Shown: positions 1-59,347 of the stretch, in pieces
Position numbering within the stretch: position 1 is the stretch's first letter
Layout of the letters: each line of letters starts with the position of its first letter
Assembly (NCBI GenBank): GCA_028820455.1
Contig: JAPPJC010000001.1
Coordinates: 1-59,347 of the forward strand
Direction of reading: 5' to 3'
Length of the DNA stretch: 59,347 nucleotides
Source of the DNA: Acidimicrobiaceae bacterium
Lineage (GTDB): Bacteria; Actinomycetota; Acidimicrobiia; Acidimicrobiales; Aldehydirespiratoraceae
Program-made: the position numbers and the translations under genes
The notes under the pieces: model-generated
Seen by the model: only the letters and a program-made list of their open reading frames with translations
Databases searched by the model: none
Told to the model about the DNA's origin: nothing

Positions 1-166
1 GATCAACACTAGGCATTACTATTGGATGTACTTGGCCGACAATTTATAGCCAAAATATCTATATCTACTTATAGTCCTATAACCGAGATCTAGAAATCTA
101 TAACAGAAATACCTTGACAAACAAGTGGCTGCCACGACAGAACATAAGCAAACCCCGAATAACAGA

Positions 167-235
167 AGGAGCTTCACTGAGTTATTCACAGCATCAGGCA
201 GGAGCTTCACTGAGTTATTCACAGCATCAGGCAGG
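167..235. repeat. 33-bp perfect tandem duplication
   Basis: aggagcttcactgagttattcacagcatcaggc at 167-199 and 200-232. Confidence 0.9.
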
Positions 236-346
236 CCGGGTGTAACTCTAACCACCTCCTCTTCTTATACCGTTCACCCACCATACTGAAGGCAGAAATT
301 AGAGGGCAGCCTATTCTGCACAGACCACGCCACCGCAATAGTTGCA

Positions 347-455
347 CTATAAACTAATGACTGAAGAAACAAACCATTCTGCACATCGTTCTGTGTGGGC
401 TTAAGCCACTTGTTGACCACCTATAAACTAATGACTGAAGAAACAAACCATTCTG
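347..455. repeat. 35-bp direct repeat pair, 74-nt period, unique insert
   Basis: ctataaactaatgactgaagaaacaaaccattctg at 347-381 and 421-455. Confidence 0.9.
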
Positions 456-526
456 TGGCTGTCCACTGACGACTGCTGACCTGCAACTACCCAACCGAGA
501 GTTGATTTTATGCTGGGCTCTGCAAG

Positions 527-2128
527 TTACACAAGGTCCTTTGAACAAGGCTCTACAAGTCTATAGGGTTTAGCCCCTGTTGGTTCTCTGATTATCTGCC
601 AGTTGTTCTCATGAATCTTATGATGACACTGATAACACACAAGAACAAGACTCTCAATATCCGTCTTACCTCCTTGCGCCCAAGGCACAATGTGATGAGC
701 CTGACACATAGACGGATCAGCACCACAACCAACACACTCCCTGTCACGCAACCTAAGAGCCTTAAGCTGAGCAGCATTAACAGTACGCTTCGACCTTCCG
801 CACCACAAAGGCCTGCCTGGGCCATCAAACAACAACCCCGTCACACGCGCATCACACATAAGCCGATCAAACACTGACGGCGGAATAGGCCCAGCACCCA
901 TAACCTCAATAAGCCCACCCGGGCTACCACCCCCACCACTGCTTTCACCAGCATTGCTACTGGTACCACTACCTAAGGTGCCGCTACCGGCTTTATCTCT
1001 CTTGAAAGTGGAAATATCAGCAAAAACCAGAACCTCAGCAGTCGGACGTGACCCAATACCACTGCTAATCCCACAATTACAACCACCCCCACTAGAAGCA
1101 ACACTCCCATTAAAACCGGTACCCCCACCACCTATCCCATTACCCTCACCTGCAACGACCTCAGTGTCACTGCTATCACGCATGATTCTCTTACTTTTAT
1201 GAGGTTTGCTAGAAAGAGGGCCAAAGGTTGTGATAAGTTGCTCTAAAGCATCCGCGCTGCACTGCTCAAAACTACGCTGACTCCCACCTAATCCAGCAAC
1301 ATTAATACCACCACCCCCACCAGCGGCACCATTTACAGAACCACTATCACCCACTACGCCCACACCACTATCACCACTCACATCTCCACCTACACCCAAG
1401 CCATCACCCCACACAACACTATTACCAACACTCCGCCTATTAGTAGTGTTGACTGCCTGTTTTTTGTCGCCACGGTAAAACAACAGAGCAACCTCATTAA
1501 GACGACTACGAATCCTAGCACCAGTTACAGGATCGAATTCCCCTTTAAGATGAGTCATACCATCATCACCATCCCAAACACGCACTGAACGCCTAGCACG
1601 TTTGCGGGCAAAATCAGCTTCACCGCGATCCCGCTGACGCTGTGCAGCCCAACGCCGCACCCGCCTAGCAAACCGATCTTCAGGCATCACCTCAGCCTCT
1701 GCAAGCAGCACAGAGTCTTCCTGCACTGCTTCAGGGTTAACATCTCGGCTAGCCTTAGCTAGAGCATCAGCATTACCAAAAGAAATCTTCCCCTCATCCA
1801 CAGCATCACTAACCTTAGGCAGCTTACGTAGCTCACCTGCTGTTTGGACCTTCCTGCTAGCCTCACGCTTAGAAACACCAATACTATTACGCAACACCCC
1901 AACCCCATCATCTCCATGGCCCTCTACCCTAGAAACAACAGCCGCAGCAGCCGTCTGAAAAGCAACAAGCCTAGAACTTACAGACTTCGACAAAGTCAGA
2001 GCATCACGCACCTCCCCAATAGAAACCCGCCCAGACCTAACACAAATCAACATCTCCGCCAGGCTCTTATCCACTTGCTCGGTGATACTTATTAGCATAA
2101 TATTAACTATGCCTGCAGGGTGTGACAT
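527..2128 (-). CDS. DUF222 domain / HNH endonuclease protein (13E12-repeat-like)
   Basis: C-terminal RDRECVGC..CQAHHIVPWAQGGKTDIESLVLVCYQCHHKIH HNH motif; DUF222-like helical N-terminal region; Gly-rich insertions. Confidence 0.85.
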   Translation of the reverse strand: MSHPAGIVNIMLISITEQVDKSLAEMLICVRSGRVSIGEVRDALTLSKSVSSRLVAFQTAAAAVVSRVEGHGDDGVGVLRNSIGVSKREASRKVQTAGELRKLPKVSDAVDEGKISFGNADALAKASRDVNPEAVQEDSVLLAEAEVMPEDRFARRVRRWAAQRQRDRGEADFARKRARRSVRVWDGDDGMTHLKGEFDPVTGARIRSRLNEVALLFYRGDKKQAVNTTNRRSVGNSVVWGDGLGVGGDVSGDSGVGVVGDSGSVNGAAGGGGGINVAGLGGSQRSFEQCSADALEQLITTFGPLSSKPHKSKRIMRDSSDTEVVAGEGNGIGGGGTGFNGSVASSGGGCNCGISSGIGSRPTAEVLVFADISTFKRDKAGSGTLGSGTSSNAGESSGGGGSPGGLIEVMGAGPIPPSVFDRLMCDARVTGLLFDGPGRPLWCGRSKRTVNAAQLKALRLRDRECVGCGADPSMCQAHHIVPWAQGGKTDIESLVLVCYQCHHKIHENNWQIIREPTGAKPYRLVEPCSKDLV

Positions 2129-2309
2129 AAAACCTACGCAAATATGTTCAAAACATAATAATTTCCAGAAATAGAGTAAAAACTCAAACCTTTGAATATG
2201 ACAATGCCGCTGCGACGAGGATAAACCACGGGGAAGTGTATAAGCATATTTGCCATTGTCGAGCGTTTATATTCCAACATCGACACCGTGGCTGCTATAA
2301 GAGCACTGC

Positions 2310-2419
2310 CCTCATCATCTCCATCGTCCTGCGTCTTTTCGGCTATGCGCAGTTCTTAGAGACGACACTCAGCCGACCTAGACCTCATCATCTCCGTCGT
2401 CCTGCGTCTTTTCGGCTAT
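2310..2419. repeat. 37-bp direct repeat pair, 73-nt period, duplicating the 3' end of the small ORF
   Basis: cctcatcatctcc(a/g)tcgtcctgcgtcttttcggctat at 2310-2346 and 2383-2419. Confidence 0.9.
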
Positions 2420-2536
2420 AGTTCGAGCAGCACTGTGTACGGCTTTTTCAACAGCGGGATATACTGTCTGAACCGCTTTGCGGCCTGCCTCAAGTCCTGC
2501 TCCTATTGCAGCTCCTACCATAAATATGCCTAGCAT
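2378..2536 (-). CDS. small hypothetical protein
   Basis: ORF MLGIFMVGAAIGAGLEAGRK..., hydrophobic N-terminus; start uncertain (ORF is open to 2590). Confidence 0.45.
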   Translation of the reverse strand: MLGIFMVGAAIGAGLEAGRKAVQTVYPAVEKAVHSAARTIAEKTQDDGDDEV

Positions 2537-2653
2537 TATTATTTTTCCTCCTTGTCTTTGTTGATGATGTAAGCAGTTTCGCATAGCCATTCGACTAAGA
2601 TGCCGTAGACGAATTCTGCTTCTTCCGTTTCACAGCAAAGTGACCAGTACTTT

Positions 2654-3108
2654 AGCAATAAGCACTAATAAATGACAATAGCAAACACGATAACACGTTC
2701 AACAACCGTTGTACAGCACCACCCTAAGCAGTAACACTAAACAAATGCGCACTCAGATTCGAGTAGCTCGAATAGCACAGACATACAGCATTATCCTAAG
2801 CAGTAACACTAAACAAATGCGCACGCTCAACACACGGACGCGGTAAGCCCGAGAGGTAATTGGAGACCTCGGAGTAGTAACACTGAAGACACGACAGCCA
2901 GCTAAAACAATACTCCAAACAACAACTCAAACAGCAACATCTTACTGGCGACAATAACGTGCAGGCCGCCCGCTGCTGAACGGCAGCTCAGAGGCCTCGT
3001 CCAAACAGCAACATCTTACTGGCGACAATAACGTGCAGGCCGCCCGCTGCTGAACGGCAGCTCAGAGGCCTCGTCCAAATAGTAACACCTTACTGGCAAC
3101 AATAACGT
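2654..3108. repeat. degenerate repeat-spacer array, ~73-nt period
   Basis: 30-bp perfect pair at 2723/2795; degenerate cores at 2654 and 2873; 74-bp tandem units at 2928 and 3002, partial unit at 3076. Confidence 0.75.
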
Positions 3109-3128
3109 CAGACTGCTAGCATGAAATT

Positions 3129-5186
3129 ATGAGACAAAACCATAACACCGAAACATCTAAACTAAACACCGAACCACTCGAACCAACTACGGAGACTCTT
3201 CCCAATCCGTCTCCTGAAGTATTCGATGCGCTCACTTTACGCAGCGTACGCAACATCCTTTGCAGCTTTCTCAATGCTCTGAAGGCTCATAGTGCCAGGA
3301 TCAACAACCTGAATGTCTACCCTGTGCCTGACGGTGACACCGGTACCAATATGACTTTAACCTTGCAGTCGGTAGTAGACGAATTAGCAGACAGCAAGGA
3401 AACCAGCAAAGATACCAGCACGGGATCAGCGAACCAGAAGCATTTCGGGACAGGATCATACAAGGAAAACGATATCAGCGAAGACGATATCAATAAGGAA
3501 GACTTCGCAGAGTTGACCAAAGCTGTTTCTTACGCTGCTTTGATGGGTGCTCGTGGTAATTCTGGGGTAATAATGGCTCAAGTTTTACGTGGTATCATCA
3601 AAGAACTACAAGAAGCCAACTCGGCTGATAAGCCACTCAACTCAAGAGTGCTGGCAGGAGCTTTTTCTACAGCTACGAAACAAGCATATGGTGCCGTTGG
3701 CAATCCAGTGGAGGGTACAATCTTGACTGTGCTGCGTGAAGCTTCCGAAGCCGCTCAAGCCGCAGCTGACAACAACTCTAACCTGCTAAAAATGTTTCAA
3801 GCAGCCCACACCCGTGGCTACAAAACATTAGCTCGCACCCCGGAAATGCTGCAGGTATTAGCCGACGCAGGGGTCATCGATGCTGGTGGAGCTGGACTAA
3901 TGCTACTCTTTGATGCTGTCTTGGCCGAGTTGGGAAGCCATAAAATACCTACCCCCGATACCATGCCAGGCTCTATGTCAGGTACTACCACTACACCAGG
4001 CTCTATGTCAGACACTGCATCAGACATGAACACCGACGCCGCACACCCGCAAACCACCCAAGCACAAACAACCCCATCCCGCGCACAACAAACATCAGGC
4101 CACCACCACGACCATGAGTCCTCCACGCAAGAGTCTTCTATAGCTGACTTGCGCTATGAAGTTATGTTCCTACTCGACGCTGATGATTCTGCCATTGAAG
4201 GCTTCAAAAACGAATGGTCGACAATCGGGGATTCCATAGCGATAATCGGCGGAGACGGAATATGGAACTGTCACATCCACACTGACGCAATTGGAGCTTC
4301 TATCGAAGCCGCTATAGCGGTGGGACGTCCACATAGAATACAAGTTACCGATCTGCTGGAACAGGTAGCTGAACAACACGATGAGCACACACATCAGGAA
4401 CCGGCTACACCTAAACCCATAAAGCAGAAGTCAGGCCAAACTGAGCAACAAAAGACACAAGCCAACGAACAATCAAAAGAGCATAGCAGCAGCACACCAC
4501 TCATACCTATGGGCATTACCGAGCCTCATAAATGCTCGGTTGTGGCTGTAGGTGTCGGCAAGGGTATTGAGGCAATGCTTATGTCAATGGGTGTTAGCCG
4601 TGTGGTGTCTGGGGGAGCGTCTATGAATCCTTCAACAGCTGAGCTACTCGCCGCCGTAGATTCCTTATCTACGGGTGAAGTGGTGATCCTCCCCAACAAT
4701 TCCAACATAATCGCAGTAGCCGAACAGCTTGATGCTGTTACTGAACGAAATGTGAGTGTCGTGCCTACCACTAACGTCTTGGAAGGGATCGCCTCACTGA
4801 TGGCTTTCAGCTCAGACAACACAAGCAGTGTCAACAGTCATTCCATGAGCTCAACCTCTGCTGATACTACAACCGGCGAGGTCACCCGAGCCGTGCGGGA
4901 TTCTGTTAGCACGATTGGCGCAATCAAGACAGGTGATTGGATCGGTGTTGGCCCTAACGGCGTTGTGGTGATCACTCAAGACGAAACTCAAGCCGTAATT
5001 GAACTTTTTTCCGCTTTACTCAATGAACAACAGCATGAACTACTGACAATCCTTACCGGAACCGATGCAAACGAAGCCTCCATAGCCGCCGTGGAAGCTC
5101 ATATAGCCAATCAACATCCCGACCTAGAAGTTGAAATCCACGATGGTGGACAACCCCTGTATCCCTACTACATCGGCTTAGTATGA
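3129..5186 (+). CDS. DAK2 domain protein (fatty acid kinase FakA/YloV-like)
   Basis: INNLNVYPVPDGDTGTNM, GARGNSGVI, C-terminal GGQPLYPY; upstream of recG. Confidence 0.92.
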   Translation: MRQNHNTETSKLNTEPLEPTTETLPNPSPEVFDALTLRSVRNILCSFLNALKAHSARINNLNVYPVPDGDTGTNMTLTLQSVVDELADSKETSKDTSTGSANQKHFGTGSYKENDISEDDINKEDFAELTKAVSYAALMGARGNSGVIMAQVLRGIIKELQEANSADKPLNSRVLAGAFSTATKQAYGAVGNPVEGTILTVLREASEAAQAAADNNSNLLKMFQAAHTRGYKTLARTPEMLQVLADAGVIDAGGAGLMLLFDAVLAELGSHKIPTPDTMPGSMSGTTTTPGSMSDTASDMNTDAAHPQTTQAQTTPSRAQQTSGHHHDHESSTQESSIADLRYEVMFLLDADDSAIEGFKNEWSTIGDSIAIIGGDGIWNCHIHTDAIGASIEAAIAVGRPHRIQVTDLLEQVAEQHDEHTHQEPATPKPIKQKSGQTEQQKTQANEQSKEHSSSTPLIPMGITEPHKCSVVAVGVGKGIEAMLMSMGVSRVVSGGASMNPSTAELLAAVDSLSTGEVVILPNNSNIIAVAEQLDAVTERNVSVVPTTNVLEGIASLMAFSSDNTSSVNSHSMSSTSADTTTGEVTRAVRDSVSTIGAIKTGDWIGVGPNGVVVITQDETQAVIELFSALLNEQQHELLTILTGTDANEASIAAVEAHIANQHPDLEVEIHDGGQPLYPYYIGLV

Positions 5187-5419
5187 GCCCCCTTTTGTCT
5201 AGTCTGGTATGTAACCCACTGTCTAGTCTTGTCTAGTCGGCTGAGTATATTCCCTCTCCCAATCGGCTCTAATTGCAAGCCCCCTGAATCGGCCTAATAT
5301 AATCTCCCTACTAACCTCCTCTTCTGCATCAGCCCAATATCAGGTTGAACATCTGCGTCGTCCACCGTCCACAACACCCCACACCAGCTCACAACACACC
5401 AGCTTCCTTTCAAACAACT

Positions 5420-7765
5420 ATGCCAGCAGGCGATCCTCCTTTAACGCTTCAAGACCTCCATAATCTGAGTGCTGGGCGTTTGCGCAATTCTGCTCCCAGC
5501 GCATTTCCCGGTCTTGCCAAGGCAGGAATACACACTGTGCTTGACCTGCTACAGCATTATCCACGCCGTTACCTCGACCGCACTCAACGCCTTGATATAG
5601 ACCAATTATCGATGGGCCAACTATCGCTTGACACCAGCACCAGCCCCACCAACACCAACAGGAACAAAAACACCAGTAATAGGACATCTGAACACAAACA
5701 AGAAACTGTCAAAGAGGTCTACGTTGTCGGCGAAGTGGTTAATTTGCAACGAAGACGAACCCGCCGTAAGCGATTTTCAGTGGTCAGTATGTGGCTGCGT
5801 GAAACCATCGGCATTATCGAACTTGTTTTTTTCAATCAAAGCTGGATAGCCAAGCAGTACAAAACCGGTGATACGGTTGTGGCTTTCGGCAAGATAAGTC
5901 GCTTCCGCGACAGATATCAGATGAAAAGCCCCACCATCGACAGGTGGGGTGACATGGCCGGACGAATAATGCCCGTGTACCCTGGGTTAACCAACACAGG
6001 TCTTCGCTCTTTCGAGTTTGCGCGGTTCGTAGATAACGCGCTTAACCGTTGTACAGCCCGAGGAATTGCAGATCCAGTGCCGACTAAGGTTTTGAAGAGA
6101 CTGGGACTGCTCAGCCGTCAACGGGCGTTAAACGGCATCCACAGACCAGAAACTCACAAGGACTACAGACAAGCTCGCCGCCGCCTCGTATTCGATGAAC
6201 TTTTGAGAATGCAAGTTGAGCTGGTACGTCGGCAGCGACGTTTGCGTGCCACCACTAGCGGAGTTTCCCATGTTATAAACGGAGAACTCACCAGAGGTTT
6301 CTACAGCAACCTACCATTCGAACTCACAGATACCCAGAAGCAAGTCATAGAAGAGATTTCCGACGATCTAGCCCAGCCGTGGCCTATGCACCGCCTATTG
6401 CAAGGCGATGTTGGTTCGGGTAAAACGGTAGTAGCCCTTCATGCTTTGCTCACCGCAGTTCAGGGTGGCTTTCAAGGCGTTCTAATGGCCCCCACTGAAA
6501 TTTTAGCCGAACAGCATATGGCGACTATACGAAGCCTAGTAGACGGACTTGAAATACCAGATCAGACGAGACTCAGCGGTAAAAGACCTTTGCGGGTTGA
6601 CCTGCTGACCAGTCAAACGTCTAAAACTTTGCGGCGTGATATTATAGCCAGTCTGACCACTGGTGCTGTCGATATTGTTGTGGGAACACATGCCCTCATC
6701 TCTGAAAATGTTGAATACAAAGCTTTGGCAGTAGCTGTTGTGGACGAGCAGCATCGATTCGGTGTGGAGCAACGCTCACAGCTACGCGACAAAAGTTCAA
6801 ACTCAGCGATTGTCAAAACAGTCGCAGCAACATCCGAAACAAAAACAGCACCCCCCGGAACGATCCCAGCAGCAACCACCGCAACAGCATCTACGTTGGC
6901 TTTTGGAACAATTCCCGACATGCTTGTGATGACTGCAACACCAATACCACGCACAGCTGCCATGACCGTCTACGGAGACCTGGAAGTGTCTATTTTGGAT
7001 GAGCTGCCTGCAGGTCGTCAGGCCATCACCACACTTCGGGCACCGACGCCTGAACACGAAAATCAAGTGTGGCAAGAAGTGCGCAGAGCAGTGGCAAAGG
7101 GACGCCAAGCGTACGTGGTTTGCCCACTCATTGAAGATTCTACCGCTTTAGCAGTACGCTCAGCCACCGAACTTTACGATTACCTCACCGAACCTGACAG
7201 CCCGTTGCACGATCTGAGGATAGGACTTCTTCACGGTCGTGTAGCACCAGCTGAAAAGCAACAGACGATGGAATTGTTTTATTGCGGCCAGTTTGACTTG
7301 CTTGTAACTACCACTGTTATTGAAGTGGGGGTAGACGTACCCAACGCCACGGTTATGGTAGTGGTAGACGCCCATCGTTTTGGCATCGCCCAGCTTCATC
7401 AACTACGAGGCCGGGTCGGACGGGGAAGCCACGCTTCTGTTTGTTATCTACTGGGTTCCTCAACAAGTGAAGAGGGGGAAGCCCGGCTTAATGCGGTAGC
7501 AGAAACCACCGACGGTTTCAAACTTGCTGAGGTAGACCTGGACCTACGTGGTGAGGGTACGATCATGGGTGCCCAACAGAAAGGTCGCAGCGACTTGCGT
7601 TTAGCTTCGTTGAGACATCACAAGCACTGGATAAAAAAAGCCCGTGAGATTGCGACTGACCTTGTCAGCCCGAATGGAACACTCGAAAAATATCAGATGA
7701 TCGCCGATGAGGTTGAATTCATATTTGAAAACAATCCTGCAGCAGATTTCCTGTTAAAAAGCTGA
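5420..7765 (+). CDS. recG: ATP-dependent DNA helicase RecG
   Basis: LLQGDVGSGKT, VVDEQHRFG, MTATPIPRT, QLHQLRGRVGRG; start taken at ATG 5420 (ORF open from 5345). Confidence 0.96.
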   Translation: MPAGDPPLTLQDLHNLSAGRLRNSAPSAFPGLAKAGIHTVLDLLQHYPRRYLDRTQRLDIDQLSMGQLSLDTSTSPTNTNRNKNTSNRTSEHKQETVKEVYVVGEVVNLQRRRTRRKRFSVVSMWLRETIGIIELVFFNQSWIAKQYKTGDTVVAFGKISRFRDRYQMKSPTIDRWGDMAGRIMPVYPGLTNTGLRSFEFARFVDNALNRCTARGIADPVPTKVLKRLGLLSRQRALNGIHRPETHKDYRQARRRLVFDELLRMQVELVRRQRRLRATTSGVSHVINGELTRGFYSNLPFELTDTQKQVIEEISDDLAQPWPMHRLLQGDVGSGKTVVALHALLTAVQGGFQGVLMAPTEILAEQHMATIRSLVDGLEIPDQTRLSGKRPLRVDLLTSQTSKTLRRDIIASLTTGAVDIVVGTHALISENVEYKALAVAVVDEQHRFGVEQRSQLRDKSSNSAIVKTVAATSETKTAPPGTIPAATTATASTLAFGTIPDMLVMTATPIPRTAAMTVYGDLEVSILDELPAGRQAITTLRAPTPEHENQVWQEVRRAVAKGRQAYVVCPLIEDSTALAVRSATELYDYLTEPDSPLHDLRIGLLHGRVAPAEKQQTMELFYCGQFDLLVTTTVIEVGVDVPNATVMVVVDAHRFGIAQLHQLRGRVGRGSHASVCYLLGSSTSEEGEARLNAVAETTDGFKLAEVDLDLRGEGTIMGAQQKGRSDLRLASLRHHKHWIKKAREIATDLVSPNGTLEKYQMIADEVEFIFENNPAADFLLKS

Positions 7766-7800
7766 CCAACAAATCAACAACAAAAAACTAAGAAGTAGCG

Positions 7801-7906
7801 GCTGACATGATAATGCGAGTAGTTGCCGGCACACACCGAGGTGGCATTCGACTTGCCTTCACCCGACTTGGTAGCTGACATGATAATGCGAGTAGTTGCC
7901 GGCACA
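7801..7906. repeat. 33-bp direct repeat pair, 73-nt period, covering the rsmD start
   Basis: gctgacatgataatgcgagtagttgccggcaca at 7801-7833 and 7874-7906. Confidence 0.92.
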
Positions 7907-8599
7907 GCAAAAGGACGAAGACTTGCAGTCCCAACAGGCAACGTTACCCGTCCTACTCCTGGTAGAGTGCGTGAAGCAATATTCAACTCTTTATATTCAC
8001 AGGGGTTGATAGAAAATTCTCGTGTACTTGATCTATACGCTGGTACTGGCGCATTAGGTATTGAAGCTTTAAGCCGTGGAGCAGCTGAGGCAGTCTTCCT
8101 AGAACAAGACGCACGTGCAGTGACTTCCCTGAGAAAAAACTTGACTTCTACAGGTCTGGCTGAGCGAGCGACTATCATAGTTGCTGATGTTGAAAAAAAC
8201 CTCACCAGACTTCACACTGAACAAGCAGCGTCTTCAGGTTCTGGAAAAACTCATCAGAACTGCCAAACCCACGAAGATTCTCATGTCAATGTTGACACAA
8301 CCCTTACCAGACTTGACATATCCGACTTTTGCAAGCGTCACGTATCGGAACGTTTTTTTGAGCGTTCTTTTGATCTTGCTGTGGTTGACCCGCCTTATTC
8401 ATTCGAACGCTGGGAGTGGCTGTTGAAACGGATACCCGCCAAACTAGTGGTTGCTCAATCAAATCGTCGAATTGATATAGGACAAGAGTGGGAGATCAGA
8501 GGATGTAGAAGCTATGGGCGCACCGTGGTAACATTTGGTTTTTGGGCAGGAGCTTTGATAGAAAAGGACACTTTGGAAGTGAATGGATTAAGGCAGTGA
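7880..8599 (+). CDS. rsmD: 16S rRNA m2G966 methyltransferase RsmD
   Basis: MRVVAGTAKGRRL, TRPT..RVREAIF, LDLYAGTGALGIEALSRGA, DPPY; between recG and coaD. Confidence 0.92.
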   Translation: MIMRVVAGTAKGRRLAVPTGNVTRPTPGRVREAIFNSLYSQGLIENSRVLDLYAGTGALGIEALSRGAAEAVFLEQDARAVTSLRKNLTSTGLAERATIIVADVEKNLTRLHTEQAASSGSGKTHQNCQTHEDSHVNVDTTLTRLDISDFCKRHVSERFFERSFDLAVVDPPYSFERWEWLLKRIPAKLVVAQSNRRIDIGQEWEIRGCRSYGRTVVTFGFWAGALIEKDTLEVNGLRQ

Positions 8600-8687
8600 C
8601 CCGTGTTTTGTATCCTACGTCTAGGATTAGCAGCGTGGCTTTTAGCACGAGGAATGGATTAGCGCAGTGACCCGTGTTTTGTATCCT
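8581..8687. repeat. 36-bp direct repeat pair, 71-nt period, at the rsmD stop / coaD start
   Basis: gaatggatta(ag/gc)gcagtgacccgtgttttgtatcct at 8581-8616 and 8652-8687. Confidence 0.9.
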
Positions 8688-9140
8688 GGTTCGTTCGATC
8701 CTATCCACTATGGACATTTGGAAATTATTGAAACGGTGTCACAAATATTCGGGCAGGTTGTTGTAGCTGCTATGTTTAACCCACAAAAGAATGAAGTCTT
8801 ATTCAGTCTTGATGAACGTAAACGAATAATAGTCGAAGCCTGTGCTCATATCCCGAATGTTTCTGTAGCGGTTTCTGAGGGCCTAGTAGTTGATTTGGCT
8901 AAAAAACTCGAGGCGGACTTTATCGTGAAAGGCTTGCGAGCCGTTTCGGATTTTGAGAGAGAACTGCAGATGGCACAAATGAATTTTGCTCTCTCAGGAA
9001 TCCATACAACTTTCATTCCCTCTGCTAGTCGACATTCGTTTTTAGCTTCAAAGCTAATACGTGAAGTAACTCGATTAGGAGGAGACGTATCACCAATGGT
9101 ACCCGAAGCTGTTATGCGACATTTGCCCAAAACCTCTTGA
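8667..9140 (+). CDS. coaD: pantetheine-phosphate adenylyltransferase
   Basis: YPGSFDPIHYGH, KGLRAVSDFERELQMA. Confidence 0.96.
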   Translation: MTRVLYPGSFDPIHYGHLEIIETVSQIFGQVVVAAMFNPQKNEVLFSLDERKRIIVEACAHIPNVSVAVSEGLVVDLAKKLEADFIVKGLRAVSDFERELQMAQMNFALSGIHTTFIPSASRHSFLASKLIREVTRLGGDVSPMVPEAVMRHLPKTS

Positions 9141-9202
9141 TTCAACTCAAATACCCAGACGCAACCACAACAACCAATGCTCTTCAACCAATACCCTCTA
9201 TA

Positions 9203-9305
9203 CCTAATAGCCTGAATAGCGATCATCTACTGAGTGAGAGACTGGAGTGGAAGCATACAGGACTGCCATTGAACCCTAATAGCCTGAATAGCGATCATCT
9301 ACTGA
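9203..9305. repeat. 31-bp direct repeat pair, 72-nt period
   Basis: cctaatagcctgaatagcgatcatctactga at 9203-9233 and 9275-9305. Confidence 0.9.
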
Positions 9306-9336
9306 ACGAAACATCGAATGAGCGAAACATCCGACA

Positions 9337-10029
9337 ATGCAGAACGAAGACACGGAAACCAGCAGCACCACAACTAACCACCAACGAGAGCCGTTACCTC
9401 CATCTGCTGTCGATGCTCTAGACGAACCGACCCCTCCTTTGCTTCCTACTCCATCTACACCTCATGGTCAGGTACCTTCAACCCCAACCGCTGCACGTGC
9501 ACGTAGTGGTGCTGTTGAGGCACTACTTCGTCAGGCCATGAGCATACTGGAACAAGCACGGCCTATGCCGCTTTCCACGTCTGTGATCATTAATCGTGAT
9601 GAACTGAATAGCGTGTTGACTCAAGCGTTTGAACTGCTGCCTGAGGAACTACAAGCTGCCAGATGGCTACTCAAAGAGCGCGATGACATGCGGGCAAGAA
9701 TGCGGCGTGAAGGTGAAGACATTATAGCCGCTGCACGGGCTCGTGCTGAACAGATGGTGCAGCGTAGCGAAGTAAAAAAGGAAGCCGATCGTCAAGCACG
9801 ACGCGCTATTGACACAGCCGAGGGTCAAGCACTGCGCATGAAGCTTGAAACAGAGGACTGGTGCGATCAACGTCTAGCAGGACTTGAGTCGCTGCTGCAG
9901 AAGTCGCTCAACGCCGTGCTAGCAGGACGTCAGCGACTTCAAGATACAAGACTACCCAACCCTGAAAACGAGACATCCGAAGATAAACCTGAAAAAAAGA
10001 TATACGACTACGATCATGACGCTGATTAA
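9337..10029 (+). CDS. coiled-coil DivIVA/SepIVA-like protein
   Basis: ARPMPLSTSVIINRDEL...LPEELQAARWLLKER; conserved coaD-X-yceD-rpmF position. Confidence 0.75.
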   Translation: MQNEDTETSSTTTNHQREPLPPSAVDALDEPTPPLLPTPSTPHGQVPSTPTAARARSGAVEALLRQAMSILEQARPMPLSTSVIINRDELNSVLTQAFELLPEELQAARWLLKERDDMRARMRREGEDIIAAARARAEQMVQRSEVKKEADRQARRAIDTAEGQALRMKLETEDWCDQRLAGLESLLQKSLNAVLAGRQRLQDTRLPNPENETSEDKPEKKIYDYDHDAD

Positions 10030-10314
10030 TCATGTTGAAGTCGGTTATTGACACGAACAACATAACCGAACACTGACAAACATAGCCAAACAACGCAACC
10101 AAGTTAAAACAGTGTTATTTGAGTTTTGGTTGGATCTAGCTCAATGCAAGTCGACTGCAGGAGTTGGCTCAACAAATATCGGCTAAAGGCAAATGGCAAC
10201 TATAAGGTTGGCTGAACACATAGTTTGGCTGAATGAACGGTGAACAAATAGCTGAAACCATCGCTGTCAAACAGGCTTAAATCAGCGAGCTCGCTAAACG
10301 AGCTTAAACAACAA

Positions 10315-10872
10315 ATGGATAATAGCTCTGAATCTGCTCAACTAATTTTGGACTGTGCCCAGCTAGATGCTGGTTCAACCGACACGATTGTCGTGTGCCA
10401 ACAGTTGGTGTTGGACAACGCGACTGTTGCTACAACCCACATACTGAACGGCTTGGTGACAGTAGACCTCACAGTAAATGCCACCACGGCTAAAAAACTC
10501 GTGGCCATAGGCAACGTGCACGGTACTTGGATAGCTGAATGTCGTCGCTGTCTTGACAAAATGGAAGGTCAACTTGAAGTACCAATAAGGGAAGTGTTTG
10601 AAGACACTCCCATTGAAGGTGAAACATGGCCTATTTCAATGTCACGGATCAATTTGGGGCCACCTGTACGTGAAGCTGTACTCTTGTCACTTCCTCTAAC
10701 ACCTCTATGCTCAACAACCTGCGCTGGCCCTGTACCCAACCGTTTCCCAACCGGCCCTGCGACATCCAATGAACCCGCGTCCAATAAACACGACTTAAAA
10801 GCTGTTCAATCTACCGACAAACAACCCAAAAACCCTACATGGGATGCTCTAAACCAGATACGCTTTGAATGA
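10315..10872 (+). CDS. YceD/DUF177 metal-binding protein
   Basis: ECRRCL and PLCSTTCAG motifs; upstream of rpmF. Confidence 0.85.
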   Translation: MDNSSESAQLILDCAQLDAGSTDTIVVCQQLVLDNATVATTHILNGLVTVDLTVNATTAKKLVAIGNVHGTWIAECRRCLDKMEGQLEVPIREVFEDTPIEGETWPISMSRINLGPPVREAVLLSLPLTPLCSTTCAGPVPNRFPTGPATSNEPASNKHDLKAVQSTDKQPKNPTWDALNQIRFE

Positions 10873-10955
10873 ACACAGCAGCCCTGAGAGCTCATATGCT
10901 TTTATAGTCGACTCGCCTTCAAACCAGATACGCTTTGAATGAACACAGCAGCCCT
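10851..10955. repeat. 35-bp direct repeat pair, 70-nt period, covering the yceD stop
   Basis: aaaccagatacgctttgaatgaacacagcagccct at 10851-10885 and 10921-10955. Confidence 0.92.
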
Positions 10956-11249
10956 ATTGTGGCATTCGCAATATGTATCAACTAATTTTTGTGACAGTAC
11001 CAACGTAAGCTAAGCAAATAATACAAGACAAGTAGCAAAATAGGGCTAGATCAGCAATACAGAGAGATTCGACAAGAGATCAGCAACAGCAGTACAGAGT
11101 TAATTCAGTAGCATGGTGATAGTGCTAGGTAGTAATGCTGGTAGTGCCAGTCCAGGTAGATGCTTAAGCAGCAGATAGCCTTGGGTACACTTACAAGTTC
11201 GACTTATTCGTTTGATTTTGGTTTGTTCATTTAATGGTGAGTAACAGTT

Positions 11250-11432
11250 ATGCCAGTTCCTAAGAAAAAAACATCTAAAGCTCGTACTCGCAGCAGGCGG
11301 TCAGCTTCGTGGTACATCAAACAAAGCGGGCGCAGTATTTGCAGCCAATGCGGGGTTGTCAAAAGGCCTCATCATGCGTGCAAAGAGTGTGGTTGGTACC
11401 ATAGTCGGCAAGCTATAGAGGTTGCAGAGTAG
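11250..11432 (+). CDS. rpmF: 50S ribosomal protein L32
   Basis: MPVPKKKTSKARTRSRR, CxxC...HHACKECG. Confidence 0.96.
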   Translation: MPVPKKKTSKARTRSRRSASWYIKQSGRSICSQCGVVKRPHHACKECGWYHSRQAIEVAE

Positions 11433-11485
11433 AACTCCCAGCAAAAGATTTTAGACGTAAACAGCAAACGCTAGAAGATGAAGAC

Positions 11486-12487
11486 ATGAAGCCAGTGGCG
11501 GTTGACGCTATGGGGGGCGATTACGGCCCTGAACAGGTCGTGGCAGGTGGCTTGAAAGCTGTAAGAGAATTCGGTATTCCTGTAATGGTTGCAGGCCCTC
11601 CTGATGAATTGCAGAAAATTGAAGGAATACACGACGTAGAGATTATCGAGGCGCATCAGGTTATCCCTATGGACGCGGAACCCGGTATCAGCGTACGCAG
11701 AATGCGAGACTCTTCTATCTCCAGAGCTGCTGAAGCTGTGCGTAACGGCCGAGCTTCAGCCATGGTCTCCCCAGGAAATACAGGTGCTGTGATGGGTACT
11801 GCGATACTTCGGCTAGGCCGCATTCCTGGTATCCCTCGTCCAGCTGTCGCCACACGCGTACCCACCTACGGTGGCCTTCCCACCACCATGTTGGACTGCG
11901 GAGCCAATGCGGAGTGCAAGCCTGAATGGTTAGTGCATTTTGCCCGTATGGGCGTAATTTATGCACGAGATCGTTTTAACATCGAATGCCCTCGGGTGGG
12001 TTTATTGTCAATAGGCGAAGAAGAAGGCAAAGGCAATCCTTTTGTAAAAGAGGCCTACGAACTGTTGAACGATCAAAGATGGACCCATGATGTACATGCT
12101 GAATGGGTAGGCAACGTTGAAGGCAACAATATAATGTCAACAGACGTGGATGTAGTTGTCACCGACGGCTTCACGGGAAATATTACGCTTAAAGTACTTG
12201 AAGGTACCTTTCGAGAACTGATTCGTCGCTTCGCAAAAGCTATCGATGACGCAAAAACCGGCAAAGCTACGGACAGCGCGGTTGACGGTGTTGTCGATGG
12301 CTTAACGCAAGAATTGCATCCCGATAATGTAGGTGGAGCACTTTTACTCGGTGTCAAAGGAGTGTGCGTGATTTCGCATGGTTCTAGCAGTTCAGAAGCC
12401 ATTATGAATGCAATAGTCTTCGCACATGAGATGGCTACTGCTGGAATGATAGGACACCTTTCTGGTATTGGCCGCACCTCAAAGTGA
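11486..12487 (+). CDS. plsX: phosphate acyltransferase PlsX
   Basis: VAVDAMGGDYGP, GNTGA, LDCGAN, VVVTDGFTGN. Confidence 0.96.
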   Translation: MKPVAVDAMGGDYGPEQVVAGGLKAVREFGIPVMVAGPPDELQKIEGIHDVEIIEAHQVIPMDAEPGISVRRMRDSSISRAAEAVRNGRASAMVSPGNTGAVMGTAILRLGRIPGIPRPAVATRVPTYGGLPTTMLDCGANAECKPEWLVHFARMGVIYARDRFNIECPRVGLLSIGEEEGKGNPFVKEAYELLNDQRWTHDVHAEWVGNVEGNNIMSTDVDVVVTDGFTGNITLKVLEGTFRELIRRFAKAIDDAKTGKATDSAVDGVVDGLTQELHPDNVGGALLLGVKGVCVISHGSSSSEAIMNAIVFAHEMATAGMIGHLSGIGRTSK

Positions 12488-12580
12488 GATCACCACACCT
12501 AAACACGCAAATCCCCGTCTAGTACTGCTAGATTTAAGGGTTTACATTAACATCCAATATTTATGCCCGGAGGTTTGCCT

Positions 12581-12871
12581 ATGACAGCAGAGACCCATGC
12601 AAAACAGGGCCCGGTCGAGCGCGATGAGGTGCGAACGTTGGTTTGTGATCATCTTGCCGACATTCTTGAAATCGAGCCCTCCGACATCAGTGAAGGTGAC
12701 TCCTTTGCTGATGATTTAGATGCCGATTCTCTTGCTCTGATCGAACTTGTTGAAATAATTGAAGAAGAAATGAGAGAACGTTTCGACGATTTCCGTATAG
12801 AAGACGAAGCTCTTCAAGATTTGCGAACTGTGCGCGACGCGATTGACTATGTTATGTCACAATTGAATTGA
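12581..12871 (+). CDS. acpP: acyl carrier protein
   Basis: DLDADSLALIE phosphopantetheine site; GGAGG upstream of ATG 12581. Confidence 0.92.
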   Translation: MTAETHAKQGPVERDEVRTLVCDHLADILEIEPSDISEGDSFADDLDADSLALIELVEIIEEEMRERFDDFRIEDEALQDLRTVRDAIDYVMSQLN

Positions 12872-12946
12872 AACATGGTATCAAATTCAGTTCAAGTATG
12901 CTATCGACAAGCGCGGCGACAAACACAGACATTGCTGCATTGAAAC

Positions 12947-13756
12947 ATGATACCCCCACCCGCAAACACTGCTGAGTTAGAACAGCAGATCGGCTACAAC
13001 AATAAAGCAAAAAACGTTCACACACCCCCACCTGCAAACACTGCTGAGTTAGAACAGCAGATCGGCTACCAGTTCACCGATCGATCTTTATGCGACACAG
13101 CACTCACCCATACTTCTTGGTGTGCTGAGAACGACATGGGGCCTTCTAATCAACGTCTTGAATTTTTAGGTGATGCTGTTTTAGGGCTGGTAGCAGCTCA
13201 TTGGTTATACAGCGAGTACAGTGACCTATCCGAAGGCCAGATGTCTAAAGCTCGCGCTGAGATGGTAAGCAAAAACTCGTTAGCCGCAGCTGCACGGACA
13301 TGTGACTTGGGTCTATATTTGCTACTCGGTCAAGGTGAGGACAATTCTGGGGGCCGTCATAACCCGTCGCTGTTAGCTGATGGCTTAGAATCGGTTATAG
13401 GCGCAATATACCTTGACGGAGGATTAACCGCAGCTGAAACCACAATACGTAAAATACTCGGGAAATCGTTCAATAATATCGCTCAAGCCCCAGGTTTAAC
13501 CGATTTCAAAAGTCGACTCCAAGAAATAGCCGCTCATGCTGGAATCGCTCCACCTCACTACGACATAGCCAACAGTGGCCCCGAACACGACAAACGTTTT
13601 TATGCGTTGGTAACAGTTGGCGAAACGTTTGGGAAAGGAGAAGGAAGCACCAAAAAAAGTGCGTCGCAACGCGCTGCCGAACAAGCATGCGCAATACTTG
13701 CCAGCCAACTTACACAAGAAAAGAAACAAGAAAGAAATAGGCAGGAAAAGAAATAG
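12947..13756 (+). CDS. rnc: ribonuclease III
   Basis: NQRLEFLGDAVLG signature, dsRBD (DFKSRLQE...GPEHDKRF); duplicated N-terminal segment. Confidence 0.96.
   Translation: MIPPPANTAELEQQIGYNNKAKNVHTPPPANTAELEQQIGYQFTDRSLCDTALTHTSWCAENDMGPSNQRLEFLGDAVLGLVAAHWLYSEYSDLSEGQMSKARAEMVSKNSLAAAARTCDLGLYLLLGQGEDNSGGRHNPSLLADGLESVIGAIYLDGGLTAAETTIRKILGKSFNNIAQAPGLTDFKSRLQEIAAHAGIAPPHYDIANSGPEHDKRFYALVTVGETFGKGEGSTKKSASQRAAEQACAILASQLTQEKKQERNRQEKK
12952..13069. repeat. 46-bp in-frame direct repeat pair, 72-nt period, in the rnc 5' end
   Basis: 12952-12997 and 13024-13069, 1 mismatch; PPPANTAELEQQIGY occurs twice. Confidence 0.92.
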
Positions 13757-14080
13757 ATACAACTAGCGAAAAAATAATCGCAGTCAACAAACAAGCAGTG
13801 CTGACTGTATGAGTATCACAAACAAAAACGTGAGTACAATCGCCAAGCCGACAATCAGATATGGCCAATATAGCCGAAGTTTGATTTGCCTTGATTATGC
13901 TACGTTTGCCTTGATTAGGTTGAGGTAGACTTTGCTAAGATATATCAAGGAGAAACATACCAATTCGTTAGTGTCTTTCTAGCATCTTTACCACCTGGTT
14001 TTTTGTATTCTGCTTTTATTTCTAACACCACATTCACATTTCAAAAAACATGGCCACCACAGCGTGAAGGTTGAAACGGC

Positions 14081-15091
14081 TTGCTCACAACTAAGACATC
14101 CCTGAAAACTGATGCAGCTGGTCCTGCTGAATCCGATTCCACAGAGCAGATGACAGCCAAACAGAGGAAGTTGCTCGCAAGGATTGAACGCGCGCGTTCA
14201 GATCGTAACACCGCGAGTGCTGACAGGCCGGATGAAATGTTTGATTACGAACTGCCTGAAGTGGAACTTGTGCGCAAAAGCTTGGAAAGGGAGATCACGG
14301 GTCTAACTATTGAAAACTGTGAAGCAGCAAGTCTGAAATGCTTAAGAAGCTATTTCTTCCGTAAATACTTCACCAACCGTCTAGCAGGGGCAAAGATCAA
14401 CAAAGTGGAACGCATCGGCCTTTACATAGCTATCAAGCTTGAATCCGAGCAGTTTGATACCAGCCATGTGTTGATCCTGTCACTCGGTGCTTCAGGCTCA
14501 CCCAGATGGATGCCAGCAGACAGCAAAGAAAAACTGAAAAATACTGAAGTGGTGATAAAATTCTCCAACGGTAACAAGCTTCTGTTTGTCGACCCGGTCG
14601 GCACCGGTCAGCTATTTCTTGTGCCAGAAGATGATATCGCCACACACATACCTGAAGTTGCCAACTATGGCAGCGACCCCCTTAGCCCAGTAGCGTGGAC
14701 AGAGATCGGGCAACGACTACTACAACAAGAGCGTGAACTCAAAACCCTGCTCAAAGATGACACTTTCATGGTGGGGATAGACACTATCTACGTTGATGAA
14801 ATTCTTTTTGAAGCCGGTTTACGCTATGACCGAGTTGCCAACACCTTAAGCAGTCAAGAAATACGACGATTGCACCGGTCTCTAGGAAGTACTTTACACA
14901 ACGCCATGAAATACGGGGGAACATCATTGCCTGAGCGGCCTTTCACAAATCCTCTCGGAAATACCGGGGGATATTCAAACCACATCCAAGTGTGGGGACG
15001 ACACGATCAACTAAGCGTTCGATCGCGTGATCCGATAAAAAGAGTGCAATATCAAGGTTCCTGGACCTACTATTGCGATACCCAGATTTGA
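14081..15091 (+). CDS. Fpg/Nei-family DNA glycosylase-like protein (divergent)
   Basis: ELPEVE, H2TH-like GIDTIYVDEILFEAG; follows rnc like mutM; start uncertain (ATG 14237 possible). Confidence 0.8.
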   Translation: MLTTKTSLKTDAAGPAESDSTEQMTAKQRKLLARIERARSDRNTASADRPDEMFDYELPEVELVRKSLEREITGLTIENCEAASLKCLRSYFFRKYFTNRLAGAKINKVERIGLYIAIKLESEQFDTSHVLILSLGASGSPRWMPADSKEKLKNTEVVIKFSNGNKLLFVDPVGTGQLFLVPEDDIATHIPEVANYGSDPLSPVAWTEIGQRLLQQERELKTLLKDDTFMVGIDTIYVDEILFEAGLRYDRVANTLSSQEIRRLHRSLGSTLHNAMKYGGTSLPERPFTNPLGNTGGYSNHIQVWGRHDQLSVRSRDPIKRVQYQGSWTYYCDTQI

Positions 15092-15130
15092 CCTATCGAC
15101 TGGGAGAATCAACAAAACGAGCATAAGGAC

Positions 15131-16453
15131 ATGGACAAAGATATAGACGGCTCTGATGCTTACGACTGGCAGCCAGATATGCAAGACGAGCCTACGGAAG
15201 AAAGCGAATCAGCGGATGAGAACACCGCTTCAGCTTCAGCACCGCCACCGGTGTTGCGTCCAAACACACACTCAGATCCCGCAGATAAAAAGACCAGTCA
15301 ATCACGTTTACTTGCTACAATACTACTTGCTCTGGTAACCGCGGTTTTCATAAACCTGGGCGTCAGAAAGTTAACCTCTGACAACCTGAACTCTAAAGGT
15401 GGTGGCTCTGAAGAAGCAGCTGAAGAGTCGTGGGTGAAAATAGGTGAGATTGATGACGAAGATGATGCCGACATTGAAGGCAACACGCCGTCTACAAGTA
15501 ATTCTGCAGAAGAATATGTACCCGGCTTACCATCCACAAATGACAATTCACAAGAACCCGCAGTTTATGTAGCTGAGTTTGTTGCTCCTTCAGTCGTGCG
15601 GGTCAGTACTGCCACTGGTCAAGGATCAGGAATAGTATGGGACGCTTCTGAGGGTTACATAATCACCAACCACCATGTGGTCAGAGACCCCATAATAGGA
15701 GATGTCGATACGGTGACTGTAACTTTCTCCAACGGCACCAGACTAGAAGGAGAAGTTGTTGGGGTCTCCCCCAACCAAGATGTAGCTGTCATACTCGTGG
15801 ACCCAGAAGAGGTTCAATTGAAGCCTGCTGTATTTGCGCCCATGCAATCAATCAAAATCGGACAACTGGCAGTGGCTATTGGGAGCCCATTCGGCCTCAC
15901 AGGTACAGTAACCTCTGGCATTGTCAGTGGTATTCGAATAAACCTTTACGGCGGCTCAGACCCTGAAGCACCCGTTCCAGTAGAGATGATACAAACTGAC
16001 GCTCCCATAAATCCGGGCAACTCGGGAGGAGCTTTAGCCGACCGCCAAGGCCGAGTGATCGGCATGAACACAAGCATTCAGACAGCAGGAGAAATGGGCA
16101 ACGTAGGAGTTGGTTTCGCGGTGCCCAGTGACACTATTGAGTTAATTGCAAATCGCATAGTCAAAGGAGAGTCACTTGATATAGGTTTCCTGGGGATTTC
16201 CAGCGAAACCAACGTATCGACCGAGGATGGGGTGCTCATCACAAGCGTAGTTGAAGACTCACCAGCGGATCAAGCTGGTATCCAAGTAGGCGACGTGATT
16301 ATTGGCCTTGAAGGTGAAACAGTGGAAACCATAGCCGAACTCTCCGCAGATATAAAGCTGCATCCACCGGGAGATGTGGTAGAACTAGAAATCCGACGCG
16401 ACAAAACTGTCTTCAGAACTAGTGTAGTGCTCAGCTCTTACACATCATCTTAA
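15131..16453 (+). CDS. HtrA/S1C serine protease with PDZ domain, membrane anchored
   Basis: ITNHHVV, IQTDAPINPGNSGGAL, C-terminal PDZ, one TM helix. Confidence 0.93.
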   Translation: MDKDIDGSDAYDWQPDMQDEPTEESESADENTASASAPPPVLRPNTHSDPADKKTSQSRLLATILLALVTAVFINLGVRKLTSDNLNSKGGGSEEAAEESWVKIGEIDDEDDADIEGNTPSTSNSAEEYVPGLPSTNDNSQEPAVYVAEFVAPSVVRVSTATGQGSGIVWDASEGYIITNHHVVRDPIIGDVDTVTVTFSNGTRLEGEVVGVSPNQDVAVILVDPEEVQLKPAVFAPMQSIKIGQLAVAIGSPFGLTGTVTSGIVSGIRINLYGGSDPEAPVPVEMIQTDAPINPGNSGGALADRQGRVIGMNTSIQTAGEMGNVGVGFAVPSDTIELIANRIVKGESLDIGFLGISSETNVSTEDGVLITSVVEDSPADQAGIQVGDVIIGLEGETVETIAELSADIKLHPPGDVVELEIRRDKTVFRTSVVLSSYTSS

Positions 16454-16456
16454 CTG

Positions 16457-16561
16457 CAATAAGCTTCAGACAAGCATTGCAACTCCAATACCGTGGATTC
16501 TAAAAGTCTGGTGGGACCAGCATATGTGACAATAAGCTTCAGACAAGCATTGCAACTCCAA
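16457..16561. repeat. 32-bp direct repeat pair, 73-nt period
   Basis: caataagcttcagacaagcattgcaactccaa at 16457-16488 and 16530-16561. Confidence 0.92.
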
Positions 16562-16628
16562 CGCCCGCGTAATTTCATCCGTATAATTTTTTAGGTATGA
16601 GCACAAATAGCAAACACAAGTAGAACCT

Positions 16629-17939
16629 ATGACTGTCCTGCAAATAATACTGCTCGTGTCCGCAGTGTCACTGCTGCTTATAGCAACGGTAACGGTGTCG
16701 CGGGTACGCAATCGCTCTAGTGATAGTAGACAGCAGTATAAAAAGCCGGCAAAATCGACTGTTCAACCTGAAAAACCGCTTCACCCAGCAACAACAGGAA
16801 CAACAGGCAACAACCTTGAACCCGATGAACCCGCCGAAACCGAACCTGAGCAACCCGAAGAACATGGCAAAGCTGAAAATCTAAAAGAAGCTGATGGAGA
16901 AATAGCGGCGGATCCGAAAAAATCCGCTAGGCCAGAAGAACCCGAACTTGAAGAATCTGAAGAACCAGACAGACCAGCCGAAGCTGAGGCTGATACCGCA
17001 CACGAAGAAACCGAAACCGAGGCTGTAGAAGAAGCTCGGCCGTCATTACGGGATCGTCTTAAAAAAGCCCGTAATGCACTAACCAGCTCACTAGCACAAA
17101 CTTTGAAGCGTTCTACGATCTCAGAAGAAACATGGGATGAGCTTACTGAAACGCTTATTCGAGCTGATGTCGGACTGAAAATCACCGATGAACTCATAGA
17201 GAAGACTAAAGACAAAACCCGCAGTAGCAAACTCAAAACACCAGCTGAAGTTGTGGTCGCATTGCAGGAAGAAATACGTGAAAGCTTGCGGATGGATAAC
17301 CGAGATTTACTCAAATCATCCAACCCGGATAAGCCATCGATATGGCTGTTTTTAGGAGTCAACGGTGCTGGCAAAACCACCACGATTGGAAAACTAGCCA
17401 TGCAGGAAAGCCGTTCGGGTACTCGTATCATGCTGGCTGCGGGCGACACTTTTAGAGCTGCTGCTGCGGAACAGCTCGCCATTTGGGCTGAACGTACAGG
17501 AGCAGACATCGTTAAAGGAGCAGCCGGAGCCGACCCTGCTTCAGTGGTTTATGACTCAGTAGCCTCAGCCGCAGCGAAAGGATTCGACCTGGTTATGGTA
17601 GACACCGCAGGCCGCTTACACACCAATCACAATCTAATAGACGAACTGCGGAAGATACGACGTGTGGCTGATAAGGGTGCCGCAAAAGTCACCGAAGTCT
17701 TACTTGTGCTTGACGCCACCATGGGTCAGAACGGGCTTGCACAAGCACGGCAGTTCACAGAAGCGGTCGACGTAACCGGTGTAGTCCTCACAAAACTTGA
17801 CGGATCAGCAAAAGGCGGGATAGTAGTGGCCGTGCAAACCGAGTTGAATATCCCAGTGAAACTAGTGGGTGTTGGGGAAGGGTTAGGAGATCTGATGCCT
17901 TTCGATGAAACCGAATTCACTGATGCCCTCTTCAATTGA
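16629..17939 (+). CDS. ftsY: SRP receptor FtsY
   Basis: GVNGAGKTTT, DTFRAAA, DTAGR, TKLDGSAKGG; N-terminal TM plus acidic region. Confidence 0.96.
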   Translation: MTVLQIILLVSAVSLLLIATVTVSRVRNRSSDSRQQYKKPAKSTVQPEKPLHPATTGTTGNNLEPDEPAETEPEQPEEHGKAENLKEADGEIAADPKKSARPEEPELEESEEPDRPAEAEADTAHEETETEAVEEARPSLRDRLKKARNALTSSLAQTLKRSTISEETWDELTETLIRADVGLKITDELIEKTKDKTRSSKLKTPAEVVVALQEEIRESLRMDNRDLLKSSNPDKPSIWLFLGVNGAGKTTTIGKLAMQESRSGTRIMLAAGDTFRAAAAEQLAIWAERTGADIVKGAAGADPASVVYDSVASAAAKGFDLVMVDTAGRLHTNHNLIDELRKIRRVADKGAAKVTEVLLVLDATMGQNGLAQARQFTEAVDVTGVVLTKLDGSAKGGIVVAVQTELNIPVKLVGVGEGLGDLMPFDETEFTDALFN

Positions 17940-18024
17940 ACAATCTGCTGCTAATCGCTGAAATGCTGCTAATTGGTTACTGATGTACTGCTAATCGCTG
18001 AAGTGCTGCTAATATTGTCAAATC

Positions 18025-19518
18025 ATGTTTGAGGTTCTTAGAAATCGCTTTGAGGCTGTTTTTTCAAAATTAAAAGGACGCGGCAAACTGACTGCGTCTG
18101 AAGTAGATGCAGCATTGCGTGATATACGCATCGCATTGATAGAAGCTGATGTCAATGTTGACGTTGTCAAAAGTCTGACTGAACGCATCCGGCAGCGCAC
18201 TGTCGGCACAGAACTGTCAAAAGCTTTGAACCCTGGTCAACAAGTAGTAAAGATCGTACTGCAGGAGCTCACAACCAGTCTAGGTGGTGAGCCTCTCAAC
18301 ATCACTTACGCTTCTAAGCCACCCACAGTAATACTACTAGCCGGCTTACAAGGTACAGGAAAAACTACTAACTCTGTCAAGCTTGCGCAATGGTGTCAAA
18401 AGCAGGGTCGTAAGCCACTGCTAGTTGGTGCAGACTTGCAGCGTCCAGCAGCTGTTGAGCAACTCCGTACCCTTGGAAGCCAAATACAGGTCCCTGTTTT
18501 CAGCAAGCCAACTGATCCTGTGGAAGTAGCAGAAGAAGCTCTTGCGGAAGCTGCTCAGTCGGGCTGTGACGTGGTGATAGTCGACACAGCCGGCCGCCTA
18601 GCCATTGACAACGAAATGATGGTACAGGTCGGCGAAATATCTGCAACCACTAAGCCGCATTTCACTTTCTTAGTGGTTGATGCGATGACCGGCCAGGATG
18701 CTGTCACCAGTGCTAAAGCCTTCCATGAAACCCTAGCTCTTGATGGAGTCATTCTCACCAAACTGGACGGAGACGCTAGAGGTGGTGCAGCCCTTTCAGT
18801 TAAAGAAGTGGTTGGGAAACCCATAGCTTTTGCTTCCACAGGTGAGAAGCTTGACGATTTTGAGCAGTTCCATCCAGACCGCTTGGCTAGTCGCATTCTC
18901 GGGATGGGCGACATCGAAACTTTAATCGACAAAGCCGAAAACGTTTTCGAGGCCGAGGAAGCATCTAAAGCAACAGCCCGTTTGATTGAAGGGTCGTTCA
19001 CTTTTGACGACTTTCTCGACACCATGCAAAAAGTATTACAAATGGGCAACCTAGGTAGCCTGCTGAACATGATGCCAGGGATAGGTAAACAGTTACGCAA
19101 CGCAGATATTGATGAACAGCGAATCGGTCGTATCAAAGGGATGATACATTCAATGACCCCGCAGGAACGCTCCACCCCTGAAATCATTGACGCCTCCCGA
19201 CGGCAGAGGATAGCAGCAGGTTCGGGATGCCAGCCTAACGAAGTAAAAACCCTGATAGGGCAATTCAAGCAAATGCGTACAATGATGAAAACCATGATAG
19301 GAGGAGGGCCGGCTGGACGTTTTAAAAAACGTGGCAGTCGTATCAGCAGAAAAACAAGCAAAAACACCGCATACCAAAGAAGGGGCCGTGGTCGTAAACT
19401 CAAAGGTCGAAAACAAGGCGGAAAAAATCGCCGCGGCGGCCGTGTTACTCCTAAAGGAACCCGGCCCGCCCAAAGTATTCCAACCGGCAGTCCTCTAGGT
19501 TTGCCCGGGTGGGATTAA
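18025..19518 (+). CDS. ffh: signal recognition particle protein
   Basis: GLQGTGKTT, DTAGRL, TKLDGDARGG, M domain SRRQRIAAGSG. Confidence 0.97.
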   Translation: MFEVLRNRFEAVFSKLKGRGKLTASEVDAALRDIRIALIEADVNVDVVKSLTERIRQRTVGTELSKALNPGQQVVKIVLQELTTSLGGEPLNITYASKPPTVILLAGLQGTGKTTNSVKLAQWCQKQGRKPLLVGADLQRPAAVEQLRTLGSQIQVPVFSKPTDPVEVAEEALAEAAQSGCDVVIVDTAGRLAIDNEMMVQVGEISATTKPHFTFLVVDAMTGQDAVTSAKAFHETLALDGVILTKLDGDARGGAALSVKEVVGKPIAFASTGEKLDDFEQFHPDRLASRILGMGDIETLIDKAENVFEAEEASKATARLIEGSFTFDDFLDTMQKVLQMGNLGSLLNMMPGIGKQLRNADIDEQRIGRIKGMIHSMTPQERSTPEIIDASRRQRIAAGSGCQPNEVKTLIGQFKQMRTMMKTMIGGGPAGRFKKRGSRISRKTSKNTAYQRRGRGRKLKGRKQGGKNRRGGRVTPKGTRPAQSIPTGSPLGLPGWD

Positions 19519-19581
19519 CAATCCGGGTGGAAACACCAACCCAAGTGAGAACAATTAACGCAATGTGTGAAAGGAACTAAA

Positions 19582-19995
19582 ATGGCAGTAAAGCTTCGCT
19601 TAGTGCGAATGGGTAAAAAGAAGCAACCCAGCTATCGGGTAGTAGCAGCTGACTCGCGAGCCCCGCGCAACGGGCGTTTCATCGAAGTAATCGGCTTCTA
19701 CCAACCTCGTCAGGAGCCATCGGTTGTGAAAATCGACAATCAAAGGGCTTTGCATTGGCTTCAGCATGGTGCTCAACCCACCGATAGAGTCAAAAAATTA
19801 CTTTCAATCAGCGGAGCTTGGGAAAGTTTCCGCCCAGCAGAAGCAGCCCCCGAGAGTACAACCCCCGACAATGCAACCCCTATCGCAACAGAAACAAACC
19901 CCGCCACTACTGGTACTACCAGTACAAACAACCAAGAAAACAACGACACTGAAAACAACAACCAAGAAAACAACGACGGAAGCGTGAACTCATGA
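19582..19995 (+). CDS. rpsP: 30S ribosomal protein S16
   Basis: [26 protein letters not shown]; low-complexity C-terminal tail. Confidence 0.97.
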
Positions 19996-20252
19996 GCAAC
20001 AACGACTTAGCACCAACAGCTTATGCAATGTGCCATTACATAGTTTCTTCCATAGTCGACAACAAAGAAGCAACGAACGTCACCGCTTCTGCCATTAATG
20101 ACAATTTTGTTCGTTTGGATGTGCAGGTTGCTGATGGTCAACTAGGGCGGGTAATAGGCAAACGAGGTCGAGTAGCTCATGCTATCCGTACTTTAGTCCA
20201 AGCTGCCGGATCACGCGACGGCAAAGACATAGCCGTAGAGTTTGTTGACTGA
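19992..20252 (+). CDS. khpA: KH-domain RNA-binding protein KhpA
   Basis: [10 protein letters not shown] GxxG motif; between rpsP and rimM. Confidence 0.88.
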
Positions 20253-20413
20253 GATACTCCCTCGCCACTTTGAACAACCTCTGTTCCGCCGCTTAAAAGC
20301 CCTTGCTCCTAAACACCCCCACCCACTCAAACAGCGATCAACAGCACTGTCAGTACGCGACTAATCAAATTAGAACTTGTCAGTTGACACTAGAGCTCGC
20401 TTGAAGTCAGACC

Positions 20414-20878
20414 TTGTTAGTTGAGATCGGCCGCATAACACGCCCCCACGGCCTGCACGGCGAGGTGATGGCAATATTGGTGTCAAACCGGCTAGAACGA
20501 CTGGCGTCGGGGTCAATATTGACAACCGATTTGGGTGATCTTACAGTAGTTTCGTCTCGACCTCATGGCCAGCGTCATATTGTTGCGTTTGACGGCATAG
20601 CCACTCGCAACCAAGCTGAAAAATATCGAAGTCTCACTCTGCGAGCAGAGCCACTTCAAGACTTAAACGAGCTATGGGTTCACGAATTGATCGGCTCAGA
20701 AGTGGTTGACCAATTCGGTATTAGTAGAAGCACGGTAGGCCAAGTGATCGCAAATCCAGCCAGTGATCTATTGGAATTGACCAACGGGGCCTTGGTGCCG
20801 GTATGTTTTATCACTGATTTCATCCCTCACACTCAAGTAACCGTAACAGTGCCAGAGGGACTATTCGAGCCAAGCTGA
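20414..20878 (+). CDS. rimM: ribosome maturation factor RimM
   Basis: IGRITRPHGLHGEV, WVHELIG, PEGLF; synteny. Confidence 0.92.
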   Translation: MLVEIGRITRPHGLHGEVMAILVSNRLERLASGSILTTDLGDLTVVSSRPHGQRHIVAFDGIATRNQAEKYRSLTLRAEPLQDLNELWVHELIGSEVVDQFGISRSTVGQVIANPASDLLELTNGALVPVCFITDFIPHTQVTVTVPEGLFEPS

Positions 20879-20958
20879 ACTTTAGACTACCTGTACGCCA
20901 ACCGCTACCAGCATCCCTCAAATGAATAGTAAGACGACAACCTTCAAGTTGTGCTAAC

Positions 20959-21069
20959 AGTGCTAGCACAACAATGAGACAAGAATGGGCTTGAGAGACT
21001 GCGATCGGGCGCACAGTATAAAGGAAGCCTATAGTGCTAGCACAACAATGAGACAAGAATGGGCTTGAG
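20959..21069. repeat. 37-bp direct repeat pair, 74-nt period, covering the trmD start
   Basis: agtgctagcacaacaatgagacaagaatgggcttgag at 20959-20995 and 21033-21069. Confidence 0.92.
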
Positions 21070-21826
21070 GGTAGACATCTTTACGATTTTCCCTGAACCA
21101 GTCGAGATGATGGCTTCACTTTCTGTGATAGGCAGAGCTCGCACTGCGGGAGTGTTGGACGTGCGCGTGCATGACCTACGAATGGCTACTACCGATAAGC
21201 ACCGCAGCGTTGATGACACCCCCCTTGGTGGAGGTGCTGGAATGGTAATGATGCCACAACCATTATTTGACGTAGTAGAAACCGTCAACCCTCGCCGTCC
21301 TTTACTAAGTCTCTCGCCTGCAGGACGACGTTTCGATCAAGACTGGGCAAAAGCATTAGCTGATTCGGATGGCTTCTCTTTATTGTGTGGGCGTTATGAA
21401 GGAATTGACGAACGGGTCAATGAACACTTAGCAGATGGTGAACTTTCAGTGGGAGACGTAGTATTAGCAGGCGGAGAAATAGCCGCTCTGCTGGTACTTG
21501 AGGCGGTGGGTAGATGTGTTCCGGGGGTTTTAGGTAATGAGGAGTCAACATCAACAGAATCTTTCAATGACGGATTGCTGGAATACCCGCAGTACACTCG
21601 CCCAGCACAATTTCGAGAATGGAACGCACCCGAGGTTTTGCTATCAGGAAATCACGCGCTCATAGCCGACTGGCGACATGCTCAAGCTTTGGCGCGCACT
21701 ATTGAACGACGTCCTGATCTTATCGCACTTCGCGGCGGCCTCTCCAAATCTGAACAACACCTTCTGCTCACCCACAACCTGCAAGAAGCACTCAACAAAT
21801 ACAACAACCCTGAGAGGCTGAAGTAA
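21059..21826 (+). CDS. trmD: tRNA (guanine-N1)-methyltransferase
   Basis: VDDTPLGGGAGMV, CGRYEGIDERV, LLEYPQYTRP. Confidence 0.97.
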   Translation: MGLRVDIFTIFPEPVEMMASLSVIGRARTAGVLDVRVHDLRMATTDKHRSVDDTPLGGGAGMVMMPQPLFDVVETVNPRRPLLSLSPAGRRFDQDWAKALADSDGFSLLCGRYEGIDERVNEHLADGELSVGDVVLAGGEIAALLVLEAVGRCVPGVLGNEESTSTESFNDGLLEYPQYTRPAQFREWNAPEVLLSGNHALIADWRHAQALARTIERRPDLIALRGGLSKSEQHLLLTHNLQEALNKYNNPERLK

Positions 21827-22002
21827 TGTCAGATGCTATAGTATTAAGGCAATATCAGAGCAGACACGTTGTATGCTTCTGCTAAGGTGTGCGCTAATAT
21901 CAAAGTTTCAAATGTCAACGTTTCAAAGACTTTGCACAGCTTCAAAGACTTTGCACAAAAACTGTAGCTCACAGGAGCCTGATCAACTGAGTGGAGGTAG
22001 CT

Positions 22003-22353
22003 ATGAACTCAACTGACCATATCGATGCGCAAAGCCTGCGCTCTGATATACCCGAGTTTTCCCCCGGCGACAAGATCAGAGTTCATGTACAAGTATTGGA
22101 AGGTGAACGTTCACGTACTCAAGTGTTCGAGGGGCACGTAATTCGCCGTCAAGGTAGCGGAGTTCGTGAAACTTTCACAGTGCGTAAGATGAGCTTCGGT
22201 GTCGGTGTAGAACGCACATTCCCTGTGCATGCTCCCACAATTGAGCAAATCCAGGTGGTATCCGAGGGTTCTGTGCGCCGAGCCAAACTCTACTATCTAC
22301 GCAACAGGATAGGCAAGGGTGCCAAAATCAAAGAAAAGCAGTCTTACAGATAA
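22003..22353 (+). CDS. rplS: 50S ribosomal protein L19
   Basis: [27 protein letters not shown]; GGAGG before ATG 22003. Confidence 0.97.
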
Positions 22354-22363
22354 CCCCGCTGAC

Positions 22364-22481
22364 CAGGTGGTAGACCTTTCAAAACAAGCCAGAGGCACCC
22401 GGGGTGACCCGCATACGCCGATCACGTTAGGCTAACTCAGGTGGTAGACCTTTCAAAACAAGCCAGAGGCACCTGGGGTGA
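22364..22481. repeat. 44-bp direct repeat pair, 74-nt period, covering the yraN start
   Basis: caggtggtagacctttcaaaacaagccagaggcacc(c/t)ggggtga at 22364-22407 and 22438-22481. Confidence 0.92.
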
Positions 22482-22785
22482 GCAAAGAGCAGCCCGATGG
22501 TATCAGGATGCTGGTTACACCATTCTTGAACGCAACTGGCGTACACGCACAGGCGAAATAGATCTTATAGTTCGCAACAACAATGAAATCGTTTTCTGCG
22601 AAGTGAAAGCACGACGTTCCAACAGTGTTGGCACTGCATCAGAAGCAGTAAACTGGCGGAAGCAAAAACGTATCCGAACATTAGCCGCACAATGGCTGAA
22701 AGAAAACAACCAGCACGGGCAAGTTCGTTTCGACGTTGTAGCTATAACAGGTAACCAGATCAACGTAATCGAAGCTGCCTTTTAG
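22441..22785 (+). CDS. YraN/UPF0102 family protein
   Basis: GEQRAA..Y, ERNWR..GEIDLI, FCEVKAR, RFDVV. Confidence 0.92.
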   Translation: MVDLSKQARGTWGEQRAARWYQDAGYTILERNWRTRTGEIDLIVRNNNEIVFCEVKARRSNSVGTASEAVNWRKQKRIRTLAAQWLKENNQHGQVRFDVVAITGNQINVIEAAF

Positions 22786-22842
22786 TGTCCGAGGTCACTT
22801 TTAATGTGGTCGAATAAGTGATCAAAAGTGCTTTTTGTTGCC

Positions 22843-22945
22843 TGAAGCCGCTTCCTGTACCCTCAGCCTCTTCCAAATCGTGTACGGCCGGACGTCGTGA
22901 CACAGGCTATGACCTTGAAGCCGCTTCCTGTACCCTCAGCCTCTT
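22843..22945. repeat. 30-bp direct repeat pair, 73-nt period
   Basis: tgaagccgcttcctgtaccctcagcctctt at 22843-22872 and 22916-22945. Confidence 0.9.
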
Positions 22946-22981
22946 GCATAACGGCTGCCACAACTGCTGCCAACAGTCTGT

Positions 22982-25900
22982 TCAGGCAATCCCGGCGAAC
23001 TTCAAATCGCAGCCAGGTCTTACTTCATTGGCTAAGCCAAGAAAATAGTCGTCGTCGATGTCCCAGGTGTGGCTTTCACCGTGACGCACTAGCATGTAGC
23101 CCATACCATGGGTGCGGTATATCTTCCCACCAACCAGAAGCGCATCATTGATCAAAGCACGATCAACTCCTTTGTGAATATGTTGCCATCCCGGAAAAGC
23201 GTCAAGGTGGTGACGGGCTATCATCATCGCCCCACCTGCGATAGTATGCGTGAACCGTTCACCTCCACCGGCAAAACGTTGGATAGTGCTATCCGCCTCA
23301 GCTAGGTAAACGTATTCTGCGCCTTTGCCCACAAGCATGGCATCAGAGTATTCGTAAGCCAACACTAAGTCCCACAGATGTTCCGGCCCATACAAGTCGT
23401 CGTCATCGAATTTAGTGATAAGCGTTCCTGAGGATTGACTGGTAGCAACATTCAGAACAGCTCCCAGAGGAAGACTTTCAGGTACGGCGACAACCTTATT
23501 GGGGCTGCTAACTTTTTCTAAAGTGTCGCTGACTTCAGCATTGTTGAAACCTTTGCCATGAAGAGCTAAGACAAGCTCTATTCTGGGATAGGTTTGCGCA
23601 GAAACAGCCTCCACCGCAGCAGCCAGACGATCAGGACGTCGAGTAGCCAAAAGCACCGACACTGTCGGCAGCGAAGGCACGGTAAAACTAGGATCAAGCA
23701 AACCAGGACCGGTAAACAGCTGACGAGTTCTTGCTTTTAAGGAATGCCTCTTGAGTGCGTTGCGACGCATAGCGACACTGAACGCTTCCCTAGTGTGACT
23801 GTCAGCTGTAACAACATTCGGGTCGGTCATCAGCGAGTGTAGCTCATCCCCAAGATAATCACATAGCTCCGGCTGGTCATCTGTGATATACACCACAGTT
23901 CCAGTAGCTGCCAACGACACCAGTAAACCACACCTCTGTACAATATCTTCATGATACTCAGCAGTGTCTTCAACATGATGTGCCCGGCGACACAACTTGG
24001 GCAAGTACATATGAGGATAAAACTGCGCAGTTCTGGTAATGCGCTGCGGTACTGGCAGATATTTTCGCGGTCCCAACGCCAATGCACCTCTACGGTGTTT
24101 GAAAAACCAGCCTTTAGGATTAAGCCTTTCAGCATCAAAAGCAGGCACTGAGAGGTAAGGTGGTAAATCCGACAGTACCGCTACCCGCACAGACGATTCC
24201 AACTGCAAGCCTGCTACTAGTTCTGCTGTGTCGGCAAGCAGTGCTTGCACGTTTTGAAGACTGTTTCGAGAGTTGCCTTTGCGACTGCTTTGCAGAACGC
24301 TGTCGACACAAATCACATTATCAGAAGCCGCTAAAACAGCATCGGAATGCGAGCCCGCAGTTGCAATCACCGCGCCAAGCCTGTACTGCGCTGAAGATGC
24401 CGAAACGGCTTTACGTGCTATGCTGCGCGCCCAGAGCAGCAGCTGCTCTGACACGCTGGCATGCTTGCTGGCTATGTATTCGAACTTGTTAGGTGATAGG
24501 CGGTATTCCTGCAGTATTCTGCGAATACCAGCAGCCGCCTGCTTGTATATGATGTCCTTGGTTTTGAATACACGCCAGAATATGCCCATGCATCTTCGTA
24601 TTCTTCTTATCGACCACAGGCTTTTCCATCTCATAGCCCGAAAAACCCAGAAGAGCATGCCTTTAGCAAGGTTTATCTTGCTGATCATCTGTTGGGCGCG
24701 TTTCTTGAATGCTCTTTGGGGTTTTTTGGGGACCCATTCCAGCAAGCTATTCTCTAGCCACTCTTTGGCGCGTTTCTTAAACGTTTTTTGGAGTTTTTGA
24801 GATGCTGCCTGAAGACGTTGAGAGGATTTCGGGAGGGATGTAATGCCAACTGTTTGGGAGTCTAACCATATCGTGTGGCAGAGTTCACGGGGGTCAACCT
24901 CACAACGAGCCGCCTTATGCAAAACCCGAGCACGCACAATCTCTACAATGGAACCGTCGTTCAGCTTCACAGCCCCACGGGAAGCTAAGCCCAACTCTTC
25001 GCGCAACTTAGCCACAGAATCGCCACCGACTCTAGTGCCTGCCGGAATGGTGACATGGAAAGCCGCAGCAGGAAAAGCTGTAATAGCATCTTCGCCCACA
25101 CCGAAACGCACTCTAGGATCACCCGACAGCAACCTACGAAAACGTTCAAATTCGGGATCCACTCCAGAAGTCACACCACTGTCTGCGAACAAACCTCCCG
25201 AATCTGGTGTTTCCACCCAAACCACTAGGTCATGAACCGTGCTAGCCAGTATTTCCTCAACGGTGACCAACTGGGAGTCGTAGTCAGTGCCACTATGACG
25301 AACATTTACCACATATTGAGGTACTGTAAAACTTCTACCAGGAGTAGCACTCCTAAAACCATGATGAGCTATCAGCTGGGAGATCTTAGCCCTCTGCAGC
25401 TCTAAGCTTTGAGATTCTGATTCGCTGGGAGAAGCCCCCACTCCCTGATGCCAGCACAACGCAGACCGAACCGGTACCAGCAAAGCTCCCTGAGTGAAAG
25501 CTCTGTACCCGAACTCTGTGTCTTCTGCACCCCACTGTGTGAACGTCTCATCATACCCCCCAATCCATTCAAAGAAAAAACGTGACACTCCCAGATTTCC
25601 ACCTGTAACCATCCGAAAAAGATCATCGTCATCAGAGGCTAAATCATCCGTGCGAGTCATATGAAACTCGATCCACTCGGGGCGCGACGAAGGCCGTCCG
25701 TCAGCAGTGAGAAGATCACCCAAAGTACCTGAACGGCGAAGTATCGAGCTGGAGTTTATGCCTGCAACATCCACATGCATTCTAAACCCGAGAGTGAGCA
25801 CATCACTTGCCGCATGATGCCAACGACTGTGTTCTGCCAGCCAGTTCGCTTCAGGCATCATATCACAATCCAAAAAAACGATAATGTCACCCGAAGCGGC

Positions 25901-26254
25901 TCGAACCCCTGTGTTGCGCGCCCGCGCCAACCCGAAACCACGATCCTCCTGATGCACCACTTGAACATTCAAAGCAGTTTTTTCGGGCTGCTGTAAAGGA
26001 ATACGCGATCCGTCATCTACTATGACAACCTCAAAAAGTTCTTTGGGGTATTTTTGGCTTTCAAGGGCAGCCAACGTGAGCTGCAAGGCATGAGGTGCTT
26101 CGTAATAGGGGATAACCACGCTAACGAATATCGACGGCTCGAACTGTGACAGAGAAGCAACGCTCAGAGAAGGCCAGTCGTTGCCTTTTGCATCAGCCGG
26201 TAACACCCACGACAAAGCTTTGGATACGCGGCTCATTGCAACAGCGCATTCCAC
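22982..26254 (-). CDS. large glycosyltransferase with two GT2-like domains
   Basis: VSVVIPYY..VVIVDDGS..ARARNTG..FLDCD..WGAEDTE; second domain VSVLLATRRP..KFDDDDLYG. Confidence 0.85.
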   Translation of the reverse strand: MECAVAMSRVSKALSWVLPADAKGNDWPSLSVASLSQFEPSIFVSVVIPYYEAPHALQLTLAALESQKYPKELFEVVIVDDGSRIPLQQPEKTALNVQVVHQEDRGFGLARARNTGVRAASGDIIVFLDCDMMPEANWLAEHSRWHHAASDVLTLGFRMHVDVAGINSSSILRRSGTLGDLLTADGRPSSRPEWIEFHMTRTDDLASDDDDLFRMVTGGNLGVSRFFFEWIGGYDETFTQWGAEDTEFGYRAFTQGALLVPVRSALCWHQGVGASPSESESQSLELQRAKISQLIAHHGFRSATPGRSFTVPQYVVNVRHSGTDYDSQLVTVEEILASTVHDLVVWVETPDSGGLFADSGVTSGVDPEFERFRRLLSGDPRVRFGVGEDAITAFPAAAFHVTIPAGTRVGGDSVAKLREELGLASRGAVKLNDGSIVEIVRARVLHKAARCEVDPRELCHTIWLDSQTVGITSLPKSSQRLQAASQKLQKTFKKRAKEWLENSLLEWVPKKPQRAFKKRAQQMISKINLAKGMLFWVFRAMRWKSLWSIRRIRRCMGIFWRVFKTKDIIYKQAAAGIRRILQEYRLSPNKFEYIASKHASVSEQLLLWARSIARKAVSASSAQYRLGAVIATAGSHSDAVLAASDNVICVDSVLQSSRKGNSRNSLQNVQALLADTAELVAGLQLESSVRVAVLSDLPPYLSVPAFDAERLNPKGWFFKHRRGALALGPRKYLPVPQRITRTAQFYPHMYLPKLCRRAHHVEDTAEYHEDIVQRCGLLVSLAATGTVVYITDDQPELCDYLGDELHSLMTDPNVVTADSHTREAFSVAMRRNALKRHSLKARTRQLFTGPGLLDPSFTVPSLPTVSVLLATRRPDRLAAAVEAVSAQTYPRIELVLALHGKGFNNAEVSDTLEKVSSPNKVVAVPESLPLGAVLNVATSQSSGTLITKFDDDDLYGPEHLWDLVLAYEYSDAMLVGKGAEYVYLAEADSTIQRFAGGGERFTHTIAGGAMMIARHHLDAFPGWQHIHKGVDRALINDALLVGGKIYRTHGMGYMLVRHGESHTWDIDDDYFLGLANEVRPGCDLKFAGIA

Positions 26255-26260
26255 GGCAAC

Positions 26261-28150
26261 TCACTGCCCGGCAATGTATTCTCCCAGCAATGCTTTACCG
26301 TGCACAACCAGATATTCACCTCGCTCGACTACGGGGTTTTCCAGTGCTTCAGGAAGGATGCTTCCCCGGGCAAAATCGGGGATCCGGCGATTGCGATGTA
26401 TCATCACTAGATCATCATCCGATAGGTGTTCGAACTCATTTTCGCTGACAAGTCTACCGACAGGCTCATCAAGAATGTAGCTGACCCAAAGAGGCGAACT
26501 GCCCAAATTCAAAGTCCATATGCGGACGTTTCCTTCAATGTGTCCCTCGTCGTGCAGATCTTGCAGTATGGCACCTGCTTCTGCAGGGCCGGTGAGACGA
26601 CTGTGTCTGATATCCCCTGAGAGCAATCCAATGAAACCCCAAACGATCAGCAGCAACACCCCGAAACCTGCACTCCGAATTGTCAAGGCGGCCACAGACT
26701 CTTTGTGGATCAGTTTACGTCTTGTGTGTCTTGTGTTTTTCAAGCTACGTTTCGTGTCTGTTAAAACATTGAGGGTCATCCGGCTGAAAAGATCAAAACT
26801 CGCCGCTAAGCCTAGAGTGACAGGTGCAAGCCACGGAAAATTCCATAGCCTGTGAGTCCAAGCTCCCTGTTGCAATCCAAAAGTCATAAACGCAGCCACC
26901 AAAGCAGTAACGGCGACAGCTATTCTTGTCCTGCGGTCAATCAAGCCGATAAGTAAAACCGGCAGCCCCAGCAAACGCAGCCACAACGGTGTGAACTCGC
27001 TTACGAAATCCCATTGACGTGCCAGAAACTCAGTGAAAGTGAAAGCTGCGGTTCCCGTTGCGGCTGAGTTGCTGTTTGTGCGCAACCGTACACGTTCGAT
27101 TAGTTCAGCTATGTCGGTAGCGTTCAAAACCCAAAACGCAGTCACAAGCCCACCCAGCAGAACACCCAGCAACAATATTTGAAAAACAGGAGAACGTTTA
27201 GCCATACGGCATTTTCGTATTCCATGACAAAACCACTGTTTCACCAGACCAAACCGCTGGAGTTGCTGCTGTGATCGCCATTGCGATTGCTGTTGTGGTG
27301 ACATACCGTTAAGCGAACCTTCAGTAAACGAGCTTTTAGAACCATCGAATGAGCTTTTCGGGTTGCCCACCCAGCCAAAAAATACGCAAAACATAAGCAT
27401 CATCAGCGAAGCTAAAGCTATCCAAGATTGCATAGCAGTAAAAGCAAAAAGTATCATACCCCCACCCACAACCCACGAACTAGGCCTATTGTGTTTGTTG
27501 GCTTTGGATTTGCCCGGTTGGAGCTCACTTTCACCAAATCCAACTCTGGCGAATCCAACTCTGTCACTTAGCCAGAATGTCGCCGCGATTGAAGCCACGA
27601 TCAGTGAATAGCCTACACCGATGCGGCCGTATACGTAAAAAAAACCACTACTTGCCATCGCTGCCACAGAAAGCAAAATCGGCCCCCAAGCCAACCTCCG
27701 AACACGCAGTAAGGCAGCCATGAAAACGATCGTTGCTGCGCCCATCATAAATCCCGGCATCCGCAGACCAACAAGATTATCGCCGAACACTCCGACAGAA
27801 GCTACTATTGCAAACACCTGCAGAGGTGGATGATGAGCATAAGTGAACGCAGCCAGCGGCGCGGCATCCCCGGGTAGGATATTGTATTCAAAACGTGTGT
27901 AAGGCTCCAGCAAAGCCCCGAAACGTGATCGTACTAGGCCCAACTCCCAGAAGTTGCGTGCCTGCAAACCAAAACGGGCGAGAATACGGCCATCGTCACT
28001 GTCACCGAGAGGCAAAAACAAATCGGGAAGCCAGGCAGCGCACATTAGTAGAGCCAGCAAAGCCACTGCCGACCATCCCAACAGCGTCGACCGTCTCGAC
28101 AGTGTCGACAACCATTCCGGCAGTCTTCCTAAAATCCGTTGCACAATCAC
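26261..28150 (-). CDS. polytopic membrane protein, possible GT-C glycosyltransferase
   Basis: Multiple TM segments, GDSDDGR acidic loop, YAHHPPL motif; adjacent to GT2 gene. Confidence 0.6.
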   Translation of the reverse strand: MIVQRILGRLPEWLSTLSRRSTLLGWSAVALLALLMCAAWLPDLFLPLGDSDDGRILARFGLQARNFWELGLVRSRFGALLEPYTRFEYNILPGDAAPLAAFTYAHHPPLQVFAIVASVGVFGDNLVGLRMPGFMMGAATIVFMAALLRVRRLAWGPILLSVAAMASSGFFYVYGRIGVGYSLIVASIAATFWLSDRVGFARVGFGESELQPGKSKANKHNRPSSWVVGGGMILFAFTAMQSWIALASLMMLMFCVFFGWVGNPKSSFDGSKSSFTEGSLNGMSPQQQSQWRSQQQLQRFGLVKQWFCHGIRKCRMAKRSPVFQILLLGVLLGGLVTAFWVLNATDIAELIERVRLRTNSNSAATGTAAFTFTEFLARQWDFVSEFTPLWLRLLGLPVLLIGLIDRRTRIAVAVTALVAAFMTFGLQQGAWTHRLWNFPWLAPVTLGLAASFDLFSRMTLNVLTDTKRSLKNTRHTRRKLIHKESVAALTIRSAGFGVLLLIVWGFIGLLSGDIRHSRLTGPAEAGAILQDLHDEGHIEGNVRIWTLNLGSSPLWVSYILDEPVGRLVSENEFEHLSDDDLVMIHRNRRIPDFARGSILPEALENPVVERGEYLVVHGKALLGEYIAGQ

Positions 28151-28226
28151 AGTAAGTTACTAGCAGTAAGGTTATAATAAGCAACCGGATGTTAAGTTCG
28201 TGAAGGTGTAATAGTATGGGAGTCCG

Positions 28227-28685
28227 GTGGTTGCTTTTATTCTATCGATAATAATAACTATCATGCTTATTGGGATGATACTCGCGTATATGAAACGCAG
28301 GCCAGCAGACGCACATCTCAGTTGGGGGGAAGCCATGCTAGGGGCTATGTTCGTGTTTTTGTTGCTGTTTTGGGTTTACGGAGTCGTGCCTCACCAGTGG
28401 TTGACATGGGCCGACAACGAATTGAACTGGCGTTCCGACAAGCTATTCGTTGGCCTTGGTGCTATCTTTGAAGCCCAGGAATACGGCGGCTCTATTCCGT
28501 TTACAATTACTTACGTAGCGATTCGAGATGTTATCGCAGTAGCCATATACGGAATCGCTATTGGGGGTAACATTGCCTTGTGGATGATGTGGCAGAATAG
28601 AGGCAAAGCCAAACGCAGAACAGAAGAGCTGTCTAGTTTCGGTCGCCCACTGATACGCGAAGGAACTGAAGTAAAAAAAGACTAG
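28227..28685 (+). CDS. membrane protein of the cytochrome bc-type cluster
   Basis: Three hydrophobic helices; first gene of a co-directional respiratory cluster. Confidence 0.65.
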   Translation: MVAFILSIIITIMLIGMILAYMKRRPADAHLSWGEAMLGAMFVFLLLFWVYGVVPHQWLTWADNELNWRSDKLFVGLGAIFEAQEYGGSIPFTITYVAIRDVIAVAIYGIAIGGNIALWMMWQNRGKAKRRTEELSSFGRPLIREGTEVKKD

Positions 28686-28689
28686 TGTT

Positions 28690-29106
28690 ATGACTACTAC
28701 AGACGCTAACCCTCCAATGCCAGAGTTTCGTGACGACTACGTGCTGCATGAAGTGGATGCTAACTGGCTTTCACAAGCTGTTAGACCAAAACAATTCATC
28801 CACATCGACCAGTCTGAGTGCATTATGTGTGAAGGCTGTGTTGACATCTGTCCTTGGAAGTGCATTTTCATGGTGTCCCCCGATGCGGTTGACGAAGCAG
28901 TGGGCACCGAACTTCCTGGCACCGATCCCAGCGATCATGTTATATTCACTATAGACGACGATGTTTGCACCCGCTGTGCGTTATGTGTGGATCGTTGCCC
29001 AACCGGTGTGATAATTCTCGGCAAGGTAGACGATCCACCGCCCGAAGGGGACCGCGGTCAGCGCACTAATTCTCACGGATACGGATACGGAATGCGCCTG
29101 GCATAA
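28690..29106 (+). CDS. 2x[4Fe-4S] ferredoxin
   Basis: CIMCEGCVDICP and CTRCALCVDRCP. Confidence 0.92.
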   Translation: MTTTDANPPMPEFRDDYVLHEVDANWLSQAVRPKQFIHIDQSECIMCEGCVDICPWKCIFMVSPDAVDEAVGTELPGTDPSDHVIFTIDDDVCTRCALCVDRCPTGVIILGKVDDPPPEGDRGQRTNSHGYGYGMRLA

Positions 29107-29337
29107 CGAAGCATAACGGAAGCATGGATACACAGACAACGCAGTAGACCACGAGCATACATGAGTAGTAAGCCGCAAAACACGACATCGGAAACAACAC
29201 TTTAGAAGAAGCGACAATTCAAAAGATTTAGAATACGTCTTATATGCCAAGTACTCTTAGTATAAGCAACGACATGTGCTGGTGAACTGACATATGCTAT
29301 ATGCTAATTGACATATGCCAATCAACGAGAAAAACAC

Positions 29338-30108
29338 ATGAAATCCCCAATCCATAGTCTGCCTGAACATTTACGCACTATTAGCGACCGAGTGAAAAAG
29401 TCGCAGGCCTGGACATCGATATTCCGTCCAGGGTCGATATTCCGTCCAGGGTACACCGACAACCCCCGCAACCGCTCATACGTCATCATGAACAGCGTGC
29501 TCTACCACCTTCATCCTGTGAAAGTGAAACGCCACGCAGTGAAAGTCAGTTATACGCTATGTCTTGGAGGATTGAGTTTTTTCCTGTTTATCCTCCTTAC
29601 CGTAACCGGTATTTTTCTGATGTTCTTTTATCGTCCTACCGCCGCGCAGGCATGGGACGACATTTACGCACTGCAAACCTCGGTCACGTTCGGGCTTTTA
29701 GTCCGCAACATGCATCGCTGGGCAGCTCATTTAATGGTGTTGTCGGTGTTTTTGCACATGGCTCGAGTTTTTTACCACGGTGCATACAAACCACCTCGAG
29801 AGTTCAACTGGGTTATCGGTGTCATCCTGCTGAAACTCACTTTGCTGTTATCGTTCACCGGCTACTTGCTGCCATGGGATCAACTAGCATTATGGGCTGT
29901 TACCGTCGGTACAAACATGATGGGCTATACTCCCGTATTCGGAGATCAAGTACGTTTCGTACTGCTAGGCGGAGTGGAAATCGGCACTGATACGCTGTTG
30001 AGATGGTATGTGCTACACGTTTTGATGCTGCCCTTTGTGATCGTGATATTTATGGCAATTCACTTTTGGCGCGTCCGTAAAGACGGGGGCATATCAGGCC
30101 CACTTTAA
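29338..30108 (+). CDS. cytochrome b (b6-like N-terminal subunit)
   Basis: YTLCLGGLSF, RNMHRWAAH..LHMARVF, TGYLLPWDQ, WYVLHV, C-terminal GISGPL. Confidence 0.92.
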   Translation: MKSPIHSLPEHLRTISDRVKKSQAWTSIFRPGSIFRPGYTDNPRNRSYVIMNSVLYHLHPVKVKRHAVKVSYTLCLGGLSFFLFILLTVTGIFLMFFYRPTAAQAWDDIYALQTSVTFGLLVRNMHRWAAHLMVLSVFLHMARVFYHGAYKPPREFNWVIGVILLKLTLLLSFTGYLLPWDQLALWAVTVGTNMMGYTPVFGDQVRFVLLGGVEIGTDTLLRWYVLHVLMLPFVIVIFMAIHFWRVRKDGGISGPL

Positions 30109-30173
30109 ACCCACAAACAACCCCCACCACCATCCCACACCTGAATGATAAACGAATTGTAAACACTGAAACT

Positions 30174-30992
30174 ATGGTAGAAATCCCTGAACATCTTCTT
30201 CGACGAGCAGCAGAAGCTCGAGCCAAAGCCGAAGCAGCTAAGACCTCAAAATCTGGTACAACTGCACAAACAGCAGACGCTGCCACCACGACGAGCACGA
30301 CAAACACTGCGGAGTCTGACTCCGCAAGTACTAGTAAAATCCCCGCTCACCTGCTCGAAAGATCACAAGCAGCTCGCGCTGCTTCAGCTGCTTCAGAAGC
30401 CGGCCCAACATCAGCTACCGCTGATACAAACACGAAAATCCCTGTTCAACCACCTACCAAGCGAACCACGCCTACTGGCACTCTTACTGGCCCAGCAGGA
30501 CACACACAGCGTTTGCTGACAGTAGTCAAATCCGGATCGATACAAGACGTTAAAGCCAAGCCGCAAGACAAAGTACACGTCTGGCCTCACCTGCTTGCTG
30601 CTGAGTTCGTGTCAACTCTGGTTATCACTGCGTTTGTGTTTTTGTTCTCGGTTTTTGTGAACGCTCCCCTATTGGAACTAGCCAACTTCAACCAAACACC
30701 AAACCCTTCAAAAGCCCCCTGGTATTTTCTCGGGCTACAAGAACTTCTGACGATGTTCCATCCGATGGTGGCAGGAGTGACCATACCCGGTGTCGGACTA
30801 CTGATACTGATGCTCGCTCCTTACATCGACAAGAATCCCTCGAAAGCACCAGAAGACCGTAAGTTCGCCATCAGTCTTATGACCATCCACTTGATGTTTT
30901 GGGCTGTACTGGTGATGATTGGATCTTTCTTTCGAGGCCCGGGGTTTAATTTTGTTTTCCCATGGGATGCAGGCTTGTTTTTTGAGTTGTGA
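30174..30992 (+). CDS. cytochrome b C-terminal subunit (subunit IV-like)
   Basis: VWPHLL, TPNPSKAPWYFLGLQE, PYIDKNP; low-complexity N-terminus. Confidence 0.85.
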   Translation: MVEIPEHLLRRAAEARAKAEAAKTSKSGTTAQTADAATTTSTTNTAESDSASTSKIPAHLLERSQAARAASAASEAGPTSATADTNTKIPVQPPTKRTTPTGTLTGPAGHTQRLLTVVKSGSIQDVKAKPQDKVHVWPHLLAAEFVSTLVITAFVFLFSVFVNAPLLELANFNQTPNPSKAPWYFLGLQELLTMFHPMVAGVTIPGVGLLILMLAPYIDKNPSKAPEDRKFAISLMTIHLMFWAVLVMIGSFFRGPGFNFVFPWDAGLFFEL

Positions 30993-31028
30993 GTCGTAAT
31001 ACAAACAACGTGCTGCAGGAGCTTTAGA

Positions 31029-31949
31029 ATGATCGTTTACGTTGCTTTAGCCGTTTTAGCGGTGTTGGTCGCTATAACGATAATAGCCACTGCACGACGC
31101 TGGCAATCCGCCAAAGCCATCGCTATGGTCGTCTCTAAGGAGACTACCAGTGACAACCGGAGCAGCACGGAATCTTTACTCGCATTGGGCGGTAAAGCTT
31201 CAGCAGAGGAGATTGCCGTAGAACGTGCTGCAAAAGCTGTCCATTCAGCAACAATCGGCGGTGCTGATAGTAGCTCCACAGCAACCTCAAAAAAATCCGC
31301 CGCCAAAGCCGAGCCTTCTCAGCCACCTGATCCTGAGACGATCGGAGTGAACCGGCGGCAGTTCTTCAACCGTACCATAGTCATGCTCATGGGTATGAGT
31401 CTTTCAGGGTTCGGGGCAGCTTGTATAGCTTTCTTATGGCCTCAAGGTGCAAGCGGGTTCGGAGCAAAAATCAAAGTCGGTTTAGTAAGCGACCTGCTCA
31501 ACGAAATACGCGACAACAACGGCTTCTTATACAAGCCGGAGGGTCGCATGTGGCTAACCGAATACCCCAACGGTGCAGTAGAAAAAGCGATAGCCGCTTA
31601 CAGTGACTCGGAGTTGGCTGGTATGACCGCCGGGCAAAAACTAGGGCTCAGTAGCGGCATAGTGGCTCTCTACCAGAAATGCCCTCATTTGGGTTGCAGA
31701 GTTCCGAGTTGCCCGACCTCACAGTGGTTTGAATGCCCATGCCATGGCTCGAAATATAACCAGGTCGGTGAAAAACGAGGCGGTCCCGCGCCCCGGGGAA
31801 TGGATCGCTTTGCTGTGGAAGTCACTGCAGACGGCTCTCTTATCGTAGATACTGGCACAATCATTCAAGGCCCCCCCATAGGCACGAACACCACCGGACA
31901 AGAAGCAGAAGGCCCAAACTGTATAGGCCAAGTAGACGCCAGTCACTAA
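31029..31949 (+). CDS. Rieske 2Fe-2S subunit
   Basis: CPHLGC and CPCHGS; internal Tat-like NRRQFF before a TM helix. Confidence 0.93.
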   Translation: MIVYVALAVLAVLVAITIIATARRWQSAKAIAMVVSKETTSDNRSSTESLLALGGKASAEEIAVERAAKAVHSATIGGADSSSTATSKKSAAKAEPSQPPDPETIGVNRRQFFNRTIVMLMGMSLSGFGAACIAFLWPQGASGFGAKIKVGLVSDLLNEIRDNNGFLYKPEGRMWLTEYPNGAVEKAIAAYSDSELAGMTAGQKLGLSSGIVALYQKCPHLGCRVPSCPTSQWFECPCHGSKYNQVGEKRGGPAPRGMDRFAVEVTADGSLIVDTGTIIQGPPIGTNTTGQEAEGPNCIGQVDASH

Positions 31950-32220
31950 GGTCGACTATAAGCCAGAAAAATACAAGCCAAGTCAACTACAAGCCAGAAA
32001 AACCAGTAAACAATATGAAACGCCGACAAATACGACAGATACTATCTCCAGCAAGCACTATCCGAATACGATTGCAAACACTATTACGATTGCAAAAACT
32101 ATAAGGCAGACCACCACTTACAATCATCATTCGCAATGGACACCCGATAACCGCGTGCACTGAAACCGCTCACCACGAAGACACCTACACCCCCTACAAA
32201 CTCTGACTCCCTGATACAGA

Positions 32221-33480
32221 ATGCTACTCGCCGCTTCAACGCAACGATCGATTGGGCTGATCATCTTTGCTGTCATAGTCATCGGCTTTGCCTTATATCT
32301 TTTTTTCAACTCCCGCGCAGCTCGTCCCGAAGTGGGAAGCGAACTCGAACTCGCACCCAACCGTAAGCCCTACCTTGACGACTCCGAGCTTGAAGGCTCT
32401 AAACTCGACAAAACCCTACTAACAGGCCTGGCCATGTTGATGGTCATCAGTGTGGGACTCCCCCTTTACTGGTTAGGTGAACCCGGACGGCACGATGGGT
32501 TGATCGAACTCACAGATGAAATATTCACACGACGTGGGACAGCACTCTACGAAGAAGGAGCCGACTGCCAAGCCTGCCACGGTGCTCAAGGATCAGGAGG
32601 TTCAACAACATACACCCTTACAGACAATGAAGGAAACTTCATAGCAACGGTTGCCTGGACTGCACCATCACTCAATACGGTGCTGTCACGTTACAGCGAA
32701 GACGAGATAACCCACATCCTCAACTACGGACGCAACAATGTCATGCCCGCATGGGGTGCACCTGGTGGCGGCCCGTTAACCGAACAACAGCTTGAATACC
32801 TGATCTACTACCTGCGTAGTATCCAAATACCTGAAGCGGATATACGCAGTACCGTGGACCAGGGAATACGTGACGGCATAGCACAGCACCTCAACGTTGC
32901 AAACAACGACCCATCAGTGGATGAATGGCTTGCATCTGTAGAAGAAACAGTAGAAGAAGCACGCTCAATGGCATTGGCAGCGGATAGTTCCCTCGCAGGC
33001 GACGAAGACGCCATACGCTCAGCTGGGCTTGAACTACTTTCAGCAGGAAAAACCCCGGGCAGTGAACTTTACCTGACTTACGGGCGGATAATATTCAACA
33101 ACAAGGCTGCTAGCGGCACTTACAGTTGTGCTCGGTGCCACACTTACGGCTGGTCTTTCGATGCGACCACAGACGGTGACGATAACATCGACGGTCACCC
33201 AGGCCCCATTCTTGAAGCTTACAAAGATGGCGGCGGATTCTTTGGACCCAACCTTACCGGCGGCAGCACTTTAGACCAGTTTGAAACCGCTGCTGAGCAT
33301 GCCGACTTCATATCACAAGGCCAAGACATAGGCCAAACTTATGGCCGAGGAGGAGCAGGTGGTAACGGTCAGATGCCTGGTTTCGGCCCACGCCGAGACG
33401 ACAATCTCGAAGTAGCCTACCCTGAAACACTCACACCAGACCAAATTGATGCTGTTACTGCATTTGAGAGGAATCTGTAG
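32221..33480 (+). CDS. membrane-anchored diheme cytochrome c
   Basis: CQACH and CARCH, distal MP motifs, two N-terminal TM helices. Confidence 0.9.
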   Translation: MLLAASTQRSIGLIIFAVIVIGFALYLFFNSRAARPEVGSELELAPNRKPYLDDSELEGSKLDKTLLTGLAMLMVISVGLPLYWLGEPGRHDGLIELTDEIFTRRGTALYEEGADCQACHGAQGSGGSTTYTLTDNEGNFIATVAWTAPSLNTVLSRYSEDEITHILNYGRNNVMPAWGAPGGGPLTEQQLEYLIYYLRSIQIPEADIRSTVDQGIRDGIAQHLNVANNDPSVDEWLASVEETVEEARSMALAADSSLAGDEDAIRSAGLELLSAGKTPGSELYLTYGRIIFNNKAASGTYSCARCHTYGWSFDATTDGDDNIDGHPGPILEAYKDGGGFFGPNLTGGSTLDQFETAAEHADFISQGQDIGQTYGRGGAGGNGQMPGFGPRRDDNLEVAYPETLTPDQIDAVTAFERNL

Positions 33481-34514
33481 TGATGCCTGAATCACTGAAT
33501 CTGCTAGCCGGCTTGGCTTGGGATCCTGAGATTCGAGGCTTTATGGCAGTGTTCGCCGGCACAGTGGTTCTATTCGGATCTGTATGGCTGATATTGGCTA
33601 CCAATGTAGGCTTCCGTCTCAGTACCATAATCACACTCACAGGACTGTTCGGCTGGATGGGGATAATGGCAGCAGTGTGGTGGATTTACGGAATAGGCTG
33701 GATAGGCAGTTCACCAGCCTGGAAGCTAATAGAAATCAATGTAGGCGATTTACAGCAAGCCAGTCTTGCCGAGGCCACAACTTTACCCAACCCGAGTGAG
33801 TTGCCTTCAGCTTTTGAACTAGCAGTTCTGTCTGACGATCCTGTAGCGCGAGCAGAGTTTGGGGCGGTGACTGTCGATACTCTCACAGCCGACCAAATCG
33901 AAGGTCTCACTTCAAATGAGATTGCTGAAGTTGTAGCTGAGGAACAAGAAAAGAACATAACAGCCAACTTGTCTGAACTAGCAGCAGTGGCACCTGCTGT
34001 GATATCCGCCGCTGAAGCAGACGGAAGGCTGAACTTCGGAGGGTGGAAGCTCCTATCGACAGCCGAATCGGGGGAAGCCCAAGCATCTGCCGTGGCAATG
34101 CTTATAGAAAACCCTAATCTGAAGTTCACCTCACAAAGCGATTTCAAGCTTCTCGATGCCTATAGTATCGGCGGCAAATCGACCCTACCTGCCAATCCCA
34201 CACGTTTAGACAGAATCGGGACACAAATTCAAACCGCTCTTACCATCACCAACCCGGTAAGTTACGGAATTGTGCAAGTGCAGGAGGTGATCGATCAACC
34301 TTTGTTACCTGGTCGACCGCCTCCACTTGCGAAGGTTGACCCGAACAAGCCGGTTATTTCCGTTATAATGGTCAGAGATCTAGGCGATGTCCGCCTCAGG
34401 CCTGCGTTAGTGACATTAGGATCGCTTGCCGTTTTTATCGCGTTTTGTCTTTTTCTGCATGAACGTGATAAGCAGGTGCGAAGACGACAAGAGGAGACCC
34501 TTGCAAACGCCTGA
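33480..34514 (+). CDS. membrane protein of unknown function
   Basis: TM helices at both ends; overlaps the cytochrome c stop. Confidence 0.7.
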   Translation: MMPESLNLLAGLAWDPEIRGFMAVFAGTVVLFGSVWLILATNVGFRLSTIITLTGLFGWMGIMAAVWWIYGIGWIGSSPAWKLIEINVGDLQQASLAEATTLPNPSELPSAFELAVLSDDPVARAEFGAVTVDTLTADQIEGLTSNEIAEVVAEEQEKNITANLSELAAVAPAVISAAEADGRLNFGGWKLLSTAESGEAQASAVAMLIENPNLKFTSQSDFKLLDAYSIGGKSTLPANPTRLDRIGTQIQTALTITNPVSYGIVQVQEVIDQPLLPGRPPPLAKVDPNKPVISVIMVRDLGDVRLRPALVTLGSLAVFIAFCLFLHERDKQVRRRQEETLANA

Positions 34515-34606
34515 ATTAAAAAGGCCGCAAGCTAGGCATACGCACATGAGAAACCTCCCATGACTTCTGCAAATACTGTTCAAACCTCAAAACAGCTGAC
34601 CAGCCA

Positions 34607-35167
34607 ATGTTAGCAACCGTTTTAGGGCAATACCTACCAGTTTTGGCCCTGCTGACACTTGTGATATTGTTTGCTGTGGGTAGTTTGCTGGCATCAAGAA
34701 TTCTTGCTCCACGCAAGCCCAGCATTCCAAAATCAGCTCCATACGAATGTGGTATAAAGCCCGCACAAGATACGCCAGACCATTTTCCGGTGAAATTTTT
34801 TCTGGTGGGAATGGCCTTTATAGTATTCGACGTGGAAATTATTTTGTTCTACCCCTACGCAGTTGCTCATGGTGGACTGGGAATATTCGGGTTAATGGTT
34901 ATCCTGGTGTTTACGTTCGCAGTATTTGAATCTTTCTTATATTTGATAAGCGAAGGTGCTCTCAACTGGGCCCCACAGTTGAAACCTGAAACCACTGTCA
35001 AGTCATCGCATGATAAGGCAGGCCGGCACACCACTCATGGACCGGAAGCAGTCCAGATGGCAACAGGGCAGAAACCAGAGACAATGCATTCAGTGGACAC
35101 AACGTCTCACACTGCCCCCACTGCTCGGAAAACTGTTCGCCGTGTAGGTTTTGAAGGTCGCCGCTGA
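34607..35167 (+). CDS. nuoA: NADH-quinone oxidoreductase subunit A
   Basis: [20 protein letters not shown]; C-terminal extension. Confidence 0.93.
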
Positions 35168-35781
35168 TGGTTGAACTTCCCAAACAATTTCTTGATATCA
35201 ACGACTACGGCATCGAAGGTCTTCGGCACAACTTCATAACTTCCAACCTTGAGAAGCTTGTCAACTGGTCTCGAGCTCGGAGTTGTTGGCCCGCTACTTT
35301 CGGATTGGCTTGCTGTGCCATTGAAATGATGGCAACCGGTGCAGCACACTACGACCTAGCCCGTTACGGTATGGAAGTATTCAGAGCTTCCCCGAGGCAA
35401 GCCGACCTGATGATCGTAGCCGGGCGCGTGTCGCAGAAAATGGCACCGGTGTTGCGTCAAATATACGATCAGATGATGGAGCCGAAATGGGTGATCTCAA
35501 TGGGGGTGTGTGCTTCCAGTGGAGGCATGTTCAACAACTACGCTATTGTGCAGGGGGTAGACCAGATAGTGCCAGTAGACGTTTATGCTCCTGGCTGTCC
35601 GCCTGGCCCCGAAACTCTCATGCACGCTATTTTCACGTTACATCACAAGATCACCACTGGGGAGCTTCTAGCCCGTCGAAATCAAACCGCAAACGGTGGT
35701 GCTGGCTTCACAATAAAACAGCAAGACGGTCAAACAGCAACCTCTATGCTAAAACGCCCAAGCAACACCACGAGCAAATAA
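35167..35781 (+). CDS. nuoB: NADH-quinone oxidoreductase subunit B
   Basis: [30 protein letters not shown]. Confidence 0.97.
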
Positions 35782-35882
35782 GCGACCCACACGAAAAACA
35801 CACTGAAAAACAAGCAATAACGACTCAGGAGTAGATTCCGATGTCTACCAGCAACCTCAAATACCACTCCTGAAACAACAAA

Positions 35883-36383
35883 ATGACGCCACCAAATCAA
35901 CGCTACGGAGCAGCAGTCGGTGATCTTGCGAACTCTAGAGGACAAGCTGTTGTGCATCCCACCCTCGACAACTGGCTGAGCACAGCCACAACAGCTCAAG
36001 AAGATGATTTCAACCAACTGGTTTATCTGACCGCGGTTGATTATTTAGATTTCAACGCCAACCGATGCTTGCCAACTGGCATCTTAGCGGAACGTTACGA
36101 GGTGGTTGCCGGTCTTATGTGCTACGACCGTCGGGAGCGTTTACGTTTGAGAGTACAAGTCCCCGAATCAAAGCCTGAAATACCTACCTTATTCGATCTT
36201 TGGCCTGGCGCGGAGAATCTTGAGCGAGAAGTCTACGACATGTTCGGTATCGTCTTTACCGGTCATCCTGATCTCACTCGCATACTCATGCCAGAAGACT
36301 GGGCAGGCCATCCACTACGCAAAGACTACGATACCGGCTGGATACCCGTGCAATTCTCAGCAACAACCAACTCTCGCCGATAA
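35883..36383 (+). CDS. nuoC: NADH-quinone oxidoreductase subunit C
   Basis: EREVYDMFGIVFTGHPDLTRILMP..GHPLRKDY. Confidence 0.95.
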   Translation: MTPPNQRYGAAVGDLANSRGQAVVHPTLDNWLSTATTAQEDDFNQLVYLTAVDYLDFNANRCLPTGILAERYEVVAGLMCYDRRERLRLRVQVPESKPEIPTLFDLWPGAENLEREVYDMFGIVFTGHPDLTRILMPEDWAGHPLRKDYDTGWIPVQFSATTNSRR

Positions 36384-37718
36384 ATGACCACAAATACCCG
36401 ACTTTCACTCGATTCGACAGGGGAAGCCTCTGTAGATTCAAAGAACCACTCTGCGATCAGTGCAGAATCTGCTGTACTACGCATATCCGAGGCTGAAGCA
36501 GCGACTGCAGCAGCGATAACGTCGACCGAGACAGCATCAACAGTCCCCACCGACAATAGTCGAGTGCTTCTCAATATGGGGCCTTCTCATCCTTCCACGC
36601 ACGGTGTTCTACGACTGTTGCTTGAACTTTCCGGCGAGACCGTATTAAGATCGAAGCCGATTATCGGCTACCTTCATACCGGTATGGAAAAAACCGCTGA
36701 GAATCTTACTTACGTGCAAGGCGGCACCAACGTAACCCGCATGGATTATGCGTCACCTCTGTTCACTGAATTGGCGTACTCGATGGCTGTTGAACGGCTC
36801 TTGGAAATTGAAATACCTGATCGAGCCGTGTGGATACGTATGCTCATGTGCGAACTCAACCGCATGAGTTCACATCTGCTGTTTATGGCTACCAACGGCA
36901 TGGACCTCGGGGCCGTGTCGATGATGATATACGGGTGGCGTGAACGTGAAGAGGTGTTGCGTTTCTTCGAAAAAGTCACCGGTCTGCGAATGAACCACAA
37001 CTATATTCGTCCCGGCGGTGTGGCTGCCGACCTGCCGGCAGGTTGGCGTGACGATGTTTCTGATTTACTTGAGCTGATCGAACCACGCCTCGACGAATAC
37101 GACACCCTGTTAACGGATCAGCCTATCTGGCGTGAACGCCTACAAGATGTGGGCATCATCACAACAGAAGAAGCTTTGGCTTTGGGTGCTACCGGACCGC
37201 TGCTTCGAGCATCAGGAATGCCCTGGGATTTACGGCGCGACGAACCTTACATGTTTTATGACCAGGTTGATTTCGATGTGGTGGTAGGTGACCACGGCGA
37301 CTGCTACGACCGTTACGCTGTGCGGCTCAACGAGATCCGTGAATCCATGCGGATAGTGTCACAGATCGCTGACATAATGCCTGAAGGCGATTTCCGTTCA
37401 CAAAACAAGAAAATCACCCCACCACCGAGGACCCGCATCAACGAATCGATGGAAGCTCTGATTCATCATTTCAAGATATTCACCGAAGGATTCCAAGTGC
37501 CAGTCGGGGATGTTTACGCCGCTGTAGAGTCACCACGCGGTGAGCTAGGTGTTTATATAGTGAGCAACGGCACCTCGAAACCGTATAGGCTGCACGTGAG
37601 AGCTCCAAGCTTTGTGAATTTGCAATGCTTGCCCCATCTAATGCACAACGGCCTGATCGCTGACGGTGTGGCGATCATTTCATCGGTTGATCCGATCATG
37701 GGAGAAGTAGACCGGTGA
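36384..37718 (+). CDS. nuoD: NADH-quinone oxidoreductase subunit D
   Basis: NMGPSHPSTHGVLR, GYLHTGMEK, C-terminal GEVDR. Confidence 0.97.
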   Translation: MTTNTRLSLDSTGEASVDSKNHSAISAESAVLRISEAEAATAAAITSTETASTVPTDNSRVLLNMGPSHPSTHGVLRLLLELSGETVLRSKPIIGYLHTGMEKTAENLTYVQGGTNVTRMDYASPLFTELAYSMAVERLLEIEIPDRAVWIRMLMCELNRMSSHLLFMATNGMDLGAVSMMIYGWREREEVLRFFEKVTGLRMNHNYIRPGGVAADLPAGWRDDVSDLLELIEPRLDEYDTLLTDQPIWRERLQDVGIITTEEALALGATGPLLRASGMPWDLRRDEPYMFYDQVDFDVVVGDHGDCYDRYAVRLNEIRESMRIVSQIADIMPEGDFRSQNKKITPPPRTRINESMEALIHHFKIFTEGFQVPVGDVYAAVESPRGELGVYIVSNGTSKPYRLHVRAPSFVNLQCLPHLMHNGLIADGVAIISSVDPIMGEVDR

Positions 37719-39778
37719 ACGAAGTCCTCGCCGCAGAGATCATAGCACGTTTCCCACGTCGGAAATCGGCTATGATAAGCCTTTTACATCTCGCTCAGCG
37801 GCAAGATGGCTATGTCACTGATAGTGCGATGCAGCGTATCGCCGTGCTTACCGGCACAACCCCTGCTGAAGTGAAAGGCACGGCCAGCTTCTATGAGATG
37901 TTCCGCTTCGAACCCACCGGCACTTACCTTTTGAATATTTGCACCAACATCTCCTGCTTACTAAAAGGAGGAGAAGAACTTCTAGATCATGCGTGCTCTA
38001 CTTTAGACGTGTCTTTGGGCGACACCACTGCTGATGGTGTTTTCACTCTGCAGGAAGCAGAATGTTTGGCAGCCTGTACTGAAGCACCATGCTTGCAAGT
38101 CAACTACCGCTACAAGTATCGTCTTTCAACTACGGATTTTGATCAATTGATCACCAGTCTGCGTGCAGGTGATCTACAAGCTGAGATACCTCCGCATGGC
38201 ACTTTGGCACGCAACCGACAAGCCATACCCGCAGAATACCCAGCAGGCATACTGCCACCGGAACAATGCCGAGAAATGCCTGTCTGGATGATTGGAGACG
38301 TCCCCGCCACGACTGAAAAAAGCGATACCCCCGCGAGCTCACCAGACCGTGACACACCAAGCGATACACCCGCTGTGAACGAACACAACCGTACACCGGA
38401 AGCCCATGCCCCTGGATACGTGAACAACCGAGGGCCTAAAATCATTACCAAGCGTTTCGGGTTTGCGGATTCTTTCACTTTGCAGCGTTACGAAGAGACC
38501 GACGGCTATCAGGGGCTGAAAACTGCTCTCGGACGTTCGCCTTCAGCGATTCATCAGTTGGTTAAAGATGCCGTGCTACTAGGACGTGGCGGTGCCGGTT
38601 TTCCGGCCGGTGTGAAATGGGGATTCCTACCACCAGATGAATATCCGTACTACCTTGTGGTTAACGGTGATGAGAGTGAGCCAGGCACTTACAAGGATCG
38701 CCTGCTCATGGAATGCGACCCGCACCAGCTGATTGAGGGTTGTCTGATCACCTGCTACGCTCTTGGAATCAAGCAGTGTTTTCTTTACGTGCGCGGCGAG
38801 ATGGCATTGGCGCAAGAACGCATCACCCAAGCCTTGAACGAAGCATACGCAGCGGGTTACGTGGGAACGAACATTCTCGACACCGAGTTTTCTGCTGATA
38901 TTGTGATGGTTTGGGGTGCTGGAGCATACATTGTCGGCGAAGAAACAGCACTCATCGAGAGCCTGGAGGGCAACAGAGGAATGCCCAGACTCAAACCTCC
39001 ATATTTTCCGGCTGCTATCGGCCTATATTCTCAACCGACCATTGTGAACAACGTGGAGACTTTGAGCAACCTGCCTTGGCTGCTCATGAACGGTGCTGAT
39101 GCTTACAAGCAGTATGGTTCTGAGTCATCTCCCGGTACTCGCATGTTTGCCGTGTCAGGTCATGTCAAGCGGCCAGGCGTATATGAAATAGAGCATGGCG
39201 TTACCACTTTCCGGGAGTTGATCTACGGTGAAAATTTCTGTCAAGGCATCCATGAAGAGCGAAAATTGAAAGCGTTCATACCCGGAGGCGGCTCCGCTCC
39301 CTGGTTCTTCGCAGAACATTTGGACTTGCCGCTTGAAGCCAAGGCCGTCTCTGAAGCCGGTTCGATGTTGGGGTCGGGTGCGGTGGTTGTAATGGACGAA
39401 ACCACCGATGTCGTGAAAGCGGCTTTACGTATTGTGAAGTTCTTCTCACACGAATCTTGCGGTAAATGTTCACCGTGTCGTGAAGGCACCAGCTGGATGG
39501 AACTCATTTTAAAGCGCATTTGCAAAGGTCGGGGCAGGCCTACGGATATCGCCCTACTGCTGGATATCGGCGACAATATAAGCCCTGGGCCGTATCCGGT
39601 GGCCGCTAACCCTGAAGCCGGTATCGAGGCTGTGCCTTTCCCGCCGAAACAAACCACTATCTGCCCTCTAGGTCCATCGGCAGTGGCACCTGTTGCTTCT
39701 ACCATCAGTCGCTTCCGAGAAGAATACCGAGAAAAGATACTGAGAAGCGTGCCAGTCAATTTGACGACCGTCGCATGA
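37715..39778 (+). CDS. nuoF: fused NuoE-NuoF
   Basis: N-terminal NuoE (CTNISC..CLAAC), linker, then GRGGAGF, NGDESEPG, GAGAYIVGEETAL, ESCGKCSPCREG, TICPLG. Confidence 0.92.
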   Translation: MNEVLAAEIIARFPRRKSAMISLLHLAQRQDGYVTDSAMQRIAVLTGTTPAEVKGTASFYEMFRFEPTGTYLLNICTNISCLLKGGEELLDHACSTLDVSLGDTTADGVFTLQEAECLAACTEAPCLQVNYRYKYRLSTTDFDQLITSLRAGDLQAEIPPHGTLARNRQAIPAEYPAGILPPEQCREMPVWMIGDVPATTEKSDTPASSPDRDTPSDTPAVNEHNRTPEAHAPGYVNNRGPKIITKRFGFADSFTLQRYEETDGYQGLKTALGRSPSAIHQLVKDAVLLGRGGAGFPAGVKWGFLPPDEYPYYLVVNGDESEPGTYKDRLLMECDPHQLIEGCLITCYALGIKQCFLYVRGEMALAQERITQALNEAYAAGYVGTNILDTEFSADIVMVWGAGAYIVGEETALIESLEGNRGMPRLKPPYFPAAIGLYSQPTIVNNVETLSNLPWLLMNGADAYKQYGSESSPGTRMFAVSGHVKRPGVYEIEHGVTTFRELIYGENFCQGIHEERKLKAFIPGGGSAPWFFAEHLDLPLEAKAVSEAGSMLGSGAVVVMDETTDVVKAALRIVKFFSHESCGKCSPCREGTSWMELILKRICKGRGRPTDIALLLDIGDNISPGPYPVAANPEAGIEAVPFPPKQTTICPLGPSAVAPVASTISRFREEYREKILRSVPVNLTTVA

Positions 39779-39875
39779 CAATTCTGACTATACCCAGCAC
39801 TAATCTGACTATACCCAGCACTAAGAATTATGTGACAGGCTTTGCGAGGAAGGAATTGTAGAGGCAGGAATTGCA

Positions 39876-42800
39876 ATGGTAAACATCACAGTGGACGGAA
39901 TGCTTGTCGAGGCAGAAGAAGATGAGCTGCTGATATCTGCTTGTGAACGAAACGGAGTTCACATACCCAGGTTTTGTTATCACCCTCGCATGGAATCCGT
40001 GGGTATGTGCCGGGTGTGCCTAGTAGAAGTGGACACAGGACGCGGGGCCACTCTTCAGCCTTCCTGCGTTATCGCTGTAGCTGAGAACATGCAAGTTCAC
40101 ACCGACTCCGAAGCCACCAAAAAAGCCCAGGATGGGGTTTTGGAGTTTTTGTTGGTCAACCATCCTCTCGACTGCCCGATATGTGATAAGGGTGGCGAAT
40201 GTCCGCTGCAGGATCAGACCATGGCATACGGCCCAGGAGAAACCCGTTTCGTTGAAAAAAAACGCAATTTCGAGAAACCAATACCGATCAGTAGCACTGT
40301 CTACCTTGACAGGGAGCGTTGCATCCTATGTGATCGCTGCACCCGCTTTGCAGATCAAGTGGCAGGCGACCCTCTTATTCATTTCATGGGACGAGGTGCT
40401 CTTAGTGAAATAAATATTTTCCCTGATGAACCGTTCTCGTCTTACTTCTCAGGTAACACTGTGCAAATATGTCCAGTGGGTGCTCTCACAGCACTGCCCT
40501 ATCGTTTCAAAGCTCGTCCGTGGGACCTCAGCGACACACTTTCAACTGCTTGGGTTGACAGTATGGGTGCACGCGTCAATGTTCAAGCATCTCACAACCG
40601 AGTGCTGCGTCTGCTCGGGGAAGATTCCGAAGCTGTTAACTGGGGCTGGCTTTCCGATAAGGAACGTTTCGCTTTTGAAGCTCTCAACCATGAAAGCCGT
40701 CTTCGCTCACCACTCATCAGAAACAAAGCCAGTCCCATCACCACTGTCAATGATACCGACACTGAAACCGATGAAACCGATACCTGTACTGAAACCCACG
40801 AAACCGACAATCTATCAGATTATGGCTCCGCTGGAAACGAAGCCGACCACGACACACCCACGGCTGATGACTTTGTTGAAACCACCTGGGATGAGGCACT
40901 ATCTCGAACGGTTGACGCTCTAGCTGCTGCGCATCCTAAACGTATCGCCGTGCTGGGAGGGGCAAGACTCACCAATGAAGCACAATACGCTTGGATCAAG
41001 CTGATCAAAGGTTTTCTCGGCTGCGACAATGTTGATGCACAACTCAACGACGGTATCAAGGCAAACCTACTGCTAAATCTTCCACGGGCAACCATAAGCG
41101 ACACCTGCCGTCCGGATTCGACAGTGATCTTATTGGGGCCCGACCCGAAAGAAGAACTAGGTTCTCTGTATCTGCGTTTACGTCATGCAATAATGCGAGA
41201 CAACGTGTCTCTGATCGAGATACAACCCTGCGCTGGAGGTCTGACCAGCATAGCCGCCCATACGTTGCAACCTCAACCCGGTGAAACAGCAGTCCTGGTG
41301 AGATCACTGGTTCACGCTGCCAACTACGCCAGATCCACCAGAAAAGCCGGCATAGCCGATATAGATGCCTATCTCAACAAGAAAACACCCGGCGTGGGCA
41401 AGAAAAACAAGAAAAATCCCACCCCGAAGATCGCAGCGACCAGCTCCAACAAAGGCAAAGCAGTCAGAACTGCAAATGCCCTAGAAGCTGACGTTGAAAT
41501 CGCTGGGGTGGCTAGTACTGAGATTGCAGCTGCAGCCAAAACTTTGAGCCTCGCCTCTGAGGGGGTGACCATAATCTTGGGCCGTCCTTCTTTAGCTGAA
41601 TCCGTTCAGGCAATAGAGGAAGGGCTCCTTGAATTGCGGAAGCTTCCGTCTGTGAGGTTCTTGTCGGCGTTACGCCGTGGCAACATCCATGGTGCTCTTA
41701 ACACTGGCTTCGCTCCGGCTTGGCTGCCCGGTCACACGCATCAGAAGGCCACCAAAAAAAATCCGGCTGTGCGAAGTCGTTTCAAGGAGTTCTGGCCAAA
41801 ACTGCCCAACAATATAGGATTTGATGCTCAAGGCATACTCGCAGCAGCAGCAAGACATGAAATTGATGTGCTTATATTGTTGGGTGCTGATCCGCTCAAC
41901 GATTTCACCGACCGTCGAATGGCTCACGAAGGCTTACAAGGTGCAAGCATGGTGGTAGCTGTGGACATGTTTCTAAACGACTCGTCATCAGCAGCTGCCG
42001 ACGTAGTATTAGCTGCTGCCGGACCCACTGAAAGTGAAGGCACGTTCACTAACCTTGAGAATCGTGTCACACTGATGGGCCACAAGGTTACACCCCTGGG
42101 CACTTCCCGTCCCGACTGGACTATAGCAGCCGAATTAGCTTTTCGCCTGAACCCTGAACAGGATTTCAATTCAGACTCCCCACAGGCAATTCGAGCTGAG
42201 CTAGCTCGAGTATCAGATATGCACAGTATGCTCACCGAAGAAGCATTGAATGCCAGCCCTATTGAAGGAGTGCTGCTCACCAAAACCGGCAACCCCCCTA
42301 AAACTGCTGACCCATCTAACGGTGCTGGCCCATCTGAAGTTGCTGATCCTGATAAAACCGCTTCTGCGACAACAACAGCAACTAGTGTCAGTAGTTTCAC
42401 CACCACTGGCTTCAGCGCAAAACAGGCAGCAGTGAAATTGTCCGCAACTCCTGGAATATCGCTGCCGCCGCCAGCAACAAGAGACAGTCGCTCACAGACA
42501 GCGGATCTTTCGAAGCTTGCAGATACTGCCAGCTCCTTAGCTTCAGACTCAGGCAACCTTTCAGCTTCAACGGATACCAGTCAAATAAAAAAGAGTGCTG
42601 GTTACGTAAACTTGAAACTTGTGGCTATCCGCACTATGTACGACGATGGCGTAATGTTACGCCACTGCCCTTCAAGCAGCAAATCGGTACAACCTGCTAG
42701 TGCCCGCATCAACCCCAAGGCACTGAGCCGTTTAGGAATTGCGAATGCCGCTGAAGTGAAAATCACCTCGGATAGCGGCAGTATCAACGCCAAACTTTAT

Positions 42801-42953
42801 GCAGATAACGGTGTACCCGAAGGCTCCTTGGTTCTTCCCTGGTTGTCTCCTGGAGCACCAGCGAATACTCTTATAGCAGCCAATGAGCTTTCTACTACAG
42901 TGAAAGTAGAACCCCTTGCTTCACCATCCTCAGGTGTTGCCACTTCCCCATGA
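39876..42953 (+). CDS. nuoG: NADH-quinone oxidoreductase subunit G
   Basis: IPRFCYHP..GMCRVC, NHPLDCPICDKGGECPLQD, RCILCDRC, CPVGAL; several low-complexity insertions. Confidence 0.95.
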   Translation: MVNITVDGMLVEAEEDELLISACERNGVHIPRFCYHPRMESVGMCRVCLVEVDTGRGATLQPSCVIAVAENMQVHTDSEATKKAQDGVLEFLLVNHPLDCPICDKGGECPLQDQTMAYGPGETRFVEKKRNFEKPIPISSTVYLDRERCILCDRCTRFADQVAGDPLIHFMGRGALSEINIFPDEPFSSYFSGNTVQICPVGALTALPYRFKARPWDLSDTLSTAWVDSMGARVNVQASHNRVLRLLGEDSEAVNWGWLSDKERFAFEALNHESRLRSPLIRNKASPITTVNDTDTETDETDTCTETHETDNLSDYGSAGNEADHDTPTADDFVETTWDEALSRTVDALAAAHPKRIAVLGGARLTNEAQYAWIKLIKGFLGCDNVDAQLNDGIKANLLLNLPRATISDTCRPDSTVILLGPDPKEELGSLYLRLRHAIMRDNVSLIEIQPCAGGLTSIAAHTLQPQPGETAVLVRSLVHAANYARSTRKAGIADIDAYLNKKTPGVGKKNKKNPTPKIAATSSNKGKAVRTANALEADVEIAGVASTEIAAAAKTLSLASEGVTIILGRPSLAESVQAIEEGLLELRKLPSVRFLSALRRGNIHGALNTGFAPAWLPGHTHQKATKKNPAVRSRFKEFWPKLPNNIGFDAQGILAAAARHEIDVLILLGADPLNDFTDRRMAHEGLQGASMVVAVDMFLNDSSSAAADVVLAAAGPTESEGTFTNLENRVTLMGHKVTPLGTSRPDWTIAAELAFRLNPEQDFNSDSPQAIRAELARVSDMHSMLTEEALNASPIEGVLLTKTGNPPKTADPSNGAGPSEVADPDKTASATTTATSVSSFTTTGFSAKQAAVKLSATPGISLPPPATRDSRSQTADLSKLADTASSLASDSGNLSASTDTSQIKKSAGYVNLKLVAIRTMYDDGVMLRHCPSSSKSVQPASARINPKALSRLGIANAAEVKITSDSGSINAKLYADNGVPEGSLVLPWLSPGAPANTLIAANELSTTVKVEPLASPSSGVATSP

Positions 42954-43044
42954 AAATGATCACTGCCACACCTGCAGCCACTGCCACACCTACGGATAGC
43001 ATCACACCCGCAGCCACTGCCACACCTGAGAATGGTAGAAGACC

Positions 43045-44334
43045 ATGATGTTTCCATCGACTATGCTTTTGGCAACCGACCCTCTGCTGAGTGAGCCGAT
43101 CGGCCAAGTTGATCTTCTGCTCATGTCGGCAAAAGTGCTGACAGCTTTTGCGTTTCTGCTGGTTTCAGTGATGCTATTGATCTGGTTCGAACGCAAACTC
43201 ATCAGTCATATGCATCAGCGTATAGGCCCTACGATTGCCGGCCCTTGGGGGATACTGCAGACACTAGCGGATGGCATAAAACTGTTTTTCAAAGAAGACC
43301 TCATCCCCAGCAATTCCGACCGTTTTGTATTCAAACTGGCACCTTACCTTTCGCTGGTGCCCGCATTTCTAATCTTTACGATCATACCTTTCGGTGGCGA
43401 TTTCAACCATACTTCCACCCAAACCGATCCCGCTGCTTTAGGCACTGTCACCTGGCGGGACCACGCCACTTACCTACAAATAGCCGATCCGCATGTGGGT
43501 ATTCTGTTGTTTCTGGCAATGAGCTCCATAGCAGTGTATGGCATCATGTTAGCAGGCTGGGCTTCAGGGTCGAAGTATCCTCTGCTCGGCTCAGTAAGAG
43601 CTTCAGCGCAAATGATAAGTTATGAGGCCGCTTTGGGGCTTTCGGTGGCCTCGGTTGTGCTTATGACAGGGTCAATCTCCACCCATGACATGGTGGCTGC
43701 ACAGGCAGGTGACGGATTCGCCGGAATACTCCCCAACTGGAATGTGCTGGCAACAGGATTGGTACCTTTTTTCGTGTTCGCTATTGCTGGCACAGCTGAA
43801 CTCAATCGTCCTCCTTTTGATCTGGTGGAAGCAGAACAAGAACTAGTGGGTGGCTTCCACACCGAATATTCTTCAATCCGTTTTGCGTTGTTTTTCTTAG
43901 CAGAATTCATGAACACGATCACCATGTCCGCTATCATTGTGACACTCTTTTTCGGCGGTCCAGCAGGACCAGTGCTGATAGACAGTATCATCGGATCAGA
44001 CATAGGCTGGGCTTGGGGCGTACTATGGTTTTTTGCGAAGCTGTTTGTGTTTCTGTTTTGTTTTGTGTGGGTGCGTGCTACTTTGCCTCGTTTCCGCTAC
44101 GACCAGCTCATGAATATGGGTTGGAAACTTCTAACACCAACAGCGTTGTTGTGGTTTTTGTTCTTGAGCGCAATTAACATAGGAGACTCCCAAGGCTGGC
44201 ATCGAGCACTAGTGCTGGCAGTTTCTCTTCCAATTATGCTGCTAGCCGTTGTACTGATAAAACAAGCAGCCATAAACAGCAGCCGAACCCAAGAACAAGA
44301 ACACACTCAACAACCTTTAGACAATAGTCCCTAG
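43045..44334 (+). CDS. nuoH: NADH-quinone oxidoreductase subunit H
   Basis: ERKL..RIGP, ADGIKL, NRPPFDLVEAEQELVGGFHTEYS, RATLPRFRYDQLM. Confidence 0.96.
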   Translation: MMFPSTMLLATDPLLSEPIGQVDLLLMSAKVLTAFAFLLVSVMLLIWFERKLISHMHQRIGPTIAGPWGILQTLADGIKLFFKEDLIPSNSDRFVFKLAPYLSLVPAFLIFTIIPFGGDFNHTSTQTDPAALGTVTWRDHATYLQIADPHVGILLFLAMSSIAVYGIMLAGWASGSKYPLLGSVRASAQMISYEAALGLSVASVVLMTGSISTHDMVAAQAGDGFAGILPNWNVLATGLVPFFVFAIAGTAELNRPPFDLVEAEQELVGGFHTEYSSIRFALFFLAEFMNTITMSAIIVTLFFGGPAGPVLIDSIIGSDIGWAWGVLWFFAKLFVFLFCFVWVRATLPRFRYDQLMNMGWKLLTPTALLWFLFLSAINIGDSQGWHRALVLAVSLPIMLLAVVLIKQAAINSSRTQEQEHTQQPLDNSP

Positions 44335-44409
44335 GCAAACAGCACATGCGCCCAGGGTATCAACCGTAGAAATCATCACACCAATAGTCCCTAGGCAAAC
44401 AGCACATGC
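44322..44409. repeat. 28-bp direct repeat pair, 60-nt period, covering the nuoH stop and next start
   Basis: caatagtccctaggcaaacagcacatgc at 44322-44349 and 44382-44409. Confidence 0.92.
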
Positions 44410-45128
44410 TAAAACAGTTTTATTTCAAACAACTTCTATCAGGACAGGATTTTGCGCATGACGACCCTCTAGCCGATGAGATGGTTAACTTTGTTTACGC
44501 TGTAGGTGACCGTGACACTTCTGAGGCTGTGCTGATCGATCCTGCTTACGATATCAAGGGACTCCTCAGGGTGCTAGAAGCCGACGGCATGAAATGCGTG
44601 GGAGTGCTTGCCACTCACTATCATCCTGATCATGTGGGTGGGCAGATGTCAGGACTGAATATCGAAGGTATAACACAACTTTTGACACTTGTGTCCGTGC
44701 CTATTTACATTCAAACCGACGAAACTCATTACGTACGAGCAGTTACAGGTGTAGGTAACGACCACTTGGTGAAATGCTCATCCGGTGAAACGATCTCAGT
44801 GGGCTCAATAGAGATTGAACTGATACACACCCCAGGACATACACCAGGTAGCCAATGTTTTTTAGTGGAAGACAGGCTCATAGCAGGCGACACGCTCTTC
44901 CTTGAAGGTTGTGGTCGTACTGACCTACCAGGGGGTGACCCAGCTCAGATGTATGAAAGCCTCACAACCAAACTAACTAAAGTACCAGACAGCGTAATCT
45001 TATATCCCGGTCATTATTACTCGTCCGAGTCTTCAGCAACAATGGGCCACACACGCCAGCACAACGAAGTGTTTCACCACTCAAACCGAAAGCAATGGCT
45101 AGCCAATTTTGCTCCTTTCCAGCTGTGA
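44406..45128 (+). CDS. MBL-fold metallo-hydrolase (glyoxalase II-like)
   Basis: THYHPDH, HTPGHTPGS, GDTLF..GCGRTD, YPGH. Confidence 0.92.
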   Translation: MLKQFYFKQLLSGQDFAHDDPLADEMVNFVYAVGDRDTSEAVLIDPAYDIKGLLRVLEADGMKCVGVLATHYHPDHVGGQMSGLNIEGITQLLTLVSVPIYIQTDETHYVRAVTGVGNDHLVKCSSGETISVGSIEIELIHTPGHTPGSQCFLVEDRLIAGDTLFLEGCGRTDLPGGDPAQMYESLTTKLTKVPDSVILYPGHYYSSESSATMGHTRQHNEVFHHSNRKQWLANFAPFQL

Positions 45129-45231
45129 TTAGAACCCCTACCCAGTGCTTAGAACAGGAAGCCGAATACACCCACACCGTACAACTCACACCCAGCTGTG
45201 ATTAGAACCCCTACCCAGTGCTTAGAACAGG
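45119..45231. repeat. 40-bp direct repeat pair, 73-nt period, covering the MBL stop
   Basis: ccagctgtgattagaacccctacccagtgcttagaacagg at 45119-45158 and 45192-45231. Confidence 0.92.
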
Positions 45232-45287
45232 GAATTCATAGGGGATGTCCAGTATAAGTAAGGGGTATAGTAAGGCTCGCCGTTGTG

Positions 45288-46610
45288 TTACAACGCAGTG
45301 TCGGTGGAATGTTGTTCTGCGTCTGTGGGCAGGATTACTTTTATTTCGGTTCCTTCACCGATTTGAGACCGGGCTTCAATGCTGCCACTGTGACCCCGGA
45401 CTATGTCCCAGACCAGGCTTAAACCCAATCCGGTGTTTCGTCCTGTATCCCAGGTGGTGAAGAAAGGATTGTACATTTTGGATTTGGTTTCTTCACTTAT
45501 TCCAGTGCCGTTATCGCGAATGAATATATTCACGTTATCTCCCGACTTTTTCGAAATCACTATCAGTCGCGGATGGTACTCGTCATTCGTATCACGGCGT
45601 TTCTCTGCCATTGCTTGGCAGGCGTTCATTACCAGGTTTACGATCATTCTTGCCACGTCCTCCGGAATTATTAGAACCTCCCCAATAGTCGGGGCGAGTT
45701 GCATCACAACCTTTGCTTCAAAGCCGGGTTCATAGGCTTGGATTGCACGGTATCCGAGGTCGGTTTGTTCTTTCAGTAGCTGGTTCAGGCCTACATACCG
45801 GAAACTGCCGCCGGTACCGCGATCGTAGATCATCATGGCAGACAAGATATTTTTCAGTCTTCCGCTGTGTTCTTCTATCCGGTCTAAATTTTCGGTAATG
45901 GTTTGGATTAATTCTTTGACTTCCAGCCGATCGACATCTTCAGGTTGTGCGCACATTTCTAGCAGCTCAACAGTAAATTCCTTGGATGCTGCCGTAAAGT
46001 TGACGATGAACTGTAAGGGGTTTCGCATTTCGTGAGCCACACCCGAAGACACCTCACCTAACTCGGCTAACTTCTGCTGACTGATGATACGGTCTTGGCT
46101 TTCCTGAAGATCGGTGAGAGCTTGCTCTAGCTCTGCGTTTCTTTCTTGGAGTTCATCCGAAAGTTGGGTTACTAGATCCAATTGCATCGCTTTGATACAA
46201 TTTTGGCGTAACGTTTCCAAGGCCAAGCAAGCTTTAGAAACTTCGTCTCGGCCTCGTGGTTCGATCTTATAATCGTAATCACCCACACCCAAGTGTCGGA
46301 TCCATACTTCTACGCCTATAGTCCGCAAACCCACCCTGACTATCAGCGACGTTTTAAGCAAAACTACAGCCAACGTCACCGCCGATAGTATCAATAGTAC
46401 AACGTTGCCTTGCACAGCCGCTACCACAGTCATGCTGATCAGTAGCAAGTTGATTGTAAACACCAGCAGAAAATGCTGCACAGAGTAACGACGAATGCTG
46501 AACTTGGACATGCCGAAAGGGTCGTTGGACTCTATGTTCGAGTCCAACACAGCAGTCTCGTCATTCATGACTACACACCTCCCATTCGCCTTATCACCAC
46601 CATCCAGCAC
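45288..46610 (-). CDS. membrane sensor histidine kinase
   Basis: 2 TM, HAMP-like segment, AHEMRNPL, NLVMNA, DNGTGI, PFFTT, TGLGL. Confidence 0.93.
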   Translation of the reverse strand: MLDGGDKANGRCVVMNDETAVLDSNIESNDPFGMSKFSIRRYSVQHFLLVFTINLLLISMTVVAAVQGNVVLLILSAVTLAVVLLKTSLIVRVGLRTIGVEVWIRHLGVGDYDYKIEPRGRDEVSKACLALETLRQNCIKAMQLDLVTQLSDELQERNAELEQALTDLQESQDRIISQQKLAELGEVSSGVAHEMRNPLQFIVNFTAASKEFTVELLEMCAQPEDVDRLEVKELIQTITENLDRIEEHSGRLKNILSAMMIYDRGTGGSFRYVGLNQLLKEQTDLGYRAIQAYEPGFEAKVVMQLAPTIGEVLIIPEDVARMIVNLVMNACQAMAEKRRDTNDEYHPRLIVISKKSGDNVNIFIRDNGTGISEETKSKMYNPFFTTWDTGRNTGLGLSLVWDIVRGHSGSIEARSQIGEGTEIKVILPTDAEQHSTDTAL

Positions 46611-46627
46611 CCCCTCCTCTCTGAAGA

Positions 46628-48019
46628 TCAGTCCAAGCCTTCAGTTTCTGCAGCATCAAGAGCGCTTATAACCGCATCTAGCATGCGTGCGCTGCATCCT
46701 TCCATCATGACAGGTGGCACATATTCTTCTGATAGCTGTCGTGCTATCCACTGAAAAGCTGCAGTGGCTGTGGTCGGTGTAGACATAGCAGCCGCTGAGG
46801 AAGCGGAAGCAGCATCAGATAATGGTGTAGACTCAGTATCAGTAGGTGCAAAAAAGGCAGGTGTCGTGTTGGATTCAAGGTCAGCAGTATCGGCAGTACC
46901 AGCTGTTAACAGAGCTGCCGGCTGACCACGGTCACACCCATCGGAAACTGCAGTATCCAAAGGTATGCGCCCCAACAGAGGAACCCCAACTTCCCGAGCT
47001 AACTGCTGCCCACCGCCAACACCGAACACGTTAAGGCTTTTGCCGTCAGGAGTGAACAGTTCGCTCATGTTTTCGATTATTCCCACTATCCGCAGAAAGT
47101 TTTTACGACCCATGTCCGCAACTCGCGCCGCTACCTTTTGAGCGGCTTTAGCAGGAGTTGTGACGATTATCATTTCAGCTCGGGGGAGCATTCTCGCTAA
47201 ACCCATCTGCACATCTCCTGTGCCTGGCGGCATATCGATCACCAAGTATGCAAGGTCGTCACTCCATACGACATCCTCACAAAAATGCTGCACAGCCCTG
47301 TTCAACATCAAACCACGCCACATAAGTGCGGTGTCTTCACGGTCAACCAGAAAACCCATGGACACCACATCCAAGCGACCCGAACCGACAGCCTGGGATA
47401 TAGGTATTATCTTGCCGTCTTCCGAACGCAAACTCCCTTCCAACCCCAGCATACGGGGAACCGAATAACCCCAAATATCAGCATCCATAACACCCACCGC
47501 AAAACCATTATTTGCTAGTGCTGCAGCTAAATTAGTGGCAACAGAAGATTTACCCACCCCACCTTTACCGCTAGCGATCATCAATACTTTAGTGGTGGCA
47601 GGTATTGACGTATCGGGAGCTTTCTGGGCTACGTTCCAACGGGCTTTCGCCATGGCGGCAGCCTTCTCACCAGCAGTCAATTCAGACCAAATAATTTTGA
47701 CTTTGGTAATGTCAGGCAACGACTCTAGCCGGGCTTTCACGTCACGTTGAATCTGCGCTCGTAGTGGGCATCCCGAGGTGGTGAGGGCAACCTCGACATG
47801 TACCACCCCGTCGGGTAATATTTGAACCCCACGAGCCATACCCAGCTCCACTAGGTTACTTCCCAGTTCAGGGTCAACCACTCCCCGCAGCAAGTTCATG
47901 ACATCCTCAGGCAACAAATCCGCGGATTCTTCTTGAACCTGTGCTGCAGTACCCTTTGACAAAGGCGAGGTAGCTTCAACTTCTTGGGACTGAGACGGCT
48001 GCAATCCTTCAACACTCAT
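46628..48019 (-). CDS. mrp: Mrp/ApbC Fe-S cluster carrier ATPase with N-terminal DUF59
   Basis: VVDPELG..LTTSGCP, ASGKGGVGKS, DADIWG, DMPPGTGD. Confidence 0.92.
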   Translation of the reverse strand: MSVEGLQPSQSQEVEATSPLSKGTAAQVQEESADLLPEDVMNLLRGVVDPELGSNLVELGMARGVQILPDGVVHVEVALTTSGCPLRAQIQRDVKARLESLPDITKVKIIWSELTAGEKAAAMAKARWNVAQKAPDTSIPATTKVLMIASGKGGVGKSSVATNLAAALANNGFAVGVMDADIWGYSVPRMLGLEGSLRSEDGKIIPISQAVGSGRLDVVSMGFLVDREDTALMWRGLMLNRAVQHFCEDVVWSDDLAYLVIDMPPGTGDVQMGLARMLPRAEMIIVTTPAKAAQKVAARVADMGRKNFLRIVGIIENMSELFTPDGKSLNVFGVGGGQQLAREVGVPLLGRIPLDTAVSDGCDRGQPAALLTAGTADTADLESNTTPAFFAPTDTESTPLSDAASASSAAAMSTPTTATAAFQWIARQLSEEYVPPVMMEGCSARMLDAVISALDAAETEGLD

Positions 48020-48102
48020 ACAGTTACATCAGCCCACTTTAAGGGCATGCCCATAATCAACGAACGCCACCTGAAGCCCTTCAATACTCATATAATCATC
48101 TT

Positions 48103-48227
48103 CAACGCTCACTATGATTATAGAGCTATATCAGCCCGCTATTACCACCACACCCATACTTGGCAACGCTCACTATGATTATAGAGCTATATCAGCCCGC
48201 TATTACCACCACACCCATACTTGGCAA
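48103..48227. repeat. 61-bp perfect tandem duplication
   Basis: Unit caacgctcactatg...catacttgg at 48103 and 48164. Confidence 0.92.
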
Positions 48228-48239
48228 TTGCAGCCAGCT

Positions 48240-48344
48240 CCTGCTTATGTTGCTATCGTAGCAAATATGGCATAATACATGGTACAAGCTGCTACTGCAA
48301 TCCCTGTGCTGTTACCTGCTTATGTTGCTATCGTAGCAAATATG
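48240..48344. repeat. 30-bp direct repeat pair, 75-nt period, covering the erpA start
   Basis: cctgcttatgttgctatcgtagcaaatatg at 48240-48269 and 48315-48344. Confidence 0.92.
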
Positions 48345-48662
48345 ATTACTCTTACCACAACAGCTGTTGAAAAAGTGGCTGAACTCATTGCAGCCGAATC
48401 TGAAAATGGTCTGGCTTTGCGCGTAGCAGTACGTCCCGGGGGCTGTTCAGGGTTTTCTTACGACATGTACTTTGATACCGATTTCGCCGAGGATGACCGC
48501 AAAGCCCAGTTTGGGAATGTTGAAGTAGTGGTGGACTCCTCCTCTGCAATGCTGCTCGAGGGAGCGACACTCGACTACTCGGACGGTTTGCAGAAAGCAG
48601 GCTTCTCTATCGACAATCCCAATGCGCAAAGAACCTGCGGCTGTGGCCAAAGTTTCAGCTGA
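48342..48662 (+). CDS. erpA: A-type Fe-S carrier (ErpA/IscA family)
   Basis: MITLTTTA, PGGCSG, NPNAQRTCGCGQSF. Confidence 0.9.
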   Translation: MITLTTTAVEKVAELIAAESENGLALRVAVRPGGCSGFSYDMYFDTDFAEDDRKAQFGNVEVVVDSSSAMLLEGATLDYSDGLQKAGFSIDNPNAQRTCGCGQSFS

Positions 48663-48680
48663 TACCTGACAAGTGAACAA

Positions 48681-49400
48681 GTGTCGGACAGTATACCCCT
48701 GCCTCCAGGATGGTATGAAGACCCCGAAAACCCGAGACTGTGGCGTTACTGGAAAGGAGATATGTGGACCGAACATCGGCAGCCACGAGACCCTCAACTT
48801 CCAAACTTAGCACCAGTCACACTTCCGAGTACTTCAAGTAGCTCCTACGTGAGATCACCTGCCTATGAGCCCCAGACACCAACGGCCAACAATCCGCAAC
48901 CATCTACCTACGCTCAACCAACCCAACAACCTATATCAGGCCCACACAACCACATTGAATCCTCCCTACCAACAAATGGAACAAATGGAGCACCGCCTCC
49001 AGGATGGTATGAAGACCCTGAAAACCCGAGACTGTGGCGTTACTGGAATGGCATCACTTGGACAGAAAACCGTGCAACCCACCAGCAACTGGCACAGCAT
49101 TACCAGCAGCAAACAACCTCCGAAGAGGAAACCAGCATACAGGAAAATCCTTTCAAGGATAACCAGCAAAAACTTCAGGATCAAGAGGATCAACAGCTAG
49201 TAGAGAACATCCGCCTGAAACAGGCAGAAGAAGTCGCAGAGAAGTCTATAAAGTGGTTTAAAACCAGCTGGCGCTACCCAGCACGTCGAGTCCTGATCAT
49301 AGCAGTACCTGTATTGATCTTCTTGTGGCCAGAAATGCTGTTTTCAATAATTCTCATTGGGTTGATCTTTGCATTGATTAAAGTGATGAAGAGCCTCTAA
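48681..49400 (+). CDS. DUF2510 domain protein (two copies) with C-terminal TM region
   Basis: PPGWYEDPENPRLWRYW.G..WTE twice. Confidence 0.85.
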   Translation: MSDSIPLPPGWYEDPENPRLWRYWKGDMWTEHRQPRDPQLPNLAPVTLPSTSSSSYVRSPAYEPQTPTANNPQPSTYAQPTQQPISGPHNHIESSLPTNGTNGAPPPGWYEDPENPRLWRYWNGITWTENRATHQQLAQHYQQQTTSEEETSIQENPFKDNQQKLQDQEDQQLVENIRLKQAEEVAEKSIKWFKTSWRYPARRVLIIAVPVLIFLWPEMLFSIILIGLIFALIKVMKSL

Positions 49401-49556
49401 ACCACCCTATACCCTAGCAGTCGAACCCTATACCCTAGCAGTCGAAAATCACCCATCTCAAAAGGCAGAAAAACTCTAGTAGTATTCGAAAGTGCAATAA
49501 TATCCCGAACCGAACACATCGAATTTCGGGTGGCTCGCAGGAAAACTCTAGCAACA

Positions 49557-50357
49557 TTAGAAATTGCCATCACCTGGGATCTCTTGGGCATGGGTGGGAT
49601 CTCGCGGGGTATCCGATGTCTGCTCACGTGTATGCTCACGGCTCCCACTCAGTAAGTTGGGGCTTAAGAGCTCCGCCATGCCAGGCCAACCGGGCAGCAA
49701 CTTTGAAAATCTCTTGTCCACATAAACAAAAGTCGCCAATATCAACAGAAACAGCATAATAAAGTTAAAAACTTGACGCCCTACCAAGAATATGTTCAAT
49801 TCGGCGTTGTTGAAAAGCCAGACATCCCAAACAGATGACGCTAATTCGTAGAATGCTGCTACCCATGTAACATTGCGCAGGGTCGTCACAAAAACCGGAT
49901 GACTACGCATGGCCTCAGGTAGACTCAAAACCTTATCCGCAGCCCACAGGGCAAGAGGCTTACCCACAAGTACGCTGCCAGCCATTATCAGGCCTATCAG
50001 CACTTTTGTAGCTATACCAGTACCGAAATATACCGCTTCACCACTAACTCCGAAATCTACTAGATTGCGTTCAACGGCTATACTCACAGCTGCTCGCACA
50101 AGCAGGTACACAGTGATCACGGGCAACCAAGTACCGATCGGCAGACCCCGACGAAGGCGACTGTAAGCTGCCTTTATCGACCATGCTGTAGCCGCGAGAA
50201 CTGCTATCTCAGTGTTTCCAAAGTTATAAAACACCAAAAACAGCACAACTGGCATGATTTGGTCGAACTGATGATGTGCCCCCGTTAAAGGCGCTACATC
50301 AATTTTTGGTGCAACAGCAGCTGGCAGTGTTTCAAAATGAGTGTCCTCTTCAGCCAC
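49557..50357 (-). CDS. membrane protein (DUF3159/VC0807-like)
   Basis: About six hydrophobic helices, SVLVGKPL motif. Confidence 0.6.
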   Translation of the reverse strand: MAEEDTHFETLPAAVAPKIDVAPLTGAHHQFDQIMPVVLFLVFYNFGNTEIAVLAATAWSIKAAYSRLRRGLPIGTWLPVITVYLLVRAAVSIAVERNLVDFGVSGEAVYFGTGIATKVLIGLIMAGSVLVGKPLALWAADKVLSLPEAMRSHPVFVTTLRNVTWVAAFYELASSVWDVWLFNNAELNIFLVGRQVFNFIMLFLLILATFVYVDKRFSKLLPGWPGMAELLSPNLLSGSREHTREQTSDTPRDPTHAQEIPGDGNF

Positions 50358-50367
50358 AGAAAACAGT

Positions 50368-50661
50368 TCACCCCACAGATATCTGAGACATCAATGCGGT
50401 TTTTTGTTCATCAAAAGTCGGTAGATCGATTTGCCCATCATCGTAGAGTCTGTGCAATTCTTCTACTTTTGCCACTATCTCAGCGTTGCTGAGTTGAGGC
50501 TCTGCGTTTTCTGATTCAACACCTGCTTCGTTCTCGGCTTCGGCATTTTCAGACTGACGGTAGTTGTTTCGCTCTAATCTTTTTTGGCGCTTAGCTTCAG
50601 CCCGAGCTTTTTTTGCCATGTCACGTTGACGTTTTGCGAAGGTAGATCGTCCAGTAGCCAC
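50368..50661 (-). CDS. small hypothetical protein, basic N-terminus and SHOCT-like C-terminus
   Basis: STFAKRQRDMAKKAR..; LHRLYDDGQIDLPTFDEQK; GGAG-type RBS upstream. Confidence 0.7.
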   Translation of the reverse strand: MATGRSTFAKRQRDMAKKARAEAKRQKRLERNNYRQSENAEAENEAGVESENAEPQLSNAEIVAKVEELHRLYDDGQIDLPTFDEQKTALMSQISVG

Positions 50662-50867
50662 CTTTATCTCCTCTTCTGGTTGTCTGTTATAGCCCGCATC
50701 TTGTTACCCAACAAGGCCATAAGCACAACTGAGTTCACATTGTAGAGGGCCCCAGCGCTCAGCGCATAGGGCTCAATAGTTCTTAGGTTCCATATTAAAG
50801 GCTATAGGATTACAGGCTATAGGCAAATAAGCAATCTGTTGACAAGTTTTAGGTTACATTTAAAAGC

Positions 50868-51155
50868 AAAGCACCCACGCGGTGGTTGCTGCGCCAGCCC
50901 ACTGGTGCTTGGCGGGCTGGCTGGCATCCGTCGTCGGGCGGTGTCGGGGTCTGGTCCTACCGCAGTGCCTATGGCGTCGTTGCGCACCACGCCCGCTAGG
51001 TCGCTGACCCATTCCACGTAATTCGTTTAGCGAACACCGCTCTCAACAAAGTCAACAAGCTGGGGTACACGCTGTGGCGTTGGAGAACCCGAATATCGAA
51101 TCGGTGCTCAGCGCGTGTCAACAACGATCCGCAGAAACTCGCTGACAACCTACTC
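50868..51155 (+). pseudogene. degraded, internally deleted ISL3-family transposase remnant
   Basis: Manual translation with frameshifts: APTRWLLRQP..WRAG / SG(P)YRSAY..AR*VADPFHVIRLANTAL / KLGYTLWRWRTRISN..ARVNN, resembling ISL3 motifs. Confidence 0.75.
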
Positions 51156-51302
51156 GACTGCCAATGGATAGCTCCAGAGACAGCGCATCAATCCAGTCGG
51201 CCTTAGCATCAGCACACCGCGCACAACATGTTGTTGCGTATCAATCGCAACCCCGGACGGATCGAGCTGACTGCTCTTCAACATGCGACCGCTGTAGTGC
51301 GC

Positions 51303-52469
51303 TCAGATATGAGCGGACGCTGTGGCGATGCCCTCTTTTGCGGCTTGAGTCTTGACGTATCGGCGTACTGTAGGATCTGCGAAAGCGACTCTGCCGTGGC
51401 CTACCGAGATGATCAAACCTGCTGTGAGTAGCCGTTTGCGGTAGGTGCTCAGACTGCGGGTGTTGTGGCCCCAACGTGCCCCGATGTCCGCCACTGCGCT
51501 AGTGGCACTGTCGATGAGCATTGACACCAGGAACTTCCTATCGAGATCCGAGAGCTGGTGCCACACCGGACCGTGGACGTGCACGCCGAACTGTTCGCTG
51601 GCGTCTGCCACGGCACGTCTCACCTCTTCGAGGGTCACACCTCGGGTCAAGTCCTCGGTGTCATCCCACATATAGGAACCGATCAGCTGCACAAGGTATG
51701 GCTGGCCCATGGATGCGTCCACAGCGACATTCAGAGCATCATCTTCGATGCGACCGCCTGCCAGCTCAATAGGCTGACGTAGCGCAGTCGCTGCTTCCGA
51801 CGGACGCAGGTTGGTGATCTCGTGCCTGCGGCATCGTTGCAAAAAAGTGCTCGCATCTCCGGAGATCAACCGGTTTTCCAGCTCCGGCAGAGCCGCTCCT
51901 ACGAACGCAACTGGTCGCTGCGCTCGACGCGACACAAGCTGAAAGATGTTGCCGAACTGTCTGATCTCGCTGGTTTCGCTGGCGTGTAACTCATCAATCG
52001 TCACCAGCAACCCGGTGTTGCGCTCTGCAAGGAAATCCCCCAAAGCCGCCAGCGTGTCTTCCAGATCAATAGTAGCACGCTCAGTAGGATCAACAACAGG
52101 AACACGTTCTGTTTGTATACCAACTCCCAGTACTGAAACACCGGTCACAGCACGCTTAGGCGTAGGAGTGTGCTCGTGGCGCAGTGCAGCGAGCAGGCGT
52201 GATATTTTATATGCGATCTGTTCTACCAGACCGCTCCGGCCAACGACTACGGCTGAAACGACCATCCAACCTTGTTCTCTACAACGATTCTCAATCTCAT
52301 TCAACAACACAGTCTTTCCAGTGCCCCTCAGACCCCACAACAACGTGGCGTAGCTGGGGCTTCGAATGCTGTCGAATACCGTGCCGAAGCTGTTGAGAAC
52401 GTCTTGTCTCCCAGCCAACACAGGAGGACTGATACCGAACGAGGGAGAAAAAGGATTGTCAGGCCGCAT
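51303..52469 (-). CDS. AAA-type ATP-binding protein with probable C-terminal wHTH
   Basis: NPFSPSFG..PPVLAGR, GLRGTGKT, LVTIDE, GQPYLVQLIG. Confidence 0.88.
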   Translation of the reverse strand: MRPDNPFSPSFGISPPVLAGRQDVLNSFGTVFDSIRSPSYATLLWGLRGTGKTVLLNEIENRCREQGWMVVSAVVVGRSGLVEQIAYKISRLLAALRHEHTPTPKRAVTGVSVLGVGIQTERVPVVDPTERATIDLEDTLAALGDFLAERNTGLLVTIDELHASETSEIRQFGNIFQLVSRRAQRPVAFVGAALPELENRLISGDASTFLQRCRRHEITNLRPSEAATALRQPIELAGGRIEDDALNVAVDASMGQPYLVQLIGSYMWDDTEDLTRGVTLEEVRRAVADASEQFGVHVHGPVWHQLSDLDRKFLVSMLIDSATSAVADIGARWGHNTRSLSTYRKRLLTAGLIISVGHGRVAFADPTVRRYVKTQAAKEGIATASAHI

Positions 52470-52822
52470 AGCTGTTGTAAAAGCCTCCTAAATGATATAC
52501 GAGAGTCATACCACTGGACGATGTAAAACCGAAGCTCCGTCAATTCTACCAGCACCGATCATACGCCTTGCGGGATATTTGTTTTCTGCGGGATATTTGT
52601 TTTCTGCTGTTCATCGACTGCCTGATCACTCTGTCGCCATTCGAACAGACACAAGATGCTGAAAGCCGACCGGGAGTTAAACGTAATCGCACGTCACAAC
52701 TCACTACAAACGATCTCTCCGAGTGATAGGGCTTAGGCTGTAGATTCGATTCCCCGAAGGTCGTTGTCCTTCGCCGTCGAGCCTCAGCTGCACGAATATC
52801 AGCAATGACTGATAGAATCTCG

Positions 52823-52828
52823 TATAAT
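52823..52828 (+). promoter_or_regulatory. -10 box, probable leaderless promoter
   Basis: TATAAT followed by 6 nt and then ATG 52835. Confidence 0.55.
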
Positions 52829-52834
52829 CTCACC

Positions 52835-53473
52835 ATGAAGTTCACGCCTTCTGATCACTTCGACGCAGGACAACGCTCACTGTCCACAACGACCCGCGAT
52901 GGCCAGCCGATGCGGGTCATTACTGCTTCTCGAACGTTCGATGTTACACCTGAAGAGTTGTGGGACGCGCTTACCATGCCTGAGAGGGTTCAACGTTGGC
53001 TCGGTCCGACGAGTGGGGATTTCAAAGTCGGCGGCCGGTTCGACATCGAGGACAACGCCAGCGGTGACATCCTCACCTGTGACAAGCCAACACTCATCCA
53101 AGTGACCTGGGAATACGACGGAGACACCAGTTGGGTGGACGCAACCCTGACACCGTCCGGGGATGGCACGACCCTCACCGTCAAGCACACCGCTGTGATA
53201 CCACTCGAGTGGTGGGAGCAGTTCGGTGCAGGAGCTGTTGGCATCGGATGGGAAATGGTGCTCATGGGTATAGCCGAACACCTGGCAGCACCGGATGCTC
53301 CACAGCTCAACCCAGCGGACCCCGTCCTTCGCAGCAGGTTCAACGAATTCATGGCCGCGAGCAGCGTTGCATGGGCCGACACTGAGATCGCCGCCGGGGG
53401 TGACCCCGACCAGGCACGAGCCGCTGCTGAGCGCACCCTCGCCTCCTATACCGGCGATAGCTCCGAAACCTAG
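52835..53473 (+). CDS. SRPBCC/AHSA1-like protein
   Basis: ELWDALT.PERVQRWLGP, GAGAVGIGWE; ORF open from 52805. Confidence 0.88.
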   Translation: MKFTPSDHFDAGQRSLSTTTRDGQPMRVITASRTFDVTPEELWDALTMPERVQRWLGPTSGDFKVGGRFDIEDNASGDILTCDKPTLIQVTWEYDGDTSWVDATLTPSGDGTTLTVKHTAVIPLEWWEQFGAGAVGIGWEMVLMGIAEHLAAPDAPQLNPADPVLRSRFNEFMAASSVAWADTEIAAGGDPDQARAAAERTLASYTGDSSET

Positions 53474-53815
53474 TTATGCGTTTCACATAGGTTGTATCCG
53501 ATGGTGGATGCGGAAGTGGCCCTCTTGAGTGCGTTGTGGGTTCTGGCCGCCGGAGGCGGTTTCAGGGCGGGTTGAGAGCCGCTGCCAAGACTCCAGTCGG
53601 GTTCCCGAGACAATGTTGCGCGACAAGAATTCGCAGACACGCTCAACAGAATTGCAGACATCAGCGCAGTGTCTATCGTCCGGTACTGCAAATCAGTGGT
53701 GCTCACGTCTGAGTTTCGTCGAGAAAACACCACAGTGTGGTGATCCGATATCTCGAGCCGTCAAACGCCTGACTAGACGAGCAGTGCTCTACGATAGGCG
53801 GATAGTGTGATATCT

Positions 53816-56800
53816 ATGATTGACATTGTCGAAGCAGACGTTGAGGATGTGACGCTCGACTGGTTGGATGAGCTGGGTTGGCGAATCGTCCATGGCCCGG
53901 AGGTGGCCCCCGACACGGCATCTCTGGAACGTTCCGATTATGCTTCTGTGGTGCTGGCAGCAAGTTTGCGGGATGCGCTGGCACGGCTCAACCCGGATTT
54001 GCCCGGTGAAGCACTGGACGATACTTCCCGGCGGTTGACCCGACTCACGGGTGCCACGTTGGAAGCTCGAAACCGGGCTTTTCACCGCATGGTGGTGGAC
54101 GGTGTGACCGTGGAATACCGCGACAGCAGCGGGCGGATACGGGGAGCGCAGGCTCGGGTGCTGGATTTCGACGATCCTTCCAACAACGACTGGCTGGCTG
54201 TCAACCAGTTCACCGTGGTAGAGGACAAGGTTGAGCGACGCCTCGATGTGGTGCTGTTCGTGAACGGGCTGCCGCTGGGAGTCGTGGAGCTCAAGAATCC
54301 GGCGGATCCCGATGCTACGATCTGGACTGCCTGGCAGCAGCTTCAAACCTACAAGAGTGACCTTCCCACACTGTTCGCGATGAACGCCATGATGGTGGTG
54401 TCCGATGGTGTGGAAGCCCGACTCGGCACGTTGACCGCAGGGCGGGAATGGTTCAAACCTTGGCGTACCATCACCGGCGAGGAACTAGCCGACGAATGGT
54501 TGCCGCAGCTTCAAGTGCTGCTGCAAGGCGTGTGCACTCCCGAACGATTCCTTGAATTAGTCCATGATTTCATCGTGTTCGAAGACGACGGCAGCGGACA
54601 GCTCGACAAGAAGATCGCCGGCTACCACCAGTTCCACGCCGTGCAGGTCGCAGTCGAGGAAACACTGCGCGCAGCGGCATTGCAACGCACCATCAGCAGG
54701 GTTGACAAACCGAGTGATAGCTCAACCGGTGAACCGGACATCCAACCCCACGGTAACCTGATCCGCAAACCGAACGACAGCCCAATCAGCGAATCCCACG
54801 ACCCCACAACCTTCAGCCCGACCGACGAACCCGACAGCAACCCGGGTGGCGAGCCGGGTGATCGGCGTATTGGAGTGGTTTGGCATACTCAGGGGTCGGG
54901 TAAGAGTTTGACTATGGTGTTCTATGCTGGGCGGATCATCCGTGAGCCTGCGATGTCGAACCCTACCGTGGTGCTTCTCACCGACCGCAACGACTTGGAC
55001 GATCAACTTTTCTCCACGTTTTCGCGTTGCGCTGATCTGCTACGCCAGCCGCCGGTGCAAGCCCAGACCCGTGCGCACCTCAGACGGCTTCTCGACAGAG
55101 CTTCTGGCGGTGTCGTGTTCACCACGATCCAGAAGTTCCTACCCGACGATAGAAGCAACAGGCATCCGCTGCTGTCGGAGCGGAGCAACGTCGTCGTGAT
55201 CGCCGATGAGGCTCATCGCAGCCAATACGACTTCGTGGACGGTTTCGCTGCTCATATGCGTGACGCTCTGCCCAATGCTTCTTTCGTGGGGTTCACCGGA
55301 ACTCCCATCGAACTAGCGGACGCTAACACCAGAGCTGTTGTCGGTGACTACATAAGCGTCTACGACATTCAGCGTTCGGTGCAAGATCGAGCGACGGTAC
55401 CGATCTATTATGAGAGTCGTCTCGCTCGCTTGGCTCTCAGCGACGCCCAACGGTCCAGAATCGACCCCGATTTCGAGGAAGCCACCGAGGGCGAGGAGGT
55501 TCAACGCAAGGAGAAGCTGAAAACCAGATGGTCGCAGCTTGAAGCGGTTGTCGGTGCTGAGGGGCGTCTCCGTCAGGTTGCCGATGATATCAGCAGCCAC
55601 TACACAACCCGTTTTGAGGTCATGGAAGGCAAGGCGATGGTGGTTTGCATGAGCAGGCGCATATGCGTGGACCTTTACGACAGACTAGTGAGACTGCATC
55701 CCGACTGGCATCATCTCGATGACGACAAGGGGGAGATCAAGGTGGTTATGACCGGTTCGGCATCGGATCCGCTGGACTGGCAGCCCCACATTCGTAGCAA
55801 ACCCGGGCGTGAAATGCTCGCGAACAGGTTCCGTGATCCGGACGATCCTCTGCGGGTGGTGCTGGTGAGGGACATGTGGCTCACAGGTTTCGACGCTCCT
55901 AGCCTTCACACCATGTACGTGGACAAGCCGATGCGGGGACACGGGCTGATGCAGGCCATAGCCAGGGTCAACCGGGTGTTCCACGACAAGCCTGGTGGTC
56001 TCGTGGTCGACTACATCGGGCTGACCCACGAACTCAAACGGGCACTGGAAACCTACACTGAAAGCGGTGGTCGTGGCAAAACCGCTCTCAATCAGGACGA
56101 AGCGGTGACGGTGATGCGTGAGAAGCACGAGATCTGCCGCGGCCTGTTCTGGGGTTTTGATTGGACAGCGTGGACAGAGGGAGACTCCCAGCAGCGTCTG
56201 GGTCTGCTACCGGCGGCGTTGGAGCACGTACTAGCCCAAGACGACGGATCGGATCGTTGCACAACGGCTGTACGTGGGCTGTCCAAAGCGTTCGCGCTCG
56301 CCGTGCCGAACCCCACAGCACTGGCGATCCGTGACGATGTGGCGTTCTTTCAGACGGTAGCCGCCGCGCTGTCCAAACGCACCGCCGGTGAGGCCCGCCC
56401 CGAAGCCGAACTCAGCCACGCTGTCCGTCAGATCATCTCCAGAGCTGTAACCCCCGAGGGTGTGCTGGACATCTTCGCTGCCGCCGGCCTCGACAAGCCC
56501 GACGTTTCAGTGCTGTCGGAGGAGTTCCTGGCCGAGGTGCGGGGTCTGCCCCAACGCAATCTCGCAGTGGAAGCACTGCGCAGGCTCCTGCGAGATGAGG
56601 TCACCCGACGACGCAAACGCAACATAGTGCAGGCCCGATCCTTCGCGGAACTGCTCGAACGGACGATCCGCCGCTACCAGAACCGCGCCATCGAAGCCGC
56701 CCAAGTGATCGAAGAGCTGATTGTCATAGCACGGGAGCTCCGCGAAGCCGACACTCGAGGTGAACGGCTAAAGCTGTCCGAGGAGGAGCTGGCGTTCTAC

Positions 56801-57055
56801 GACGCGTTGGAAACGAACGACAGTGCTGTGAAAGTCCTCGGTGACGAAACTCTCAGATCCATAGCCTGTGAGCTAGTCGAGACTGTCCGCGAGAACGTCA
56901 CCATCGACTGGACTATGCGTGAGAACGTACGAGCAAACCTCCGCCGTCTCGTTCGCCGCATCCTGCGCCGTCACGACTACCCACCAGACAAGCAGGAGAA
57001 AGCCACCCAAACAGTCCTAGAGCAGGCCGAAGCCCTATCCGCGGCGACTGCTTGA
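53816..57055 (+). CDS. hsdR: type I restriction endonuclease subunit R
   Basis: [13 protein letters not shown] nuclease motif, [36 protein letters not shown]. Confidence 0.96.
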
Positions 57056-57136
57056 ACGGTTGGTACGCAACATTGAGTCTAGCATTTACTGCTGATACGC
57101 ACCAGAGCCTGTCAGCGGCGACTGCTTGAACGGTTG
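57041..57136. repeat. direct repeat pair, 74-nt period, covering the hsdR stop
   Basis: gcggcgactgcttgaacggttg at 57041-57062 and 57115-57136, with degenerate similarity extending leftward. Confidence 0.85.
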
Positions 57137-57253
57137 ACCCACAACCGCCGACGCCGAGCGTCCCCAAAATATTCTGTCGGTCGATCCGGTGAATCTTCGA
57201 CCGGTCTTCGGTTTCGTATTGCGTTGGTTGTGTAAGAATGCAATAATGGGTGC

Positions 57254-58930
57254 ATGCCAAAGCGAGATTTGAACAAGACGAAGTCAGCGGCCGTGGGTGA
57301 CGCTGACGCTGATAAGAAGAATGGTGACGCTGATACGCAGGGTGCGGTCACGGGTTATGAGTCGGAGTTGTGGGGTATGGCCGATGCGCTGCGGGGCAGT
57401 ATGGATGCTGCGGTTTATAAGCATGTGGTGCTGGGGTTGATCTTCTTGAAGTACATTTCCGATGCGTTCGAGGAGCGTCGAGCGCAGCTTGTGACTGAGC
57501 AGACTGATGGTGCCGACCCTGAGGATCGTGACGAGTATCTCGCTGAGAACGTGTTCTGGGTGCCTAAGAAGGCTCGTTGGTCGGGTTTGCAGGCAGCAGC
57601 ACGTCAGAGCGATATCGGTGGGATGCTCGATGACGCCATGGACGCGATTGAGCGTGACAATCCCGTGCTCGCCGGGGTGCTGCCCAAGAATTATGCCCGT
57701 CCCGAGTTGGACAAAGTACGGTTGGGTCAGTTGATTGACATGGTCGGCAACATCCGGGTGGGTGACAGCGAGGCCCGTTCCAAGGATGTGCTGGGACGGG
57801 TGTATGAGTATTTCTTGTCGCAGTTCGCTAGTGCTGAGGGTAAACGGGGTGGCGAGTTCTACACGCCTCGTTGTGTGGTGAAGCTACTGGTGGAAATGAT
57901 AGAGCCTTACAACGGCAGGGTGTACGACCCGTGCTGTGGATCGGCGGGCATGTTCGTGCAGTCGGTGGAGTTCATCCGCGCCCACGCCACCGGCAACGGT
58001 AACGGAGGCAGGCTCCCGGCCGGTGCGCAAGCTGATATCTCTATTTACGGTCAGGAGTCGAATTACACGACATGGCGACTGGCTAAGATGAATCTGGCGA
58101 TCCGGGGTATTGAGGGGCAGATCGCGCACGGTGACACGTTCCACAATGATCTCCATCCCGACCTGAGGGCGGATTTCATTTTGGCGAACCCGCCGTTCAA
58201 TGTGAAAGACTGGGGCGGGGAGCGTTTGGAGGACGACAAGCGTTGGCAGTTCGGAGTGCCACCGGCGCGCAATGCTAACTTCGCGTGGGTGCAACATATG
58301 GTGCACCACTTGTCACCGAAGGGTCTAGCAGGGTTCGTGTTGGCCAACGGTTCGATGTCGTCGAAGCAGTCCGGTGAAGGGGAGATCCGTAAGAACCTGA
58401 TCGAAGCCGACTTGGTGGACTGCATGGTGGCTCTGCCTGGCCAGTTGTTCTATTCCACGCAGATACCAGCTTGCTTGTGGTTTGTGGCGCGGGGTCGTGT
58501 GGGGGCCGTTGCAGGTGGTGGTCGTGTGGGCGCCCGGTTCCGTGACCGCAGGGGTGAGTTGTTGTTCATAGACGCCCGCAAACTCGGCCATATGGTGGAT
58601 CGCACTCACCGGGAGTTCAGCGATGACGACATTGCGCGCATAGCCGACACCTATCACGCCTGGCGGGGCTCCAGTGACGGGCAGTACGAGGATGTCCCCG
58701 GTTTCTGCAAGAGTGCCACGTTGGATGAGATCCGGAAACACGACTACGTGTTAACACCCGGTCGTTACGTGGGAGTGGAACCCGAAGAAGAAGACGACGA
58801 ACCGTTCGAAGACAAGATGCGCCGCCTGACAGCCCAGTGGCGAGAACAACAAACAGAAGCAGCAAGACTGGACGCTGAGATCGAGAAGAACTTCGAGATG
58901 CTGGGCTTCGGAAGAGACGGCGTGTCATGA
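57254..58930 (+). CDS. hsdM: type I restriction-modification methyltransferase subunit M
   Basis: [29 protein letters not shown]. Confidence 0.96.
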
Positions 58931-59205
58931 AATTCAACCATAGAACAAGCCGAAACCCTGTCTACGGCAACCGTCTGAACGGCTAGCCCACAACTACCGA
59001 CAGCACACTTCCCCCTTTACCTTACCTTTTTACGTGTTTTTGGTGTTAGTGGCATATTCAGGTGTTTGCCGTGTCGGGTGTTGAAGAATGCTGATATCAT
59101 ATATAATTAAATAAAACAACTAGACCTAGACTGAAGTCAAAAGGAGAAGACAGTTCCAGACTCCAGACACCGATTAAATGGAGTAGTCAGGGCTGTTATA
59201 CGATC

Positions 59206-59347
59206 ATGACCACACCTACCCCCATCACTACGTTTGAGGATGACGTCACTGAACTCAAAACAGGTCAAGCCCGATTAGAAAATGACGTCTCCGAACTCAA
59301 AACAGGTCAAGCCCGATTAGAAAATGACGTCTCCGAACTCAAAACAG
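59206..59347 (+). CDS. 5' part of a coiled-coil tandem-repeat protein (runs off the window)
   Basis: ATG 59206: MTTPTPITTFEDDVT then ELKTGQARLENDVS repeats; 42-nt perfect tandem unit; no stop before the window end. Confidence 0.7.
   Translation, partial: MTTPTPITTFEDDVTELKTGQARLENDVSELKTGQARLENDVSELKT

Follow-up and report, generated by a model that had tools for sequence, protein, structure and literature searches.

What leaves short direct repeats around unique inserts, locus after locus, along one stretch of an Acidimicrobiales chromosome? The window considered here, the whole stretch of 59,347 nt that was analysed (contig JAPPJC010000001.1, assembly GCA_028820455.1), belongs to a sponge-metagenome Acidimicrobiales MAG (G000) of 2.41 Mb, with 84 contigs, 3,236 N, and 91.75% completeness. 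The first-pass annotation listed about 20 such loci and proposed that a ruler-like integrase, probably a Cas1 with relaxed targeting, had written them. The geometry, distance histogram, inserts, and empty sites support this proposal, and the scars very probably represent off-target (ectopic) spacer integration by Cas1-Cas2 of the bacterium's own CRISPR systems, followed by selection. We infer Cas1-Cas2 as the responsible enzyme from features that are themselves observed, namely the scar anatomy, the match of geometry, copied inserts, a reading-frame filter, empty sites, and polymorphism between strains.

Repeat-insert-repeat scars in the window

In the k=15 direct-repeat distance histogram of the window, distances (d) of 70–75 hold 328 repeated k-mers (21, 10, 55, 88, 138, and 16, respectively), and the remaining peaks represent only coding or tandem periods (18–42, 60–61, and 294). 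By simple arithmetic, an exact repeat of at least 20 nt at one set distance is expected approximately 5e-8 times per 59 kb, which excludes a chance origin of the window repeats. The 20 listed loci were each re-examined by mismatch-tolerant extension of the repeat. Sixteen proved to be strong scars, with repeat blocks of 29–46 nt, 0–3 mismatches, and periods of 70–75, a tally that takes in 2928..3108, which is a 74-nt unit present 2.45 times rather than a single insertion. Two more (24695 and 49465) are degenerate yet recognisable, and two (12867, with a repeat of merely 11 nt, and 48006, with 15 nt and 1 mismatch) are unsupported as scars. The scar observation is thus confirmed, and the repeats are, as annotated, ordinary local sequence that differs from locus to locus, several of them spanning ORF stops.

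The first scar (347..455), of the type I-G period class described below, lies 3' of ORF 527-2128(-) and has a perfect 35-nt repeat (347-381 and 421-455) around an insert at 382-420, with a period of 74; 28 nt of this insert match C25:29368-29395 with 96% identity. The 1-kb divergent intergenic region 2128-3129 contains the scar at 2310..2419, in which a 37-nt repeat with 1 mismatch encloses 36 nt at a period of 73. The scar with copy start 2723 (2712..2824) has a 41-nt repeat block with 3 mismatches, of which 30 nt are exact, a 31-nt insert, and a period of 72, and 2928..3108, of the R-S-R-S-R type, is a scar with a duplicated repeat-spacer unit. Perfect repeats are found in the recG/rsmD interval (7801..7906; 33-nt repeat, 40-nt insert, period 73), downstream of ORF 8667-9140 (9203..9305; 31 nt, 41 nt, period 72), and directly past the htrA stop at 16453 (16457..16561; 32 nt, 41 nt, period 73). 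The rnc ORF has a scar at its 5' edge (12952..13069), where a 46-nt block with 1 mismatch, exact over 36 nt, encloses 26 nt at a period of 72. Two others are intergenic. At 20959..21069 a perfect repeat of 37 nt encloses an insert of equal length, and at 22364..22481 a 44-nt block with 1 mismatch, exact over 36 nt, encloses 30 nt; both have a period of 74. Convergent gene ends enclose the scar at 22843..22945 (perfect 30-nt repeat around 43 nt, period 73) and the degenerate scar at 49465..49567 (31-nt block, 6 mismatches, period 72), and a further perfect 30-nt repeat at 48240..48344 surrounds a 45-nt insert with a period of 75.

The repeat crosses the stop of ORF 7823-8599 at 8581..8687 (36-nt repeat with 2 mismatches around a 35-nt insert, period 71), of ORF 10315-10872 at 10851..10955 (perfect repeat and insert of 35 nt each, period 70), of ORF 44406-45128 at 45119..45231 (perfect 40-nt repeat around 33 nt, period 73), and of ORF 53807-57055 at 57034..57136 (29-nt block with 2 mismatches, exact over 22 nt, around a 45-nt insert, period 74). 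The degenerate scar at 24695..24798 (32-nt block, 5 mismatches, period 72), which may be older, lies in frame within the 1090-aa glycosyltransferase ORF 22982-26254(-). A second size class, absent from the earlier list, is also present in the window. Its members are a scar of I-E-like class at 44322..44409 (28 nt repeated perfectly around a 32-nt insert, period 60), whose repeat crosses the end of ORF 43045-44334 and whose target equals the I-E-type repeat at 14/29 positions, and a 61-nt unit of I-E-like period present 2.05 times at 48103..48227.

Size classes, CRISPR arrays, and target sites

The whole genome contains 226 scars that affect 59 of the 84 contigs and add 15,796 bases. This count follows the merging of loci and the dropping of true arrays (counts based on 227 predate the dropping of one array), and includes two scars counted twice, as C21:28.7-30 kb is a duplicate of C45:12.2-13.6 kb. 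The spike at 70–75 recurs genome-wide, exact repeats of at least 20 nt numbering 17, 74, 31, 13, and 9 at d = 71–75, along with 32 at d = 61. The dominant class (d 71–77; n=145), to which nearly all window loci belong, has a repeat mode of 36–38 and an insert mode of 34–37. The class at d 59–62 (n=26) has modes of 28–29 and 32, respectively, and the class at d 63–67 (n=27) has repeats of 35–40 and an insert mode of 29, while the 19 loci at d 68–70 match none of the arrays found. Repeat lengths spread over 19–48 nt and are not fixed at 36, which is partly decay and chance extension. Beyond the one fixed period of 70–75 nt in the first-pass annotation, three size classes match three arrays, not one.

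C29 encodes the whole of a type I-G operon, namely Csb1, Csb2, Cas3g, Cas3-extension, Cas4g/Cas1g, and Cas2; the Cas4g/Cas1g fusion scores 748 bits against a cut-off of 560, and the repeat-plus-spacer unit of the adjoining array (36-nt repeat, 72–74 nt unit) equals the scar period, as the annotation had anticipated for a Cas1 origin. In addition, C58 has a type II module (Cas9, NMENI-type Cas1, and Cas2), C9 has an array with a 66-nt unit, and an I-E-like array has a 29-nt repeat and a 61-nt unit. I-E cas genes were not found in the 91.75%-complete MAG by an insensitive search that missed the E. coli I-E control genes too. The scar classes of approximately 29+32 = 61, 36+30 = 66, and 36+36 = 72–74 nt agree with the I-E-like, type II, and type I-G arrays, respectively, in both parts and sum. 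The contigs of the I-G locus and arrays, C29 and C28, have typical composition and 6 and 5 scars of their own, and the type II contigs C58 and C9 have zero.

In normal adaptation, the integrase joins the new spacer to both strands at the first repeat of the array, at staggered positions separated by one repeat length, and repair of the gaps leaves a copy of the repeat on either side of the spacer. The same reaction at ordinary chromosomal sites, in place of the array, would leave approximately 36 bp (or 29 bp) of local sequence in two copies, with a spacer-length fragment of approximately 36, 30, or 32 bp between them. In its dimensions, the largest class (145 loci) fits the type I-G Cas4g/Cas1g-Cas2 module, and its targets show no preference in sequence or structure. 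The period 60–61 class fits the I-E-like array, and the class of period ~66 fits type II. To our knowledge, Cas1-Cas2 is the sole enzyme that makes repeat-length duplications around spacer-length inserts.

The target sites bear on a rival in which a non-Cas 'ruler' integrase or repair pathway makes a staggered cut of approximately 36 bp and the match to CRISPR units is coincidental, which is considered improbable. In its favour, targets of the I-G class do not resemble the I-G repeat (13.51 of 36 positions, against 13.49), lack a junction motif (at most 0.2 bit per position, n=77), and have no excess of hairpin potential (−4.57 against −4.79 kcal/mol), so that geometry alone ties these scars to the I-G integrase. 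The lack of an array for the d 68–70 class points the same way. In contrast, the 18 period-60/61 targets equal the I-E-type repeat at 13.50/29 positions compared to 11.45 in shuffles of their own composition, a value reached by 0/200 shuffle sets. The likeness is weak and centred on the CCCGCA/GCGG positions in the middle of that repeat, and the fit of three classes to arrays of the same genome also argues against coincidence. Relatives scored on identical criteria (loci per 400 kb at d 59–77) provide evidence on both sides. This genome has 32.9, Cas1-positive G016, G002, and G006 have 16, 12, and 7, and G017, G018, and G003, in which no Cas1 was found, have 8, 6, and 2, respectively. The 8 loci of G017 favour a non-Cas integrase, and several of them have one repeat sequence in common. 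The array of G006 holds 212 repeat pairs, yet the 7 loci of this genome are mostly protein repeats, and Cas1 presence is no clean predictor of scar density. Against a non-Cas integrase, G016 has 10 loci at d=72, of 13 in the 71–75 band, which equals its own array mode of 72.

Inserts, reading frames, and strain variation

The inserts are mutually unrelated, with no conserved element; an insert-versus-insert search gave 5 pairs only, all trivial. Second matches elsewhere in the genome exist for 29/227 inserts, 14 of which are near full-length copies of sites on other contigs (28–37 nt, 88–100% identity), including one whose source lies inside a tRNA-Arg(CCT) gene. Self-derived inserts thus make up approximately 6%, and a source was identified for none of the remaining ~94%. 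The inserts are captured fragments, mostly presumably foreign. The PAM and phage sources that the first-pass annotation suggested seeking did not appear: the flanks of the 14 self protospacers (a small number, of orientation not known) show no PAM, isolate phages gave no match for two window segments holding 11 scars, and viral contigs gave an exact match for 0/3 insert cores.

Scars occur between genes, across stop codons, and inside coding sequences. The period is a multiple of three in 61/74 scars within ORFs versus 63/152 outside (Fisher p = 3.1e-9), and in 44/49 versus 41/92 for d 71–75 only (p=7.6e-8); within ORFs, 42 scars have d=72 versus 2 at 71 and 3 at 73. In-ORF scars add approximately 20–24 residues to proteins that include MoeB, PriA, and IleRS. 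This bias bears out the earlier view that only non-disruptive insertions survived, and selection would have purged disruptive events to leave intergenic, stop-spanning, and in-gene survivors with lengths that are multiples of three. Two-copy units might instead be functional mini-CRISPR arrays selected for crRNA-like regulatory RNAs, and according to the available text of 10.1101/2023.03.03.530964 and PMC7099407, viruses and the vicinity of cas loci do contain mini-arrays with such functions. This reading is very unlikely, as the repeats are local and locus-specific and those of the I-G class are unlike the canonical repeat, so that Cas6/Cas5-type processing is not expected, and the loci also lie within coding sequences and over stop codons.

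Relatives and other strains provide the empty sites. MoeB and PriA orthologues of G002, G003, G006, G016, and G017 have, in 5/5 cases each at the protein level, a single 12-residue target without the 12 inserted residues. Moreover, strains X2 and X4, from two other studies, have three further duplication-plus-insert joints (37+39, 36+29, and 31+35) at sites that are single-copy here. The targets are 5280..5316, where X4 has 37 nt duplicated around 39 letters (period 76); 10046..10081, where X2, from a coral metagenome, has 36 nt around 29 letters (period 65, type II geometry); and 16820..16850 within ORF 16629-17939, where X4 has 31 nt on both sides of 35 letters (period 66, divisible by three). 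X2 and X4 contigs cross scar 16457 without a 73-nt gap, and this scar is therefore common to these strains. The three joints above show polymorphism between strains.

That the scars are an artefact of assembling, scaffolding, or binning short reads into a MAG is largely refuted and extremely unlikely. Apart from the 84 contigs and 3,236 N, an artefact is favoured by nine loci with runs of exactly 55 nt adjoining scaffold N-gaps, a k-mer overlap signature, but these runs are break points within 69–73 nt loops, not the scars themselves. The duplications are confirmed outside the MAG assembly, since an independent k=31 assembly of the source run gives scars base for base, and other samples and studies repeat scars or reveal new ones. 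In Logan, the k=31 contigs from the source run are interrupted precisely at perfect repeats of at least 31 nt, and pass scars 2310 and 2723 with 0 differences; a contig of run X1 (426-2957) crosses scar 2310 with 0 differences, scar 2712..2824 is matched by X1 record 2 and by X3 record 15, from a different sample, with 0 differences each, and X1 and X4 contigs end and begin within the two copies of scar 7801. Artefacts would not respect reading frames, copy 30–37 nt from other contigs, or form CRISPR-geometry classes, and the single-contig genomes G016 and G002 have similar loci.

Slippage or tandem duplication with a diverged middle, or miniature mobile elements with long target duplications, can scarcely be credited: approximately nine multi-unit tandem runs (~2.5 units) need recombination or slippage between copies, but slippage does not produce fixed periods of 61, 66, or 72 nt, copies are perfect in 145/217 scars of the four size classes with inserts without likeness to the flanks, and inserts that are copied from distant loci, mutually unrelated, and devoid of a conserved core leave no mobile element behind the scars.

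Comparison with known integration systems

Insertions of transposons, IS elements, and casposons place a conserved element between short duplications, from a few bp to approximately 15 bp. The scars resemble them in that a staggered cut and gap repair would yield flanking direct repeats, whereas the duplication here is 28–38 bp and every insert is different. Ectopic acquisition at Streptococcus thermophilus CRISPR3 likewise integrates away from the leader-proximal repeat, but according to the available text of PMC7999890 into a true CRISPR repeat within the array, unlike the non-CRISPR targets found here. Canonical type I-G adaptation, which takes place at the leader-repeat junction, shares the Cas4/Cas1 fusion with Cas2, the repeat-length duplication, and the spacer-length insert. 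In the portion available of PMC10504553, 80–90% of leader-side events by type I-G Cas4/1-Cas2 were correctly placed on a plasmid target, and smears suggest some nonspecific integration. In contrast to that leader-repeat junction, the targets here are chromosome-wide, with no PAM or leader-like motif detectable.

The closest precedent is that of Nivala, Shipman & Church 2018, Nat Microbiol 3:310 (via the parts available of PMC7054753 and 10.1101/148544), in which off-target integration formed neo-CRISPR arrays in E. coli over-expressing I-E Cas1-Cas2. The latter source calls the natural commonness of such arrays unclear and mentions 'circumstantial evidence' in two other species. No report of off-target integration at natural genome scale or into housekeeping genes was present in the literature searched. 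As far as these sources extend, prior evidence for the mechanism comes only from E. coli over-expressing the integrase. With more than 200 scars, some within essential genes, an immune enzyme seems to be a natural genome-wide mutator. As in E. coli, spacer-sized DNA lies outside arrays with a repeat-length target duplicated, the period-61 class retains some repeat likeness, and sites can seed new arrays, C21:17388 having three repeats and two different spacers. Unlike the rare events of laboratory culture under artificial over-expression, the 226 scars are fixed or polymorphic in a wild population, and involve up to three system types, a dominant sequence-blind I-G class, and in-frame insertions in housekeeping genes.

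Two-copy scars in the window and across the genome

The genome under study (G000), an Acidimicrobiales MAG of sponge metagenome origin, comprises 2,406,668 bases in 84 contigs with 50.9% GC. The gene content of the window, which is C79:1-59347, is that of an ordinary core chromosome, including yloV, recG, rsmD, plsX, rnc, htrA, and nuoG. A scar is a direct repeat of local sequence flanking a unique insert, and its period d is the sum of repeat and insert. The 70-75 nt spike predicted by the first-pass annotation is present in the k=15 direct-repeat histogram of the window (328 repeated words), and also in that of the entire genome. Among the 20 loci listed in that annotation, 16 are strong, with blocks of 29-46 nt carrying 0-3 mismatches around 26-45 nt of unrelated sequence, and two are degenerate (24695 and 49465); the remaining two, at 12867 (11 nt) and 48006 (15 nt), have repeats that are too short and are not counted. 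Two shorter-period loci at 44322 (d=60) and 48103 (d=61) were absent from the list. Tandem duplication by slippage is rejected because unique inserts of 26-45 nt are present at 17 of the 18 recognisable loci; the strong locus at 2928, a 74-nt unit repeated 2.45 times, is the sole plain tandem run. A reading of the 72-75 nt period as tRNA-sized units was dropped after scans of the window returned no tRNAs and no Rfam families. The last bases of the window (59251-59347) contain a direct repeat of 42-nt period in a 55-nt run within coding sequence, which is not of the scar type. A 533-aa ORF on the reverse strand (527-2128) has scars on either side and shows a weak HNH/IscB-like match (NF040563, E 2e-8, 33.7 bits against a cut-off of 175).

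The genome-wide census, using mismatch-tolerant extension with true arrays removed, gives 226 two-copy scars over 59 of the 84 contigs, which add 15,796 bases. The count was 227 before one array was left out, and insert statistics use 227. Two scars are counted twice, since contigs C21 and C45 have a region in common; C21:28700-30000 equals C45:12200-13600 in opposite orientation with the same two scars each, through either a real duplication or contig redundancy. The largest class, at d 71-77, contains 145 scars (97 with perfect copies) with repeat mode 36-38 and insert mode 34-37 nt. The class at d 63-67 has 27 scars (15 perfect) with repeats of 35-40 nt and insert mode 29, and the class at d 59-62 has 26 (19 perfect) with repeat mode 28-29 and insert mode 32. 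A further 19 scars (14 perfect) lie at d 68-70, for which no array of matching unit length occurs among the resident arrays found, and the nine remaining scars are at d 56-58 or 78-81. The histogram peak at d=111 was rejected as scars and belongs to a 37-aa (111-nt) coding repeat family of 28 runs, located at C69:63502-67447 and at the contig ends C30:1, C36:1, C39:18, and C73:1, and unrelated to the scars.

About nine loci have the form R-S-R-S-R with the identical spacer twice, as expected from recombination between copies. At C21:17388/17449/17510, three repeats with period 61 enclose two different spacers; this is a small neo-array, the one clear neo-CRISPR case in 226 scars. The locus C14:2771 also has more than two copies, but with irregular periods of 69 and 56.

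Resident CRISPR systems and target choice

A complete type I-G operon is located on C29, comprising Csb1/Cas7g, Csb2, Cas3g, the Cas3-extension, Cas4g/Cas1g (748 bits), and Cas2; Cas4g/Cas1g and Cas2 occupy C29:791-2942. The adjoining array has a 36-nt repeat and 73-74-nt units, and the other end of it lies at C28:1-170 with units of 72-73 nt. The stretch C29:1-500 beside this array is rich in G/C homopolymers and contains an N gap as well as degenerate copies of the repeat, likely reflecting poor assembly quality there. A type II module on C58 contains Cas9 (1057 aa), NMENI-type Cas1 (233.8 bits), and Cas2, and an array of type II geometry, with a repeat of ~36 nt and a unit of 66 nt, is present at the end of C9. 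The third array, I-E-like with a 29-nt repeat and a 61-nt unit, occupies C29:26448-27917, where the contig terminates. For I-G and type II, the genome thus encodes a Cas1 and a Cas2 of its own. For I-E, a search whose control missed E. coli's own genes too found no Cas1, Cas6e, or Cas7e in this MAG, which is 91.75% complete. The contigs of the I-G locus and array are typical in composition and carry scars themselves (C29, six; C28, five), and the type II contigs C58 and C9 carry none.

The three main scar classes correspond one to one with the resident arrays, in the sum and in both parts. In the order I-G, type II, and I-E-like, the duplications have modes of 36-38, 35-40, and 28-29 nt where the canonical repeats measure 36, 36, and 29 nt, and the inserts have modes of 34-37, 29, and 32 nt with canonical units of 72-74, 66, and 61 nt. 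The repeat-length duplication and spacer-length insert proposed for these loci therefore agree with the resident systems.

The canonical integration site, the leader-proximal repeat of the array, does not apply to the scars, as their targets, spread over 59 of 84 contigs, consist of ordinary chromosomal sequence. This makes the events ectopic and is no argument against Cas1-Cas2 as the enzyme. In the I-G class, no junction motif is present (at most 0.2 bit per position, n=77), hairpin potential is not in excess, and the likeness of the targets to the I-G repeat is nil (13.51 vs 13.49 of 36). The attraction of the I-G integrase by terminator hairpins or repeat-like sites was dropped on these grounds. 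The 18 targets of period 60/61 resemble the I-E-type repeat at 13.50 of 29 positions against 11.45 for shuffles of their own composition, a value reached by none of 200 sets. The likeness is mainly at the central CCCGCA/GCGG positions, which fits the mid-repeat motifs described as ruler anchors in another type I system (PMC4872114). Type II targets give no signal of repeat likeness (n=15, p=0.2).

Inserts, reading frame and related genomes

All-vs-all comparison of the 227 inserts gives five related pairs, all of which are overlapping calls at the same locus or belong to the duplicated C21/C45 region. The inserts are mutually unrelated and so contain no conserved element. Target-site duplication by an IS or a miniature transposable element is rejected, since nothing is conserved between the duplications. 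Another match in the genome exists for 29 of the 227 inserts, and 14 of these matches are near full-length (28-37 nt, 88-100% identity) and on other contigs. The insert at C32:24891 equals C39:21062-21095 (34/34), that at C47:4834 equals C61:36501-36537 (36/37), and one insert is a copy of the 3' half of tRNA-Arg(CCT). The view of the inserts as captured fragments is borne out for the 14 self copies, and for ~94% of inserts no source was found. No shared flanking motif or PAM was seen by eye beside the 14 self protospacers, a small sample with orientation not fixed. Insert GC is 0.54 vs 0.51 for random genomic 36-mers. When two segments of the window (7001-15000 and 16001-24000) were compared with isolate phages by blastn, only conserved-gene matches resulted (recG, ffh); a short 92% phage match at 13147-13184 was rejected as an insert source because it lies within rnc and outside the inserts. 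Three 26-nt insert cores had no exact match in viral contigs. Without a canonical spacer as positive control, the blanks of both searches say little.

Under crude ORF calls (1,854 ORFs, 82% coding), scars are rarer inside genes, at 74 of 226 vs 74% at random placement. The period is a multiple of 3 in 61 of the 74 scars inside ORFs (42 at 72, with 2 at 71 and 3 at 73) vs 63 of the 152 outside (13 at 71, 34 at 72, 24 at 73, 14 at 74, and 7 at 75). This frame bias is significant overall (Fisher p 3.1e-9) and within d 71-75 (7.6e-8), and backs the earlier suggestion that only non-disruptive insertions survived. Genes that carry a scar include those for IleRS, PriA, MoeB, exopolyphosphatase, isochorismate synthase, and EccC. 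The MoeB of G000 reads target-insert-target over 12+12+12 residues, and the target occurs once in the orthologues of five of five relatives. The same empty site is found for PriA, with the target once in five of five orthologues vs target-insert-target in G000, and the IleRS scar lies within a 48-residue segment found only in G000. IleRS (C38:1579-5130) also has extra G000-only residues at 317-361 (gap runs 317-338 and 349-361), and PriA (C30:16515-18944) has an extra G000-only segment at residues about 420-453. Neither has a visible repeat, and both may be decayed older scars.

The scars are real insertions and not artefacts. Logan k=31 contigs of the source sequencing run (X1) break exactly at perfect repeats of at least 31 nt, and pass through scars 2310 and 2723 with no differences; scar 2723 is also covered by a second sample (X3). 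Strains from two other studies, X2 (a coral metagenome) and X4, are roughly 94% identical as estimated from tabulated differences, and their contigs break at the same repeats and cross scar 16457. Perfect repeats are thus common to strains about 6% apart. Moreover, X2/X4 have three extra joints, with 31-37 nt repeated around 29-39 letters, at sites that are single-copy in G000 (window 5280-5316, 10046-10081, and 16820-16850). The X2/X4 skips at window 60-428 and 2100-3185 did not yield clean empty sites, and neither did the stretches left uncovered by contigs. Nine runs measure exactly 55 nt and lie next to scaffold N-gaps; these were rejected as a separate phenomenon, being k-mer overlaps at loops of scar period, and the uncertainty at such loci concerns only their fine structure.

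The divergent intergenic region at window 2128-3129 (1 kb) holds three scars. X2 has 352 letters in place of 2100-3185, which makes the region ~730 nt longer in G000, and it has possibly grown by serial insertions.

The scan of metagenome contigs gave no close strain; the best, L059, has 71% aa identity and no scars. The relatives are Acidimicrobiales/Acidimicrobiia MAGs with PlsX identity of at most 62%. In the comparison of G000 with the relatives G002, G003, G006, G016, G017, and G018, same-genus and same-family genomes have 64-70% GC and 3.0-3.7 Mb vs 51% and 2.4 Mb in G000. The genome of G000 is thus strongly AT-shifted and reduced, as is typical for symbionts restricted to a host. Counting exact repeats of 20-48 nt at d 59-77 per 400 kb, G000 has 32.9 loci. 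The Cas1-positive relatives have 16 (G016, 10 of them at d=72), 12 (G002), and 7 (G006), and those in which no Cas1 was found have 8 (G017), 6 (G018), and 2 (G003). Several loci of G017 have one repeat in common and so look like orphan arrays, and the six of G018 are all at d 62-66, five being multiples of 3. Array modes are 72 in G016, 75 in G002 (range 73-77), and 72 in G006 with 212 repeat pairs, which shows that the scar period follows array geometry. Scar load does not follow array size. A further factor specific to G000 would have to add to the load, either weaker selection on this reduced symbiont or the loss of a specificity factor. In the 400-kb sample of G002, seven of the 12 scar-like loci lie within 20 kb (C1:450001-470000), a local hot spot or mobile island.

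Probable ectopic Cas1-Cas2 integration and known systems

The observation of scars with a fixed period is confirmed, and its reading as ectopic Cas1-Cas2 integration is supported. We consider it very probable that these enzymes produced the scars, a role that we infer from the match of geometry and resident systems. A wider reading is favoured by a narrow margin. In a genome-reduced, AT-shifted sponge symbiont, the I-G adaptation module would be a "genome writer", independent of a leader and blind to sequence, with smaller contributions from the type II and I-E-type integrases. The module would be an insertional mutator without a mobile element, still adding ~72-bp units chromosome-wide, lengthening intergenic regions, seeding arrays, and making insertions of 20-24 residues in essential proteins. 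Such two-copy scars may be widespread among genomes with CRISPR and yet overlooked, because array finders usually require at least three repeats. A simple genome-wide screen for a direct-repeat distance spike at the array unit length is suggested.

Several questions would become testable. One is the share of integrase specificity that resides in the target sequence, given the repeat-like fingerprint of the I-E-like class, which the I-G class lacks. Others are what CRISPR adaptation costs in fitness, how new arrays originate, and whether Cas1-Cas2 gives rise to protein insertions and longer intergenic regions in weakly selected symbionts. In this lineage, the type I-G Cas4/1-Cas2 is a candidate sequence-independent DNA writer.

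In the literature covered, which was incomplete, no report was found of scars of this kind by the hundred in one natural genome, or of in-frame housekeeping-gene insertions of this type. Data on natural genomes in Nivala et al. 2018 may affect this novelty. According to texts citing that study (PMC7054753; bioRxiv 10.1101/148544), E. coli over-expressing Cas1-Cas2 undergoes off-target integration with repeat-length duplication, and one citing text describes natural occurrence as unclear, with circumstantial evidence in two species. PMC9456107 and PMC13769266 treat integration outside arrays as an event that accessory factors prevent. Off-target Cas1-Cas2 integration is usually seen as a curiosity of the laboratory or as a hazard avoided by cells. 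G000 would document hundreds of such events in nature, with three CRISPR types together and a frame bias showing selection. Biochemical work on I-G Cas4/1 (PMC10504553) describes integration that is mostly correct on the leader side, along with some nonspecific products. In contrast to that mostly correct choice of the leader side, the I-G class of G000 has its targets outside arrays.

Follow-up and report, generated by a model that had tools for sequence, protein, structure and literature searches.

Off-target integration by Cas1-Cas2 can create "neo-CRISPR" loci (Nivala, Shipman & Church 2018, as cited in PMC7054753, bioRxiv 10.1101/148544, and PMC6698737). In the passages available from those three sources, the setting is E. 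coli with a type I-E system and over-produced Cas1-Cas2. For neo-CRISPR loci in nature, the available part of bioRxiv 10.1101/148544 gives circumstantial evidence from two other species only. A related phenomenon is the ectopic acquisition of spacers inside CRISPR arrays, which is described for Streptococcus thermophilus and S. mutans in the available portions of PMC7999890, PMC5338259, and PMC8265633. Full-text searches of the literature gave no instance of a natural genome in which many off-target spacer integrations are described. In nature, both the source of new CRISPR arrays and the cost of adaptation to the host are open questions.

We analyzed a stretch of 59,347 nucleotides ("the window") from the genome of an Acidimicrobiaceae bacterium (positions 1 to 59,347 of contig JAPPJC010000001.1). 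Positions 2310-3108 of the window contain three separate loci (A, B, and C) with the layout X-Y-X, in which a locally duplicated sequence X flanks an unrelated insert Y. We propose, with a probability of roughly 0.78, that these units are footprints of off-target CRISPR spacer integration (neo-CRISPR) followed by unequal recombination. As in the neo-CRISPR loci that the cited excerpts describe, the insert is the size of a spacer, the duplicated target is not CRISPR sequence and has the length of the resident repeat, integrase genes are present, and sites that are hit again can start an array. Unlike those E. coli loci, as far as the same excerpts portray them, the loci considered here are natural, with about 160 in one genome and three systems (I-G, II, and I-E-like); many are apparently common to strains and some are inside genes; and the length of the duplication is looser (about 31-41 nt). 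The streptococcal cases, in the portions cited, likewise involve integration away from the leader-proximal repeat, but their target is a true repeat within a true array, whereas here it is unrelated DNA. Compared to the genome's own canonical arrays, the units have an equal period and equal proportions of repeat and spacer, but X is unique genomic sequence without the palindrome or the 3' handle of the true repeats, and the A-C units have neither a leader nor adjacent cas genes. The kind of event is known from the laboratory; the interest here is in its natural scale, the three systems, and the growth to multiple units.

Three X-Y-X loci upstream of a FakA-like gene

The features of the region are listed in Table 1. 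The host intergenic spacer (2591-3128; 538 nt) has an A/C-rich plus strand and separates two divergent genes, the small ORF on the minus strand and the FakA-like gene on the plus strand. A Pfam search with the small ORF identified no family. There are no cas genes near any of the three loci: the neighbors are the DUF222-HNH gene, the FakA-like gene, and RecG.

Table 1. Coordinates of the repeat units and of the neighboring genes (positions in the window).
Feature	Position	Strand	Remarks
DUF222-HNH gene	527-2128	-	Beyond the small ORF as seen from the spacer
Locus A, X copy 1	2310-2346		37 nt; 97% identical to 2383-2419, spacing 73 (direct-repeat search)
Locus A, insert Y_A	2347-2382		36 nt; supplies the stop codon that the small ORF now has
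Small ORF	2378-2536	-	52 aa from the ATG at 2536; hydrophobic N-terminus; 3' end within locus A
Locus A, X copy 2	2383-2419		37 nt
Possible old degenerate X_B copy (doubtful)	2644-2679		18/36 to X_B2; in phase (2717-73); z about 2.9
Locus B, X copy 1	2717-2752		36 nt; similarity extends back to 2712; 33/36 to 2789-2824
Locus B, insert Y_B1	2753-2788		36 nt; agrees at 11/36 positions with the inter-copy stretch that follows
Locus B, X copy 2	2789-2824		36 nt
Right flank of locus B, or second insert Y_B2	2825-2862		38 nt as Y_B2, should the X_B copy at 2863-2898 be genuine
Possible third, degenerate X_B copy	2863-2898		19/36 to X_B2, tied best non-self match; +74 from 2789
Locus C, X copy 1	2928-2960		33 nt; direct-repeat search
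Locus C, insert Y_C	2961-3001		41 nt; G+C-rich hairpin
Locus C, exact copy of the X_C + Y_C unit	3002-3075		74 nt; 100% identical to 2928-3001
Locus C, gene-proximal X copy	3076-3108		33 nt; 29/33 (88%) to copies 1-2
DAK2/FakA-like gene	3129-5186	+	Pfam Dak2, FakA-like_M, FakA-like_C; starts 20 nt after the last X copy
recG	5345-7765		Next after the FakA-like gene

Across the loci, the copies of X are 88-100% identical and the intervening stretches are unrelated. The lengths of X and Y are 37 and 36 nt at locus A, 36-41 and 31-36 nt at locus B, and 33 and 41 nt at locus C. At locus B, the direct-repeat search reported a 41-nt pair (2712-2752 and 2784-2824; 93% identity, spacing 72). The borders between X and Y are sharp at this locus: the copies of X agree at 33 of 36 positions and the stretches between copies at 11 of 36. 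The inserts are also islands of different composition, with a G content of 0.31 as compared to 0.14 in the remainder of 2644-3108, and the stretch at 2825-2862 is 58% G+C (counted by hand). Locus C has the layout X-Y-X-Y-X', and Tandem Repeats Finder (TRF) reports it as a 74-nt unit present 2.4 times at 2928-3108, with 96% matches. All four differences between its gene-proximal copy of X and copies 1-2 are transitions (read by eye).

Locus B may include older copies of X. The best non-self matches of X_B among 36-mers begin at 2651 and 2863 (19/36 each), followed by 2644 (18/36), with z about 3. Those at 2863 and 2644 are in 72-74 phase with X_B (roughly p 0.01-0.04 for the phase), which is suggestive, but no more, of real degenerate copies at these two sites.

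An earlier note on this DNA, made from the sequence alone, had interpreted 2654-3108 as a single array of about seven units, built by repeated integration and one unit duplication around a recurrent 11-nt core. The periodicity that it saw is real, as the autocorrelation of 2600-3128 peaks at lags of 74 and 72. The core is also real as a class, with 35 matches in the window at two or fewer mismatches as compared to 18.2 +/- 3.7 in shuffled sequence (none of 100 shuffles reached 35). Of the four places at which the note put this core, two are exact (2727 and 2799) and 2873 has one mismatch, but there is no match with up to two mismatches at 2654; the match at 3078 has two mismatches. The note had further joined the two families of repeats through a related core, and here the data disagree: local alignments of X_B and X_C score no better than shuffles (p = 0.27 and 0.47), and the two families are offset by 57 nt instead of the 72-74 nt expected if they shared one register. 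Because X_B and X_C are no more alike than shuffled sequences, we consider the region to be separate loci and not one family of seven units. What remains of the single array is that the repeats exist; they form at least two loci with distinct seeds, or three with the unit of like build at 2310-2419 (a 37-nt pair, 97% identical, at a spacing of 73), which lies outside the range of the note. Both the 41-nt insert that is identical twice, and forms a hairpin (-18.3 kcal/mol), and the single unit duplication (2928-3001 and 3002-3075, 100% identical) were confirmed. In substance, the note's proposal that insertions into non-CRISPR DNA plus a unit duplication gave a CRISPR-like array from a non-CRISPR seed is supported. 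Nothing points to these units working as a CRISPR array.

The duplication at locus C raises the question of plain tandem duplication: a unit of ~73 nt might have been duplicated by replication slippage and then have diverged, with no foreign DNA involved. In its favor, the 74-nt units at 2928-3075 are perfect tandem copies, and the genome is rich in perfect short tandem duplications. But the divergence is too uneven for this account (92% identity for X_B versus 31% for the stretches between copies), and slippage can give neither the composition of Y nor inserts that copy distant genes (see below). Also, a whole unit is repeated only in the two 74-nt units of locus C, while A and B repeat X alone. 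We therefore view slippage as the sole source of the loci as very unlikely.

No sign of a conserved function

Alternatively, the repeats might be a functional region: tandem genes for small RNAs, or protein-binding sites that control the small ORF and the fakA-like and recG genes. Its position between divergent genes, the strong hairpin of Y_C, and the A/C-rich plus strand would fit. However, an Rfam scan of 1-8000 at E <= 1 gave just two matches, both of chance level and outside the repeat region, and ARAGORN found no tRNA-like units in the repeats. A scan of the region for promoters and terminators gave numbers close to those expected from shuffling. (A candidate promoter in the third copy of X_C, noticed by eye, failed the criteria of the promoter scan and was dropped.) In 40 relatives and the 3 other members of the genus, the spacer itself is not conserved: matches are confined to coding parts, at ~45% amino-acid identity, and the FakA-like proteins of these genomes are ~38-46% identical to the one encoded here. 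Using the FakA-like protein as the query, we found no related loci in metagenome contigs. Within its own genome, the spacer (529 nt were searched) is single-copy, the region is replaced in a strain that is ~93% identical, and units of like build are present within genes and at 162 unrelated sites. A functional region of this kind is, accordingly, most improbable, and we infer that the units themselves are without function.

A genome-wide class of X-Y-X loci

We scanned the entire genome (2.41 Mb in 84 contigs) for exact direct repeats of at least 20 nt at offsets of 20-200. The most frequent offsets were 72 (74 cases), 61 (32), 73 (31), 71 (17), 69 (15), 66 (14), and 74 (13), and there were no cases at all at offsets of 67, 77, or 80. 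Once three true CRISPR arrays are set aside, the matches come from distinct loci, and X is unique to each of them. Eighteen of the direct-repeat matches are in the window. After we removed the arrays and refined the borders, 162 dispersed X-Y-X loci were left from 163 candidates. Ten further cases were excluded: their runs are exactly 55 nt and abut N gaps or contig ends, and they are loop ends from assembly at k=55.

The loci form three clusters. In the first, X is about 31-41 nt (mode 36-37) and the period is 69-76 (mode 72); in the second, X is 33-40 nt, Y is 27-32 nt, and the period is about 65-66; in the third, X is 27-30 nt (modal 28-29 for offsets of 60-62) and the period is 60-61. Some loci are more complex. 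At C21:17388 (contig and position), there are three copies of X with two different inserts, and at C4:39392, a 61-type unit and a 73-type unit overlap. TRF also reports many perfect 2.5-copy tandem repeats in the genome, with periods of about 70, which are best read as X-Y-X that grew to X-Y-X-Y-X; the k=55 assembly may under-call their copy number. When the inserts were compared to each other, none were shared except for one pair of loci in a duplicated region (C21/C45).

We also asked how the 162 loci relate to reading frames. At 84 of them, no long frame crosses the site (intergenic-like), and the periods of these loci are spread over 69-76. Another 49 are inside open frames of at least 150 codons and keep the frame, and 29 of these 49 add exactly 72 nt; this excess of exactly 72 nt inside open frames is a signature of selection. 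At 26 loci, deletion of Y plus X recovers a frame of at least 150 codons, and at the other 3, there is a long frame only when the insert is present. Locus A affects a frame as well, since Y_A gives the small ORF its stop; with Y and X removed, this ORF grows from 52 to 109 aa.

The inserts are not enriched in hairpins (minimum free energy of -5.7 versus -6.1, p = 0.8), so the hairpin of Y_C is probably incidental. Three units in 800 bp, as compared to a mean spacing of 14.9 kb in the genome, suggests that the region upstream of the FakA-like gene is permissive or preferred.

The size classes match the resident CRISPR systems

The genome has a complete set of type I-G genes on contig C29, encoding Cas7g/Csb1, Csb2, Cas3g, a Cas3-extension protein, a Cas4g/Cas1g fusion (615 aa; NF049935, 748 bits), and Cas2. 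The I-G array comes after cas2 on C29 and resumes at the beginning of C28; its repeat is 36 nt, its spacers are 36-38 nt, and its period is 72-74. A type II system has Cas9, Cas1, and Cas2 on C58, and its array, at the end of C9, has a repeat of about 36 nt and a period of 66 (36 + 30). A third array, I-E-like, is at C29:26448-27917, where it runs to the end of the contig; it has a 28-nt repeat and a period of 61 (28 + 33). For this 28+33 class, we found no I-E Cas1, Cse1, or Cas6e in the assembly, which is 92% complete; the Pfam searches for Cse1 and Cas6e were of limited sensitivity, as their positive controls responded only in Thermus. The integrase genes of the other two systems (the I-G Cas4/Cas1 with Cas2, and the type II Cas1-Cas2) are intact.

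The three size classes of X-Y-X loci are the repeat-plus-spacer sizes of the three resident arrays. Loci A, B, and C all fall in the I-G class, and each has a spacer-sized insert between duplications of the resident repeat length, as neo-CRISPR loci do. With X at 33 nt and Y at 41 nt, locus C is at the edge of the class. None of the X sequences resembles any of the three true repeats (p > 0.05 in 15 of 15 comparisons).

The same CRISPR-like period (72-74) and proportions of repeat and spacer would also be seen if the region were a decayed, once genuine (orphan) array. But X_A, X_B, and X_C are unrelated to each other as well as to the three true repeats, and their copies resemble the A/C-rich DNA around them. 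The neighborhood lacks cas genes, and one "spacer" occurs twice. Nor do the units add up to a genuine array: locus B has two good copies (33/36) plus doubtful ones at ~50%, and locus C has three copies with one spacer used twice. We consider an orphan array to be extremely unlikely.

Some inserts are copies of host genes

At E <= 0.01, 22 of the 162 inserts match elsewhere in their own genome. Thirteen of these matches are full-length, four are one duplicated region counted twice over (C21/C45), and five are short partial matches or a coding tandem repeat. For the 13 inserts (of 162), the donor copy is 30-37 nt and 88-100% identical, and the homology stops at the borders of the insert. For example, the 34-nt insert at C32:24891 is identical to C39:21062-21095, and the 37-nt insert at C47:4834 has a full-length donor. 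Donors were also present for two loci of the 28+33 class (C30:5083 and C72:1312), for a locus in the window itself (at 347), and for the insert at C61:60780, which is a fragment of a tRNA. The donor genes encode a class I tRNA synthetase, RtcB, argininosuccinate synthase, PhoU, McrBC, an SbcC-like protein, a glycosyltransferase, a P-type ATPase, and a tRNA. Because the donors are in ordinary genes of the host, these 13 inserts are self-derived. Self-derived spacers would be expected to be harmful in a working array and harmless when integrated off target.

Roughly 90% of the inserts have no donor in the assembly, and this includes the inserts of loci A, B, and C. A search in distant mode of the INPHARED phage genomes with the inserts of these loci gave only a 23-nt chance match, and the exact 41-nt sequence of Y_C is absent from the viral and metagenome contigs that we searched. 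The 13 donors have no consistent flanking sequence that could be a PAM.

X-Y-X loci in relatives with and without Cas1

We examined 400-kb samples of five complete genomes from relatives and counted clean X-Y-X loci after inspection. In the genome under study (G000), there are about 27 X-Y-X loci per 400 kb. G002, which belongs to the same genus and has Cas1, has 6 clean loci. Its array has a 37-nt repeat and periods of 72-78, mostly 74-75, and its six X-Y-X units have an X of 31-38 nt (35-38 nt in four) and periods of 71-75 and 79. Units and array thus shift the same way in G002. Among genomes without Cas1, G003 (same genus) has at most 1 clean locus and G017 has none. (G017 gave three matches of period 72, which proved to be a repeat element with a hairpin, copied in tandem, and not X-Y-X loci.) G006 and G023 both have Cas1, and neither has a clean X-Y-X outside its arrays in 400 kb. 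The co-variation of Cas1 and X-Y-X among the relatives gives modest support to integration by Cas1-Cas2; it is modest because few genomes were sampled and these are related to each other.

Strain variation and support for the assembly

Repeats of this kind could be artefacts of assembly. In this genome, ten repeats of period 60-75 do have loop ends from k=55 assembly next to N gaps (those excluded above), and contigs built from k-mers cannot settle how many copies of the perfect 74-nt unit locus C has. We compared four public sequencing runs over positions 1-20000 of the window. The k=31 contigs from the source run are identical in sequence to the window and break at 2957/3050, 7830/7877, 9232/9276, 10880/10926, 12991/13040, and 16486/16532, which is exactly where direct repeats of at least 31 nt predict breaks. 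One of these contigs spans 426-2957 without any difference, so a second assembler reproduces loci A and B. At 33-37 nt, X is below k=55, so an X-Y-X is unambiguous in that graph. Like insertions are also present in runs from other studies. Given these results, we give almost no credence to an artefact.

Two of the runs, from other studies, contain strains that are about 92-95% identical to the window. Contigs from these runs end or begin within a few bases of the same copies of X (7831/7877, 10877/10922, and 12979/13037). Judging from these contig ends, the units there are probably common to the strains and so are probably old. Other units vary: related strains have insertions where the window is empty, at 10046-10081 (repeat of 36 with 29 letters between), 5280-5316 (repeat of 37 with 39 letters between), and 16820-16850 (repeat of 31 with 35 letters between). 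One contig from a related strain (~93% identical) spans the region of loci A-C, and in it 352 unalignable letters replace 2101-3184; this contig does not give a clean empty site for the three loci.

How the loci may have formed

We propose that a Cas1-Cas2 integrase loaded with a prespacer would insert Y, a fragment the size of a spacer (36-41 nt), into plain intergenic DNA. Judged by geometry and gene content alone, this integrase would be the genome's type I-G Cas4/Cas1 fusion with Cas2. Two staggered strand transfers, about 33-37 bp or about one repeat length apart, would be followed by gap filling, which would duplicate the target between the cuts and yield X-Y-X. Three independent events may have occurred close together, at 2310 (locus A), 2717 (B), and 2928 (C), and site B was possibly struck more than once. 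Each new repeat would be open to renewed integration, as C21:17388 suggests, and the copies of X would permit unequal recombination, by which X-Y units may be duplicated or deleted. At locus C, the 74-nt X-Y unit would have been doubled later, by unequal recombination or by slippage between copies of X. This order of events is part of the proposal.

Several features of the data do not fit well. There is no PAM beside the 13 donors, X is unlike the true repeats, the 28+33 class lacks I-E cas genes in the 92%-complete assembly, and G006 and G023 have Cas1 but no clean X-Y-X in the 400 kb sampled. The lengths are a further point. The standard deviation of X is 3.1-3.9, as compared to about 1.5 for X+Y, and the lengths of X and Y are strongly anticorrelated (r about -0.9). 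A fixed ruler combined with an independent spacer length does not predict that X varies more than X+Y. Part of the explanation comes from loci at which a donor fixes the extent of the insert: microhomology of the donor flank with the end of X shifts the apparent border, and once this is considered, the lengths are 36+36 at C32:24891 as well as at C16:32358. Also, short runs of X often extend with mismatches (identity of 0.33-0.42 versus 0.25 over positions +2 to +8). Examples of such mismatched extensions are C35:20633 and locus B of the window. Ambiguous borders and mismatches in the Y-proximal part of X explain only part of the spread of X. Selection for keeping the frame also sharpens the peak at 72.

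The unexplained residue keeps alive the idea that some Cas-independent process adds a near-constant ~72 nt, for instance by template switching during repair synthesis, so that a copied fragment is accompanied by a compensating duplication of the target. Besides the near-constancy of X+Y and the correlation of about -0.9, such a process would account for why all 13 of the 13 donors are ordinary genes of the same genome and for the lack of a PAM beside them. But it would not explain why there are three size classes, each equal to the repeat plus spacer of one resident array, or why the units of G002 shift along with its 37-nt repeat. The sampled relatives that lack Cas1 have at most 1 unit. Moreover, the compensation is in part due to ambiguous borders (as in the two loci that resolve to 36+36), and the inserts are not enriched in hairpins. 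We consider a Cas-independent process distinctly unlikely, and off-target spacer integration remains our preferred reading.

Implications of the proposed off-target integration

If off-target spacer integration is the correct reading, then the genome records ~160 natural events by up to three systems. These include intergenic events, in-frame events within genes (72 nt is 24 codons), gene-disrupting events, multi-unit loci, and loci that vary among strains.

A bolder reading is that the region upstream of the FakA-like gene captures the birth of a CRISPR array in the wild. The new repeats would be used again by the integrase (up to three inserts at locus B; also C21:17388) and amplified by recombination, and Cas1-Cas2 would be a major natural mutagen. 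We regard this reading as unlikely. If it were true, and if the units were transcribed from the divergent promoter region, then some of them might yield guide-like or regulatory RNAs with a new repeat. It would also imply that Cas1-Cas2 in this sponge-associated lineage adds modules of 24 residues to proteins.

Several properties of adaptation can be measured from sequence in this genome: the specificity of the integrase, the sampling of self versus foreign spacers, the fate of new repeats, and the insertional load. As to specificity, X begins with G at 26 and with T at 5 of 61 loci, and there is only a weak preference for G...C at its ends.

Units and an empty site in the window

In the spacer between the FakA-like gene and recG, the window sequence is the empty site: a related strain carries, at this position, a 37-nt duplication together with a 39-nt insert. 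Unit A, which lies upstream of the FakA-like gene and consists of a local sequence (X) duplicated around an unrelated insert (Y), truncates a small minus-strand ORF, a putative gene. With Y and one X of unit A deleted in silico, this small putative ORF would be 109 amino acids long and joined to the ORF at 2134-2286. Another X-Y-X unit lies near the start of the window, and over 28 nt (96%) its insert matches a P-type ATPase gene carried by contig C25. On a contig of a related strain, the sequence at position 60 is linked to that at position 428, with 22 other nucleotides in between. The window holds 14 additional direct-repeat loci of the same build, with periods of 60-75; some of these are within reading frames, and for some, removal regains a longer frame.

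Features discussed, with their locations (G000 is the source genome and G002 a same-genus genome)
Feature	Location	Description
X-Y-X unit	window 347-455	35-nt X copies around a 39-nt Y; period 74
Additional direct-repeat loci	window starts 7801, 8593, 9203, 10851, 12962, 16457, 20959, 22364, 22843, 44322, 45119, 48103, 48240, 57041
Small ORF	window 2134-2590	minus strand
Empty site	window 5280-5316
Neo-array	G000, C21:17388-17537	X 27-28 nt, period 61
Overlapping units	G000, C4:39392-39560	61-type and 73-type
I-E-like CRISPR array	G000, C29:26448-27917	28-nt repeat, ~18 repeats, extends to contig end
55-nt direct repeats (examples)	G000, C16:34030, C17:21710, C81:27854
CRISPR array	G002, L148:6198-12430	~85 repeats, 37 nt each

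Units elsewhere in the source genome and in relatives

On contig C21, three repeats and two inserts with I-E geometry form a neo-array that is not part of any true array, and on C4 a single target holds two overlapping units of different types. Dispersed 28 + 33 nt units are present in the source genome even though no I-E cas genes were found in the whole assembly. The same-genus genome G002 (66% G+C) also carries dispersed X-Y-X units (on L043, L048, L052, L054, and L059), so the process is not restricted to the source genome.

In G017, a relative that lacks Cas1, we observed a tandem hairpin-bearing repeat element with a 72-nt period (L087:5632 and L090:7805). We considered this element as a possible X-Y-X unit and rejected it: the period is alike, but the build is not X-Y-X.

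Other repeats in the source genome

Direct repeats of exactly 55 nt, with periods of 60-75, adjoin N gaps or contig ends at ten places in the source genome. They represent loop ends left by the assembler at k = 55; hence, those ten places contain repeats whose copy number the assembly does not fix. Coding tandem repeats of 111 nt (37 codons) are also numerous in this genome, occurring on C12, C28, C30, C35, C37, C39, C46, C53, C69, and C73.
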